From Trichoplax adhaerens (taxonomy: Eukaryota > Animalia > Placozoa), in contig NW_002060948.1 of the NCBI RefSeq assembly GCF_000150275.1, forward strand, positions 3,485,183 to 3,549,182: a DNA stretch of 64,000 nt, in the 5' to 3' direction. A program made the position numbers and the translations under genes. Positions within the stretch are counted from its first letter, which is position 1, and each line of letters starts with the position of its first letter. The notes below the pieces were generated by a model that saw only the letters and a list, made by a program, of their open reading frames with translations, was not told where the DNA came from and made no database searches. Of this stretch, positions 1 through 64,000 are shown piece by piece.

Positions 1-3000
1 CTTCTTTCATCGTCTCCGGGACCATCCTCTCCTTCTTCTTCTTCATCTTCCTCATCACCATTACCTTCATCGTCTCTACCGTCTGCTTCATTTCTTTCTT
101 CGTCGTTTTGATCATTAGGATTTCCACTCTCTCCACGCGGCTCAAATAGGTGGTACCCGTTTTCTACAGAAATCCCTTTTCCGTCATCCAATCGTATATT
201 TTCATCGCTCTCTGGATCCATCGAATCTTTTTCAGGAACTTCTGGACGTTCCTTACGATAAACATAGCTATCAGCGTAATCATTAACATGCTCAGGTGGC
301 ATATCTTGATCAAAAAGTTTCATTGTTTTCTTATAATTATTTCTCGTCTCCTCTTTGGTTATGATGCCATCCCCATTGGTATCCATTTTTTGTTTAATCT
401 TATTTTAAAAGTAATAATTAGCGATAATTTTAGGTAAAACTGTTCAAGTTTACAAAATATCGCTGTAATAGTTACTTGCTTCCATTCGCTAGTCTTTATT
501 ATTTAGATAAAATGCATATAAGCGATTATGATTCATTTTATCTTGTTACGTAATATTACGAATACCTCATTAGCTATCCTTTCAGAACCACCTAATGTTC
601 CCTAGAGTTGAAAATGATCAAACAATTAATTGTCTTAGAATAGAACAAGAGTTCGCATGAAGTTGCATCTTACCACGTAGGCTTCTGTGAATTTCTTGCC
701 ATCAAATATGCCTGATTTACCTATGGCTTTCTTAAATATCGGTCTTGAAAACAGCAATTAAACAATTTAGAAGATAAATATTAGATTCTATATAGCACAA
801 CTTTATACCGTCATATTTATGTGCTGTAATCACTGTGCGAAAAAACAATATCAGACTAACTGTATATGTTGCTAAGCTATAATTATCCAGTTATATGATA
901 ATAAGAGTAATGTAGCTAAATTGTTCGAGCTTTTATATCAACTTGTAATACTTTGACACAATCATCAGCATTATAAGCTTTAATTCAGCACATTTAAGAA
1001 ACAAAGACACATTACAGTCGATCCCTTAAATTTTTGTAAGATTACAGAATATTACTCGAATTTAATTGTATGGAATGGTGCCTAAGAAGATGCCTGATTA
1101 AATGCATCTACAGGTAGTCTATCATAATTTCATCATGAAACCAATATTTCATACGAATACTACTGTAAAAGTGAAGTAGTTCACTATGAATTAGATATTA
1201 TGTCAGAAAATTTAAAAATTTAATTCTAATTATTCTAGGTGCTAGAATTTTTGAACGTGAAATATCTAATAGAAATGCACACGAATGTTAGATAATTTTC
1301 TTTTCAGTACAAATATTTAATCTAATTTATCGAATTTTATTCGATAGCTTGTACGTAATGTTTATTGAAAGATTTCTATAACTGTAACTTACGAGACTTC
1401 ACTTCGTGTAAATTGACGATATTCATATTGCAAAGTATTTGCTGGATCCATTTCATTGAATATAATCATATTTTTCCATGACTGCATAGGTAAAGCCTTG
1501 ATATCATCAACTGATATGGTTTCCTTATCATCAGTTATTTGCAAGCTATCTTTGTACTAAAGATAAAATATAGAATCAAATTATTGCTTTGGGCTTGCCC
1601 AAGTAGATTCAGTACAGAAAATTCATTCTTAAAATTTCAAGCATGAACATTTATTTTCTTTCTGCTCTTAGTTACAACGTACTATTTTATATCCTTTTTG
1701 ATACTTCTCTCCTTCAAATTCACCAAGATAATCCTTTAAAGTAGAAGATATATTAAATATAGGCAAGATAACATCAAGATTATTTATGACTATCATACGC
1801 TTTCAACTAATATGATGAGATTAATTCAAATATGTAGTAAGCTATAATGCAGAAAATAGTTGCATACCCTGACAACATGCTTCAGTAGTTTTTTTGCGGG
1901 TAGAATCGACTTCTTTGCTTTTTTAAAAATATGTAGGAAGCTATCCCTATTGGCGAATATTTAAATTGCCTTAGTAGGTGAGCAATAGTTATAACGATAT
2001 ATCTACATAAAATTGAACATCTGAAAATAAACCAAGGAACTATCCTTTAAAAATGATAACGATATTATCATATATTAAAATTACAGTAACGTATTTGAAT
2101 AAGTATTTCAAGTTTATATCTAAACCAAAGTTGATATGAACTAGTTCTTAGAGATTAATAAAAATATAACCTATAATGCTTAGGTTCATGTAGACCCATC
2201 GTTAACGAACCAATACCATCAAAATCCCAAGCAACTTCTACATCTGTCAAATTTTTATACGTTGCATTTTCACAACTTTTGCTATCAAATTTTTTTGTAT
2301 GTGTTGTTCGGCGAGAGAATAGATATGAGATGGCCATATTTTTGTCGCCAAAGGATCGCACATGATGTAAAGTACCTAATATTATCATAAGGCAATGTCG
2401 AATTAGATTGCTTGTATTACAATTATGATCGAACACTTTTCAATATATAGCATTAAAATCCAAACCCATAAATTTTACTTTCTCTGAGGTCAACATATAC
2501 TCATGTTTATAATTATACATATAGTAGTCTTAATCATTCTGGAACATGGCTCGTACTTAATTACGATCTAATATCAATTTAATATACATAGCTGTTTATA
2601 GTCTATTTATGCAATTGGTGGAAACTTGAGTATACATATTACATATTGGATCATCGCCTCATTTCAATCTGTAAAGCAATTTCAAAAGCATAAGCTCACC
2701 GTAAGGAACATAGAGACAATCGCCGGCAGAGACATTAGCATACCAATACGGACAATCTTTAAATTTGGAGAACTGGATTAAATCAACTTTATCTACTTTT
2801 AAAACAGAATAACCGCCACCATCCATTGCTGGTTCTCTTGCTAAAGGTACCATATGTTCATATTTGGGGCTAATGAGTAACCAGTTTTTGGTTCCATTTA
2901 ATACACAATTAAGAATATTTGCTATTTATTGAAGAGAAATAACTTGATATCAAAATGTAGCATTACTTGAGGATATCTTGACTTCAAAATGATTATTAAT

Positions 3001-3712
3001 GGTGATTAGAAAATGTTATTCTACTATTCAATAATCTGCAAGATTAGAGATGGAACTAAATTTCTACTCTAATATTGGCTTGTAGAATTGAATAGGTAAA
3101 GATACATTAAAAACATAATGATGTGGACGCCATCTTTTGAAAAGTAATATCGCAATAGTACTTACGAGCATCCTTGTGTAACAAACTTTTAGTTCCTCCA
3201 TTACTCATCCAGTAATTGATTTCAACTAAGGAATCCTCAAAAATACCACAGGATAAGCAAGGTGGAACAAGAATATCGCGATACATTGGTTTAGGCAATT
3301 GGGAAACGACATATTTATTTTCTTCGACATAAGTCGTTAGAAAATTCTTGATAGTGTCACGACCTAAACCTAAATCACCAGCGGGAATACCCTGAGCTTC
3401 TTTTTTTTTCTCTAATTTTACGCTATACTTCCCGTATACATCTTTTAAGTATTCATCCGTCCATAAAGTTTTAGCTGGAAAATTTTGAGCTGCCCCTTTA
3501 AGTAGAACTGGTCGTCTTTTACTAACATATTTAGACCAAAATTCTTCAGCTGGATATGGCTCATTCATGATATCTACATGGCCGTCAGAATCACGATGTA
3601 AACCTATCTCTTGTAAATGACCCCTTGGAACTTTGCTCGATTCTTTTCCATCGATTTTGGCTAAAGAAGCGAATAATAGGCACAAGAAAGTAATTCCTTG
3701 CATCCACTTCAT
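1..3712 (-). CDS. Secretory-pathway JmjC/cupin-like 2OG-Fe(II) oxygenase with EF-hand and acidic tail, paralog 1 (3' end outside window)
   Basis: Exons with GT-AG and consistent phase: 3712-3166, 2921-2700, 2375-2171, 1946-1868, 1733-1683, 1556-1393, 743-674, 601-566, 398-<1. Signal peptide MKWMQGITFLCLLFASLA. JmjC motifs WMSNGGTKSLLHKD, NCVLNGTKNW, AGDCLYVPYGTLHHVRS (H-x-D...H intact). EF-hand loop DTNGDGIITKEE, then a D/E-rich tail. Confidence 0.9.
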
Positions 3713-5567
3713 CTTAATCACTTTTACTCGTAAGGGTTGGTCCCTCTTGTTTTTTTTCAACGAAAATGAAGGAATTAACACCTGTTCCTGTTACATACTA
3801 ATATATATTATAAAATTCCGTAGCAAACTTAACCTACTAGTAGTATTCAATCCAATTGGCATTCAATCAGGTTGTCAATAACATTGAAAAGAATAACTTT
3901 ATTAGCCATTGTGTCGAATAATAACAGCCATCTTTATTGTTTGAATAATTGAATTAATACCATTGCTTTTCCATTTTATCCTCTGATGGGACCAACTTTT
4001 ATACTTTCACCCTATCTTACTTGTCCTTAGCGATTTTATAATACAATGTTGATAGCTCTATTACTGTTTTCTCTTATTGATTGGATCGGAAACCTGTTTT
4101 CCCACTGGCACTGCGCTGGATTGATTGGCTTGTCTAGTCACGTCGTTAAATCAAGCTATAGTTGGTAGGGATTCCGACCTTCATAGACCACCATTCCTTA
4201 TCGGCTGCATCGAGAGTTAATTAGCTTGTCTAAATAATGACATTAAAAGAAGTTATAATTGATATAGGCTTGATTTTTAGTGTAGCACATAGTCAACATC
4301 GTTGATCACGTTGCACAAGCGCTAAATCTTTACCGGAAGCTAAATTGAATTATGTTATTCCACGGTCTATTCTTACTTTAAATGATTATAGAAATTTAAC
4401 AGGTCCTCTCATAATTCGTATACTTAATATCTTTCGTTGATGCTATTGAATTGCATTATAAAATTAATATAAAATCTTTTATCCCACTATAGATTCCTAG
4501 CAAAGAATGATTCTGTTTCATTTATAATCTTGTCTGATTCCACGTATTCAATTTAAGATTATCTATGATACTTTATCTAAGATCAGCTAATATTGACGAT
4601 CCAACGCTTTTTAGCCTGTTATAACGTTTAAAATATTAGCGTTTTATATCAATTTCTCCGGTATGCGATACAAGATTCTCGATGATGTTTTGTCAAAGAT
4701 CGGTGAAAGTAAATAATTCATCACTCTGACTTCTTGTAGAATAGATAATAGGGCAAATTCCTTTTTTAAAGAAATATCTGCTATAAATATAGCCTTCGAG
4801 AAGTAAAATTGCGATTCTACCATTCATTCTTAATACTTCTTAGTCTTAGTAAGTATGAAAATAAAATGAAACCAAAACACTATCAACTGCAACAAGCGCG
4901 ATCGGCAAGGAATCGGTAGAACGTTTAATGCATACAATCTTAACCCCTCCTAGTCTGCTCGTGAAAATAATCTGAAAGGATCAATTCTTCTCGAATAATG
5001 CACTTGTTTGAAGAAGCAAGCACCGTAATCATTAATTCATAGATGCTCAGTGTTTTCTAGTCTGTGCCATGCAAATAAAAGAGCACATAGAATTTTCTGC
5101 GTAGCAATATCGCAACCTTCGATAAAGCATCGATAACATTATCCATCCATTCACAAAATCTTTACATAGAAATCACAAATGTTCATTTTTCATATCATAT
5201 TACAGCCATATCGATCATAGTAGATTATATCCAGCTGATTGAGGAAGAATTCCAATATACTTTCTTTACACTAATTCATTTTGACACGGAAACATACTAT
5301 AGTCGATCTACACTGCCGCATTCTCCGAAAATAAACAACGATATACGAGTAGGAAAGTAACTTTAATGATAAAATCACGTTGCTTTCAAGGTGATATTAA
5401 TGAAACTACTTACTGAAAGTTAATATAAGCTGTGGAGGAAGTTGCATCCGGTGGTTTAGAATAATAATTATCTAATGGAAGATAGTTTTGATTTATAGTA
5501 AAAGCAACTACCATGTAATCTCTTTTCAAACTAGGACTTACTTATCTACAAGCAAATGAAAAATGCT

Positions 5568-5890
5568 AACTATCATTTTAGAGATGTTCTAGATAACAAA
5601 TAGTAGCAAGGCATCAACTTTATCACCTCTACGTATGTTTACTGTATGAGTTTGTTTGGTTAGCCATCATCGATCGGCATTATAATTATCAAATGGATGA
5701 TAGTTTTAATTTTATGGCAAAGCGAGCTGCTATGTCATTGCTTTTCAAATTAGAGCTTGTCCAAAAGCGAATGAAAATTTCAATTACCATTTTAAAGACG
5801 TTCTAGTTAAGGAATAACAGCAAACCATCAATCTTGTCACCTCTATAATTACTATTAATTTGTATGGTAGGCCATCATCGATCGGAATAA
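5568..5890. repeat. Degenerate direct duplication (~110 bp unit, copies ~214 bp apart)
   Basis: Copy 1 ~5568-5683: aactatcattttagagatgttctag...tcacctcta...ggttagccatcatcgatcggcat. Copy 2 ~5782-5890: aattaccattttaaagacgttctag...tcacctcta...ggtaggccatcatcgatcggaat. Confidence 0.8.
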
Positions 5891-6445
5891 TCCTTTAGTC
5901 GTTCATTACTCTTTTGCTTTTTAAGATTTTAACCCTTGTACGTACATTAGAAATTAAATTTAAACTAACTACGTGTCTGCGGATGGAGGTTGAAGTTAAA
6001 GATTATAAAGCAATACTAAAATTGAATAAGAAATAAAGCTGTTATGCTATTGATGTTCCTAATAGCAACGAGGATCATTAAAATAGCAATACTTCTATAA
6101 AGTACATAGGTAGTACTAAATCGAGAACAAACGCTAACGATAAGTTTGCCAAAAATATTTATTAAGTGTAATCATTCTCCCTAATACGCCAAAGAAATAA
6201 TATTGGAACTGTCAAATAAACACTATCGGGCATGTTGTAGTAGAAATCATTCATGAACGGCAACTATTCTCTCTAAATACACCAACAGTTAATCTAGGCA
6301 CTAGTAAATATCTAGTAACGATCATTCTGTCAAAGCCACTCGAGGCAAATTATAATAATATAAGATACAAATAGGAACAGTCTTTTGGAAACTCCTAATA
6401 ACGAAATATAATAATAAATGCGAACAGTTGGCTAAGATAAAAATA

Positions 6446-9400
6446 TTACAATTCATCGCGAGAAGATTTCTTTTCATTCATTTCATCATTAATGCTTCCA
6501 CTATCAGTTTGTTCAGGTATTCCTTGGTTTCCGATTTCAGCAGACTCTTTCTTTAATTCCGTCTCCTCTGATCTTAGAGGATCTTCACCATCCGATATAT
6601 CACTTTCATTGCTATCTATTTCGTCAACTTTACCATCCGGATTAGCAAACAAACCTAGAACTTCATCCAACTTACTTAGTCTTTCCTCTTTACTAACTTT
6701 TCCGTTTCCGTTAGTATCAAATTTTCTCATAATCTATAGAAAGAAATTAATCATCATGTTCCATTCTTGCCCTCATTTTCTGTTAATGTACTGTAAATTC
6801 TTATATATTAAAGATCTAAAGTACTTATATATTAAAGCTATTACTACTATAGTACGTAGTTATCTAAATTTAAACCTTTTAAATCAGTCATTACCTCGTT
6901 TGCTGATTGCTCAGACCCTGATAGTAATTTCTAAAATATGGAATAAACCAGAGTATATTAAATTACCATGGCAATAATGAGAATTTGTCCCAATTTCGTG
7001 CTTGCATTGCGGAATTATATTGTCTATAATAGTAAATTAATAAATTATTGGATGGTTGTACCTCATAGAAAACGGCAAATTTTCTAGTATTAATTCCTCC
7101 AGCTTTATCAATGGTTTTCTCGATTATCGATCTGGAAATAGTTATAAAGATTGTGTAAGTATATAACGACAGTAGCAAACTTCTACGGCTAGAAAACCAT
7201 AATCCAAGACGTATTGTATGCAATTAGAGAATGATTTTAGGCCAAATGTAGCTCCATAAAATATATTGTATTATCTTTTAGTCACAAGATTATTCATAAT
7301 TTAGCATTAAATGGTTGATCGCGAAAATATATACCCCTAAACTTGATAAGACTTGACTTACCGTATATCTTTCTTTGTATAGATGCGATATTCATATTTT
7401 AAAGGATTTTCCGGATCTAAATCAAAGTAGTATATTAAATTTATCCAAGATTGCAGAGGGAGGTCAGCGATCTCATCAGTAGTGACAACGTTTTTATTCT
7501 CTATCTGGAGATTTTTTCGTATCTATGTAGAAGCAAGTTTTAATTAGTAGCCACATCTATCAATAAAACGTTGCTTACAAATCAGATTAGAGACTAAAAT
7601 CTTTAGTATCGGCTGGCTTTACTTACTAATTTTATCACTTTGTTTATGTGATCAGAGCCTCGATCAGGAATGGTACGCTTAAATAAGTACAGTATAAAAT
7701 TTAGTTCGATAAGGCTATAAGAATCAAACACCGTCACCATGATCAATACCTATGGAAAAACGCTAGAAGTACAATTTTGTATCTTGATTTCTGAAATAAC
7801 AGGTTTCTTTTAAAAAAAATGATATACTACCTTGAGTCTCCTTAAAAGCACTTCAGTCCTTATTTTTTTCTTGCCTTTAAATGCTTGAAATGCAGCTTCT
7901 CTATTTCAAGTGAAGAAAATAATTAATAAATTGAACAAAATTGGCCAAACTACTACTGCTATCAATTCCAATCTTAACATTTCACTTTTTCGTAGAAATT
8001 AAAATCTCAAACGTAAGGTTTCAAGAATTTAAAATCTGTCAAAAGAATCGTGATTAATGTGTAATATTAGATTTTCATGATGATGAAATTCACAGCGATG
8101 GCTTACTCAAAGTATAAAGTTATAGATACACAAATTTAAAATTTAGTATGTAACAATTTGGTATGTAACTTAAAATATTGAATCTCTAGAATCATTAACT
8201 AAAAATTGTAATAAAGTCCAGCAGTAACATTGCTTAACAAAATTTCTTCCAAGCTTGAAGGCACAGAATTAAACTTGTAAAAACCTGTATAAATTAGGAT
8301 CTTGCAAATCAACAACTGGGGTTGTATGGCTATTAATTTGCCAATCAAACATGGGGTCCCGAATATTTTTATATTTCGACGTTTGACAATCCTGGTTGTT
8401 AAACTTTTTCAAATGCGATACGCTTTGAGAAAATAAAAGCGAAACACGCATATTTTTAACACCATCTGTTCTTACTTGATACAAAGAATCTGAAAGGTAA
8501 AATTAATAAGAATTACCAAAAAACAACTATCATAACCTAAGTAGCTAATATTCAGGCCTTAAATTCTCTTATTAAGTTTCTTCAATATGTTTAAGTAATT
8601 ACAATTGACGGATTTTGGACCTAAATAATAGGCAACTAAAGCGAATATATGCTTTGCTGCACTTTCTCCTACTTAGTGTAAACCATATAATTCATTTCTT
8701 CTGCCTTAAGGTGACTATAGTAATCGGAAAACTTACCATGAGGAAGATAGATGCAGTCTCCTTTAGCTAAGGTAGCATCATAGTAAGGGCAATTTGAAAA
8801 TGCTGAATATTTCTGTAAGTCCACTTCATCAACTTGTAAGGCAGAACGTGTACTTCCATCTTTGGCTATCTCTTCTACCATGGGTACAAGATGTGCGTTT
8901 TGATTATCGATTAATATCCAATCACTCGTTCCATTCAATAAGCAATTGATCGTATTAGCTATTGGCATTAAAAAGAATTTGTGTCAAGGCAGAAACGGAG
9001 TCATTATTATTATAAATGGATTGCTATAAATAATACATGTATAGTATGTAGTGGTAGTTAAGATTATTAGTACCAAGCATTTTATCTCAATTATTCTATT
9101 TGCAGTTAATACGTATAACTTATTTATCTAACAGAACGCTATTAAGTAGTAATACAGTCATTTTACAACATAGCTACCAATATTATAGAAGCAGTAGCTC
9201 TTATTACTGATATATACGGTAGGATAATGATCAAAGCTGTAACTTTAGTAGTCTCTTTGGTAAAGCCCTTCATATCTGCAGTTTTTTTATTTTTGCATAA
9301 AACCCGTTAAAGACTTCGCAGTGTTAAGGAATAATTCGTATAAGACTTCTAATCCTAATAGATAGTATCTTGGGTGTGAAGCACGTAAGATGGATGCCTA

Positions 9401-11248
9401 ATAAAGAGCTAAAGATTATGATGATTTCAGTTAATTACAGGAGTGATGTGTTAGGGGATAAGAACCCATACACTGCAAAGATCTATCCGATAGCAGTACT
9501 CCTACTTCTGCTCATTAATTATGCAACAGGTAGGCGTTCATAACTATGAACATTTATCTTCCTTGTCTCCGGTCTACGTGTATTCTAACGCCCTTTATCC
9601 CGAATTTATGGCCAAACTGTTACAAATTTCACTTAAATCGGGAATTACAACATACGAAGCCAAGTGCATATAAGCATTGACTAAGAACTTTGCGTGACAT
9701 ATTTACCTTAATTTTTGAGTTCATGAAGGATGCTGGTTCTTATATTTATAGTGCAGATATTACCAAACCCAAGCTCAATCAGAAGGAATCGTAGGATACA
9801 TTAAAATGCTACAGATGACCGTCAATGTGGGTCAGTATGCTCGCATTATTATTGCAATTTGAAATGTCTTAGACTAATTTACTATTGCTCGTATAACTCA
9901 TCAATATAGTACGAGACAAAGGGGAGATGAAACACTTTATTTCAACAACTATAATATTGACCAACCTATTCTATTTGCCGATTTGTGATTGATAGGAACA
10001 GTAAAATGGACTTATCTTATCAAGACCATCTTATTACAACTTGTTAAAGTACCGTAATCATCTGCAATCTTATGGCTTCAATACTGTTCATATATCTAAT
10101 GGTGGAATTGATTTAAGAAGTTACTATTGATCAACTGCTATTCCCGTGCTCTAAGATTCTATCGAGAGTTAAAGCGTTGCACATCCCTAGCGTACGCCAA
10201 GAATACTTCGAGTACGGAATAGATTTATGTCATACGAAATTTACTGTATACCCTCAATAGGATTATCAGGCAAATCTTGTAAAATCTTGACGAATAACAT
10301 ATGGAATCTTTCGATCATAACAGAAATCTATTCCAATATTTCATCATGCCAATGATCAACATTAATATAATAAAAACGTTATAAGGCATCTGGGTTATAT
10401 GTTGGAACATCAATTTTGATTCGTCTAAATGCTGTTTGATGAAGTAAAGAAAGAGCTTACACTACATAACGTCATTTCGGTCTGCAATATTAGAGCGAGT
10501 GCGGTGCTTATTAGAGCTATTAATCGACTACAATATCTTACCATGCTAACATCATTAAATAATAGTATACGAGATAATATTTACAAAATCATAATAAATT
10601 TTCAAGTGCCCATTTCAGCAGTTACATACGCATTGATATGAGGAAATTGATGTATCTAACAAAGTCAGCTTTCACTAGTGAAGCTGATGAATATGCTCTT
10701 AACTTACAAGCATCTTTCCGTAGCGAACTTTTACTGTTACCGGTGTTAAGCCAAACATGTACATCAATCATAGCGGTTGTAAATGAGCCACATGAAAGGA
10801 AAGGTGGAATTAGCACATCGCGTTGCATGGGTTGAGGCAATTGAGAATCGATGCATTTGCTTTCATTGACATAAGTTGATATAAAATCATTCAAGGATTG
10901 GCGTTCTAGATGCCCTTGGTCATTAGAGATTTCTTCCTTTTCATTGATTTTAGCAGAATAAATCCAATAATTTCCATAAAAATTTCTTAAATAATCATCA
11001 GTCCATGAGTCTATCGCTGGAAAATCTAATGCCGCTTGCTTTAGTAAGACTGGTCGCCTTTGACCAACATACTTGCTCCAGAATTCTTCGGCAGAAATCG
11101 GTTCATTGAGTACATCAATATGCCCTTCAGCAGCACGATGTTGTCCTAATGGTTTAAGATGGCCCTTAGGTAACTTATAATTGTCATCCGCATTGCCCTG
11201 ATTGACCAAGATAGCAACTAAAAATAACACAGTAATTTTATAAGTCAT
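6446..11248 (-). CDS. ER-luminal JmjC/EF-hand/RDEL protein, paralog 2; catalytic residues lost (predicted pseudo-enzyme)
   Basis: Exons 11248-10708, 8958-8737, 8489-8285, 7900-7831, 7677-7627, 7522-7362, 7131-7062, 6930-6895, 6733-6446, all in phase with no stops. Signal peptide MTYKITVLFLVAILVNQGNA. Motifs read SSLRKD, GTSDW and PHDSLYQVRT where paralogs 1 and 3 have SLLHKD, GTKxW and PYGTLHHVRS. EF loop DTNGNGKVSKEE. Ends in RDEL*. Confidence 0.9.
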
Positions 11249-13366
11249 TTTATGTCCACTTGGTAGCAATTTGAGATGTAATCGAGTGCACCCTAGGGAA
11301 TGAATAACTTTGTGGTGGGACTAATATTATGTCTTGCTAATTATACTAACCTCTATTGACGTCAAGGGAAAACCCGCATAACAATGATGAATTCGTTCTT
11401 TCATAATATTCTATTCTATTAGACTAAGCCAACTAATGTATAAGCTTGACAAAATACGTTTAAATCAATAATTGCCTAAACAAACAATAGCCTGGTAGCC
11501 ATCGCTGTCAATAAAATTGGCGTAGGTTGTGAAATATTTAAAATTAATTTGTCAAATTTACTACTTATGAATACATATAAACTGTAGCCTAGGAAAGAGG
11601 CAAATAGATTTATTCCCTTAGCATTCTGATCGGTGCCTTTATCCTGCACAGAAAAAGTGAATAATGAAGTGATAAGTACAAGTTATATAGCTACGATGAT
11701 AGTGAAGAATAACTTAGAGTAACGATTATGGTCTATCTAGTCAAGTGTAATAACAAAGGCCTTCTCATTTATTCACTACTTCGGTCATTAGGGTTGACTA
11801 CAGACTAATTTAATAAAATACAGACGTAATCATTTTCGCTAAAATATTACTATCTTGCTATAATATTATCGTTGTGTAGCGAGTATTAATGAACAACTTA
11901 TGATTATATTTTGCCTTACAAAATCAGTTTAAAGCTAAACTGTTCATTTGCTCTTCGATAATGTTGGCATTTGCAAATCTCAAGTATAATTGCACCAAAT
12001 AGTAGGAAGTAATTGCATATAAATGTAATTATCAGTTTCAGTACTATTTCCATCGTCTACTATGTTAAAATTATATGATTCTTAAGGTATATATTATGAT
12101 AGTAAAGTTATCTTTATTAGTAGCAGGCGCAAACGAAGGAAATCAACGAACGTAAAGGACCTAATATGCTGCAGTATCGATTCTAATAATTTCTTCAGAC
12201 TGATTTATTATCATCAGGTTTCACGTCCTAGAAATCCGTAATAGTTCATGGAGAAAGTATGAAATAGGCGCCTAAGCTATTGCCCTACATCAAATTTCGG
12301 AGTTGGATTTATTAAATTTTCACCTTAGTAACAACTATCGTCCTCACTAATTAAAATAAATGGTTACAAGCTTAACTATTGATAGACGCTTATAGACATA
12401 TTTTACTTAGGGTTATTGTAAAGGGCTTATTAAACATTCTTCGTCATTGCCAGATACATTATAGGAAGTTTTGAATGGTGGATTATCAATTTAATTGATA
12501 CAGCAGTGCTCAATTTATCTGATTCAAGCATTCCCAAACGCTTACTAAGAAATTACTTCGACATTTCAACAATTTCCATTATATACACAGTTACATAACA
12601 GCTAAACGGCTATATCTCGCTTAATTAAGCCAGCTATCTATATTATAAAGGACCTGCATGTCTATCATTGATATCAGCTGTTCAAAATTATATCTACAAT
12701 ATAAGCATTACTTTTGAGCTGTGGTGGAAATATAAAGTTAATTTCTTTATTGAAGAGCATGAAAATACAAGTACCACGATAATTTGTTACATCAACTGCA
12801 TTAGTGAAGTACAATACTAGTAGGGAAAGTATGGATTGTAAACCTTATTTATGAAGGTTGTTGTGAAGCATGGGAGATAGATATGATATACCATAAAAGT
12901 CAAGTTGTAATATAGTTTTGCCAACTGGGAGGGAATCATGGAATAATTTTAAACTTGGGGTATTTTACGACAATTAAATAATGCGCTATAGATTCAACGG
13001 TATTATCGTTAACCAGATAATTTCTATGATTAGCATGCATAACTTAAATAAATTCATTCTATAATGAAGCTAATACAATTCTCTAACGCTCAGAATCCCT
13101 GTAGAAGCAATTATGTTTATCATTTCTATTCCATGTTAATAAATAGATAGTTATAATCCAAGTAATTAGGGTAAAGCATCATTCAGCAATGCTATCATAA
13201 CAAAAAAGTTTACTGAGCACAAGATACCGTAGTAACATCTACAAACTTACACAAATCGGCAATATGTCACTAAACCTGGACTACGTGTAGAAAAAATTTT
13301 AAAGTATTGCTACCTTGATAATGTATAATTGCCATAATTGGCTAGAAATTGTTACTACAGCACCCA

Positions 13367-16300
13367 TTACAATTCATCACGAGAATCTCGGTTGGGATAT
13401 TCGTCGACGTCTTCTTCTTCATCTGGCATCTGCATTTCTTCCTCCTCTTCATCGCCATTTCTTTCATCCTTATTTTCTCCCTTAGTTGAAAGTTCTTTTC
13501 GGCTCGTAAAAAGTGGATCTTCTCCATCCTCGAACTGAGTATAACCTTCTTTCACACGAATTCCTTCACCTTCCCCTTTTCGGTAAAATTCATACTTTTT
13601 TTCCGCATCACCATCATAGTAGATTTCCATTGGATCAACCTTTGGCACCTGTTCCCTTTGATCGCGATACACAAAAACATCTGCATAGTCGTTAACGTGT
13701 TCAGGTGGCATATCATCTTCAAATAAGTTTAATACACGTTTCATGTTCTTTTTTCGCTCCTTTTTGCTGATTTTGCCATCTTTATCGTTGTCAAACTCTT
13801 GTATAACCTATATAATCATCATCAATAAATTGTTTAAAGGTTGGTTATTATTATTTTCATTTTATGAATTACGCGTGTGTTATAGTCGTCAAATCGAACA
13901 AGATAAAACTTTTATTAGCTCGCGTTCTATATGATATTCTAACTAATATATACAAGAGAAATACTAGAAATGCGCTGACCTCAATAGCTACTCGTTCCGA
14001 TCCACCCAGGTTACGCTAGATAAAAAATATTTTATAGCCGTTCAAGCCAAGCATTAAATAGAAGCTCTAAACCTAATTCGATAGCTTAAATATTATGTGT
14101 AACGCATTCAAAGCTTAATAATATTTGCATATATAAAAATTTACCCTATAATATTCTTTAAATTGTTCACAGTCAATGCCACCCTTTTCATCTTTTACTT
14201 CACGAAAGACCTCCCTATAGATCGTCAAAATGCGATAACATATAAGATTAGGTTTGAAAGTAAGCAATTTTTACGCAGAAGTTCCAGATATAATAATCAA
14301 CATAATTAAAATTATTGTATAGCGCAATTTATTATTGCCGTTCTACCGATGATGATCACGCACAATTTTAACAAATCAAGTATCAAATACAATTAAAAAA
14401 GCTATGGTATCCTTTTAAAATGGATATAGGGAACAATTCTGCAAACTTTTTAATTGATATATTGTAAATAGGGTACAATTATTGATACCTCATTTGATCT
14501 TTAGTAAACAAGCGATACTCATATTGTAGTGTGTTAACAGGATCCAATTCTGATATGAAAATTATTGGTTTAAACGCATCCATAGGTAAAGCCGATATTT
14601 CGTCCACGGTGATAAATTTTTTATTTTTCAATTTAAAGTTTTCAATAGCCTATATTAGAAAACACCTATTTCTTACTCTCTACGGTGTATATGCAATATG
14701 AAATATCAAGCATAGATTTCAATAGATTCAAGATAGACTGGATAATTAATATAAATTGCATTCAGTAATTTTTGTTGCAACAATAATATAATCCATGGTA
14801 AGATAGAAATTCCTATAAAGTGCTTACTTTCTTTCTTGCTTCACGTCTTTTTTGTGGATCTTCCGGAAGTATAGTCTAAAACGAATCATTTTAGGTGATT
14901 ATTGAGCTAGATATTCCTGATTTGTCATAAATATATTTCCAATGAAGTAAGCCTTGATATAGATAAGTGCCTTATTCCAATTATCGTTCCAGTACTTTTT
15001 AGCTAAACTATTCGTAAGATCAGCTGATGACGTAGGAAGATAGCATGATTGCATAAAAAATGAAAATATTTTCATACTGCTCTGTAGTTTTTGGTAATCT
15101 ACTTAATGTCATCTTATAAAATTGTTGTAGAACGTCGTTAATAAAGCAGAAATTGATAGCGGTTAATTCTATGATTCTTTATATTCTACCGAACATTATT
15201 TTCGTAAAATTGTAATAGAATGTTCTTAGTAACGAGATGGATAATGATATTTTAGCATTATTACAACATATACTTTCAGTATTTTTAGTGCGCTACGCCA
15301 TGATACGCGATCTTTATTAAATTACACTAAACATATCTGAAGCTATTGTGCTCTAAAATATAATTCTCTAGTATTATATCAACATCTAGAGTTTCTGAAT
15401 AATTCATATATCATTTTCTTCCTCTACAGTATCGCTTATAGCGGATACTGGATATTATATCAATTCAACAATCTATACTAAGTGTAGCAATACCTGTCCT
15501 ATCCTTTTCATGAAGAGTTTAGTAGTTATATTCTTCTTTCCTCGGAATGCGCGTAATGCTGCTCTCCTATATGTTTATTATTAAGATTAGTGAACACCTA
15601 AGCATAAATTTTCAACTGTATCGTGAAAATTAGTGTCGCTGAAAAGTAGTAGTGGGCAGTATAAGCCTTCTTTCTTTAACTGACAGAGTAAATATTCGAT
15701 TGATTAAAATGTTGTTAATACATTATTCTCATTAAACTTTGTGTCATATAACTTATAAGAGTTGTTCTCATATTTGCTGACAGTTAGAGCCGATCACAGA
15801 TCAACTACAGTATGTCGTCAATTTTTGTTTTAAGAGCATACCTGTATACTGCTGGTTCTTGTAATCCCATCGTCAGTGTCGTGGCCCCATCAAAATCCCA
15901 AGCAACTGTTGAATCCGCTAAGTTTTTAGGTCCTTGTTTCTCGCAACCGGCGTCATTAAACTTTTTAGAATGCGATAAACTGCGAGAAAACAAAAAGGAC
16001 ACGGCCATGTTTTTTTCGCCGTATGATCGGACATGATGTAATGTACCTAAAGAGACGATGACGAGTTAATCAATTAACTTTTCTTAGTTATAGACGCTAT
16101 GGTCGTTCGCAAAAATAAAGTTTATCCATTAAGACATTAGTTGTTAATATCTTACTTTGCTTTATTTATTATTATATAAAGACATTATTAAGAGAAAATT
16201 GGTAGTCGATATTAGATCTTTGAAATTATTTTTTCGGTTAAATGTTGTTGAATGATGCAACTTACCATAAGGGACGTATAAGCAATCTCCTGCTGATACG

Positions 16301-18210
16301 TTAGCAATATGATATGGGCAATCGCGGAATTTTGAGAACTGGATTAAATCGACCTTGGTTACTTTAAGTACAGAATAACCTCCACCATCCATAGATGGCT
16401 CTTTTGCCAATGGTACCATATATTCATGCTCAGGTCTAATCAAAATCCAATCTTTCGTCCCATTGAGTACACAATTGAGGATATTGGCTATCGAAAATTG
16501 AATAATTACATGAACTTAAGATTAATGCGTATTATTTGCGATTAAAGCTATATTAAAACTACAGCAACAAGGCCTTATAATTCAACGTGCTTAATGAAAT
16601 GCTCACGGGCGACGAAAGAGTACGTTCAAGTCACGAGAATTGCAACAGTTGGTCAAAATGAAATAAAATCTACATGGTATACTACATCTAGCAGAGTCTT
16701 AGAGATTCGATGACAAAATCAGGGCTTCTGGTTCATTTGATGATCAGATAAATTTGAAGATTTACGAACTTGTACATATATCATCCTTAATATTAGCGAG
16801 ATTCATATGGAAGCAATGACAAACTAAATTGATCAAAGAATATCTCCAGTTATTCATCCAGAAAGGCTTCGAACCAATGGTCTTTCTAGCGTAACAGTAA
16901 ATTAAGTCTAATTCAAAATAATGCTATCGGTTCCACGTATTTTATAATTTTCTTTTTGAGTCTGAAGTTCATATTTTTGTAATCTAATTGAACACATTAG
17001 CAAACAAGGATTACTATTTCAGTAATCGTGTTTATAACACTTTCTAACCGTTGATGCTTTTATTAATAAGAAAAGTCTTTCTCTCATTTATTAAATCAAT
17101 CATGATCGTCAAATGAATGTTTAAGCGATCCACCCATCTCTAACGTAAAGTCAATATTAGTGAAGTAGTAAACAAGCATGTCTCCAAGCAGTCTTGCGTT
17201 TTCTTTCTGCCACCTTCTATCTTAGTAAATAGGAAATAGACTACGATAATTATGCTATACTAATTATCATAGAAAAATAATAAACTATTTCGCATCTAAG
17301 AGATAAGTTTAACAGTCCTTTGACAATCGGTTGAAATAAAAAAATGACAATGCCAAGACGAGAGACTCTTAACCTTATACAACGTGATGGATATGAAATA
17401 TGTACAGTTTACGTTTAAGTAATATTAATAATTGAATCTTAGTTAGGGCTCAAATGACGAGTCGTAATCGTTGCTCTTTAATTTTTGACTACACTAATCT
17501 CGTCATAATTAAAAATTAACTTTTATAGGCTATACAATGTGCATAGAAACACAAACTCATGATTATGATTGCGATGTGAAAAGTATCCAAGTAACAGATC
17601 AGTAATTTGATCCTGCTAGTATGTCATTGCTTAGGAGTTTAATGCATTTCAAATTCTACTTACGCGCATCTTTGTGTAGTAAACTCCTGGTTCCACCACT
17701 ACTCATCCAGTAATTTACTTCAACGATAGAATCATTAAAATCACCGCATGCTAGACAAGGAGGAACTAAGACGTCGCCGTACATCGGTTTAGGGAGTTGA
17801 GAAACGATGTACTTATTCTCCTTAACATAAGTTGATACAAAATGTTTAAGAGAGTCGCGAGCTAAGCTAACATCACCGGCTGGATATTGATAACCTTCTC
17901 TTTTGCTCTCTAATCGAACATTTAAGTGGCCATACTTTTCCGATATGTACGGATCAGTCCATAAAGATTTGGCCGGGAAATCTTTAGCGGCTCCCTTTAT
18001 AAGTACCGCTGTCCTTTTACTAACATACTTTCTCCAAAATTCTTCTGCTGATGGTATTTCTTGCAAAATATCAATATGACCTTCCGAATCGCGGTGTAGC
18101 CCTAAATCCTGCATATGACCACGAGGGACTTCTTGCTGACTCTCCTTTGCCAAAGATAAATTGGCGATTGCCAACAAAAATCCAATCAAAACGACGTAAA
18201 AACGATTCAT
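13367..18210 (-). CDS. ER-luminal JmjC/EF-hand/RDEL oxygenase, paralog 3
   Basis: Exons 18210-17664, 16487-16266, 16046-15842, 15566-15494, 14875-14828, 14649-14489, 14214-14145, 14015-13980, 13807-13367. Signal peptide MNRFYVVLIGFLLAIANLSLA. Motifs SLLHKD, GTKDW, YGTLHHVRS intact. EF loop DNDKDGKISKKE, acidic tail, RDEL*. Confidence 0.92.
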
Positions 18211-20411
18211 TTTTTATTCGCCAATTTACGTCAAAAATTATATATCGTCGTAACAACGGCCACTAAACTTGATCTATTCCAAGACGCAGTAATCGTGACT
18301 AAATGAACTGGATGGCTAAACTACTAGTTAAGGAAACTATAGAATGAAACACTTCTTTTGTTTATCCTTCTTATTCTTATGATGATCTAACATTCATCAG
18401 GTCGTCGATGAACAAACAGTTCCTTGAATAGATGACGTCTATTTATTAATTCATATTTAACTTCCATCAAATAAATTATCAATTAGCTCTAGTCGATTAT
18501 CTACATCAATAATAGGCGTCTTTTATGACTTACAGAATCGTAATAGGATATAGACTCACATAGTTATGGCACAAAACATTCAATATGTAAAGTTAAAAGC
18601 TTTCAATTGTCCTTATTTTAGCCTATTAAGAAATTACTACTATTTAAATTCAGTAGATTCCACCCATATGAACCGATTGTGAACCGAACTCTTGGCATAT
18701 CTACTGTTATTCGACATGAATTACAAACAGCTAAATTAATATTAAATGCTGCTTCTATATATTATAAGCTGAGAAATGACTTTATTGTGATTAGATTAAT
18801 ATACTGATTCTGAATAATATGGAAAATATAGACGTCGCAGATTATATAAATTTTTAGCATATAAAATTAAATTTCACTTTTTGAGTAAGAAATACCTTAT
18901 GCTAATCGCCAATGATCGATCACTAATTAATATAGGGTTATAGTAGTTCTAAATTGAAACAAAGAAGCAACATTTTATTAATTATAATTGCTGGATATTA
19001 TGTGATGATGACAGTAAGACGACGCTGAAGAAATGGCAAAGGATCATTTGACATTGGACTAGCCAAGGAAATGAAGCTTTCATCTAGTTTAACGCATACT
19101 GTATTTACTCGTATACTGAGTGATCATGAGATTGATGTGTGAAAATGTTTAGTCTAGGGTAGTAGCTAATTGAATCATTACCATTTCACTAAGCTGGATC
19201 GTTAAATAGATAACAATTTAAGATAGATATCGATAAAAATCATCTTTGAAAGTGATTTAGACTTAATATAAGAAAAAGTTCTTTCGATTCCCATCCACCA
19301 TTTCACAAAGAACACTCAGAATTTACAGAAATCATATTTTTGTTGTCAACGTATAACTAATATCACTTGATAACATAGACATGATGATGAAAATAATGAT
19401 TTCAATTTATGGTTTATTTTGATCAGAATGTTCACGATAATTTCGCCACAAATGTTAGCACTACATAATGAAAATATTCAACAACGTAGATGTGATATAA
19501 ATTCATCACCATTTCGAACACATTCTATTAGTTTTACTTTGTAGCTTTCAGTGAAGAGCTACCGTGCTAAGATAACTCAACTTTAATTCCTGTGGTACTT
19601 GCAAGTTTCATGCCACGATTTTAGGTGGTAAATTGAATTCTTATTCATTCATTTTTAAATCATAGTATCATATTATTTATTACAGAGACTTTCTATAGTA
19701 AAAATATCATATTAGTGATTTAAAGCATGGGAAACTGCCTGCTAGTGGCTCGAAAGGGGAAGGGAAATTATTTCGTTGAATAGCTTGAGTGCTCGTAGCA
19801 ACGCAGTTTTTTAATCAAAAGTCAAATTCAAAATTCAAAAGTCCAACAATGTGACGTTAGCTAGTAATAATATATTAGAAGTCAAATTTCGTACAAGTAA
19901 CTACTAGCACATACTGAAATATAAATAGATCTTCGTACTTTTTGATATGGCAAAAGGATTAGCCATCGATAATATCGAAAGAAACTTTAGTAGATCGTGA
20001 AACAGTAGAGCTTATTATCATCGTCATTATTTACTTTCTATGCCTTTTCTTAGCATGATAAAAAAAAGTTCAGCTCTTATAGCTAATTCTATTGTTATAA
20101 TTAACTGTCTATAATCGTATAGGTGTGCCTATCATTGAATTTTACGTGATTTTCACCAAATACAGTCATAAAAAGAAACCCTATGCATGTCTGTGATGTA
20201 GCGAAAGCTTAGAAAAGGAATACGGTAACAAAGCTCCAAGCGTTTTATAGATTACTTTCGACTGTGGCCAATTTACTTTAGCGCTTAGTATCTATATTTA
20301 TACCACTCATTTCATAAGCAAGACTAAATGAGATATAATAATTAGAACGTATCAATTCTTATTACATTAATTCCTGAACTTATTTTATTGCAAATACATT
20401 ATGTACAAATT

Positions 20412-23400
20412 ATGGATGGCAATAACAAATACTTTGTGTTGATACTGCTCCATTTGTCACTAGCTTCCACTCATACTCTGCGTGGTCATTTACAACCTCT
20501 CGGTTTTCAACGTGATACTGATGGCGATATAACTACTCTTTCTATCTTACCAAGCAATGAAGAGTTTTATCAACTGTTGATAAACAAGGAGACTGCTTTA
20601 CTTAAAAATGCTGCTAAGCGTAGTCCAGCTATTGATCACTGGACAGAAAAATATTTAAAAGAAAAGTATGGCAATCTTACACTTAAACTAGAAGGGAAGA
20701 GTGAAGATCAGACAAGACCGGAAGGAAACTTAGGCTTAGGATTTGATACTATTAGTAACTTCATTGACAGCTACCATATCCAACCAAAGTATGCGGTTAC
20801 ACAATTACCTGATCCAATGCGTCATGAAATCTTCGTTATGCCATTTATGAGATGTGGACCCTTATCCACGAGTGTTATTGAAAGCCATTTATGGATGAGC
20901 TCAGGGCAAACCAGCAGCAGATTACACCGAGATAACAGTAAGACTACATTAGAAGTAAACCAGTATCCATGTCCATTTTGATAGCCAATTTTACTCAATA
21001 TCGAATGAGATGCCAAGAAATAATGTCTATAACAACATTTAAAGAAAAAATCTAAATAAAAACTTTCAATATAGATAGGCTCTTTATTGTATCTTAATGT
21101 TAATTTATAAATACTCGTTCAAAACATTTATAAAACGACTGAAATCATTCATTTCCTTACTCTTTTTAGCTTATACTCTTCATTGTTCAATTAAAGGCAG
21201 GAAAGATTGGATACTAATGGACTCTAAACATCTAGATAAAATGTACATTAATAATCAGGTGGACAATTTCTCAGGATCATCTTCTATCAACCCAGACCGT
21301 GTTAATTTACTACGATATCCTCGTATTGCTGAGATTCCATTTAAACAGGGAAATATTACTCCTGGTGATTGCATTCTGGTACCGCCAGGTACGAGAAAGA
21401 TAGTCTCCATCAGTATGACGACACGATGAGTTAGTTGATTCGTCCTGTAGTAAATTTTTTTCTCACTGCTTATTTTCAGTTTCTAGACGCTTACTACTAC
21501 ACTTGTAAAGTACTCGAAAGCTATCCGAGACATTGCTAATTATTTTTAATTAACTTGAGAATTATCCACTCTAGTCACTTTAAGGCGCGGTACAACTTAC
21601 TATTTAATATAGTCAACACATCTTCTTTAAATAAAGTAGGATCTGATTAATAGTTTAAAGAATGCACTTCCAACAATCGTTGTTAACTGATGCATAAAAC
21701 TAAATGTGCATTCAAATATCGTCTCAAGTAATTTAACACAATTTTATCATTGACGACTAAACCGCCTGTACTATCCTTGTTTAATATGCATCATTGCAAA
21801 CAATATTGGTAGTGATTGTAAAGTGCGTAATACTGTAATTCTACTAATATGCGGTAGCTGATTTCTTCTAAGCTTAAAGTAATCTATTGCATATTTCAAA
21901 AGGTTGCGCCCATCAAGTTCGTTCTCATGGCCCAGTGAATGTTGCCTTTACGTTTTTATTTGAAATTACTGATGACAAACTGAAAAATTTCAATCCTATC
22001 CATTGCAGTCAAGACTATGTACCACTAAGTCAATACCACCTAAGTTGGAGCTACTCAGGTAGTGGAATCCTTAGCATGGGGAATTCTGAATCCAACACAT
22101 TTAGGTACGGTACTATGGATTCTTTAGAGTTACCTTCTAGTGTGGTGTAGCAGTATTAATTAACTTACCTTTATATATCTTGATTTTCTTGATAATTTAC
22201 TCTACAAGAAGCAGTTACTACAACAAGATTCTGCTGCAGTTTGCTGTTTAATTTTTAAAACCGTTTTTGGAATTGGTAGTCTGTCACTATTACTTAACTG
22301 TCCATTATCATATCATAACTTTATCTTAAGTATTAATTAGTTACCGTTCAATTCATGGTTCATGAAGATACATCAGACTTGGACAATAAAGCTTGACGAT
22401 ATCATTTTATATGTAGGAAGGAAATACTAGAACAATGGTTTGGAAAGCGTACTAAAATCCATTTTAATATAATTCAGGATACTTTTGAAGGGGTAATACT
22501 TGATTTGAAACTTACCGTTGATGTCTGTTACAGATTTTTGATCGAATTATTTTCTATATTAGCTACTGAAGTATTATCCTAAAGAAGCAACTAAAGTCAC
22601 CACATTAGTGAAAGACATTGTAAGTTCCTGTCAGTTTGCATCAGTGTAAGAGCATAGCCTATAGCAGTGTTCATTAGATTATGAAATAATGAAAAAGTGT
22701 GACTTTCTCCCTGTAATTCGTTTTTGGGGCCATCATCTATCCGCTCCTTGAAGCTAAAACAATATAATGCCATTAATTCGAATGAAATCGTGTCGAGAGA
22801 AAGATGTGAGTCTATTACAATAGAAGACTGGAGGAAATTCCAATTTATAATTGAATCAGCAACCAATATTCAAAACAATCCTGACTACGAGTACTATCTT
22901 ACTAGCTACAGATTAGTTAGGTATTGCTTCAGAATGATCATACAGTTAACCAATATAAATGAGGAATTCATGCCAATAAAATAAATGATAATGCATTTTT
23001 TTACAGACAAGTAGCCGAAGAAGCAGTGGTCGAAACCTCTGGTTTATTTGACAAAATTAAGTTTAAGAACGGTTATAGGGTAAATAAAATTTGCGTCGAA
23101 TCACTTTTAGTATCTTATATGTTGCGTGTGCATATATGTATAATATACCGCAAGCCTCCAATCTGTAATTAATCTCATGCTGAAGGCATTCATTCGATTC
23201 ATTTTTATAGGCTGTGGGTGGCTCGGGGGCATTCGCAGATAAAGTAAGTCAATCAATTTAGCAGTAATTATGATTATAGTCGTATATCTTTACCAATAGT
23301 ATATTATTTTTAAGTTTTATCATCAAAGTAGTTATTATTGCTGATATATTAATGTTGTGCTACATTAAGTACTTAAGGTGTTAATACGCCTATAAGTACC

Positions 23401-23760
23401 GTACTGCACTGATCGATCATCACCGTCGCCGTTAATAGCTCTTAATTGTATACTTGACCTCTTTCGACATAATAGATCCTTACAGCCTTGGATTCGAATC
23501 AAGACGGACTAATAACTATAAGTGAGGTTGCTAGTAATCTAGATGTAGCATTAGAAAGTTATAAATTGGTTGAGTATGATGATGATGTCAATGTACCATC
23601 CGACGGAGAAGGAGGTAATCAGGAAGACGATGAAGACCGCGGTGGCGCAAGTGAAGAGGAAGATGAAGGAATAGATTCAGAAGAAGATCCTGATGTTGAA
23701 AATAAACAAATGACTTCGTCGTCCGAATATCATAATAAGAAGAAACACGATGAATTATGA
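20412..23760 (+). CDS. ER-luminal JmjC/EF-hand/HDEL oxygenase, paralog 4 (divergent orientation, most diverged)
   Basis: Exons 20412-20937, 21170-21388, 21903-22104, 22417-22492, 22563-22619, 22754-22920, 23007-23079, 23211-23243, 23476-23760 (exon 5/6 borders less certain). Signal peptide MDGNNKYFVLILLHLSLAST. Motifs SRLHRD, GRKDW, PGDCILVPPGCAHQVRS intact. EF loop DSNQDGLITISE, acidic tail, HDEL*. Confidence 0.9.
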
Positions 23761-24948
23761 AATACAGTGTGTAAATATCAAATATCAGCAGTTTATTGAT
23801 ATACGAATGCTCTTGTCTAGACGTGTGCCTGGTTATTACTGTCCAGGGATATAATCCAAATACATGATCGATCATATTGCAACCAGTAATATTTCATTAA
23901 TCGATGTCAATACTAATTGTAAAACACGATAACTATACGTTCATGATATGTTCGAGAATCAACATTATTATTATTTAATCATGCACATATACTCATCTAA
24001 TTGATATGAATGATTAGATGAGAATACGTTTCATAATGGCCATTTGTTAACTTTAGAAGGATAATTTAACTTTATATGCTGTAGGAGTTTCTGACGAGAC
24101 TATAAAAGGCTGTTGCCTGAAGATCACTTTTTAGTAAGTAGCCGGTTAGTTAGTCAACTAGCTTGTCAATTGAATTGTTAAGACTATAATCTTGGTTGTC
24201 AAGATTTCTTCAGTATTAAATAGTAGTCATTTCCTGACTACCTCGTCTACACTATCAGTGGCTGTATAATTACACTATTCGGTCTTTGGAACTGAACTAT
24301 TTGGTGATATAGCTAATCTCGTCTCTTTCAGTCCGTAAAGGCGTTCTTCGTAAGCGTTGGCGTGTAGACTTACTTTATCACTAGTGGTATATGACATCCA
24401 CGTTATCATATCTAATTACTAATTATATTGCATGATGGAATCAGTAGAGTACGTGCATCCATAGCATGCCTATCTTGATCTATGTAACTACCTCTATCAT
24501 CATATACATCAGCTTCCAAGTAGTCAAAGCATTCTTGTTCTCCATGATGACATATCTCTATCCTAGTAGCTTACCCTTGTAATACCAAATATCCTAAATC
24601 ATTGCAAATCAGATTGAATACCGGTACCGTGATTGGGTGTTTTTATCCAAATTGTGCCTTAAATCAAATCATCATTTGATTTGGATTCGATTTTCAGATT
24701 TCATCTGAGAATTAATGGGGACTCGATTTGATGGAGATAACTCATTTTTGATTTGATAGAATTCTGGTATAAGAAGTCAATTCCATTCGTAACTGGATTC
24801 ATAATATCTCAATGTCAAAATTTAGAATCATTTGATTTCTCCAATGTACTTTTATCCTCATTCAGTCTACTGACATCCTATCGATCTGGACCAACTAGCA
24901 TCGCAGCTATGCTGTCTTCCAATGTGGGAGTGAAGCTGCAAAAAGATT

Positions 24949-25125
24949 TCTGTACTTTGTTATACATACAGTACAGTACAGTACAGTACTGTACTGTACA
25001 GTATACTATACAGTACTGTACACTGTACAATATACAGTACAGTACTACAGTATACAGTGTACTGTACTTGAAAGTACAGTAGAGTACAGTGTACAGTACT
25101 ACACTGAGTGTACTGTACACTGTAC
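24949..25125. repeat. Low-complexity quasi-palindromic (CAGTA/TACTG/CAGTG)n tract
   Basis: Directly visible: tacagtacagtacagtacagtactgtactgtacagtatactatacagtactgtacactgtac... Built from 5-mers and their reverse complements. Confidence 0.9.
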
Positions 25126-25140
25126 CATCAAGTTAAAAAA

Positions 25141-25160
25141 TTCAAACATTCCGCGGGAAA
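25141..25160 (-). promoter_or_regulatory. E2F/CDE-CHR (DREAM-type) cell-cycle promoter element
   Basis: Minus strand reads TTTCCCGCGG-AATG-TTTGAA: E2F consensus TTTCCCGC overlapping CDE CGCGG, a 4-nt spacer, then CHR TTTGAA. Lies ~1.15 kb upstream of the TRAIP ATG, with a candidate 5'UTR donor at 25531/25532. Confidence 0.65.
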
Positions 25161-26315
25161 GCGCTTCACCTCCCAAACACGTACTGTTCAGTGTACAGTA
25201 GACGCAGAAATCCCTTCAAAGACTGGAGCCAGCCATTTTTTTCCTGTGGTGGATTTATTCCAGCGCCATTAAGTCTGTGAATTCTACTTTGAAAGATTGA
25301 GAATCAATTTAATGACCAACCCAATACAAAAATGCTGACTAGAAGTGAATTTTTTCTTTGGCATGAATCACTGTAGTGGACTGAAAAAAAAGTTTCAACT
25401 CATCTTGTAGTCCAAGTAGAACAAACTGGAAAGCATTTCTTCACTGATTAGTGACCAAAGTTCGTTTCAACAGCCGTGTTGTTGTCTCCATGTCATATTG
25501 TAACCTAGAGTTTGCCATTGCCTATCCTAAGGTACGTATTGAAATTTTAAAGCAACGAAATGCCGAGTTAACTTGTTGACTAAATACATCACTCTAAAAT
25601 ACCGCCATGATTTCCAACCACATCCATTCTCATGGTTTTCAACACCAAGGCTAAAATTGGATTACATTGGATAACATGCTGTACATTAGTGTGCAATCTG
25701 CAATCGGTTACTAGACCATTAGGGATCCAATGTTGTAGCACTAGTAATGCAATTAGAGAAGCAAAGGTCCAAATCCGATAATCAATGGATCCCAAGCATA
25801 AATAAGGCTAACTTCTGTCCATCTTTCATTACTAATGAATCACTTTATCTTTAACATTGAATTAAAATGCAGCGAAATAAATCATGGTGATAGAATTTGT
25901 AGACAGGACAGAACTTTTATTTTACCTTAATTTACTCGAACTCCACTGTAGTGTAGTATGAATAGACTACCTTGAATCTAGATATTACTATGGATTAATA
26001 CTGTCAATACAATCCTAGCAGTGTTAATGGCACATTTAATGGTGCAATGCGATAATAACATGACATCGAATCAAGCAAGACACGATGTTACTGTAACCAT
26101 GCTGCGTTCGATTTTAACAGTACTGTTTTCTCCATAGCTAACTGAGTCTGTCATTGGTAGAAAGAGGCAATCTTTGCTGGATGGCACAGACACTGAATAA
26201 TTAATTTTAGTTAGCTCACAAGGTAAAATCTAAATTCAATCTTAACTAAAGAAAGAAGATTAACAGCAACATCTCGATCGATCGATTGAATCAATCTTGT
26301 TGATGATCTCATGTC

Positions 26316-29300
26316 ATGGCTACATTCCCAACTTGCCCGATTTGCACCGATGGAACAAGTTATAGAGATGAAGATCTGGCTGCTGGCCGCTGTATCCTAT
26401 ATTTCTAATATTATTTTAAATATGGCCTTATTTTGGAGATTAGAAATACAGCATCATGCGCCTATACGAGTACATTACCGTCAATAGTTATAATACTGTA
26501 GCATAATAGCACGCTCGCCTTTATACTGAATTGAAAATTGTACGCTAGTTGGATTAATAATAATAATAACATAGATATCTTACTGAAATCGCCTAAATGT
26601 GCATAGCTTATTCCCTTAAACTGAGCCAATTCATCGTCAAATTTTAATTTAGACTCGTAGATTCATTACTGTAAATAGTGCAATAACCAATGGCAAGGTA
26701 TAGCCTAATTTAGAATACAATAGACATCACGAAAATGGCCTAAAATGTTGATAAATTATTTTTTTAAACTTATAATCAATCCCCAGTTATAACATAGTTA
26801 CTTTTAAAAATTTGAACGATATGACGATATAAGATATGCTTCTTTCCCTTAACTTGTCGATTGCACTCTTTATCGAACACTCGTGTATGCTGGATATTTC
26901 AAAGGTGGCCACGTCTTTCATTATTCTTGGTGAGTTGAATGTAGTTTTAAAATTCTCGTAACAAATCTTCATGCGCAATCTAGGCACTTCTTCCAATGTA
27001 TAAAATGATGCAAAACATAAGTCAGGATTCGACTATCTATGACGTTGCCAAATTAAAACACACTCTATAGAACGATATACAGACAAATTAATAAGTTGTC
27101 CAATCATGGGACTATAGAAAGCCGTAAATTACTCTCTAGTTTATGAACAATAAAATATTGCAATTTTTAGTATTTTTTATAATTATATCCGGAAAAGCAT
27201 CTATAAATACTAACCGCAACCTTTATTTACGCCAAAATGTCCTTACAGTAAATTACAGTCAAGGCGATTTGTTTCAATATTCCCTAAGCCTTAAAACTTT
27301 TTCAATTTTTTGATAAAGTAAATAAAACAGCTTACTGATACTACTTGAATGCTTACATCTGCTCTTCTGTAATATCAATTGTATTTACGGACAATATTCT
27401 ATTTTGCTTAGCTTAGAAAAATGGGTTATACAATCAAAAACCTGCCCGACGTGTCGTAATAGATGTACCAAAAGAGATATTATCAAACTTTTCTTCGACT
27501 GCAGTCGAAGTGATGATTGCAATACCAGTAATCACCTTACCGATGATCCACAGCAATTAAGGGTATGAGTAAATGAATGTATAAAGTTTTGTAACAAACC
27601 TTGGATATCAGTGAGCTTATAATTTATTTCGTCATCAATTAGATGCAACTAGATAAATACATAGCTATCTACGAGAAAAGAGGTAAATACCTACTGCAAA
27701 TATAGGCAATCATTTAATTTTGACATAGCATCGTCGTTATAGTAAACTGCAGTTGTTAGGTAACGGTGTTATTGCGCTACTTCAATGCTGTAAAATGTAG
27801 ATAGCCAATATCAAAAAATCTTGAACGAAAACCAGGATTTAGAAGAAGAATTATCAAATCTTAAAGATACATTGAAAACAACAAAATTAGCACTTAGAGA
27901 TTACAAGAAAATTAACAAAGATTTAAAGGTAAAACTAATGGGACTATCCGTGTATACCATGTAGGATTATCATACAATTGCAAACTTGTGGTCAATTAGC
28001 TTGATAATAACCATAAAATATAAAATAATACATATATAAACAGGAGCAACAAGAAGAGACGCTAAGAAAGCTTGACCAAGCAAGCTTTGTTGCCAGCCAG
28101 TCTAATATGTTGCATGAGAAACTACGTCGATTAGATGGGTAAGCCTTGCATATTGCTCATAGATTCCGATTAACATAGTTAAAAACACTATCTTGGACTT
28201 TATCGCAATAGCTCCGACCTGAGCTTTTTTTGCCATCATATTTTAATCGGTTTGTATATTGATAGATTACGAAGTATTCTAGAATCAAATTCTGATGAAG
28301 TAGACAAAATGATTAAACACGTGGGGGAAGGTCCTGCTGCTATCGAGCAACTATGCACTTATATTTCGTCCTTGAAAAAGTTAGAAGATGGTTGATTAAA
28401 TGCTTATACATATTTTAGGAGCGTCAAAAATAGTGACAGATCAATTCTTTAACTTTGATTTTAATATCTAATTTCTACAATCATTTTCAGAGAATATGAA
28501 AAATTAAAAGAATCCAAGAAATTTATTAAGTCAGAAAAATACAACTTAGAGATAGAATTAAGAAAATATATTAAACTTGTAAGAATTCCTACCAGAATAT
28601 ACACATGTATTGATAAAACTTTGAAAACATCTCGTTGTCGTAGCAATAATAATTACCTGTATTATTCATACGGTATAATAGTCAGAAAATGCAAAATCAG
28701 ATTTAGAAGATATGAAGAAGCGTTTCACTGCCGCATCTCAAAAACTTGAACAATATAAATTGGAAAATGGGGTATAAGAAGTTTTACTGTTATAATTTTG
28801 AAAAACATGCTCGTTTCTGATATAGTTTTGGCATTGCATTTATCTCTTATGTGAAGGTGTTACAGAAGAAACTGAAAATTATTAACAATAAATTAAGAAA
28901 TTTTAAGAAACAAGATATCTCATCTATGCAGAAAAAAATGCTAACTTTACATGAGTAATGACTAGAAACAACTATTCGGGATCGCATCGATAAGTTTTAT
29001 GTTTCTTTATGTTGATTCTATTTCTTATTGCTTAGCTCGCCAGTAGAAATTGATTTCCTCGAGAATTCGGTCGATGACGAAGGAAGTTCGATATCTAGAA
29101 CAAATGAATTAAGATCAGCCAATGAAACCTCTTCTAGTCTAAGAGCTATCGCGAACAAGTTAGTACTGCAGTAAGATTAAGTTGATTACTTGAGTTATGG
29201 CAACTCTATTGAAGGTATCTAAGTGGGTTTCCGTATGGTTTTGACAGAAACGGATTACGCTTCGTCGATGCTGTTGATATGACTAGCGCAAGAACTAGAG

Positions 29301-30003
29301 TCGACATTAAAGTAATTTTTATTAAAGATTGCTTTGCTACTATAGCGTATTTCCATTCGTAAATGTTTCCTTAATTTTTTATTCCAACGTCAAACTTTGC
29401 TGACATTGTCTCACGCTAGAAGAAGGAATACAAAGGTATTATATTCATTTTTAAGAAGTTATTATCCTTACTTTTAGTAAATGTATCTGCAAGATCATAA
29501 TTGAAGATCAGAAATGAATAGTTTTAACGTATTTGTACATTTAAAAAAATAGAAAACAAAACGAATTCAGCTGATCATTTTTCACATTTTGAAAAGAATG
29601 CAAAGATGTTAACACAAAAAAATGATGGCGTAAGTAAGCGATATTTATAATTTTTTAGCCCCTTTACCTAATAGATTTTATATGCGTGTCTTAGGTTGTA
29701 CGTTTTGGCTTTAACGGCTTAGGCGGACATAGTAAGGTTTTACATCTCGTATCCGAAAATATTTTAGCTTAATGGTAATTGTAGACTAAAACTATATCAA
29801 ACTGTGTTTCCATCTTATGCGGATAAATGGTTGCGCATGATTTTTTCTTAACGGCAATATTTCAGCAAAAGCGAAGTGATAGCTTTCCTGGAGACTCAAG
29901 TAGATCAAATCTTAATAATTCATCTAAGAGATTAAAATTATCGAAGATTACGAACTATACATTACCGCTGTCTTCGATGACTGAAGATGATATTATACTC
30001 TAA
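26316..30003 (+). CDS. TRAIP: TRAF-interacting protein, RING-H2 E3 ubiquitin ligase
   Basis: Exon 1 26316-26391 (MATFPTCPICTDG...LAAGR), a 25-nt exon 26905-26929 (CGHVFHYS), and an exon from 27411 (CLEKWVIQSKTCPTCR...IIKLFFD) form an N-terminal RING-H2. Coiled-coil exons include EVDKMIKHVGEGPAAIEQLCTYISSLKK-EYEKLKE, matching the TRAIP AVEQLAVYCVSLKKEYENLKE segment. C-terminal RFGFNGLGGHSK matches TRAIP GFDGLGGRTK. Stop TAA at 30001-30003. About 15 exons; some 3' exon borders are approximate. Confidence 0.9.
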
Positions 30004-31277
30004 TCAGATTCCAGTGTTACTTGTTAAGTTATCGATATGAAGTTGTAAAGTATACATGATATACTGCACTGTATGCACTATAAATGTACATTAGTGTAGA
30101 AATTGCTGAACTAGGAGTAAAGTTGTAATTTGATATCTGCTAGCATTACTTTGGCATCAGCTAATGCTGCTTAACTTAAAACTGTAAATATTGTTGACTT
30201 GGTAAAAAACTTAATAATAATCTTTATACGTTCGCAGTAGAAGGTATATACTGCTTGCTATTAAGAGTGTCTCAGTTATGGTAGTGACAGCCAAGTTGAC
30301 ACGTTCTTTTTAGAATTAATATATAAATCTTGAAGAATATGACAAAGACCGATATCTATGATTTACCATTTAATTTTGAAATTTCAGTTGGTACTATTTT
30401 AATTAATGTTGCTAATCTCTTACAGATTGGGAAACAAATAGCGCAGATTTCTTGTTGTAAAAATGTGTGAAATTATACAACAGCTCATTACATCGAAGGA
30501 TAAATGTACAGCACAACCGATTTTATCAGCAACTATAGTACTGTGATAACAATTAAACAATTACAGACAAATTCTTGTCAAAGCTAAGTGACAAATAATT
30601 TTAGTACTTGTACTTACATTAGATCTAACGAATACTAACGATTGTCAGCAAAATTAAAGTTGTAAATTAACATTGTACTATGCAATGCACAATAATTTCA
30701 ACCAATAGATAGATTGATATTAAAACAATAAAACATAGTTGCCGCATTTGTACAGTGCTATAAGGAATTTTTGTTGATCAATCATGCTTGTATCTATTTA
30801 CCGATGGCATAGGATGAAAACATATAAAATTATAAAGAATAAAAGCTATTCTAACCTCGTAACATGATTGATGAATAGACACATCGACATTGTACATAGA
30901 ATCATTACATAAAATCATTACTGCATGTAAGGATTATATTAATATTAACAGAAATGCAATAATTGCATCATAGGACATAAAATGGTACTTGATTAAACGG
31001 CGTCTAAGATACGTAAAAGTAAAAGCATTTACATAGTTTATAAATCAAATGTTGATAACTGATTTCAATATAAAGGATAATAGCAAAAATTTTTCTCGGC
31101 TATATACATATCAATCATTGTTAATCTACTATTTTACATGTACTCGTATTGTTGATTCAGTTGTATCAAAACTATATTGAGCTACACCTATTTCGACTGA
31201 ATCGATAGGAAACAATTCCATTGCCTTATAACGCCTTGATCACATCACAAATTATTCTTATTATTTGCAATATACGT

Positions 31278-34200
31278 TTATTTACTCGTCTTCCCTTTCT
31301 TATGATTAAGATTTTGAAAGAACTCTTTAACTTTCGATTTAGGCCTGTCATCTCCCAGTGGACTGCTATTAGTCTTACTTGGCGATACACGTCTCTTAGC
31401 TACAACAAGTTGCTGAGATAGTACAGGTGAACCGGCTTGCAACATGGCGATCGCATCTTCTCGACTCACAATTTGTCGTACAGCAAATTGCTTCTTCTTG
31501 CTGTTCTCATAATCTAAATTATTAGGACGATCTGATATGGCTACGCCATACTTATTCACGGTAGGATCAATTGCTGCTAAAACATTGGATGTTGTTTTTT
31601 GGGGTCCCTATGATATGTGAAATTTATTTAGTTAATACTATCAATTTGATCAAAATACGTACTGATTGAATTTATTGATTCACAATAGTATACGGATAGA
31701 TGTGAAAGTACAGCCTATTGAAATTTATCATTACCTGAATATTGCGCGTTACAATACTGTTAATGTCCTCCTATTGCAGCAGAAAAAATCGATAATCAAT
31801 TTATAGCAGATTTAAGGTAATTATTAATTATATAAGGAAAGAACTAAGATTGAATAATAATATCGATAACATCAATAAAGTTATAAAGTGAAGTCAATTT
31901 AATAAATCCTTTACCGGTTCAACAATTTCATATTCATGTTCAAATTCATCGCTATTATTTATGGCCTTAGATGGTTGATTCCTTCCATTTGGAGTAGATG
32001 GATCATCTCTACTATAACCATTTACACCATTTGATTGTGCTTTTTCTTGCTTCGTAGCTTTGCCGTTAGGTAAATGAATGGAACGCTGAGCATGATGATC
32101 ATTATTATGGGGAATAGGTGAACGAAAATCGTTTACGGTATTGCTAACAGGCATATTATGAGATGAATTTAAGGGAAATTCATGATTCTATAATAATATA
32201 ATTAATAAACAAGATAATCGATACCATTATTCAAAAATATCTTTAGCATAGAGAAAATAAACCTGTTACTAATCACAAAAATAGAATCTACAACTAACCT
32301 GCCGATGCAGTTTAGATGCTGCCTTGCGATTCATATCCCATCGTTTACCTCCATCGCTATTACGAAAACGTGATGATAAGTCATATTCTCGGTTATTTTC
32401 TTCTGTTATAAATTGAGACCGTGGAATAAACTCATTCCTAAATTGCTTGGGTAAGTGAGTACGATTACTACTTTCAAAGCTATTATCTTGAGATTGAGAA
32501 CTATCAGACTGCGCTTGTCTCCTAGGTCTATGCTTCATTGGATTCCAATCTATATCACTCATGCCATGATGAATATCTCCATCTTCGGAACCTTGAAAAT
32601 CGCTATTAGAAGATCGATCGGAAGTTTGAAATTCCGGATATTCCTTACGATATCGATATTGTTTATTACTGTGATTATCATAATAGGATTGACCACCATC
32701 ATGCCCATTATTGCCATTGTCATAATACATTCGCTGATTACCGTTACGACGATGATTGCGATGCTGGCGGTGATCATCATTTCCACTGCTGTTGGCAGCA
32801 AATCCACCAGATACAGGCTGTGCGATAACATTTGATTGGCTTGGGCTATCACTATATTGGCTACTACTAGAACTAGGCGATCTAAAAATAAGATATACCA
32901 AAAGATAAGTGTATATATGCCTTAAGGTATTAATACATAATAAATATTCATTTATATTAGTAAGTAAAAGAGAATCTATTATATCAATATGGATGCAATA
33001 ACAACCCCTAACTTTTTGTCTACCTTTTATCATGAGGATTAACATTGCCATTATGGTTATACTTATTACTATTATTACTATTATTGCTGTGTGTTCTGCG
33101 ATATTCATGCTCATGTCTTCTCCTAGCTAACTGAATTTCCTGCTTCCATAGCATACGGGCTAGTTCCTAATCATAATCACATAGCATTGTCAGAAAAATT
33201 ATATACTATCATATGTCTTATTTCTTTTCAATAGAGATTGATTGTATGCATAATGTACATATTCAAGTGAAATGGGTTATAGTACAGTAGTAAAATTAAT
33301 CTAGATTTATTATTTGTCATCCAGCTATAGTAATAAGGAAGTTTATTCACTGTTTCAGAGAAAATCTAAATGGGTTTCCATGTAATATTTATTTTAAATG
33401 ATGAGAAAGCATCACGACTGCTAGGTAAAGTGCGTAAACAGTTGAAAAAATCGTTTTGAAACTAAATCATTATGGGTAAATTAATAGCAGGATACGGGGA
33501 AATTTTAACTATATATCACGTCTGATCACCTGATCTTGTAATTCCTGGGCCATTCTATGATCGATAACGTCATCCTATTTGCAAAAATGAGATTTTAAAT
33601 ATATCGCTTTTGAACTTGAAGAAATAAACGTTACTTGGTAGATACAGGTTAAACCGTATTAAATAATGATATGAGATTGACTTCAATTATTGTTAAGATA
33701 TTGTACTAATGTTGGTAACCGTTACAAATTAATGCCTTACTACTTCTACATAAGTCCTAGTTAATAACAATATCGTGTCCTTATCGTAGTAAATTTCGCT
33801 AAATCCCGTAAATAACTATCTTTAATTGGACAACGATTGCTAATGGCCAGTAATTAGTTCATGTATTAACTTTTAAAACTCAATCTAGTATACATAAATT
33901 CTCTTTTAATTTAAAGATAAACAACAAATTCATCCTAAGAAGATTATTGAAACATAAAATCATAGTTTATGCTGTCGATAATTTGACAGCAGTTTTTTAC
34001 TTTGGAATTATAGTTATTGAAAATTATCGTTACCCGAATATGAGTTGGATTGTATTGACTATCAGGAGTCACATCATCCCTGCAGTACTTGTCGCTGTGT
34101 TATTATAAATAGAATTTAAAAAGATTAAAACATCATTTCTAAAAATATAGAAACTCTTATTAAGAAATTATTTCTTAGCAATAACGTAATATTTTCGTCG

Positions 34201-37200
34201 AACACAAATTAGAGTAATGATTCACCTTATTCTAATTTTAAAATGTATTCTATAATTATCTCTTTATATATATAGGCTGCACAAAATAATAACACTATGT
34301 AGCAAAAGAAAATTTACCTTCTGGGTGACGCTGACCGATATTCCTTTAAATGATTTCCACCACGATTGTAGTACATTGATTTTTCTTGAGATTTATCAGA
34401 GCGTTTATGACCGCTACCTAAGTATAATGAAATTGCAAAATGATTAGAAGTACTTCTTTTTAGCGAGGAAACATTTGACGCACAGCATTAGTGGATATTA
34501 ATAAGAAACAAATTAATTTAACAGTGTATCGAAATAACTTTAAATTCAGTCATGATGCTTAAGCTATTGAGTCATATTTAGTCTAACCTACAAAGAAATT
34601 TGGATAGTATCGTGAAAAAGTGATAGTTAAATGCTTTCTTATTTCACGAAGGGGGATAGAAAATGATTGATGATCAAGTATAGTATCTGGTTAATTCCCT
34701 AAATGTCATGACTAATCACTCCTTTTCCTCCTTTCCAATCCCTAACTCTTTCCGATTAATGAATCTAAAGGCCTGAACGCTATTATATTGAGCGCGTTGT
34801 ATTTTACGATCGATACTGTTATAACTTACTTGTTAAGGATCAATAGGCAGTTTAATAATCGATCTTGCTATTGGTATTATATTAGTATAGTACCATCCAA
34901 GCTACGGCCAACTAATTCAATTGATATTACGTAATTATTGCCCGCAAGGCTAGGGATCAAAGTTGTGTAAATGTGAAATAAGAGTCATGTCTTTGTCAAT
35001 CTTCGATCAACGTGACAGGTCTAGATAGATATAATTAGTAGTTCCGAAGGATTAAAAGATCTATTCATAAATGGATCAGTTGCTACTGTTATACATAGAA
35101 CTCAATATTTAAATAATAAGTAATTTCAATCATAAAAATAACCAGATGGTGAAAAATGAAATCCTTGATATTGTTCATATTTGCAATACCATACGTAGGG
35201 TTAATTTAATTACTGAGAAACGCAATCGTCCAAGTGGTTTATTTATCTTATCATTCTTCCTTCTAAGTTTATCAATATAGTATATCATTTTTTCCTTCTG
35301 AGACCATAGAGATTAATTAGAAATATTCTGCAAATGAAAGATTAAACCTTTACGGAAATTGGGATGCCCGAACAGAAATTTTCGCGCACTATAATGTCCT
35401 ATTTGGATGTCTCCATGTATTATGCCAATCCCATACTATAGACCTATAGCTAGTTAATTGTTATATCCGATTGATGATCGCTACTGATGATAAAAACGAT
35501 TTGTTCTATACTAATACAATACAGCGTTGCTTGAAAAGATCGATTAATTATATAATCGTTCGAATTAGATTGTTAGAATAATAGTGACAACGATGAGGTT
35601 GAATAATACTTGCATAAGTTATCTAGTCTTTAAGCAGATAAATTTCATCATGATCGTAGCTCAGAAAAGCAAATCTGAAAATCGCGCATAGAAAATCTAT
35701 TCTATGCTACAATTCAATGTCATAGTTGCATATTAAAGGGGGGAATCTCGCCTATCCTTTGAATGATTAACCAATAGGCTCTGAAGCTGCAGCGCAATCA
35801 ACTAGTTGACTCGATGTTATCGTTGATGGAACAATAAAATTTTAAACGACTCGATAAATTCAAATTATAATTAAATGCCATTAATAGCGTTCCAATTATA
35901 TTTAAATCCTAATCTTAAAGCTACATTCCAGCTAAAAAGTAGAAACAGAATAATTGTTGCTTTAAAATATTCACACAGTACCTCTTGGGCTAAAAATCGG
36001 AGAAACTAATACAATATTCTAGATCAGAACCTCCCAAATGAAGAAAAGTTCCATTCTATTTCCACTTCCTCTTTCATGTAGAACGCAGGTGATATGATTC
36101 TAAAACACTACTCCTATACTTGTAACTATATATCCTACGTCTGGGGGAATTAAACTTTCTATAAAATCGATTCGCTAAATAGACTAAGCTATCAGTTATT
36201 TTCTTTTTAGTTTCTCATCAAAGAAAAAACTTAGACTTAATTTAAGCCTGAAGAAATATAAATGAAGCGATGCTAAAGGCAACACAGGGTGATACCCTCG
36301 AGGCTTGTGGACAAAACAATCACTTGAGTGAAAAAGTTATAATATCAATAAAACTATTTTTCGTTTCCGATGGATTAAATTGTATTCTAGATAAATTTGT
36401 TTTCATGTGGAAACGATCAGCTGTATCATATATTATGAAGATTAAAAAAGAACAGTAAGATCGATAAACTAGTATATAGAATTAACGATGATAGATATGA
36501 ATAGGATAAAGTTGTTGTTGATATCAATATACAAATCAACGGGCATTTTGATTATTAGTATTGTATAAGAGAAGGAATAGTCACCATGGTGAAAACATGA
36601 CTGATGTTCTCCTACTGAGTTGTGTCGAATCCAACCAGCCCACTATATTTTTGTCTTTATACTACCATGAACAAAGCAGAACAAAGTGATAAAAAAAACT
36701 TTCATTTCCTTGTAAGCTATCTTTTCTCGTGAGATGATGGAATATTTAATGATTCAACTCATATTAAGGTGGAAGTTGATATCCTGATGCTAAGTATGTA
36801 TATCGACTGTAAGCCTTACTTTGACTATTTTATGATACTTTATCGTCTATGACTAACTAACTGTTTTGGCCCCTTATTATTTAGTAAAGATGAATACTTT
36901 AAATTTAGTTGAATGAATAAATTGAATTTAGAAGCTGTCTGACAATATCGTTATAAAAACTTCTCAATCTTGTATTAATAGATTTGAGTCTAGACTTGGT
37001 CAATAAGCATTAGCACTATATTTTATGTAGGTTAATTTAGTCAATTTTTCATTATCTTGAGGATACTATTGCATGTTCTCGTATTTATATCGATTGTACC
37101 CCTATCTTCATCGCATTGAAAATAAGACTACCTGTCTAGACATTATCTACCAGTGCACATTATTTTAATTTTTTCTAAATACTTAATTGGTAAATTTTAT

Positions 37201-40200
37201 GTAGTTAAGACGATAAAGTCAGCATTAGACTGTCATCGATAAAAAATATATCATAATCCATCATTGAGTAGCACCGTTGAACATAGTCACAAATAAATTG
37301 CCTATTTTTAGGATTAAAGGCATACCAAAATAACTTCTTCTTGAAGGTAACTTTTTCTTTTGTAAATGGCTATCTACTTAGTATCCGTGTAGCAAAGCTA
37401 ACTCCATGTGATAGGATAATAAAGGATAGCGTCAGGGTGCGATCAAACTATACTCGGATGATTAAATTAATAAAAAGAAATAGAGAACTAATCATATGGT
37501 ACAGTTTGGCGTGGATATGTATTTTTTAAGCAATTAAAATACCGTCACAAGCCCATTGCTATTGAGAATTTGCAAACATTGACTGAACGTTATACAACTT
37601 GGTCAGCTGTGGCATGGCAACATAATATTCAAACGCTTTCATGATCACCTTTTGTAACTTTGTCGGTAAGGTTGCAAATCAAATAGGAAGGAAATTATTA
37701 AATTTCTCTATTGTGACAGTATCACCCTTTCAAAGGTGCCAGCAAGGAGAGGGGTGTCAAGTAGAGATATCAAGATGGAGAATGATTCAGCTAAAACAAG
37801 GTGAATAACTTGAATTGATTTATATCATCGCATTGAAATCGACTTCTTGAATAAGATAGTCTGATAGTTTGTAAGTGAGAGATAGATATTGGTTAAAATC
37901 AATGTGCTTTGTTCTATTTCTTAGTTAACTTCTTTATATATTTAATTATGAAGGCGGCACTTTACATTTGGTTTGCACTTAACTTTATGAATAAATAACT
38001 TTTGTTATGTAGCTAAATCTTTTTTAATTTCCTGCTAGGTTTTGCCGCTACCTCACGTGGATAGCAAGACAACAACAAAAAATAGAGGTTTTGCTACTGA
38101 GACATAATAGCTAACACAAATTAGCTATCTGTTATTTAATGGTGTCCGAGACTATGTCATAAAAATAAAAAGCATTGATAAATAATGGTAGCCCAATTCA
38201 ATCCATAACATTGTAATCAATTACAATTATAGGTTCTAGATTACTAACAGCAATGTAGTAATTCGTCTTTACAGATATGATAGATAATTTCATCACTTTC
38301 TATAGTTTAAAGCTTCTTATGGCAGCCTTCTATAAATTATACATGACATTAATTCGGTATGATACCATTAAAGTGACTAAAACTGCTCAGTTGCTAAACT
38401 CACTTTTAATCTAGGTTCATTTGTTATTAATATGATATTGGATTTCAAGAAGTGTTTAAAAATAGATGAAAATTTAACGGACGAGTTCATTTCTATTGTA
38501 GCAGGAATGATTGCTTAAAAATGATAATCATCATTTGTTAACGCACCTTGTACTATACCTATTTTAGATGAAGGTTGCGTAGCTGTCAAAGAATATAAAG
38601 TGCTTAAATTCACTTCCTGTAGCTAAGCCGCAAGCAAAAAAGGAAAATGAACTTTTAATTTTAGGGAGATCATGAATTTGCTATAATCAGTTGTAAAGTA
38701 AAATGATTCATTAATCTCGATCGGCAACAATTTCATATCTCCCGGCTGGATTTATTAAACAACAAGAAATGAATATGAGCATTTACTTATTTTATAAAAG
38801 TTATGGAGCTGAAAACTATGTAGCAATATTCTTAGCCAGAATATATTATAATAAAATCGTCATTTTCGTAAAGCTCTAGCTACGCCATACTGATAATTTG
38901 TCCATTTATTATGTATAATTTCCATGTGTAAGCGAAAAACCTATTTAATTTTTTAAAAAGCCTAGAAAATAGCTTTAGATAGCAACAATAGAGTTACTAT
39001 TGTTGATTTCTTAGTCAGAATCGGTTAGACATACGCAATATTAATGCAAATTATTCACTACTATTATGTATTGCTTTTAAACTGCTAACTTGAACTTGTA
39101 ATTGTTCTATTTCCAAGTTAGTCCATCCAATTATAACTAGACTATAGAATTCAAGAGCAGTACGGAGTCCCTATAGCTATTTTTTCATTCTGATTTAAGG
39201 TTGCTTAATTTAAAGCCTCGCTAGGGCTATGCTAAATTGCGATAACTTCAAAAGAACTTTATGAAATGCCCATTTAGCCCGGGGCTTCCAACTGTCTGAA
39301 TCTTAAAGCTAGCTAGGCCAATCTGACTAATAAATATAAGACAATTAATCATCTTTTCTAAGAAAGTAGATAACATCTTGTAAATCGATGACTAATATAT
39401 GTTTAGGTAATGCACGTGTAATGGACAATATGACTAACGATACATTCAAGAAATTGGGAAAAAACTCTTTCAACTACCTCTTTTCAATTTACGATTACCT
39501 TCATTTGCAATGATTGAATTGTATCGAACCCAATGAGAATATTCAACATCAATCCTACTAACTAACAATTAGGATCGTATATTGAATGCTATCCAATCAT
39601 TCTTATAGGATGGCTATCATAATTTGATGGTTAATGGGTTGGTCAAAGATTGATTATTAAAATGACTCTCAAACTGTCTCATTTTATGCCATTATACTAT
39701 GCTAAGAATAAATACTCTCAATGAAAAGATGTCAATTACAATTAATCGTAGACATTTCTAGACCTTATATACATATACATTTATTCTAAGTAGTATAACA
39801 TTGACTGGAACGATTCTTCTCCAGTTTTTGCTTATAAACTACTGCTTTCCATTGATTCTATCATTCACCCAGCCAACTTACTTTTAGTAAACTCCTATCA
39901 CTCCTTCTAAGTTTCGAAATCTCTCAAGGATATTGCACAACCAACTTAATAGTCTGCAATGAGTGCAGCAGTTACTTTGTTTGAAAATGACGGCCATTAT
40001 ATAAGAACAAAGGACAGACAAAATGATAGAGATGACTAAGAATAAAGAGAGGTTAAAGAAATCTACTTAAACTACTACGTCATTATGAGCATCTAAGATG
40101 GAAGGAAAGAATAGCTTTGGATGGTTAGCTATAAATTTTTCATATTGTACCTCAATCAATTACTTTTAATAGGAAAGAAATACTGCCGTTTTACATAAAA

Positions 40201-43126
40201 AAAAAAATCTCTACTACCGTCGTCATTCAAATTAGGTTATGGCCGTAAGATAGTCCATAGTAGCCAGTCTGTTTGGGTAATCAATGATACTGTACTGCAA
40301 ACTGTCTGGAAACATCCAATATGACAAATGTGAATGAAAAATAAACGGTTATGTTAACTACGATTAAGTGGAAGGAACATATCGAGTAGTTAATTCAATC
40401 CTTCAATAGAAATAAACGCCTTGAAAGTAGAGGCTGTCTTCCTTTCGTGAAATCTTTCATTCTTGTGCAACTTAGGTTACATAACCGTTGTATTATTTCA
40501 CAGAAATAGTTCAAAACGACAGTTAAACGATATATCGCAAACAGATAGAAAAGCATGACAAAGAACTGCCAAATAATAACTACGGTACCATATCCCATTT
40601 TAAGAAAAAGCATCGTCATCATAATCGTTTATGTGTTATGAAAGAACTATTTCCACAGAAATTATTTCAAAATAGTTGGATGATATACCATAAATAACTA
40701 TAAACGTAAGAAATAAGAATGATTTACGTCTCTGTCTCAATCACTAAAATCATTATGGTGCATTTATTTATTCTATGTCAGAAATAACCCTTCAAAATAG
40801 TTTTGCAGACAAATATTGGCTGTTTAGTTATGGATTCTTCTTTACTAAGTGAGAATTGTGGTTATACCTTGATTGATAATTTAACGGGGAAAGGTAATCT
40901 TTTAATACTCTAACTGCAATAAAAATGAATTCATCAACTACTGGTAGCATGAAATTAACGGATCTAGAATCATATACGTTCCTACACATCAAAGGCTGAA
41001 TCATCGGCCATTCATTAAATTGAATATAACTTACGTATAGTCCACGCGTACTTAATGAAATACGAATTTATCAAACAAAGCAACTGGGTACTAGAGTACT
41101 AGAAAAAGAATTATGGAAACGATTTCGTCGATTGCCTTCTAAAATAACTAGAATCAACGCTAAATAGAATACAGTACAATCATTATTGTATCCCATGCGT
41201 TTATAGGTCATGATAAAGAATGATAGGATTGTAAGAAATTATGCATTAAATATTCAAGACACATACGGTAACAGATTTGACTCTATTGCATGTCTTGAGT
41301 ATATTGACACATTCGATTAAATTGAAAAGATCAAGAAAAGCTTCTCGTAGCGTTGATAAATACTATCTAGACACAGTATGGGTAGGTTGATTTAAGTTAA
41401 GATGAATAAAGCTCTGTCTAGGATGGTTTAACTCTCCAACTTTTCTAGCTTAGATAATAAATTAAGCTATGGCCAATTCTAGAAGTGACTGTCGTATACA
41501 AAAGCCTATACTGTATTATTTGACTGCAAACAAGACCGCATTATTAAGACGATATTAAATTGACTATTTGGCCAATTATTCTCCCTATCGTAACTAAATC
41601 GACAATTTGCAACTTCAATAGTTTCGGAAGAAGATGGCTGACAAGTAAATTTGAATGGATAAAAATCGCCATGACTACCTTGGGCTACAATTTCATGTTT
41701 GTAAGGAGCAGTCATGATGGCGAGACTAGACGTTATTTAAAGTTTAAATAAGATCGATTTGATAGGTCGTCCCCTTATTAATAAAACCTGTCCTAGAGAT
41801 CCGAAACCGCCTACCCTATTAACATCATTTTTAACCGATAACTTTTCAACGAATTCGATAATACTTCCGCTAATCTGTATCAATCCTCTAATAAATTGTA
41901 TTAATTAAAATCTCTTTACTAATTCGTTAGCGCTAATACAATTAACTAGCTCATTCAGTTCTAAATCCATAATCTTAAACATCTATAGAAATAGTTAACT
42001 TTGATAAGCAGCACTTTTAATGGAAGACCAACATGGATGAAAGACGTTAAAAAACTAGCAGATGAAGGCTGAGTTTAGTATTATCAGTGCTAGTAGAACT
42101 CGTTTAATCGAATGAATGTAAAAATTTAAGGGCATCTGATGATCATCAACGCGATTTGTTCTATCTACATGATTGATTAATGGAATATCGTTGTCAAAAT
42201 GCCTTTACACAATATTTGATTGATAATACCAAATAAAAATGTTTGAAAGCATATTGACGTATTTTACGTTCCTACTTCTGCTGTTCCATGTCTTTATCCA
42301 TTTCCTGCTACTGATTATTATCAATCATCAAGTAATCATAAATGACCAATACCCTAGCTGGTCTCTATTTGGAATAGTAGAAAGATGAAGATGTAGAAAT
42401 GCCACTAGCAATTTAAATAGGAAGCATGCAAAGGATAAATTAATATAGTTATTGAACCATTTTTGGATTTAAAATATTTTCGGTTAACATTACTGAGTTG
42501 GCAGCGGTACAATTTCCTTAAAAATGTCAGATTCTCAGATGAATTTGATAACATTTTCAATTTTAAAATATAATATTGAATAGCACATTGGAAATGATTC
42601 ACTCCTTAGAAGCTTGATACTGAACTCAAACGGCCGTAGTTCTGCTCTGCTAATAAAATGATGCTACGTGAATTGCATAGTTAAACATGCCTATTTTACT
42701 AGGGATATCTTGACAATAAAGCGTTTAAAATTGTTGCGAAGCCTTCCCCTCCCGATAGTTTCATTTTTTTTTAGTCATCACGGCGTGATAGGTATAAGAC
42801 AACTGCCGAATTCTTTTGAGTTAGTATACGATTTTAGCGAGGATAGTAATCAACAGAGACCGTAAATCTGAGTGATGCTATTAAGAATTGAAAAAGATAG
42901 AGGAAAATAAACAACTTTAAAGCACTTACTCAACTACTGTAGTATGCTCAACTAGCAGTAAATAAAAGTAGACGTTGTTATACTTGTGTAGCACGATTGG
43001 AAATGGATATAGAGTGATGCTATGATTGTCAAGATCGCCATTATTGCAATATGTACCCTTCAATATCTACTTATATAGTTTTTGAAAAAGAATTTGCGAT
43101 ACAACTACCGACTTACCTTGACTCAT
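31278..43126 (-). CDS. Largely disordered S/N/H/D-rich protein with tandem MIU-like ubiquitin-binding motifs; tentatively CCDC50/Ymer-like
   Basis: Phase-consistent exons 34417-34318, 34094-34034, 33574-33530, 33166-33024, 32881-32299, 32187-31915, 31770-31735, 31607-31278. A tentative first coding exon 43126-43117 (ATG AGT CAA G|gtaagt) supplies the required phase 1. Contains DHRMAQELQDQELARMLWKQE (two overlapping MIU-like helices). The family assignment is from memory and is weak. Confidence 0.6.
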
Positions 43127-46100
43127 GGTTCACTGATTTCTATGAAGGCATTTATGTCGATAACCAATAAATAATCCAACTAAAATAACGAATATACAGA
43201 ATTTCGCTACGGCAAAGGATAACTTTTTTGATAATAACTTCTTCTTTAACGCTTTGATATTTGTATCTAAGCTCCAATTTACCCTTTAATTCTCTTATTA
43301 ATTCAGCAATAATAAGTATAAAAGACTACAACGTTCTTTGTAACCAATTTTTTTGTATGTGTTTGTGCCTCAGTCTTGTTGATTTTCCTGACAAAGATGA
43401 TACCATGTAGTTCGCTTTAATTCAACCAATTTCTTGCCCCTGGACTATTGGTCTGGGTATACTTTTTTAATCTGCACGACGAGTGTTGATTCTTGGTTAG
43501 ATAAATTAGATAAGGTTAATATAATTATTTAAGTTATCGCTATCGTCGTCATTTTAACGGATGTACAAATTAATCAATAAGATTTTAATCAAGTGATTTA
43601 TTTTGGACGAAATTTGGCCTACTAATACATTGACAAATATTTTATACTAGAGTGTGGCAAATCGAGTGGTGTTAACAGAAATGCTATAGATGGCTTGGTG
43701 AAACAATTGTCTTATGAGCCGTTTTTACTGAATATGAGTAAGATATTAGTCATAATTACAAAGTTAACGTTATTTTGAACAATTCTACTTCGGACTGGAT
43801 CTTATTGTTTTGATGATAATAGGCACAATAGTAGAGTTGATTGGTCTAAAAAGCAATCATATAAAAGACGTATACTAACAAGAGTCGCAGCAGCAATCGG
43901 TATAGTCAATAGAATATTTTATAAATTTACTTTATTCTCTATCGATTCAACATTATTGATTTTAACATTAAGGAGGCCATTACAAGGAGTGATGATAACT
44001 ATGACTACAATAGACTAGATAACTTTTGTTTTATGGTTCGATAAAACAAAAGAAAACACGTTATTGCCGCTAATACAAGTTATAAATATCAATATGTTAT
44101 GCTGGGAGAAAAAAGATAAACTACGATTGATCTTGTCATTTTGTTGAAATACTTTATTCATTCGATTAGAAGTGATCTATACAAAGTTATTCGGAGCGAG
44201 ATGGCAATCCAGTATCGATAGTATGCGTTGAGTTGGATATTGATTGAATTGTTTAATACTTTGATGACACACCATACTGTCAAAGTTTAACTATGACTCA
44301 CCTATCTTACATTATGCCATAGTAGGCATGGGACTTTGAGTTTAACAAATAAAAAAATAGATGGAGTTATTATATACACCTTCTGTTTAAAATACGGCAC
44401 ATTATCGGTGATGATATACAGTGCCTAAAGTGTTTGTTTTATAAATGGATCTATGTCAATGGACAAATTTAGGCGGAATGACACAGATAAAATATTATCT
44501 TAAATTAATTTCAACGTATATAGACGTTCAAGTTATCCTATAAAATTAAAATAACTCATTTAATCGACTTCATCTCGGGTATCGATTTTATCGTTAAAAA
44601 AGTAATAAAACACTCAAATTGTGTTACTGGATTTCACGATTTTACTTCGTTGTTACTGCATTAGTTGAATGATAGCGTATTTCGAATGTTAAAAACTAAA
44701 TCGTCAAGATACTTAGTGGATTACGGAGTAGAGCAAGAGCAAGGATAATCTTAATTTTCGTTATTAAAATGTCATCTTAGCGACATGTTAGCTGATGAAG
44801 ATGAACAGCGTCCAAGTTCATGCCGCTATCAATATGAATTACGTCCATCATAATGGTGTAGTTAAAAGTTATAACTTAGTGTAACTATACAAATCAATCA
44901 TTGATTTTAGATTGTTGGCGTTATGTGAATGCATGTACAGAGACAGACTAAATAAATATTATAAAATGGGTCAACGAATAATAATTGACATGCATTTATT
45001 CCATTAGATAAACAAAGCTATTTTGAATTCTTACCTGCCAATAATGTAGTTTACCTACATATAAAAACAATCGCCTTATGACGTTTTATTCTGCGTATTA
45101 CTTATCTATTGATCAATCACTGCAGTATAGTGCCATCGATTCATAACATGCCATTACTCATTTGCGATTATATTCTTGTTACTTGTAATAGCCATACAAT
45201 ACTAGCCTTGTTCACAACTATTTTCACCAACACAAATGTATTACAGCTATTTGAAAATCAATTAATGCTGATCTAAGATTTTTTTACTCATTGTGTCGCT
45301 ATGACCTACATAACCTAATAGAACTTTAAGAACCTTTTAACTCAAAGTAAACTCATCATTAGTATTTATAAAAATAAAATTGAATAATACTGACCTCTTT
45401 ACCGCGCTTATCTATTAGAATGCATTGCACTCCATCTTGTACTAATAATTAATGAATCCTTCATACAAACAAATAAATGGTTGTCATTCATTAGCATAAC
45501 AAATCGATTTTAAGGCAGCTAATCGCATTGGAATGAAGATTTTTCATTAACACAGTACTACTGTAATTTTAATTATTCATTGCAATTATTCATTGCAATA
45601 TGTAAATTAACATAATTACATTAGCATGAATAACACCAGTAAAGTGATAACACATTAGAGTATTTGCTTTAAAAATGATTTTAAAAGTTCCAGTTTTACT
45701 GACAAAGTTTACCTCCCACCTAAAGTAAACGAGTGTAAATTTATTTCTACTAAATGATTGATCGGTTGTTAAACAAACCAAATGTAGGTTTCTATCATAA
45801 TTTCTTATAACTAATAACTAAAAAGTGACTAATGCTAGCATTCATGGGCTAATTAGCAACAAATTGCCATAGGGTAGTCATGACATTGACCGCAATTATG
45901 ACTTATCAACTCTTGTGAGTAATATTCTAATACTTTTTAATAGATACGGTATAAAGGTATACATTACAATTCTTTCAAGCAATGGTGCAACGGAATTGAA
46001 TTACAGTTCAAATTCATCAAGAATAAAACCGATAATAACGTTTTAGGTAGAAATGAATCCAGATTATAGGGCCTCAAATTAAGCTAAAAACGATTCTTTT

Positions 46101-49100
46101 GAATGAAAAATCGTCAAATAGCGATATAAATGCTAATGCAATAGAATTAGTGCATTAAAATAAAAAAGGTTTTTTCAATTTGTTGTACTGTTACTCTTGA
46201 ATCATGTGGTTACCTCCTACTCTTAACGTATCAATACGAATAGTTTCCAGAAAGTTGATTTATAAAATGATGGGATCAATTCTAGAATTGATCTTTTAGG
46301 TCACAAGTTACAGTAGTACTGTAGAATAAAGATTACATTAAGAGAAGATGAAATATTACACGTTGCAAATCAAAACTGATACGATCAAGCTTGAACTAAT
46401 CTATTACATGGTTAATTAAAACGATAATTAAATGATTGTACATAATAAAATTACTTCTATCTTAAAATTAAATAGACTGTATTTAAACTGTGAAATAGAT
46501 CGCGTTATCATCAACATCGCTGGTAATATCTGAGGACAAATACGAATTGATATGATAATGAAACGAATGAGTCATCTGTGTATCATCAAGTTATAATAAA
46601 GCGTGCAAGATGGATAGAATTAATTACTTGTATTATTTAAAATTTTAAATTTCTAATTAATTACAGATCTCATTAAGTCAATTCTCGTCGATCTTTAATT
46701 CAACATAATACCAGTGTAATGAAGAGGATATTAAATCAACCCTTCAGGGCTTTCAATCTATTCTAACTAATAAATAGAATTTCAACTTGACAAATTGCAA
46801 TATAAAAAGCCTTGATCTGACTAATACTATCCACATAGTACAATGTCATTGCAAATATAATTATATTATTAATATGTTGTTCAACTAAATAATAATCAAT
46901 ACGTTTTTTACAGTGTATTAAATGATTTTAAGCTCATTGTATTTGATAAAATAATATGCTACTTCGAGGTTATTTTATTGCTTTCTTAATAATAGTATCG
47001 TCACTATTATTACTATCTAGTTGTCTACATCATTAATTTTATTACTTAGATCTGATATCTATGCCAACTTTTTAATAACTGTATCAACTATCTGTCAAAG
47101 CATGCACGATCATTTGTTAGATTGACATAAATTTCTATTGAGATTAATTGGTGATAATAATATACCCGTATATAACACTAATGAGACGAATAAGTTATGT
47201 AGTATATGTTCCTAAACTGATAATACAACTTTAATTACTATACAATCTTAATTAAGAATAAAGAATAGGACTGTCAATAGAACTACTAGCTCTACAATTA
47301 AGCTATAGTGTATTCAATATAAGTAGCTATTTCTCGATAAAAATACTAATAAATCTTAATTATGGTTTGCATTATCATTTTAGCGTCGCATCATAGTAGT
47401 ATAAGTTGTTGCATTTTCTGAGTTTCTAATAACTATATTATTTTTTAATCATTCTATACTGATAAATATAGATTTTAATCTTGTCCAAAAATATGATTAA
47501 GTGCCATTGAAGGGGTAATCTAGTGTTATACACAGCTGCCTTTGGAAGGTAGTAACGGTATTTGATTTAGATAGCTCGTACTTCTCAATGTAATGCTTTA
47601 ATGCCATTGTGAAATCTTTATTCATCTCTAACATGGCAATTCTTTTGTCTTTTTGAACCTAAATTGTGAAGTTTATTTAAATCTGCATCATTAAGGTACA
47701 GCAACGTGACGAAATAATATCATCGTCGTTATAATAGCTTTGATATAACTATGTTGAAGAAAGTGGTTCAAGGTCACAACTGGAAATACTTGTACATAAG
47801 GCATTTTAATTTCACTGATTTATATTTACTATACTTTCAGCTTTAAATAAGAAGCATTGTATTTCGATGACTCATTCGTAAGAACTCAACCGAATTTATT
47901 GTAGCACTGCATATCTAGTCCAATTAAGATACCAATACAATAATGTAAAGTAGAAATGATGAAATTTTAAACCGCCATACAAGAATACTTTTGTATTGCC
48001 ACGGATAACTTCAAGGTTGCTCGTTACTCTCGTGCACAGTACTATAATTTATTTACGGTAAAATTTTGCAATTTATTTTATCATTTTAAATATAAATAAT
48101 TAGTCGATAGCCTACTTAGCCTCATTTTAAGATCAATGAATCATATGATGTATCTTGAGACTGGATACAAATAAGATATTATTCATATTCAGGTCGTATT
48201 TGCAGGGTAGTTACGTACGATCTCATAGCTATAACAATCCCAACAGCAGATGATTTATTGTTGTGGTTCAGAATAGTATAACTTGTTGTATGCTACCTGC
48301 AACGATGTCAATAAAGATGTCTAAAAGGAAATCCATTTCAAACGATTCATTATAGCTAATTAGGCCATCGAGCAGTATATACAGATAAAAGAAAGTAAAT
48401 AGTTGGTTACAGTACAAGATAAGTTACAATTCCAAGCTTGATGTTGGAATCAAGTGCACACCGCCATGCTGCAGTATAGCATCGTCTACAGTACTGTAAC
48501 TGTGTAATGTCTGCATCGATCGTGTACTGTATGCATCTGGACTACAAATTTACCTAATATTAGATCTTATGATCTTCGTTCATTTAAGTTTTGCGATTTA
48601 TGTTCCCACTGTGCACAGCACGGCGTTCTAGCATTTGTGATCATCATCATGACCTACAGTAACTAATAACTAACTATACTAGAAGAAGACCTGGACTGAA
48701 CACTCTTGGACGGACAAACATTTTAGGCCTCATCTCGTCCAACTATTATGCCAAAAACATCGTTATGGCAGTACTTTACTATGCAGGCGGTCGATTTTGA
48801 ATTGGTTAATGTTTTCTAAATGAAGTCATATTGCATTGAATTTTACTCGTATTATCTGTTACAAGTTTCTGCTTGAAAACACTTCTATAAACTGTCCTTG
48901 ACTGTCCTTGACGAAGACAAAAATACAGGATTTGACTAGAGTCCTTATGGGAGTCCTGGAAAAAGTTCATCGTGTGAACGTACCTTTATTATAGACTACC
49001 TTCCACGGACGTTTTTAAATATTGTAATAAAAGTAGATTTTTATCAGAAGTTTTCCTAGGTCTAGGTCTAACTTTATTATCATTAATGGGAATGATCAAT

Positions 49101-49194
49101 CCATGTCTTCTTCTAGTAGTCCATGCTGATCCACGACTTCTTGATAAAATAATGTTCTCTTATAATTTACTATCGAGAAGTCCGTGTCATCATA

Positions 49195-49325
49195 CCGTAT
49201 ACTATGCACAGTATAGTACAGGAATCACATAGTGAAATGCGCAAGACTCGCTGAAAAGGCTTACAGTACTGCATACTGTACTCAGTGTACTGTACACTGT
49301 ACTCAACGTACTGTACATTGTAGTA
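49195..49325. repeat. Second CAGTA/TACTG-type low-complexity tract, just upstream of RPL39
   Basis: ttacagtactgcatactgtactcagtgtactgtacactgtactcaacgtactgtacattgtagtag. Shares motifs such as gtgtactgtacactgtac with 25108-25125. Confidence 0.8.
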
Positions 49326-49364
49326 GCACTTACGTTGCCTTTTAAGGATATGTCTTTGCGCAAG

Positions 49365-49383
49365 TCCTCTCTCGGCCTTTTCC
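49365..49383 (+). promoter_or_regulatory. Polypyrimidine TCT-initiator / 5'TOP-like sequence of RPL39
   Basis: tcctctctcggccttttcc lies ~45-60 nt before the RPL39 ATG, as is typical for ribosomal protein genes. Confidence 0.6.
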
Positions 49384-49426
49384 ACGCTCGATCCTGGTTA
49401 AGAACGTAGTCCAAAATCGAAAAATC

Positions 49427-50732
49427 ATGGTAAGAATCTGAAAGATATCGCTTGCATCCCTTTTAGTTCTCGAATAGAACCCAATTCTTAATGTAAAATA
49501 GGCAATCTTTTTGTGTTTTCGTCATCTTATGTGTAAATTAGCGATTGAGATGCTTGGAAACATTAGATTATCGATGTAAAGTGTAGATAGATTTCTGGAA
49601 ATTTCAACATGGCGTCTGCTAACAATCCGCCTATACAGATGTAACAAAACCAAAATGTTACATCTCGATGGAATCAGTCTACTATGGAGATGACTGGTAG
49701 TTCTTTTTTTACTTACGGTACTTTATTTTATACTATCAGAGATTCAATAGAGGATTACACAACTACTTTGCTATTCAAACGCGTATCTGCATAGTTATTG
49801 GCGTGAACGACTTTAAAGCACCAACTGTAAAGCACTAAGCTTGATTAGATGATCTTATTCAGGAGATTTTGAATTTTTAATCTTAACTGACGTATAGTTA
49901 AACCAGCTTACCTTTATTTCATAATACACATTAGCCGGCTAGTAACTAAAATACTGATAATCTTGTTTCAGTTTCTACACATCCTACTGTCAATACATTT
50001 GCAGTAGGTTGAATTTTGAAGGAGTATACATCGTCCTTTGTAATGTACCATAGTTTCCAGATATTCACAACACGTATACATTACTTCTGCGTTTGAAGTT
50101 CTGCCCCATAAGGATAACAATGTGAAATTCGATAATTATGTCATGTAAATGATAATATTCGTCGTACCGCAAACTGTATCTCTAGCATAATTATATAAAG
50201 CTTAAACCGATTGGCTTTGTTGGTTGTTCCCTCGTTCCTTTGCCAACACTGATTACTCTGCTGTTTTAGCTTGATTCTTAATCCACACTATGCAACAAGT
50301 TAGGCTGATTGTAAAATAAATGATGTATATGAAGGCTAAAATGTTTGTTCGTCTTTCTACTAACTTAGTCGTCACACAAATCGTTCATTATCAAACGGAA
50401 ATTGGCTAAAAAGATGAAGCAAAACAGGCCAGTCCCTCAGTGGATCCGATTAAGAACTAATAACAAAATTCGGTATGTTGGTGAACTGAATGCAATCAGA
50501 CTCGTATAGTTGATTATTAATCGTAAAGGTTATAATCCTTGTTATTAGTATATGGATGTGCATCATATATAGAGATTAAGTCCATTAATTTACCGCTTAA
50601 CCAATGACGATATCTACTAGCGAAACCTACATAAGTAGATAACCAAGTTATTTATTCGAATTTATTGACTTTCAACTTTATAGCTACAACACGAAGCGAA
50701 GACATTGGCGCCGTACCAAATTAGGATTGTAA
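49427..50732 (+). CDS. RPL39: 60S ribosomal protein L39 (eL39), 51 aa
   Basis: Exons 49427-49429 (ATG|gtaag), 50369-50472 and 50684-50732 give [51 protein letters not shown], which is clearly eL39. Absent from the ORF track because the exons are short. Confidence 0.97.
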
Positions 50733-52412
50733 GAACTTTCTCTGGAAACATTGATCTTCTAAAATATGTGGATTCATCCTGTAAAATAGAATGGACAAAC
50801 TGAAAAAATCCTATAGTGATTGTCCTTACGGCCTGTTCGTACTTTGTAATTGGGATTTAGAATAAAATTTCCATTGCAGTTAACAAATCTTTGAGATGTT
50901 TATACTTAATTTGCTGGTTAAAATTCTGTTTGTAACCTTGCTATAGACTTTGATATACTTTAGCGTCTTAAGTCTCCTTCTGTAGCATGTCTTGAATAAT
51001 GTAGCTTCCACGTAAACAAAGAGGTTGTAGCTGTTAGATTCCTAAAACTAAAATTGTATGTACTGTAAGGACAGGCATAACAATGTACGGTAGACTGCAT
51101 AAGGTAACTCCGAACACAAAATATAGCAAAGCATAAAGCGATTAGATCAATACAGGTTATGTGGAAAAATTACAAAACGAAGGAAATGATAAATTACAAG
51201 TCCAACGTCGTTCTTATTCGATCTTGATATCTTTTATATTATGTGGCAACAACCTAGCTGGTAGATTTCTATGGTCATAAAGCTTGATAGCCTTCAACCA
51301 ATACTCGTATTAGTAATGAATTATCAGCATTGCACGAACAGGTATTTTCAGCCACCATGATCAACACAGATTAAGATAAAGATCACTTGACGATAATCTG
51401 ACTACATTGGTAGCAGTGATGTTGAAAATTATATACTTGAATATACCCTAACCTGCTGACGTATGATTGTCTAATTCATGTTATTATAAATTATAACCTT
51501 AGAGTTCTGTAAGTATTAGATTTCTACGCTAATAACTATGATTATAACAGTCTATCGGTCAATTCGACTAGGTCTCCTTACGTACCGGCATAAAAATTAA
51601 AAATTACGAGAGTGATAAATAGAATGACATGCTCTTATATCGTTGCAGAATCTCTGAAAACGAACTGTCAGTATGGTTAGGTTGGTTCATTAATTTACGA
51701 GCGCATTTGCATGCGTATAGTGTCATTAAATCGCTTCGAAAATTACAAATGTAGAGAAAACTACATAACTGTTAATTTATCATAAATACTGCACTTGAAC
51801 TACTGTGCGATGCTAACGTTTCGGCGATATATTAAGTAAAGCCAGTTAATTATCTCCTAGAGTGTACACTAGAGACTCTAATAAGGTCCAGGACTTCTAG
51901 TGTATACTTTGCAAGGATTTACGATGCTTCCTGGGCAGTAATAAAATTGTGGTAATTATAATCAAGAAACATTCCATTGCACGATCTTTACTAATTAATT
52001 AAAGGGTGCTATTAAAAAATAAACTCAAAGAGGCAGCCAGTGTTAAAATAATTAATATATAGTAAAATCAATTTCTAGAACCGGCATAAAATTATAGATT
52101 TAACCTTAGTTAAGCCTAGGCTGCAATTTATACGGTATTTAGCAATACTTGAGTCTACTCAGCTCTAACTTAAGTTAAGATGGTATATCCACGATTAACA
52201 ACACGACAGCAACATTATACGTATATTCTACCTGAGATTAGAAATACTATGCGATTAGGATTCCGTGAGTTTCAATGAGCTAACTCAAGCGTGTTCATAT
52301 CGATGTTTCATGACTAATTATTATTTATGTGTATTAGTTAAGCTTAGAAGCATCAACCCTTATTTAAGAAGACACTATAAGGCGTAATTCTATAAGTAAA
52401 TGAGCTGACGAT

Positions 52413-53489
52413 ATGGAGTTAACAGACTCTGAGTCACAATCAGAGGACAATGCCTTGGAAGATGTATTCGGAAGTAATCAACAAAGTACTGATATCAACC
52501 CTTTTGATAAGAATAATGTGCGACTTCGAATCTTAAAATGTGCAGCTAAACATGGCAACTGGGTCGCATTAGCATCACGATTAGGAATTAAATATAAAAC
52601 CGCATATAGTTGGATAAGAGGTAGAAGACATAACTGTCCACCTCCTCGAAGAGGAGCTTACAAACTCCTCTCATCCGATGATATCGACACATTAATTCGA
52701 TGGATAGAAGATGATCCAACATTAACTCTAAAACAAATTCGGGAAAGAATTTTTCGTGAATTTGATGGAATGGATATTAGTGTCAACACAATTTCAAGCT
52801 ATCTCTTAGAGCGCCAAATATCCATAAAGACGTATGAACCAAATTTACTAAGCATAGGTAAAGAAGACACTCAAGAAGCGCGTTGCAAATATATTAATCG
52901 GATTACAACAGCAGTGCAATCAGGTAAAAGCATCATCTGGATAGCAGAAATCAGTTTTAGTATCTGCTGCAATAGCACTCAAGAGGTTGAGATTGAAATT
53001 AGGAATCCTGTCCCTTTACCTAGTAGCAAGAATCCAAATGTTCACCTGATCGTTGCCATGGCCGACAATGGTATTATTAAGATTACGAAAAAGAAACAGT
53101 ATTTCAAAGAGCAAAATCTGAATTATTGGATAGTAAGATTATTGAAAAACCTTAAATCTCAAGGAATGTCACTCGATAACGTGGTGTTAATTTGCGATCT
53201 TCCCAAATCGCGTCAATCTAGTCTTCAATTAAAGATTTTTGACATAAATCCTCAGATAAAACTATTTCGGTTAGGGCCTTACGCATCATTATTAAATCCA
53301 GCTGAAATGTTATGGTCTAAAATAAAGGCATTTATTAAAGCCAATCTTCGTAAATGTATGATGACTCGAACCATTAGTCGCGAACAACGCTTCGTATACC
53401 TTCAAAACTTTATCCATAATGCCATCGTTTCCTTGACAGATAGCGATATTCAAAAAGCCTCACAACGTATGACCAATTTCCAAGTGTGA
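52413..53489 (+). CDS. IS630/Tc1-mariner-like transposase-derived protein (HTH + degenerate DDE domain)
   Basis: Intronless 358-aa ORF. HTH WVALASRLGIKYKTAYSWIR. Second HTH IEDDPTLTLKQIRERIF...ISVNTISSYL. DDE-region motifs IIWIAEISF (expected D-E, here A-E), VLICD and YASLLNPAEMLWSKIK (cf. YSPxLNPIE.W), with D35E spacing. No TIRs found by eye. Confidence 0.8.
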   Translation: MELTDSESQSEDNALEDVFGSNQQSTDINPFDKNNVRLRILKCAAKHGNWVALASRLGIKYKTAYSWIRGRRHNCPPPRRGAYKLLSSDDIDTLIRWIEDDPTLTLKQIRERIFREFDGMDISVNTISSYLLERQISIKTYEPNLLSIGKEDTQEARCKYINRITTAVQSGKSIIWIAEISFSICCNSTQEVEIEIRNPVPLPSSKNPNVHLIVAMADNGIIKITKKKQYFKEQNLNYWIVRLLKNLKSQGMSLDNVVLICDLPKSRQSSLQLKIFDINPQIKLFRLGPYASLLNPAEMLWSKIKAFIKANLRKCMMTRTISREQRFVYLQNFIHNAIVSLTDSDIQKASQRMTNFQV

Positions 53490-56400
53490 TTTCATGGACT
53501 GAAAATCGTTATTGCACTTTACAAATCCAAAACCTAACGAGCAATGAAGAATAATCAGCAAATTTCTGAACTTCTTCATAAACTTTCCATCTTCTTGGCC
53601 AGTATGAATGGAATTAAGAGCACTTTTAAGCGTAAAGAAGCTCATAACGTGCCTTTTCTTCAACTACAAGTTAATGTTAAATCAATAACTTATGTCCTAA
53701 TTCAGAACGAAGAATTACTTTCTCACTGTCATCTTTTCTTCATGATACCTTCCATTGCCTCGATGGATAGTAATCATGGTGTAGCTATGTGATAAAGTGT
53801 CTTCTCAATAATGAAGCAAGAACTACAGTTTCTTGTAAATTTCTTTTTATTACATAAGTTATGTTCGTCTAATAACTATCAAGGACTATCTAGATGCAAC
53901 CAGGCTATCTCTAAACTATCGAAATTACTACATCAATATTCACGATTTATATATAATTCTATTATCTCGTATACAATTCATCTATTTTCGTACGCTCTAA
54001 CAATCTTAGTCTTAAGATCTATCCGTGGCTGTACTACAAACTATAAATACTAAATACAGTATTTCATGGTTTATAATTTATTCTGTTGTGATTTAATGAT
54101 CTACTAATTATAGTATTAGTGAACTTGTATGTAAAAATTTTTGAATAAGAATGGTGTATTTTCTGTTAATGAAACGATAACAGATGTATTCATAATTATT
54201 GAAAGTTAGGCGACTGATTTTGTGAAATCTTGAAAAAGTAAGCCTTTAATCATAAATTCTCTAGCAATCTTAAATCTAATTTACAGCTAAGATACACATA
54301 TCATAGCTAGTATAATTTCACTAAAAAGAGAATAAATTTTTGCCTTTTTCGATAACCATTGCTGCTAAAAAATATATCAATTTTAATGTCACTGCCATAT
54401 CATAGCGTTTTTACAAGGAATATAACATAAAGAATATTTCCAGAACGTAGCCTGTATTTGTAATTATTTTACTCTTTCCAATATTATTGAATAAACACTG
54501 TTTGCGGATAGCTATAACAACGGTATTACTTTCATCAAATAACATCCTATACTAATTTTAACTGATATGATAATTGATTGAAGGGAATTAAATAAACTTT
54601 ATTGATCTGATTAACAAAACTATTATCATTTTGAATTTTAGCTCACTCAAATCTGAATCTATAAATTACATATACAATTGAAAGCAAATCAGTAAAATTA
54701 TAAGTATCTTGATATAAACTGATAACCCCTATTATAGCCATTTTTTTAATTACTTGAAAATTATTAAGTGCCTTGCGGGATTGCTTAAAGGAAAAGCTTT
54801 CAAATTGAAGTCTAGCAATCTCTTAGCTATGCATACAATCGACCGATAAACTAGTGTACTACCCCACTCGCCTACATTCGTATACACGTAAACGATAAGT
54901 TAACTTTACTGAACCTATAATTTTACAAAGTAATAGCTAAGCAAACTTGACTTGATATATACACAAACAAAAGTATTTAATAAGATTAATATATAACGTA
55001 ATAATCCAGTTGTTCTTTATTAAAAGTCTTCCAACTTGACAACAAGATCCTGGAAATCAAAGTTCAAATCCATTGTGGTCACGACTGAGCAATGTTAGAA
55101 TGAATTGAAAACTATAAATATATTGCAGGAATACAGTCCTAAAATGGAAGTGTAATCAATAACGCATTGCTAAAAATATTATCAAATGAATTAATTTTGG
55201 AGAATAATAAAATTGGTAACACAAATATTGGAAGAATTTAACAGCAGTTTACGTAACCTTTGAAATAGGGACCCGAACCCTATCACCCTAATTATCAAAT
55301 TCGACCTTCATTGATGAAGCAATTACTCTTACGTTCTTTACATTCTTCCTATGTGTCATGAACGCATGCTAGTAAAGAAGCCATAATAAACATAGTTTTT
55401 TATTACTGAGATATAGCACAGTTAAACAACTCTCGATAATTATTGTTAAATTTAACTCAATTTCACTTTTCTGTGATCTCGTAAGGTAAATAATATTAAT
55501 AAATCGATGGATAAAACTTTAAACGCTACAGTGGGAGTGCAAGCAGGTCCCAGTATTTGTATCACGTTTGATGAGTAAATTTAATGGATATGATTAAATT
55601 CTCTATTCTCTACTTCAATACTCAGCTTGAAATCCAATTACATATAACTAAGCTGCAATGTAATTTTGATAAAATGATATACCTTATCGTGACAATTTTA
55701 TGAATTCGAATAGGCCGGTAACTAGTAATAAAAAAGACGAAATACTATTATTTAGATAAGAAGTAACGTTAGAAATAAAATTCAGCTAGCTTTCTGGACT
55801 CTGTAATATTAAACTACATTTTTACGCGTAAAACTATATATATACTGCATTGAGATAGAAATCTAGTAAAGTTAAACAGCGAAAATAAGTACCGTGCAAG
55901 AGAATTTTATAAATTCATTGAATAGCTTATGTATAGTAAAATTCTAACATGATAAAATAATAAATAATTATCCTAATTACAAAAGATATTTTCAATTTGA
56001 TGCTTACGTGTCCGACGTAACAATTACCAAAGGGATTAGCGAATTACTTAGATGGAATATTTATTAAATCAGCTTTCTTGTCAAGATCCTTTAGAAAAAT
56101 GGAATAGCGATTGATAATTTAACATATATAAGAAGATATTTACACAGTCGAACAGAAAATAAATCAATTAATCACTTAAACCTTTTTAAAGTAAGAATAA
56201 TATAATGATTATAGAACCTTATAACATTTAAATTATTTACAAGATCGATCCACATTGTACCTGATATTTAGACACCTTTGTTTTATTTCCTCTTACTTTA
56301 TGAGGCTTGGAATTTATTTTCCTGTTAACATTATTTATCATAATTTCTATCGCATTCATGACGAACCATTAATTATTTCACCCAAAAACTCGATTGTATC

Positions 56401-57226
56401 TTCTATTTGTTGTGAAAAGAAAGTAACCATAATTGTCATCAAAATATTGAAATTCGAATAACATTCTTGGTAGTCATGGATGTTGTTGTTAGAGTAATAT
56501 AACGGCAATTTATGTCACTATATATTTTTCTGAAGCAAGACTTTGTAGAAACAAATAAAATACGTCAATGATAAGTCAATATCCAGTTAAAGCGACAAAA
56601 GACAGATTCAACTATTATATCAATTGGTTGCAGCAATATGCAAAATAAATCAGATAAGCGTGCCTTTGAGTTCTATTCAGACAAAACTGTAAATACAACT
56701 TCTCAACTCCGTTCTAATTTATTATTTAGTACGACGTATTATCATTCTTTTCAAAGAACTATCAGTATTACAGATTAATTGGTATATCAAATTAATGAAT
56801 AAGATTTGGATGTACCGCTTCTAATTCTCAATTTCATCTACACTCATCTATAAGTGGGAAGATCCCTAGAAAAGGATTAAAGAGTAACAACAGACTTTTA
56901 CATCTCCTCAAGCTAAGAATTTACTAACATTTTCTCTCTATCGATTTAAGTACAGTTAAAATCAACTTGAAAACTTCGTAGGTTAATAAATCGATTTGTG
57001 AGCAAGTTTTAAATTTTCTACTGAAGAATCCTACTTTAAAACTGCTATTGTAGAACTCAGCAATAAAACTATTAGTAATTAAACTATTTTTCGCTATTCG
57101 TATGTGGATCACTAGTTAGTATACAGAATTTTGCATTTAATTATCAGTAAAGATAATACGTGGTTATTAATTAACAGAAGACGGTTGGTTAAATACCTGG
57201 CTAAAAGATATAGAAATCGAAAACCC

Positions 57227-58636
57227 ATGGATCTCGCGATGAAAATACCAGTATTCTTATCAATGTTATATATCGTTACTATCACGGCAAAAATATCAAG
57301 TGCTAATGGTTATCGAACAGTCTTTGTGAACCTAGATGGTAAGACTTTAAATAAAATGAAATTTGTCAAAAATGATGTACCGATTCAAGTAGATGCAGAA
57401 ACTAGGCATAACATAACCAGTAAATGGCTAAAATTACGATTTAAGCAAATAGGAACATCGGGCAATAAAATGTCCAAACTATCCATGAAATCTCTTAATC
57501 AAGACTCTTTCACAAAAATTCAATCATCAAGTAATCACAGAATACATCGTCGAGCGATTAACACTGAGGCAAATGTTAGGGATCATTGCCAATTAAGAGA
57601 GATAAAATATCAAGCGTATCGTTGGATCAATACTTCTCATATTTTTTTACTAAATGATGATACAAGTAGAGCATTCAAAGTTGCCCAAATAACGGAGATA
57701 TCAGGAAACAATAAAAGTAACGTGCATATAAGAATCTGTACAGAAGTTATTGATAATAGATGGAATGAGACTTTAAGAGTTTTAAATTATATTACACCAA
57801 CACTAGAATTATTTTGCTACACACCAGTAATCATATTGCATATTGTAATATCTCGGCTAAATGAACGGTTCGATTACTTTTTCTTAAGTACATTACTTGG
57901 CACGATTGGTTACAAAATATTGAGACTAGCTGGCTCAATACTGCAGCATATTCGACCTTCTTTATTACCTGAATGCCAAGTATTGGCTACATTTAGGCAT
58001 TATTTTCTAACCGTATCCTATGCATCAATGATTGTGGTAGTCTTTGATATTTATTTCTATTTCTCTTGTCATACTCCTCCTTCTTCAGAAGGTTTATTAA
58101 AAATCTATTACATCTGTTTTGCATGGCTAATTCCAGCGATGCTATCAATAACGTTGTTTTCGATCAAGTATGTCGACAATTCGTATGATATTTTAGACGG
58201 TACCCCACGGTGTGATATTACTGAAACTTGGGCTCGTATGGCCTTTGTTATCATTCCATGCGTTATTACATTTTTAATTACCATCTTGTTTCCGTTTTTT
58301 GCAAAGAAAGTTATCAGATCTCGAAGACTAAAGTATCGAAGAGCATCGGAAGATAAGAAGCTAATTGCTAGAAAGTACAATTGCATCATTAAATATACCA
58401 TCTTTGTTATGATTATTTTGGCTGCCAATTTAGTCAACGACACAACAGAAGTCAGTATTGCAACTCATCAACGAATAGTTCAATTGCACGTTTTTGCTCG
58501 CGTTGCTGATATTTTATGTGCCATATTCAGTGTAATTGTCATGGCTGTAATGTTTTTTAAATGGTTAAAAGTAATGAACAGCTTTGCCAATCGTAGGCAA
58601 GACCTCAATCAACTTATGAATCATAATCAACAATAA
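57227..58636 (+). CDS. Intronless 7TM GPCR, secretin/adhesion (class B2/Methuselah-like) type
   Basis: Probable start M33 of the ORF (MDLAMKIPVFLSMLYIVTITAKISSA, signal-like). Extracellular region with RIHRR furin-like site. Seven hydrophobic segments, including TM3 CQVLATFRHYFLTVSYASMIVV, TM4 YYICFAWLIPA, an ECL2 Cys, and TM5 FVIIPCVITF. Confidence 0.8.
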   Translation: MDLAMKIPVFLSMLYIVTITAKISSANGYRTVFVNLDGKTLNKMKFVKNDVPIQVDAETRHNITSKWLKLRFKQIGTSGNKMSKLSMKSLNQDSFTKIQSSSNHRIHRRAINTEANVRDHCQLREIKYQAYRWINTSHIFLLNDDTSRAFKVAQITEISGNNKSNVHIRICTEVIDNRWNETLRVLNYITPTLELFCYTPVIILHIVISRLNERFDYFFLSTLLGTIGYKILRLAGSILQHIRPSLLPECQVLATFRHYFLTVSYASMIVVVFDIYFYFSCHTPPSSEGLLKIYYICFAWLIPAMLSITLFSIKYVDNSYDILDGTPRCDITETWARMAFVIIPCVITFLITILFPFFAKKVIRSRRLKYRRASEDKKLIARKYNCIIKYTIFVMIILAANLVNDTTEVSIATHQRIVQLHVFARVADILCAIFSVIVMAVMFFKWLKVMNSFANRRQDLNQLMNHNQQ

Positions 58637-59254
58637 TATCATACTTTATAGAATAGTAATAAGATGGCTTTTACTAATTTAAATCAATAAATATTTCATC
58701 TACTGTATACCTAGCGATATTTCTGGTGTTTATTCGATTTATTTCCTTCAATAAAGTTATATCTTTCAATACTGATAGATATAAAATATTTTGTAGGCCG
58801 CGTCCAAGCGTAGGGAAAGACGTCTTGAAGGAGACATAAATTAAGACATAAACAGAATAAGCGACTATGTATAGTATTATTTATTACTTATTAGTCAATC
58901 TGCTACTTTTATATCTGTATTGTAAATTCATTACTTCTCAGTAAATAACTTTATTAAGTTGAGGGGAAAAAGCTGTCCAAATGTAGTACTTATTCCTTCA
59001 AGTTGGTTATGATAAGATCTCTATGTATGTGAGAAAAAATATTGAACAATCCAGTCCAAACAATGATTGGACTAGCTAAATTTAGTCTTTCCTCAATTAA
59101 ATTCTGTAGTAATCCATCCCGTATGAAATGGGAATGTATATCTGCTTACGCTACGTATATTTATACAATTTACCGCTGCTTAGGTTAGTTTACATTAATC
59201 TCTGCATAACAATCATCAATCGTACAAGAATACATACATTACTGCAATATAATG

Positions 59255-59272
59255 TATATATATATATATATA
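59255..59272. repeat. (TA)9 microsatellite
   Basis: Direct reading of the sequence. Confidence 0.9.
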
Positions 59273-61530
59273 TTAATTGATTAATTAATTCGTCAGTAAA
59301 ACGAAGAATTATTATAATCAGCAATTAATACAGAATAAAAGGCGATAGCAAAGAAATGATATAAGAATAAAAGGATATAATGTCATGTCGATCTAAAAAA
59401 TGGCACGTTTCAAATTTCATAACATTGTCTCACTGATTTCGGGAATAGATAACTGGCTGAATACTAGTCAATAGCGAGAATATATGACCAATAACGATGA
59501 AATGAAAAGTTATAGTTTAACTCGATAGCACAACTATAGTACTGTATATATAATGCATTGATTTCATGATAGAATAATGAACTAGTGCTATAAAGCAAGT
59601 CCAGTAATAAATACTAGGATCAATCACTTTCGATACGCTATCTGATTTAGCCATCGAATTATCGATTTTATACGTACTAATTTCCAAGAAAGACGAGTTC
59701 AATGAATGACATATAATACCTAGCATTCAATAAAATGCAGACTGAAATCATAGATGAATAATCAATTAAGACTACAATGATATCATAATATAATAAAGAC
59801 GAAAATAATTTATTTATTTTATTTTAATTAAGAAAATAGGCATTTTCAACGAGTTATGGGTGTTTAATACATAATATTCTAAACGAAGGATTTATCGAGA
59901 TACAATCCTGAATTTTCTATTGAAATTTTGTAATAAAACTATTAAATTTGTTACGACGCCTGCTAATCAATTATATAATTGTCATTGTAATATAGGACAA
60001 AATCATTAAAAAAATAAATAAAACAGAGTTAGGAAATGTTTGAAGGGGCGATTGTACAATTCATGATAAAATTGTACTCTGTTGCCGATGATTGGCATCA
60101 CTAATTAGAATAGTTTATAAATATAAGCCTACTACCTGGATATGCCCAGTCGGTATGTTAAGTTACAGTACGCATCCTTTAGTCTGGGTCATTCACGTAG
60201 GATTATTTCAAAGTTGAGTAATAAAATTCGAAATTGATCTCTTTGAAAGTCAATACTGATGTCTGTAATCATATTCAATACTAATATCAAGAAAGAGAGT
60301 AAAGAACATGGATAAAATATAGCAGAGCTGACGCGCATATAGGAGGACTTTTATACATACTGCCATAAAATAATCACCTTGCAAGATGAGATACTGTTCA
60401 GTAATGACTAATCTCGAGAGCATATGCTTCCATGGCAATGGCACAATTTAGAGCGTTGTGTTTTGATCTATTGACATTCTATAACGACAGATTCTCTATT
60501 TCCTTTCATAGGCCCCCCAATAAGGAAATAATATTGGGCTGTCATGGTGACTTCTTAAAAATGCTGCTGACCTATGAAATAAATCAGCAGTATATATCGT
60601 TTTGTTCAAGTAATTATAATATCTGAGACCCAGTGAATCTACTAAAAGGAGTGTAACCCGAACTAGAACCACTGCAATCTGTATGCATTCTCCTCACTTG
60701 TATCGAAGTTCAAAGGCTAGATATTTTTACCGAGAAGTTACTGGGGATATCACACTTCTGTAATACAAAAACTTATTTTGCCTTACTGCAATGAATTCAT
60801 TTTCAACAATTCACGTATCTAATTAAAAAGATACAATGCTCATTAAACAAAAACAGACACATCGATTAAGCGCTTTGCATACGATATAGTGCCCGATTGC
60901 AATTGCAGTGCAGTATTAAAGTGTATCATGGTTTAGACTTCCGTAAATAGGAGGCAGCTGGTAGAAGGGAAGTTACGCCACATGATAGTAACAGAAAAAT
61001 CGCCATTAATCTCAGCGTTTATTACGGTATTTCGTAGCAAAATATTCCATCCTATTAAGAGTAGCAGTACGTCGTTATTAACCATGACCATTCGATTCGA
61101 AAAATCTGTCATTATTGTGATATTTAATAAAAACTATACAGCGATACTAATTATTCAATTTAATTAATAAATATACTGTCTAGAGTAAATTCATCAATTG
61201 ATGAATACTGTATAGTACGTTTCATGCATGTCCTGCGATGGTGCAGTTTGTAGAATAACAATTTCATAAAGTTACTTATTGCATATACCTATTGTCAATC
61301 AACTAATTGAATTTAACGATTTTCCTTGATGATATTCTCTATAATAGGTATCACAAGAATCGTCATCATTTTGATATCTCTACTTGAATAATTTGATAAA
61401 AATTAAATTGGATTTTTATTTTTTATCCAAATACGATTCCAATTATAATTGAATATTTGGGCAATATTCTCTTGCTACGTTAATAAAGGTTTACAACTTT
61501 ACGAGCAGAAGAAAGAGACTTGAATAGAAA

Positions 61531-64000
61531 ATGGCCGCCAACAAACACTTCAATTTATTATTCTTTTGCATAACCATACTCTTAATTTCGGATTCTTTGT
61601 CGACAAATAAAATAAGAGTATCTATTTCTGAAGGTAAAGGATGTTTTTCCCTGCACTGTTTCTAACAATTAGAATTCAGTGATTTTATTTTGATGTCTTG
61701 CGTTGATTAAAATATTCACTGTAGTACAGAATTGAGCAATATTTGCAGAAGTTCCTGGTAATACGAAATTTGCTGTATTTTCGTACGCTTTTTATTGACT
61801 ATTTGTAATAGATGGTAATCGCAACATCATTTTTTCTTGTCACTCCTATCCTAAAGAAAGCATTGCGCTTAAAGATGCGCGTCTACAGTAGATGTTAGGA
61901 GAATTTAAATCTCTCATTTCTAATATTTTAGATCCTGACTTCGTTCCAGACCGGAGCCAGTTGGGCAAAAGAACAGTTGTAACGGAAATGATCCAAAAAC
62001 GATCATCGCGACGTTCATGCAGATCAATAGACACAATATTGTCCTGCTCTAATGACGATCAGGATACAAAGGCATTTCCTGGTCTATGTCATTGCGATTC
62101 AGAATGTATTCTATATGGAGATTGCTGTATGAATTATAAAAATCCTTGTCCAGAGACTAATGTAAGTCTTGTGACTACGACAAATCGGTCTTGCAAAAAA
62201 GTTCAGATGACAAATTGGATAAAGCAACGATTGCCAGCTAGACAGAATAAAACGTTGGTTAGTTTATATAACTATCGTTGTCTAAAAGGCTCTTTGGTCG
62301 TTACAAAATGCCCTTCGCATTGGAGCGATAGTTACTATCGCAATAAATGTGAGAATATATCAGATACATTCAACTTTTATAGTCATGTACCTGTTGTCCA
62401 TAATACAACCAATATCGCCTATAGAAACATTTACTGTGCTCTTTGCCATCGAGTTAATGTAACAAATTTACAAGATATCCGCTTTTGGAGCATTGCTATA
62501 AAATGTAATTTATCGGAAAATGCTATTGAGTTTTGGAGTTTACAGAGTGATGGTCTATGGAAATATTGCTCATTGATATCGTTGATTAATTATAATGATA
62601 CGACATCGGCTCCGCGTAGAAAGTGTCGTCTAGAAATGGGTAATGAAATGATCTCTACATGTTTATCTGATCCAAAATCTCTGAAGATGAATCAAAGTTT
62701 TTTTCAAGCAATTCGAGACGGCTGCCAAAGCTATATCGCACCAATCGTTTCTGGCGGACAATTATACCACAATCCGTTTTGTTTAATGTGTAGTACAACA
62801 GCTATCCATCTTAATGTTAGTTGTCTGATTAGATCACCGCTTCCACCTCAAATGGGTACTCTTGCATTCGGGGAAGGCTTCATAACAGATCTGGCAAATC
62901 CCGTGTACTATGACCTACATTATAATCCACTCACGAGCACGATTACTTATCGAAAGTTTAGAGGCAATATGAAAGACAGTTTTACGCTTACAATATTGCT
63001 CTTTTGTGAAGTAGGAATGTTGTATAATCCTTGGACAAACCAATGCCAAAATGTGTTCCCAAAACCTATCGCTATATTATTGCATCAAGAGAATAAGACT
63101 GATCCATACAAAAATTCAACCAATAATAATAGTAGTAATTTTGAAAACACTATGCAAAATCGAACTTGTCATCTTACCTATGGAAATGCAAATACTACTG
63201 CTTATTTCAACGCTACTCATGTTGTTTTTCTACCTACCAATAAGACTTTCTTAGCTGCAAGATTACCAAATCACAATAACCATTTTTCCTTTTATAACTG
63301 TACTACCAATAGCAGTAGTGCGTTAGTCAATCAGACGTTAAGTACTGTTGTCTTATCCTCAGCTTTATATTATTCACCTGCTGTAATGTCTATCGTTGCA
63401 TTTATGTTGCAAATTTATTTTCATTTTCACAAGAGGTTAATTTGCCGATGGTGTATAGCATGTTGGTCACTTACAGTTATGTTGTTAGAGATTTCTATCA
63501 TCATTAATCAATCGATACAGTCAACTCCATCTGCAATATCCTCGATCGATTGCGATATACTATTAGCCGTCCATCACTTTCTTGAACTTTCCACATGTCT
63601 TTGGACTGTTGCGATAAGTAAGGATGTCTATTACCGCAGTCGCCATGATGATTTTTTACATCATTCATCCTTTCCTTGCAATATATTTTGCTTCTCCCTT
63701 ATGGCTTGGCTATTGCCTGGTGCAGCGGTTGGATGTTTCATAACTATCAATAAATATAGTTTAGGACTAACGTATGGTAACCATACTCATTGCCATCTCC
63801 AAGACGCTACCATTCTGGTATGGTATTCTTGCGTACCCTATTGCATCCTTGCAAGTGTCTGCCTTTTAATCTATATCGCGGCATTGCTATCAAGAGTGCA
63901 ACATCATCGTCAAAGCAATAAGAATGATCGTCGCCTCAATGATGATTCTACGTGTGGGTACACGACCGATCAAGATCAATTCAGTGAATATCAAAAAATT
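61531..64000 (+). CDS. Somatomedin-B domain, Cys-rich adhesion/secretin-type 7TM receptor (3' end outside window)
   Basis: Exon 1 61531-61633 (signal peptide MAANKHFNLLFFCITILLISDSLS, donor G|gtaaag). Exon 2 from 61932 (ttctaatattttag|, phase 1) is open to 64000. SMB motif CHCDSECILYGDCCMNY. Repeated Cys motifs YRNIYCALC and YHNPFCLMC. TM3 CDILLAVHHFLELSTCLW, TM4 FSLMAWLLPG, TM5 VWYSCVPYCIL. Not in the ORF track because no stop lies within the window. Confidence 0.85.

What the first reader, a model, noticed from the sequence alone, without database searches (positions are those of the whole stretch)
1..23760. Tandem cluster of four ER-resident JmjC oxygenases with EF-hand, acidic tail and RDEL/HDEL: candidate Ca2+-linked luminal hydroxylase system
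Seen in sequence: four genes with the same 9-exon structure and intron phases. Each encodes signal peptide + JmjC/cupin domain of the FIH/JMJD5/JMJD7/TYW5 small-JmjC type + canonical EF-hand loop (DTNGDGIITKEE, DTNGNGKVSKEE, DNDKDGKISKKE, DSNQDGLITISE) + D/E-rich tail. The three complete copies end in RDEL, RDEL and HDEL. Established: characterised small JmjC hydroxylases are nucleo-cytoplasmic; JMJD8 is luminal but has no EF-hand; the known ER 2OG oxygenases (P4H, P3H, PLOD, ASPH) are not JmjC proteins; an acidic tail plus KDEL is typical of ER Ca2+-binding residents such as calreticulin. Inference: a locally expanded, soluble ER enzyme family that hydroxylates secreted substrates, possibly under Ca2+ control. 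I know of no characterised protein with this architecture.
Basis: partly seen in the sequence, partly recalled or inferred. Interest (0 to 1): 0.9.

Follow-up and report, generated by a model that had tools for sequence, protein, structure and literature searches.

The report
ER-targeted JmjC oxygenase gene cluster
This stretch of the Trichoplax adhaerens genome holds four members of a larger tandem cluster of genes for JmjC-type oxygenases that carry a secretion signal, calcium-binding EF-hand motifs and an ER-retention tail; this enzyme family is spread across invertebrate animals, and no paper describing it turned up in the library searched.

Summary
The window is Trichoplax adhaerens. It holds four paralogues (A–D). 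Each fits a 9-exon model with identical intron phases. Each has a hydrophobic N-terminal signal, a Cupin_8/JmjC domain, an EF-hand region, an acidic tail and RDEL or HDEL. Spliced RNA contigs from three runs in two studies confirm all eight introns of copy C, including the signal-peptide and RDEL exons.

The four are part of nine paralogues on this contig, and about 19 in the genome, nearly all ending in xDEL. The family is not placozoan-specific. Hundreds of members occur from sponges to lampreys. All are uncharacterised or auto-named JMJD5/JMJD7/TYW5-like. None was seen in jawed vertebrates, insects or nematodes.

By sequence and fold, the closest solved relative is the arginyl hydroxylase JMJD5. 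The Fe and 2OG ligands are conserved in at least 56 of 63 relatives. Copy B has lost three of the four, as an earlier scan note also found.

My best reading is soluble ER-luminal 2OG oxygenases with a C-terminal EF-hand domain. Function, substrates and calcium control are inferred. The relationship to vertebrate JMJD8 could not be tested. I rate it a new variant of a known kind.

The parts
1..3712 (-). Paralogue A (not matched to an annotated model). The 9-exon model gives 612 aa. Exons: 3166-3712, 2700-2921, 2171-2375, 1868-1940, 1683-1733, 1393-1556, 674-743, 566-601, and 398 down to 72 nt before the window start. Ends ATRDEL. HxD at 3170-3178. EF loop at 348-383.
   Evidence: The model rests on homology; exons 4 and 5 are tentative.
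6446..11248 (-). Paralogue B, TRIADDRAFT_57500 (P0001). The 9-exon model gives 548 aa and ends SSRDEL. Exons: 10708-11248, 8737-8958, 8285-8489, 7828-7900, 7627-7677, 7362-7522, 7062-7131, 6895-6930, 6446-6733. Three catalytic ligands are lost: His to Arg at 10712-10720 (RKD), the 2OG Lys to Ser, and the second His to Tyr. EF loop at 6683-6718.
   Evidence: The database model P0001 (530 aa) omits the small exon 5.
13367..18210 (-). Paralogue C, 600 aa, confirmed by RNA. Coding exons: 17664-18210, 16266-16487, 15842-16046, 15494-15566, 14828-14875, 14489-14649, 14145-14214, 13980-14015, 13367-13807. RNA contigs extend at least from 13300 to 18261-18300. HxD at 17668-17676. EF loop at 13757-13792. 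Ends DSRDEL.
   Evidence: Eight GT-AG junctions appear in RNA contigs of X5, X6 and X18.
20412..23760 (+). Paralogue D, TRIADDRAFT_57502 (P0003). The 9-exon model gives 545 aa. Exons: 20412-20937, 21170-21388, 21903-22104, 22417-22492, 22563-22619, 22754-22920, 23007-23079, 23211-23243, 23476-23760. HxD (HRD) at 20925-20933. EF loop at 23491-23526, which matches PROSITE PS00018. Ends KKHDEL.
   Evidence: P0003 lacks exon 6. Its Trichoplax sp. H2 orthologue P0273 has exon 6 but lacks the start of exon 2.
17664..18210 (-). Exon 1 of C. It encodes the signal peptide (n-region, about 15 hydrophobic residues, then SLA followed by K), the conserved GH-x-x-x-LG motif, and the first half of the JmjC fold up to HKD.
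13980..14649 (-). Exons 6-8 of C. With the start of exon 9 they encode the EF-hand region. In B, C and D only the last loop is canonical (the upstream region of A was not checked); relatives in other phyla have further canonical loops upstream.

Best explanation
A, C and D, and most of their paralogues nearby, encode soluble proteins that reside in the endoplasmic reticulum. A cleavable signal peptide takes them into the lumen. The C-terminal RDEL or HDEL returns them from the Golgi through the KDEL receptor.

The N-terminal two thirds is a JMJD5-like JmjC double-stranded beta-helix with a complete His-x-Asp...His iron site and the 2-oxoglutarate-binding Lys. I therefore expect them to be Fe(II)/2OG oxygenases.

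I propose that they hydroxylate side chains of proteins passing through the secretory pathway. A basic residue (Arg or Lys) is the most likely target, because the Glu that holds the substrate guanidinium in JMJD5 is conserved.

The C-terminal EF-hand domain and the long acidic tail bind luminal Ca2+. That either stabilises the enzyme or shapes its substrate groove, as in P4H-TM. It could also make the enzyme part of the low-affinity Ca2+ store.

Copy B keeps the fold, the cysteines, the EF-hand and RDEL but has lost three of the four catalytic ligands. It is a non-catalytic paralogue, possibly a substrate-binding or regulatory partner.

What is shown: gene structure, transcription and splicing of C, domain content, conservation of the catalytic residues, fold similarity and taxonomic spread. 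What is inferred: localisation, activity, substrate class and the effect of Ca2+.
For: Gene structure and expression:
- RNA-confirmed 9-exon transcript of C, running from the signal peptide to RDEL.
- Same exon and phase pattern in A, B and D.

Targeting:
- Hydrophobic N-termini and no later membrane-spanning segment; the highest 19-residue Kyte-Doolittle average after residue 30 is 1.41 or less.
- Of 277 full-length relatives, 63% match the PROSITE ER-retention pattern, 85% end in an xDEL-like tail, and 88% have a hydrophobic N-terminus.
- All nine paralogues on this contig end in an xDEL-like tail, and so do at least nine of the ten genes in the other three clusters.
- Four cysteines are invariant in 57 of 57 relatives. 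In the profile alignment, the three that fall within the region aligned to cytosolic JMJD5 have no Cys opposite them. This fits disulfides in an oxidising lumen.

Catalytic domain:
- Cupin_8 in 42 of 42 members scanned.
- Ligand conservation among 63 relatives plus gene C: H 62, D 56 (5 His, 2 Glu), K 60, H 62.
- Closest solved sequences: JMJD5 at E 7e-36, then JMJD7 at 1e-27, TYW5, FIH and JMJD6.
- The AF2 model (pLDDT 79.5) superposes on the JMJD5 catalytic domain at TM 0.81-0.84 and rmsd 2.6-3.3 A.
- JMJD5 E238 makes a salt bridge to the substrate Arg (PMC5862942). It aligns to a Glu kept in 51 of 57 relatives, and this residue is Ala in B.

EF-hand region:
- Canonical 12-residue loops sit at the same position in the four window copies and in four of the other five on the contig (E, G, H, I).
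- The C-terminal domain model has pLDDT 85.6. All of the top 50 Foldseek rows are EF-hand domains or constructs containing calmodulin. VIA-align places residues 85-152 on EF-hand pairs at Z 5.2-5.8 and about 3 A over about 60 residues.

Precedent: P4H-TM is an ER-luminal 2OG oxygenase with an EF domain whose Ca2+ affinity lies in the ER range (PMC7948501).
Against: - No localisation, activity or Ca2+-binding data exist for any family member.
- No signal-peptide predictor was available. The signal peptide is judged from hydrophobicity and small residues at positions -3 and -1 only.
- The EF-hand Pfam scores of the window proteins are below the curated cut-offs (19.5-22.9 bits against 25.4-25.9).
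- Only 43% of relatives keep a canonical loop.
- The EF-hand fold matches are modest: Foldseek E 0.016-0.07, and VIA Z below 8.
- JMJD5 Y243, the second residue that contacts the substrate Arg, is not conserved, so the substrate class is a weak inference.
- The structure was modelled on copy B, the inactive one, because spliced models of A and C could not be submitted.
- Expression was checked only for C.
Confidence: 0.6

Rival explanations
1. They belong to the same clade as vertebrate JMJD8, the one JmjC protein already shown to be ER-luminal. Under this reading JMJD8 is a shortened vertebrate remnant that lost the EF-hand region and the xDEL. This would make the family 'JMJD8-like' rather than new.
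For: - JMJD8 has a signal peptide, is ER-luminal, and groups with JMJD7, HSPBAP1, JMJD5, TYW5 and FIH (PMC5684140).
- One subfamily of the present family, found in molluscs, an annelid, a brachiopod, a nemertean and a flatworm, has the same unusual His-x-His iron motif that JMJD8 has.
- No member of the family was seen in jawed vertebrates, which is where JMJD8 exists.
Against: - None of about 240 listed relatives carries a JMJD8 name. The automatic names are JMJD5, KDM8, JMJD7, TYW5 or MINA-like.
- Lampreys have family members that keep HxD.
- The Trichoplax copies have HxD, not HxH.
- In the tree, the sampled deuterostome members of the HxH-bearing subfamily that were checked (a starfish and an amphioxus protein) have HxD. 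The His variant may therefore have arisen within Spiralia.
- No JMJD8 sequence could be reached with the tools, so orthology was not tested.
Confidence: 0.2
2. The proteins are mainly Ca2+-buffering or chaperone-like ER residents, comparable to the CREC proteins or calreticulin. In this reading the JmjC fold serves as a binding module and not as an enzyme.
For: - Long acidic tails: 29-46 Asp+Glu in the last 120 residues.
- EF-hand region and xDEL, as in CREC proteins.
- Copy B shows that the fold is kept without the ligands.
Against: - The iron and 2OG ligands are kept in at least 56 of 63 diverse relatives, over a range from sponges to lampreys. That is hard to explain without catalysis.
- B is the lone relative with three of the ligands changed, and it sits on a long branch (1.28 against 0.25-0.42 for A, C and E).
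Confidence: 0.1
3. They are luminal oxygenases, but they act on a non-protein substrate such as a small molecule, a lipid or a glycan. Their relative TYW5 likewise acts on tRNA rather than protein.
For: - The JmjC-only group includes a non-protein oxygenase, TYW5, which is the third closest solved relative.
- Large lineage-specific expansions (about 19 genes in Trichoplax; many in amphioxus and echinoderms) are typical of enzymes that diversify on varied substrates.
Against: - The closest relatives, JMJD5 and JMJD7, hydroxylate protein Arg and Lys.
- The JMJD5 substrate-binding Glu is conserved.
- The other 2OG oxygenases known in the ER (collagen P4H, P3H, PLOD, ASPH, P4H-TM) act on proteins or are thought to. 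This point is from established knowledge.
Confidence: 0.1
4. The xDEL is not an effective retention signal here, and the proteins work beyond the ER, in secretory granules or outside the cell.
For: - Some family tails depart from the classical pattern, for example LDEL in upstream copy G, and HEEF, HTEL and RVEL in relatives.
- CREC relatives such as Cab45 reside beyond the ER (PMC2120788, listed).
Against: - A, B, C and D all match the PROSITE ER-targeting pattern, and so do 63% of relatives.
- Conservation of the extreme C-terminus across phyla argues that it is used.
- Fe(II), 2OG, ascorbate and O2 are known to be available to ER enzymes.
Confidence: 0.05

Closest known systems
JMJD5 / KDM8 (human arginyl C-3 hydroxylase; PDB 6F4P, 4GJZ and others)
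   Same: It is the closest solved relative by sequence profile (E 7e-36) and by fold (TM 0.81-0.84). It shares the HxD...H triad and the 2OG Lys. The Glu that binds the substrate guanidinium (E238) is conserved.
   Different: JMJD5 is nucleo-cytoplasmic and has an N-terminal helical domain (an Atlas JMJD5 cluster carries PF24472). It has no signal peptide, no EF-hand and no xDEL. In the profile alignment it has no Cys opposite the three family-invariant cysteines that fall in the aligned region. Y243 is not conserved in the family. Sequence identity is only about 20%.
JMJD8 (vertebrate ER-luminal JmjC-only protein)
   Same: It has a signal peptide, sits in the ER lumen, and belongs to the same JMJD5/JMJD7/TYW5/FIH group (PMC5684140).
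   Different: JMJD8 is described as a JmjC-only protein with no other functional domain (PMC5684140), so it has no EF-hand region; it is about 264 aa and I know of no acidic tail or xDEL in it (from memory). It is thought to be held in the ER by an uncleaved signal peptide. It has His in place of the iron-binding Asp, whereas the window genes have Asp. Orthology was not testable here.
P4H-TM (ER transmembrane prolyl 4-hydroxylase)
   Same: It is an ER-luminal Fe/2OG oxygenase joined to a Ca2+-binding EF-hand pair whose affinity lies in the ER Ca2+ range. Its EF domain borders the substrate groove (PMC7948501). It is the best analogue for how the window proteins may work.
   Different: Its catalytic domain is of the P4H type, not a JmjC/Cupin_8 domain. 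Its EF domain is inserted inside the catalytic domain rather than appended at the C-terminus. It is membrane-anchored, not soluble with an xDEL.
FKBP14/FKBP22 and other ER FKBPs; CREC proteins (reticulocalbin, calumenin, Cab45)
   Same: The layout is the same: signal peptide, then a domain, then an EF-hand pair, then an ER-retrieval tail. FKBP22 has two EF-hand motifs and is a rough-ER resident (PMC6965642). CREC proteins combine EF-hands with HDEL (PMC3270221). That FKBP14 ends in HDEL is from my own knowledge.
   Different: Their enzyme module is a prolyl isomerase, or absent altogether. There is no oxygenase domain.
JMJD7 (lysyl C-3 hydroxylase)
   Same: It is the second closest solved relative (E 1e-27; Foldseek E about 1e-15).
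   Different: It is cytosolic or nuclear, and has no signal peptide, EF-hand or xDEL.

Membership tests
JmjC-only / Cupin_8 2OG oxygenases (JMJD5, JMJD7, TYW5, FIH group) | Match to Pfam Cupin_8 (PF13621) above the curated cut-off | tested here: met
   Exon 1 of C scores 35.8 bits against a cut-off of 27.4. P0001 scores 88.2 bits, and 42 of 42 relatives match.
JmjC-only / Cupin_8 2OG oxygenases (JMJD5, JMJD7, TYW5, FIH group) | His-x-Asp/Glu...His iron triad and the 2OG-binding Lys | tested here: met
   Met in A, C and D (HKD or HRD, G-x-K, and a His in the H-x-V motif). Not met in B (RKD, Ser, Tyr).
JmjC-only / Cupin_8 2OG oxygenases (JMJD5, JMJD7, TYW5, FIH group) | Double-stranded beta-helix fold that superposes on a solved member | tested here: met
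   The AF2 model of P0001 superposes on JMJD5 at TM 0.81-0.84 and rmsd 2.6-3.3 A over about 250 columns.
JmjC-only / Cupin_8 2OG oxygenases (JMJD5, JMJD7, TYW5, FIH group) | Fe(II)- and 2OG-dependent turnover | not testable with these tools
   Needs a biochemical assay.
JMJD5 orthologue | N-terminal helical KDM8 domain and nucleo-cytoplasmic location, with no signal peptide | tested here: not met
   The JmjC core starts about 25 residues after a hydrophobic signal. No other N-terminal domain is found by Pfam.
JMJD8 | His replacing the iron-binding Asp (HxH), conserved among JMJD8 proteins (PMC5684140) | tested here: not met
   A, C and D have HxD, and B has RxD. HxH occurs only in a spiralian subfamily.
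JMJD8 | JmjC-only architecture with no other domain | tested here: not met
   An EF-hand region, an acidic tail and an xDEL are all present.
JMJD8 | Orthology by phylogeny with vertebrate JMJD8 | not testable with these tools
   No JMJD8 sequence could be retrieved. It is absent from the PDB list and from the named hits.
EF-hand Ca2+-binding domain | Canonical 12-residue loop with liganding residues at positions 1, 3, 5, 9 and 12 (position 7 binds through its backbone carbonyl) and Gly at position 6 | tested here: met
   One such loop is present in each of A-D at the homologous position. Only D matches the strict PROSITE PS00018 pattern, because position 13 is polar in A, B and C.
EF-hand Ca2+-binding domain | Pfam EF-hand match above the curated cut-off | tested here: not met
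   The last exon of B scores 22.9 and 19.5 bits, and P0001 scores 21.9 bits, against cut-offs of 25.4-25.9. Ten of 42 relatives match at E below 0.01.
EF-hand Ca2+-binding domain | Helix-loop-helix pair fold | tested here: inconclusive
   All of the top 50 Foldseek rows are EF-hand domains or constructs containing calmodulin, but E is only 0.016-0.07. VIA gives Z 5.2-5.8 and about 3 A over about 60 residues for the last pair. The upstream pair is barely tested.
EF-hand Ca2+-binding domain | Ca2+ binding | not testable with these tools
   Needs ITC or a 45Ca overlay.
Soluble ER residents retrieved by the KDEL receptor | C-terminal [KRHQSA]-[DENQ]-E-L (PROSITE PS00014) | tested here: met
   RDEL in A, B and C, and HDEL in D. 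174 of 277 relatives match.
Soluble ER residents retrieved by the KDEL receptor | Cleavable N-terminal signal peptide and no membrane span | tested here: inconclusive
   Hydrophobic N-termini with small residues before the likely cleavage site. The highest 19-residue Kyte-Doolittle average after residue 30 is 1.41 or less. No dedicated predictor was available.
Soluble ER residents retrieved by the KDEL receptor | ER localisation | not testable with these tools
   Needs microscopy or fractionation.

The most novel reading that the evidence does not exclude
An ancient, animal-wide family of soluble ER-luminal JmjC hydroxylases exists, in three subfamilies found from sponges to lampreys. These enzymes install a so far unassigned hydroxylation, most plausibly on Arg or Lys, on secretory or matrix proteins, under the influence of luminal Ca2+. 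The family has escaped study because it appears to be absent from jawed vertebrates, insects and nematodes. Trichoplax expanded it to about 19 genes, including a dedicated pseudoenzyme.
Probability: 0.4. Interest if true: 0.8.

Novelty: new variant of a known kind. Interest (0 to 1): 0.66.

Why it matters
Protein hydroxylation in the secretory pathway is currently credited to the P4H, P3H and PLOD enzymes, ASPH and the enigmatic P4H-TM. JmjC hydroxylases are regarded as cytosolic or nuclear, and JMJD8 is a poorly understood exception.

A conserved, multi-copy, ER-retained JmjC family with an attached EF-hand domain would add a second oxygenase class to the lumen. It would also offer enzyme candidates for orphan modifications of secreted proteins in marine invertebrates. 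From my own knowledge, hydroxy-arginine and hydroxy-lysine in adhesive and toxin proteins are examples.

The family also gives a natural system for asking how luminal Ca2+ and O2/2OG sensing are coupled. It may show where JMJD8 came from.

The work is directly testable. The genes are intact, at least one is expressed, and homologues exist in tractable species such as Nematostella, Ciona, sea urchin and amphioxus.

Tried and rejected
- **Word-indexed search with the whole protein.** Searching with P0001 returned only 4 hits. The acidic-tail words probably crowded the 8000-candidate limit. I replaced this with alignments of the JmjC cores.
- **Attempts to bring in vertebrate JMJD8.** I tried a profile of the HxH subfamily, the ESM Atlas, PDB sequences and a literature search for JMJD8 in early-branching animals. 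None returned a JMJD8 sequence or a relevant paper, so the JMJD8 question stays open.
- **Conserved N-glycosylation site before the GDC motif.** Seen in several Trichoplax copies, but present in only 7 of 57 relatives. Dropped as evidence.
- **Aravind-group survey of the ER Ca2+ system (PMC7016017).** It does not mention JmjC, cupin or hydroxylase.
- **Cytosolic JMJD5 or JMJD7 paralogue reading.** Rejected because of the signal peptide, the xDEL, the invariant cysteines and the EF-hand region.
- I re-ran it without that string.
- **Joined models.** The joined (spliced) models of A-D were built and used only inside scripts, for lengths, phases, a local alignment and a local tblastn. They were not sent to any database, family, structure or complex tool. 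Those searches used single exons by reference (alignment A1) or database proteins (P0001, P0003 and relatives). As a result the only structure model of a window protein is of copy B.

Full report
**What is there**

The window is AT-rich (about 32% GC) and comes from Trichoplax adhaerens. The database protein P0001 is identical to copy B and is named TRIADDRAFT_57500. P0003 is copy D, TRIADDRAFT_57502. The window lies on a 5.98 Mb contig, at G000:C1409:3485183-3549182.

Four paralogous genes lie at 1-3712(-), 6446-11248(-), 13367-18210(-) and 20412-23760(+). Their first exons are 43-61% identical to that of copy C. Each first exon ends one base before a GTAAG donor. Pfam Cupin_8 matches exons 1 and 2 of C and D.

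**Splicing and expression**

I laid four public runs on 13300-18300. Contigs from three RNA runs (X5, X6 and X18, from two studies) carry eight joints. After the allowed 0-3 base shifts, all eight are GT-AG on the minus strand. The DNA-like run X1 has none.

One 1483-base contig in X18 carries seven of the eight joints and runs from 13738 to 18261; the first joint (13805 to 13978) is carried by the contigs of X5 and X6 that reach past the stop codon. Joining the nine exons gives a 1803-base open frame of 600 aa. So the signal-peptide exon and the RDEL exon are both in mature RNA.

Using C as a guide, A, B and D can each be modelled with nine exons. The phases are identical (0,1,1,2,0,0,2,0,0) and the exon lengths nearly so. 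Every intron is GT-AG and there are no internal stops. The products are 612, 548 and 545 aa.

The small exons 4 and 5 of A, B and D are the weakest parts of these models. The public models P0001 and P0003 each miss one exon. The joined models were used only inside scripts.

**The protein**

Each product begins with a short polar stretch followed by 10-15 hydrophobic residues and small residues before the likely cleavage site. No later segment is hydrophobic enough to span a membrane. Next comes a motif conserved across the family, G-H-x-x-x-L-G. The JmjC fold follows.

The iron ligands (His and Asp at the end of exon 1, and a His at the start of exon 3) and the 2OG-binding Lys (in exon 2) are present in A, C and D.

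After the JmjC core comes a helical region of about 150 residues, then a highly acidic tail with 29-46 Asp+Glu in the last 120 residues. The proteins end in RDEL (A, B, C) or HDEL (D). Copy A is cut by the window edge. Fetching the upstream DNA showed that it ends ATRDEL, 72 nt outside the window.

**EF-hand region**

Pfam sees them only below its cut-offs. Only D passes the strict PROSITE pattern.

An AF2 model of residues 312-468 of P0001, built with 38 homologues, has pLDDT 85.6. It shows four helix-loop-helix units.

All of the top 50 Foldseek rows are EF-hand domains or constructs that contain calmodulin: calmodulin, centrin, troponin C, calcineurin B and sarcoplasmic Ca-binding proteins. 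The E-values are only 0.016-0.07. VIA-align places the last pair on EF-hand lobes at Z 5.2-5.8 and about 3 A over about 60 residues.

In relatives from other phyla the upstream units also carry canonical loops. I therefore read this as a four-EF-hand domain of which B, C and D keep only the last loop canonical (the upstream region of A was not checked). This is supported but not proven.

**Catalytic domain**

A profile of 57 JmjC cores finds these solved relatives:

| Solved relative | E-value |
|---|---|
| JMJD5 | 7e-36 |
| JMJD7 | 1e-27 |
| TYW5 | 6e-18 |
| FIH | 4e-16 |
| JMJD6 | 9e-10 |

The full-length AF2 model of P0001 (pLDDT 79.5, pTM 0.71) superposes on JMJD5 catalytic domains at TM 0.81-0.84.

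Ligand conservation across gene C plus 63 family members with ER-type tails:

| Ligand | Conserved | Other residues |
|---|---|---|
| First His | 62 | Arg in B, 1 gap |
| Asp | 56 | 5 His, 2 Glu, 1 gap |
| 2OG Lys | 60 | Ser in B, 1 Arg, 1 Thr, 1 gap |
| Second His | 62 | Tyr in B, 1 Gln |

Copy B is the only one that has replaced both His residues and the Lys (Arg, Ser and Tyr). This agrees with the earlier scan note s1-735858. B also sits on a long branch.

Four cysteines are invariant in all 57 cores. In the profile alignment, the three that fall within the region aligned to cytosolic JMJD5 have no Cys opposite them. That fits luminal disulfides. I could not measure distances in the model.

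In JMJD5, E238 makes a salt bridge to the substrate arginine (PMC5862942). It aligns to a Glu kept in 51 of 57 relatives, and that position is Ala in B. The cation-pi partner Y243 is not kept. This is my reason for favouring a basic residue as substrate, and it is a weak reason.

**Extent of the cluster and the family**

A six-frame search of the whole genome with the exon-1 profile found nine copies on this contig, eight of them within 45 kb. It also found tandem groups of five, three and two copies on other contigs.

All nine copies on this contig end in an acidic tail with an xDEL-type tetrapeptide: HDEL, LDEL, RDEL, HEEL, RDEL, RDEL, RDEL, HDEL and RDEL. At least nine of the ten genes in the other groups do so too.

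An exhaustive HMMER search found 1218 proteins at E below 0.001 and 494 below 1e-10.

Named relatives come from these groups:
- Non-bilaterians: sponges, cnidarians and placozoans.
- Deuterostomes: echinoderms, hemichordates, amphioxus, tunicates and lampreys.
- Spiralians: molluscs, annelids, a brachiopod, nemerteans, a flatworm and a rotifer.
- Others: an acoel and a barnacle.

All are 'uncharacterized', or carry mutually inconsistent automatic names: JMJD5-, KDM8-, JMJD7-, TYW5- or MINA53-like. No jawed vertebrate, insect or nematode appeared among about 240 listed hits.

Of 277 full-length members:

| Feature | Share of members |
|---|---|
| Matches the PROSITE ER-retention pattern | 63% |
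| Ends in an xDEL-like tail | 85% |
| Hydrophobic N-terminus | 88% |
| Canonical-type EF-hand loop | 43% |

A quick ML tree shows three well-supported subfamilies. The window cluster belongs to the 'long' subfamily of about 500-600 aa. That subfamily also has sponge, cnidarian, echinoderm, tunicate and amphioxus members. Within it, A, B, C and upstream copy E form a clade (SH-aLRT 98).

**How it most likely works**

*Shown:* these are transcribed (C) or intact (A, B, D) genes for secretory-pathway proteins. They have a JMJD5-like catalytic domain whose ligands are under long-term conservation, an EF-hand-type domain and an ER-retrieval tail.

*Inferred:* they are soluble luminal Fe/2OG oxygenases acting on proteins in transit, and Ca2+ bound by the EF-hand domain and acidic tail stabilises or tunes them.

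The inference has two precedents. P4H-TM is an ER-luminal 2OG oxygenase with an EF domain next to the substrate groove, and its Ca2+ affinity lies in the ER range (PMC7948501). The ER FKBPs and CREC proteins show the same layout of signal peptide, domain, EF-hand pair and retrieval tail.

Copy B is best read as a non-catalytic paralogue.

**Rival readings**

The rivals are membership of the JMJD8 clade, a purely Ca2+-buffering role, non-protein substrates, and a post-ER location. Each is set out with its own test in the rival explanations.

The JMJD8 question is the main gap. JMJD8 is ER-luminal and has His in place of the iron-binding Asp (PMC5684140). A spiralian subfamily shares that His. 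But no JMJD8 sequence could be obtained, no relative is named JMJD8, and the Trichoplax genes have Asp.

**Novelty**

Four full-text searches found no paper that describes a JmjC protein with an EF-hand and an ER-retention tail. The library is limited to open-access text.

The proteins themselves are already in public databases, unannotated. Each component has a precedent: the JmjC-only hydroxylases, the ER location of JMJD8, and the EF domain of P4H-TM.

I therefore rate this as a new variant of a known kind, of solid but not exceptional interest.

Noticed in passing
upstream of window: G000:C1409:3463282-3485182 (L001-L003) and 3414752-3418026 (L004): There are five more paralogues with the same architecture: E (ends HEEL), F (ends RDEL, with no canonical EF loop in its last exon and a very diverged JmjC), G (TRIADDRAFT_57495, ends LDEL), H (TRIADDRAFT_27062, ends HDEL, on the plus strand) and a more distant copy I (ends RDEL). 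The 'cluster of four' is the edge of a cluster of nine.
   Followed up: partly
L005-L011 (G000:C1410:8076001-8106000, C1412:2724001-2742000, C1414:7662001-7680000): Three further tandem groups of the family, with 5, 3 and 2 genes. They belong to other subfamilies, and nearly all end in RDEL, QDEL or HEEL. The two on C1414 are arranged head to head and have very long acidic tails ending KHEEL.
   Followed up: partly
window 6446-11248 (-): Copy B is an intact 9-exon gene that has lost both iron-binding His residues, the 2OG Lys and the Glu that aligns to JMJD5 E238. It keeps the four invariant Cys, the EF loop and RDEL. It has the longest branch in its clade. Its expression was not checked.
   Followed up: partly
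window 7627-7677 (-) and 22754-22920 (+): The public gene models appear mis-spliced. P0001 (TRIADDRAFT_57500) omits a small exon 5. P0003 (TRIADDRAFT_57502) omits exon 6, which its Trichoplax sp. H2 orthologue P0273 includes.
   Followed up: partly
relatives P0079, P0085, P0086, P0093, P0095 (alignment A3): A spiralian subfamily (molluscs, an annelid, a brachiopod, a nemertean and a flatworm) has His-x-His in place of His-x-Asp, followed by a further conserved D-H-x-x-H-C. This is the same unusual Asp-to-His change reported for vertebrate JMJD8.
   Followed up: partly
window 17664-18210 (-) and the equivalent exon 1 of A, B and D: A motif G-H-x-x-x-L-G directly after the predicted signal-peptide cleavage site is nearly invariant across the whole family. 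It has no counterpart in the part of JMJD5 that aligns. Its role is unknown.
   Followed up: no
window 13300-13366 and below: RNA contigs of X5 and X6 extend about 530 bases beyond 13300 on the 3' side of gene C. This suggests a long 3' UTR, or read-through towards the region at about 12770.
   Followed up: no
window 57131-58636 (+): An intron-less ORF of 501 aa with several long hydrophobic segments in its C-terminal half. It may be a multi-pass membrane receptor.
   Followed up: no
window 52413-53489 (+): An intact 358-aa ORF that an earlier scan note (s1-735887) reads as a domesticated IS630/Tc1-like transposase. I did not examine it.
   Followed up: no

Follow-up and report, generated by a model that had tools for sequence, protein, structure and literature searches.

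A probable conserved JMJD5-like pseudoenzyme of the endoplasmic reticulum type in a tandem hydroxylase array of Trichoplax adhaerens

A tandem array of at least nine JMJD5-like hydroxylase genes of the endoplasmic reticulum (ER) type in Trichoplax adhaerens includes one member, paralog 2, in which residues expected to bind iron and 2-oxoglutarate (2OG) are replaced. Two questions raised by this gene are: (i) whether it is a copy in decay or a protein maintained by selection; and (ii) if it is maintained, how a product deprived of the canonical chemistry would act. The window analysed here is a stretch of 64,000 nucleotides, in which an original prediction made from the sequence had seen four paralogs; these four prove to be part of the larger array. 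Alignment agrees with its statement that the other three window paralogs keep the proximal His, the 2OG-binding Lys and the distal His (H, K, H), which lie in the following genes:

3712-3167, minus strand: exon 1 of a window paralog, H, K, H intact
18210-17665, minus strand: exon 1 of a window paralog, H, K, H intact
20412-20936, plus strand: exon 1 of a window paralog, H, K, H intact

Paralog 2 itself (11248-6446, minus strand) is TRIADDRAFT_57500 (XP_002113756.1 / B3RZL5), and it is identical to the database protein P0005 except in exon 5. Its coding sequence of 1644 nt specifies 547 amino acids followed by TAA, with 0 internal stops, and its introns are all GT-AG. The gene model thus bears out what had been predicted of the nine exons, the splice sites, the absence of frameshifts and stops, and the intact RDEL:

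6446..11248, minus strand: paralog 2, whole gene, nine-exon model, 547 aa
10708..11248, minus strand: exon 1, hydrophobic signal-like stretch at the N-terminus (aa 1-20) and N-terminal half of the Cupin_8/JmjC barrel, up to S-L-R177-K-D179-A (Pfam Cupin_8, JMJD5 alignment)
8737..8958, minus strand: exon 2, barrel strands including N-G-T-S192-D-W (Pfam Cupin_8 and family alignment)
8285..8489, minus strand: exon 3, final barrel strands with D-S-L-Y258-Q-V (gene model and alignment)
7831..7900, minus strand: exon 4 (gene model)
7627..7677, minus strand: exon 5 (51 nt, 17 aa), in the H2 model and of the same size in species B
7362..7522, minus strand: exon 6 (gene model)
7062..7131, minus strand: exon 7 (gene model)
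6895..6930, minus strand: exon 8 (gene model)
6446..6733, minus strand: exon 9 (gene model)
6895..7900, minus strand: exons 4-8, post-barrel helical region, aa 323-452 (AlphaFold helices 319-457, pLDDT mostly 85-96)
6683..6718, minus strand: EF-hand loop DTNGNGKVSKEE, D458-T-N-G-N-G-K-V-S-K-E-E469, canonical by eye
6449..6460, minus strand: C-terminal R-D-E-L of the ER-retrieval type, followed by TAA at 6448-6446

Exon 5 is absent from the T. adhaerens RefSeq model. The orthologue in Trichoplax sp. H2 (P0153; RDD39127.1, 547 aa) shares the nine-exon structure with paralog 2, from which it departs at 6 residues; its public name is "Lysine-specific demethylase 8", though it is without the metal ligands. 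The analysis corrects the public annotation on both the omitted exon and the demethylase name. The predicted retention of a signal peptide and an EF-hand stands in part: the AlphaFold model has a hydrophobic N-terminal helix at residues 2-18, the signal peptide being judged by inspection only, and the EF-hand, whose loop is canonical by eye, scores 21.9 bits against Pfam EF-hand_1, under the gathering cut-off of 25.4. The corresponding loop in species B is D-V-N-R-N-G-K-I-S-K-E-E, and the C-terminal S-S-R-D-E-L is identical there; across the family, 85% of representatives end in E-L.

The barrel is recognisable in single exons, with Pfam Cupin_8 (PF13621) matching exon 1 alone at E 1.9e-8 (35 bits) and exon 2 alone at E 2.6e-8 (34.5 bits), and P0153 as a whole at 88.3 bits against a gathering cut-off of 27.4. 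The JmjC model PF02373 is unmatched by P0153 and matched by the active paralog 4. An AlphaFold2 model has a mean pLDDT of 82, with a core above 90, and a pTM of 0.74; its best Foldseek matches are JMJD5 (TM 0.84-0.87, rmsd 2.4-3.0 A), followed by JMJD7, TYW5 and FIH. The fold is confidently predicted to be JMJD5-like, with the family's four conserved cysteines. Among solved structures, JMJD5/KDM8 also ranks first by sequence (E 5e-9, profile). The two proteins share the double-stranded beta-helix, in which Ser174, Trp166 and Asp179 of paralog 2 correspond to S318, W310 and D323; however, JMJD5 is a nuclear/cytosolic protein of about 20% identity and not an orthologue, and paralog 2 adds a signal-like N-terminus, a helical extension of about 130 residues, the EF-hand, an acidic disordered tail and RDEL.

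The roles of H321/D323/H400, K336, Y272 and S318 in JMJD5 are established (PMC9712658). In paralog 2, H321, H400, K336 and Y272 are replaced by Arg, Tyr, Ser and Cys, that is, four of six key residues, while D179, S174, W166 and the four conserved Cys are kept. HMMER alignment to JMJD5 places R177 at H321 and D179 at D323, and S192 is assigned to K336/FIH K214 by its spacing (R177+15). The positions concerned, from the alignments, are:

10718..10720, minus strand: CGG, Arg177 for the proximal Fe-binding His (JMJD5 H321), in S-L-R-K-D
8924..8926, minus strand: AGT, Ser192 for the 2OG C5-carboxylate Lys (JMJD5 K336 / FIH K214), in N-G-T-S-D-W
8479..8481, minus strand: TAT, Tyr258 for the distal Fe-binding His (JMJD5 H400), in D-S-L-Y-Q-V
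10853..10855, minus strand: TGC, Cys132 for the Tyr that hydrogen-bonds the 2OG C5 carboxylate (JMJD5 Y272)
10847..10849, minus strand: GAT, Asp134, a position at which 86% of the family have Val (family alignment)

Codons and the JMJD5 and family alignments agree with the three replacements first reported; the fourth, at Cys132, had been overlooked. In place of the facial triad HxD/E...H stands R177-K-D179 ... Y258, and S174 is the only binder of the 2OG C5 carboxylate to remain, the Lys having become S192 and the Tyr C132. Because the H, K and H columns are conserved at 100%, 99% and 99% among 71 family representatives (the 2OG Tyr column at 99%), the joint loss of the three is not chance variation. 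The set Y-H-D-K-H is retained in 85 of 98 representatives surveyed, and among these 98 all of H, K and H are lost only in placozoan paralog 2 and in g4, a second dead paralog about 9 kb upstream of the window, independently derived and also conserved. Over 48 family-conserved columns, paralog 2 retains the structural Gly, Cys, Trp and Pro, and the catalytic residues are gone. A distal His-to-Tyr change is tolerated on its own by PHF2; here, two of the three metal ligands and the 2OG-anchoring Lys, together with the Tyr, have gone, from which, by the structural chemistry of JMJD5 and FIH, hydroxylase activity would have been lost. We also considered His164 as a lineage-specific new metal ligand, but dropped this candidate, since His occupies the same position in the active paralogs g3 and 4.

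The replacements are shared by orthologues. Arg at the proximal His is found in T. adhaerens, H2 and two further species, B and C, and Ser at the 2OG Lys and Tyr at the distal His are found in T. adhaerens, H2 and species B. At the position of C132, species B and C still have Tyr, so that the loss to Cys132 is specific to Trichoplax. The species B orthologue (contig L013, Logan runs) is a complete nine-exon gene of 552 aa with the motifs R-K-D, N-G-S-S-E-W and G-T-F-Y-H-M, the EF loop and S-R-D-E-L, and species C is represented by exon 1, with R-K-D, on a marine-biofilm metagenome contig. We infer that both species are placozoan, on the grounds that three different members of the array have one-to-one orthologues there and that intron positions are shared. 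Paralog 2 is returned as the reciprocal best match of its orthologue, and the three genomes of T. adhaerens, H2 and species B all carry an uninterrupted reading frame. Searches of public sequences with exon 1 and with a three-species profile gave three exon-sized proteins only, a search of the protein collection with P0153 gave no additional dead-lineage orthologue and no transcript-derived copy, and a literature search found no paper naming the gene's accessions. In those placozoan cell-atlas supplements that were covered, a part of the source, TriadG57500 and neighbouring IDs were not found (PMC10580291).

In the tree, the dead sequences form one clade (support 100/100; stem 0.87) nested within the active par1/par3/g5 clade (support 100/99). 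A dN/dS near 1 had been named in advance as the sign of a decaying pseudogene; three comparisons of paralog 2 (NG86, 300 bootstraps, with ML values also computed) gave 0.17-0.27, with bootstrap intervals below 0.5. Species B against species C over exon 1 (185 codons) gave 0.27 (0.17-0.47; largest replicate 0.56) at an unsaturated dS of 0.6. T. adhaerens against species B over the full length gave 0.17 (0.09-0.24), a rough ratio in that dS is about 1.5-1.9 and near saturation. The active g5 and its species-B orthologue gave 0.095 (0.06-0.14). Between the exons of H1 and H2 there are 6 non-synonymous and 6 synonymous differences, against a ratio of about 9:3 expected under neutrality (binomial P 0.04).

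The constraint is unevenly distributed. Between T. adhaerens and species B, the post-barrel region and EF-hand are 70% identical (dN 0.20) and the barrel 53% (dN 0.35), and the barrel of paralog 2 evolves about 2.5 times faster than that of the active sister lineage (dN 0.34 versus 0.14), which indicates that constraint on the barrel is partly relaxed. Constraint has moved away from the barrel and towards the C-terminal helical/EF-hand module.

The fast amino-acid change in the barrel and the long stem of the dead clade are the features that would be expected of a recently disabled copy drifting to a pseudogene. However, T. adhaerens, H2 and species B each have an open frame through all nine exons, orthologues separated by a dS of about 1.5-1.9 carry the same three replacements, no bootstrap replicate of the dN/dS of 0.17-0.27 exceeds 0.56, and the splice sites, RDEL and EF loop are all kept. 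The shared R/S/Y states, low dN/dS and intact frame argue that this is not a decaying copy, a reading that we reject on these sequence comparisons as extremely improbable. An enzyme of altered chemistry, in which Asp179 and Tyr258 would bind a different metal or cofactor with the help of other residues, appears unlikely: cupins use varied metal sites, PHF2 works with Tyr at the distal position, and Asp179, Ser174 and Trp166 are retained, but a proximal Arg is unable to serve as a metal ligand, the 2OG Lys is gone (as is the Tyr in Trichoplax), and the JmjC Pfam model is no longer matched. We favour, with a probability of roughly 0.8, the interpretation of paralog 2 as a pseudoenzyme that has been conserved: the protein is taken to be soluble, retained in the ER and of the JMJD5-like JmjC/Cupin_8 type, to have lost canonical Fe(II)/2OG binding and to have been under purifying selection since before Trichoplax split from at least two placozoan-type species. 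The original prediction of an intact pseudoenzyme, with targeted loss of the active site and retention of the scaffold, accords with the residues, the orthologues, the dN/dS values and the predicted fold.

Such a pseudoenzyme would act by binding rather than by catalysis. The C-terminal helical/EF-hand module would most probably be a partner interface and the remodelled barrel most probably a ligand or peptide platform, the partner being an active paralog or a shared substrate. One possible role, which we put forward tentatively, is that of a non-catalytic subunit, in which the dead chain heterodimerises through a kept ancestral homodimer interface and regulates, stabilises or targets the active chain. 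The dead clade originated from a duplication within the active par1/par3/g5 clade, and paralog heteromers usually arise in this way; FIH, JMJD7 and TYW5 dimerise through C-terminal helices. The post-barrel region and EF-hand are the most constrained parts of paralog 2; over exon 6 and the EF region, T. adhaerens and species B show 72% identity, versus 38-60% among the active paralogs, a contrast that is only suggestive, as the active-paralog figures span older divergences. A predicted complex of active paralog 4 (P0011, 20-470) with P0153 (21-483), in which paralog 4 took the place of the nearer active paralogs 1, 3 and g5, scored 0.00, which gives no verdict and speaks neither for nor against. 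The other candidate, likewise of limited probability, is an autonomous binder whose barrel would recognise a family substrate or small ligand without being able to modify it, and which might work in the ER as a decoy, reader or holdase, with the EF-hand perhaps providing gating by Ca2+. In favour of this role, the remodelling of the pocket is lineage-invariant and not random decay: R177, S192, Y258 and D134 do not vary among the species examined, nor do the stretches DSQLPQPMQRD and LSCGS. Each of the two dead lineages has also gained an acidic residue at position 134 (Asp in paralog 2, Glu in g4), and the fold is predicted with high confidence; against it, the barrel changes faster than the other part of the protein (dN 0.35).

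Paralog 2 has partial parallels in known systems. JARID2 and Epe1 are JmjC proteins without Fe ligands that have non-catalytic roles through binding or complex formation; they resemble paralog 2 in that the JmjC fold was kept in evolution while the metal and 2OG ligands were replaced. They are, however, nuclear chromatin proteins of the KDM branch with many extra domains, whereas paralog 2 is of the ER-lumenal type and of the JmjC-only hydroxylase branch, with active relatives as its neighbours in a tandem array. CRTAP, which had been offered as a precedent, is an ER-lumenal non-catalytic relative in complex with the active 2OG hydroxylase P3H1; the parallel holds to that extent but is loose, since CRTAP, which is similar to the N-terminal, non-catalytic portion of P3H1, is devoid of a dioxygenase domain and so is no dead-site paralogue; the system, moreover, belongs to the P4H-type 2OG-oxygenase family and not to JmjC. 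Dead JmjC proteins are known in chromatin; for the ER lumen, and for the branch of JmjC-only hydroxylases, we know of no earlier description of one. JMJD8 is similar in being JmjC-only, with a signal peptide and an ER-lumenal location; it is about half the length and lacks an EF-hand or KDEL-type end, and its name was absent from the 30 family clusters looked up. In the ER lumen it assembles into dimers or oligomers, which favours the subunit role, and its catalytic activity is unproven (PMC5684140).

The family to which paralog 2 belongs is holozoan, with the same architecture of ER-type Cupin_8 domain, EF-hand and KDEL-like end (C-terminal xDEL/xEEL) and the same four Cys. It counts 598 cluster representatives at E <= 1e-10, including proteins of Patiria (XP_038077551), Antedon (XP_071945559), Oscarella (XP_065831475) and Ptychodera (XP_070560023), with further carriers in Ciona, Macrostomum, Tubulanus, Sanderia and a choanoflagellate.

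Finally, we note what these properties suggest for a family that is large and widespread in invertebrates and uncharacterised. The practical weight is modest, as Trichoplax is not a biochemistry model. A conserved dead member beside active siblings is a natural negative control for enzymology, and paralog 2 is a likely bait for family substrates or complexes. More speculatively, and doubtfully as matters stand, the two independently derived, anciently conserved dead paralogs in one array (paralog 2 and g4) may together make up a luminal hydroxylation system linked to Ca2+, with the dead subunits as partners or competitors of the active ones. Such a system, if real, would be the first known for JmjC pseudoenzymes of the ER lumen, and would provide a handle on an animal-wide family of uncharacterised hydroxylases.

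The nine-exon structure originally predicted for paralog 2 was matched exactly by our reconstruction, in which the introns are GT-AG throughout and a CDS of 1644 nt encodes 547 aa followed by TAA.

Exons of paralog 2 in the reconstructed model (window positions)
Exon 1: 11248-10708, minus strand
Exon 2: 8958-8737, minus strand
Exon 3: 8489-8285, minus strand
Exon 4: 7900-7831, minus strand
Exon 5: 7677-7627, minus strand (51 nt, 17 residues)
Exon 6: 7522-7362, minus strand
Exon 7: 7131-7062, minus strand
Exon 8: 6930-6895, minus strand
Exon 9: 6733-6446, minus strand

A protein search returned the database entry of the gene, XP_002113756.1 (TRIADDRAFT_57500; B3RZL5). This RefSeq protein (P0005, 530 aa) is the window protein minus the 17 residues of exon 5, and is otherwise identical. 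Exon 5 (7627-7677) is absent from the T. adhaerens RefSeq model, and is present in the Trichoplax sp. H2 model and in species B, a placozoan-type source of Logan-run sequence. The H2 protein, RDD39127.1 (P0153, 547 aa), includes exon 5 and has six residues unlike the window protein; it was automatically named 'Lysine-specific demethylase 8' despite its lost metal ligands. Searches of the databases used single exons as queries, and P0153 stood in for the spliced protein in the Pfam and folding analyses. The T. adhaerens genome searched comprised 105,631,681 bases in 1414 contigs (~32% G+C).

Pfam Cupin_8 is matched by exon 1 and by exon 2 separately, and by P0153 with 88 bits; HMMER pairs JMJD5 S-P-L-H-Q-D with paralog 2 S-S-L-R-K-D. 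In JMJD5 the metal ligands are H321, D323 and H400, and the 2OG C5 carboxylate is bound by K336 (the equivalent of FIH K214), Y272 and S318 (PMC9712658). The corresponding states of paralog 2 were read against the eight other members of its tandem array and 71 family representatives.

Active-site replacements in paralog 2 (family alignment; window positions)
R177 for JMJD5 H321: CGG, 10720-10718, minus strand
S192 for JMJD5 K336: AGT, 8926-8924, minus strand
Y258 for JMJD5 H400: TAT, 8481-8479, minus strand
C132 for JMJD5 Y272: TGC, 10855-10853, minus strand

D179, S174 and W166 are retained. The alignment therefore confirms the observation that both Fe-binding His and the 2OG-binding Lys have been replaced, and extends it slightly by the loss of the Tyr (C132). 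The three columns originally named are conserved at 100%, 99% and 99% among the 71 representatives. Across the 48 columns that are at least 80% conserved, paralog 2 keeps structural Gly, Cys, Trp and Pro residues, including four near-invariant cysteines, and has lost the catalytic positions.

The scaffold had been proposed to be retained, and the predicted fold agrees. AlphaFold2, given P0153 with a 72-sequence family alignment, produced a model with mean pLDDT 82.3 and pTM 0.74, in which most of residues 30-483 exceed pLDDT 90 and disorder is predicted for the acidic tail (484-547). When this model was searched with Foldseek, JMJD5 structures came first (TM 0.84-0.87 by target, rmsd 2.4-3.0 Å), ahead of JMJD7, TYW5 and FIH.

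A word search with exon 1 identified three exon-sized proteins (P0001, P0002 and P0003). P0001 (species C) occurs in two ENA metagenome assemblies, of which one is of marine biofilm, and P0002 (species B) in four Logan runs; both terminate in S-K-L-R-K-D-A. A species-B contig (L013) carries the entire orthologue, with nine exons in the same phases encoding 552 aa. Its Lys motif reads N-G-S-S-E-W and its distal-His motif G-T-F-Y-H-M; the EF loop is D-V-N-R-N-G-K-I-S-K-E-E, and the protein ends in S-S-R-D-E-L. Against the T. adhaerens genome, P0002 matches paralog 2 best (184 bits; next best 134). P0003, found in the same runs, has the H-K-D motif intact; it is orthologous to g5, an active array neighbour (74% identity). 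A maximum-likelihood tree unites the three R-K-D sequences, dead in that they have lost the proximal Fe-binding His, in one clade (support 100/100) on a long stem (0.87), nested within the active par1/par3/g5 clade (support 100/99).

Where four paralogs had been counted, exon-1 matches now give an array of nine members (C1409:3417487-3506115); C1409 is the contig of the window, which spans 3485183-3549182. Exons 1-3 were modelled for eight of the nine; H, D, K and H are all kept in seven members. There is a second dead copy:

g4: C1409 ~3472985-3476450, minus strand, ~9 kb upstream of window base 1 (loci L028, L009)

In g4, Gln stands in for the proximal His, Gln/Ser for the distal His and Glu for the Lys, and the C-terminus is RRRDEL; no canonical EF loop was seen. 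Its species-B orthologue (P0021, L031) has W-Q-R-N and G-T-Q-E-W; because the dead states are shared, the g4 lineage is conserved too. The tree places g4 elsewhere, and the losses in g4 and paralog 2 are therefore independent. At a position held by Val in 86% of the family, paralog 2 has Asp134 (window 10847-10849) and g4 has Glu; in both dead lineages this acidic position is two residues past the 2OG-binding Tyr. The change may be convergent, pairing with the new Arg or Gln in the empty metal site; in paralog 2, an R177-D179/D134 salt bridge is a candidate for what occupies that site. Three other contigs hold more distant Cupin_8 clusters, of which some contain in-frame stops:

C1410, ~8.08-8.10 Mb: distant Cupin_8 cluster
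C1412, ~2.725-2.736 Mb: distant Cupin_8 cluster
C1414, ~7.669-7.673 Mb: distant Cupin_8 cluster

Elsewhere in the window, an ORF of 358 aa without introns (52413-53489, plus strand) encodes HTH_28 and DDE_3 transposase domains and is probably a Tc1/mariner- or IS630-like element. Two long ORFs, of 281 aa (32269-33114, minus strand) and 501 aa (57131-58636, plus strand), have no match in Pfam.

In the wider family, an exon-1 profile search gave 598 cluster representatives at E <= 1e-10, with named members from a crinoid, sea star, hemichordate, tunicates, sponge, jellyfish, flatworm, nemertean, bivalve, priapulid and choanoflagellate. They are either uncharacterised or bear automatic JMJD5/JMJD7/KDM8-like names, and many have a KDEL-type end. 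Y-H-D-K-H is kept in 85 of 98 surveyed representatives, among which the combined loss of H, K and H is confined to paralog 2 and g4.

Is the gene maintained or decaying? A dN/dS near 1 had been named as the sign of a decaying pseudogene; the values for the paralog 2 lineage are 0.17-0.27.

dN/dS with 95% intervals (NG86, 300 bootstraps; ML values are alike)
Species B vs C, exon 1: 0.27 (0.17-0.47); largest replicate 0.56; dS ~0.6, unsaturated
T. adhaerens vs B, exons 1-3: 0.23 (0.13-0.33); dS ~1.5, near saturation
T. adhaerens vs B, full length: 0.17 (0.09-0.24); dS ~1.9, near saturation
Active g5 vs species-B orthologue (control lineage): 0.095 (0.06-0.14)

Comparison of T. adhaerens with H2 gives 12 exon differences, 6 of them synonymous and 6 non-synonymous, against a neutral expectation of ~9:3 non-synonymous to synonymous (P 0.04), and 21 intron differences over 3159 sites. 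On these exon differences and the dN/dS values, paralog 2 is under purifying selection, and we consider a decaying copy very improbable. Selection on the barrel is weaker than in the active sister (dN 0.34 vs 0.14). The best conserved parts of the dead lineage are the post-barrel helical region and the putative EF-hand (70% identity, dN ~0.19-0.20), compared with 53% identity and dN 0.35 for the barrel. Exon 2 accounts for seven of the 12 exon differences from H2, at window 8779-8899 (aa 201-241; compared with L030), and the H2 base equals the paralog 3 base at five of six aligned sites. The pattern resembles a short tract of gene conversion from paralog 3; ~27 nt separate the tract from the Ser192 codon, and the dead state therefore escaped overwriting.

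By fold, paralog 2 is a structural member of the Cupin_8/JmjC-only group, and it fails the defining features of active 2OG oxygenases. On sequence and selection it qualifies as a pseudoenzyme, and its status as a JmjC pseudoenzyme is solidly established at the sequence level. JARID2 and Epe1 are its closest functional precedents, but those two are nuclear; JMJD8 is closest by location, and CRTAP is a loose analogy. Paralog 2 is already in databases under misleading names, and a literature search for its accessions found no paper mentioning it.

Alignments and the predicted structure together show a putative ER-type, well-folded JMJD5-like protein whose pocket, conserved in that state, is without two metal ligands and 2OG anchors. 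By analogy with JMJD5 and FIH chemistry, paralog 2 would have no Fe/2OG-dependent activity, and altered catalysis seems improbable, if less so than decay. We infer instead that paralog 2 would act by binding. Heteromers with the active paralogs are plausible (a probability of about one third): the dead clade arose inside the active clade, and JmjC-only hydroxylases are known to oligomerise, including ER-lumenal JMJD8 (PMC5684140). A role as an autonomous reader or decoy is equally probable. If paralog 2 does act by binding, its C-terminal helical/EF-hand module would be the likely interface, as that module is more constrained than the barrel.
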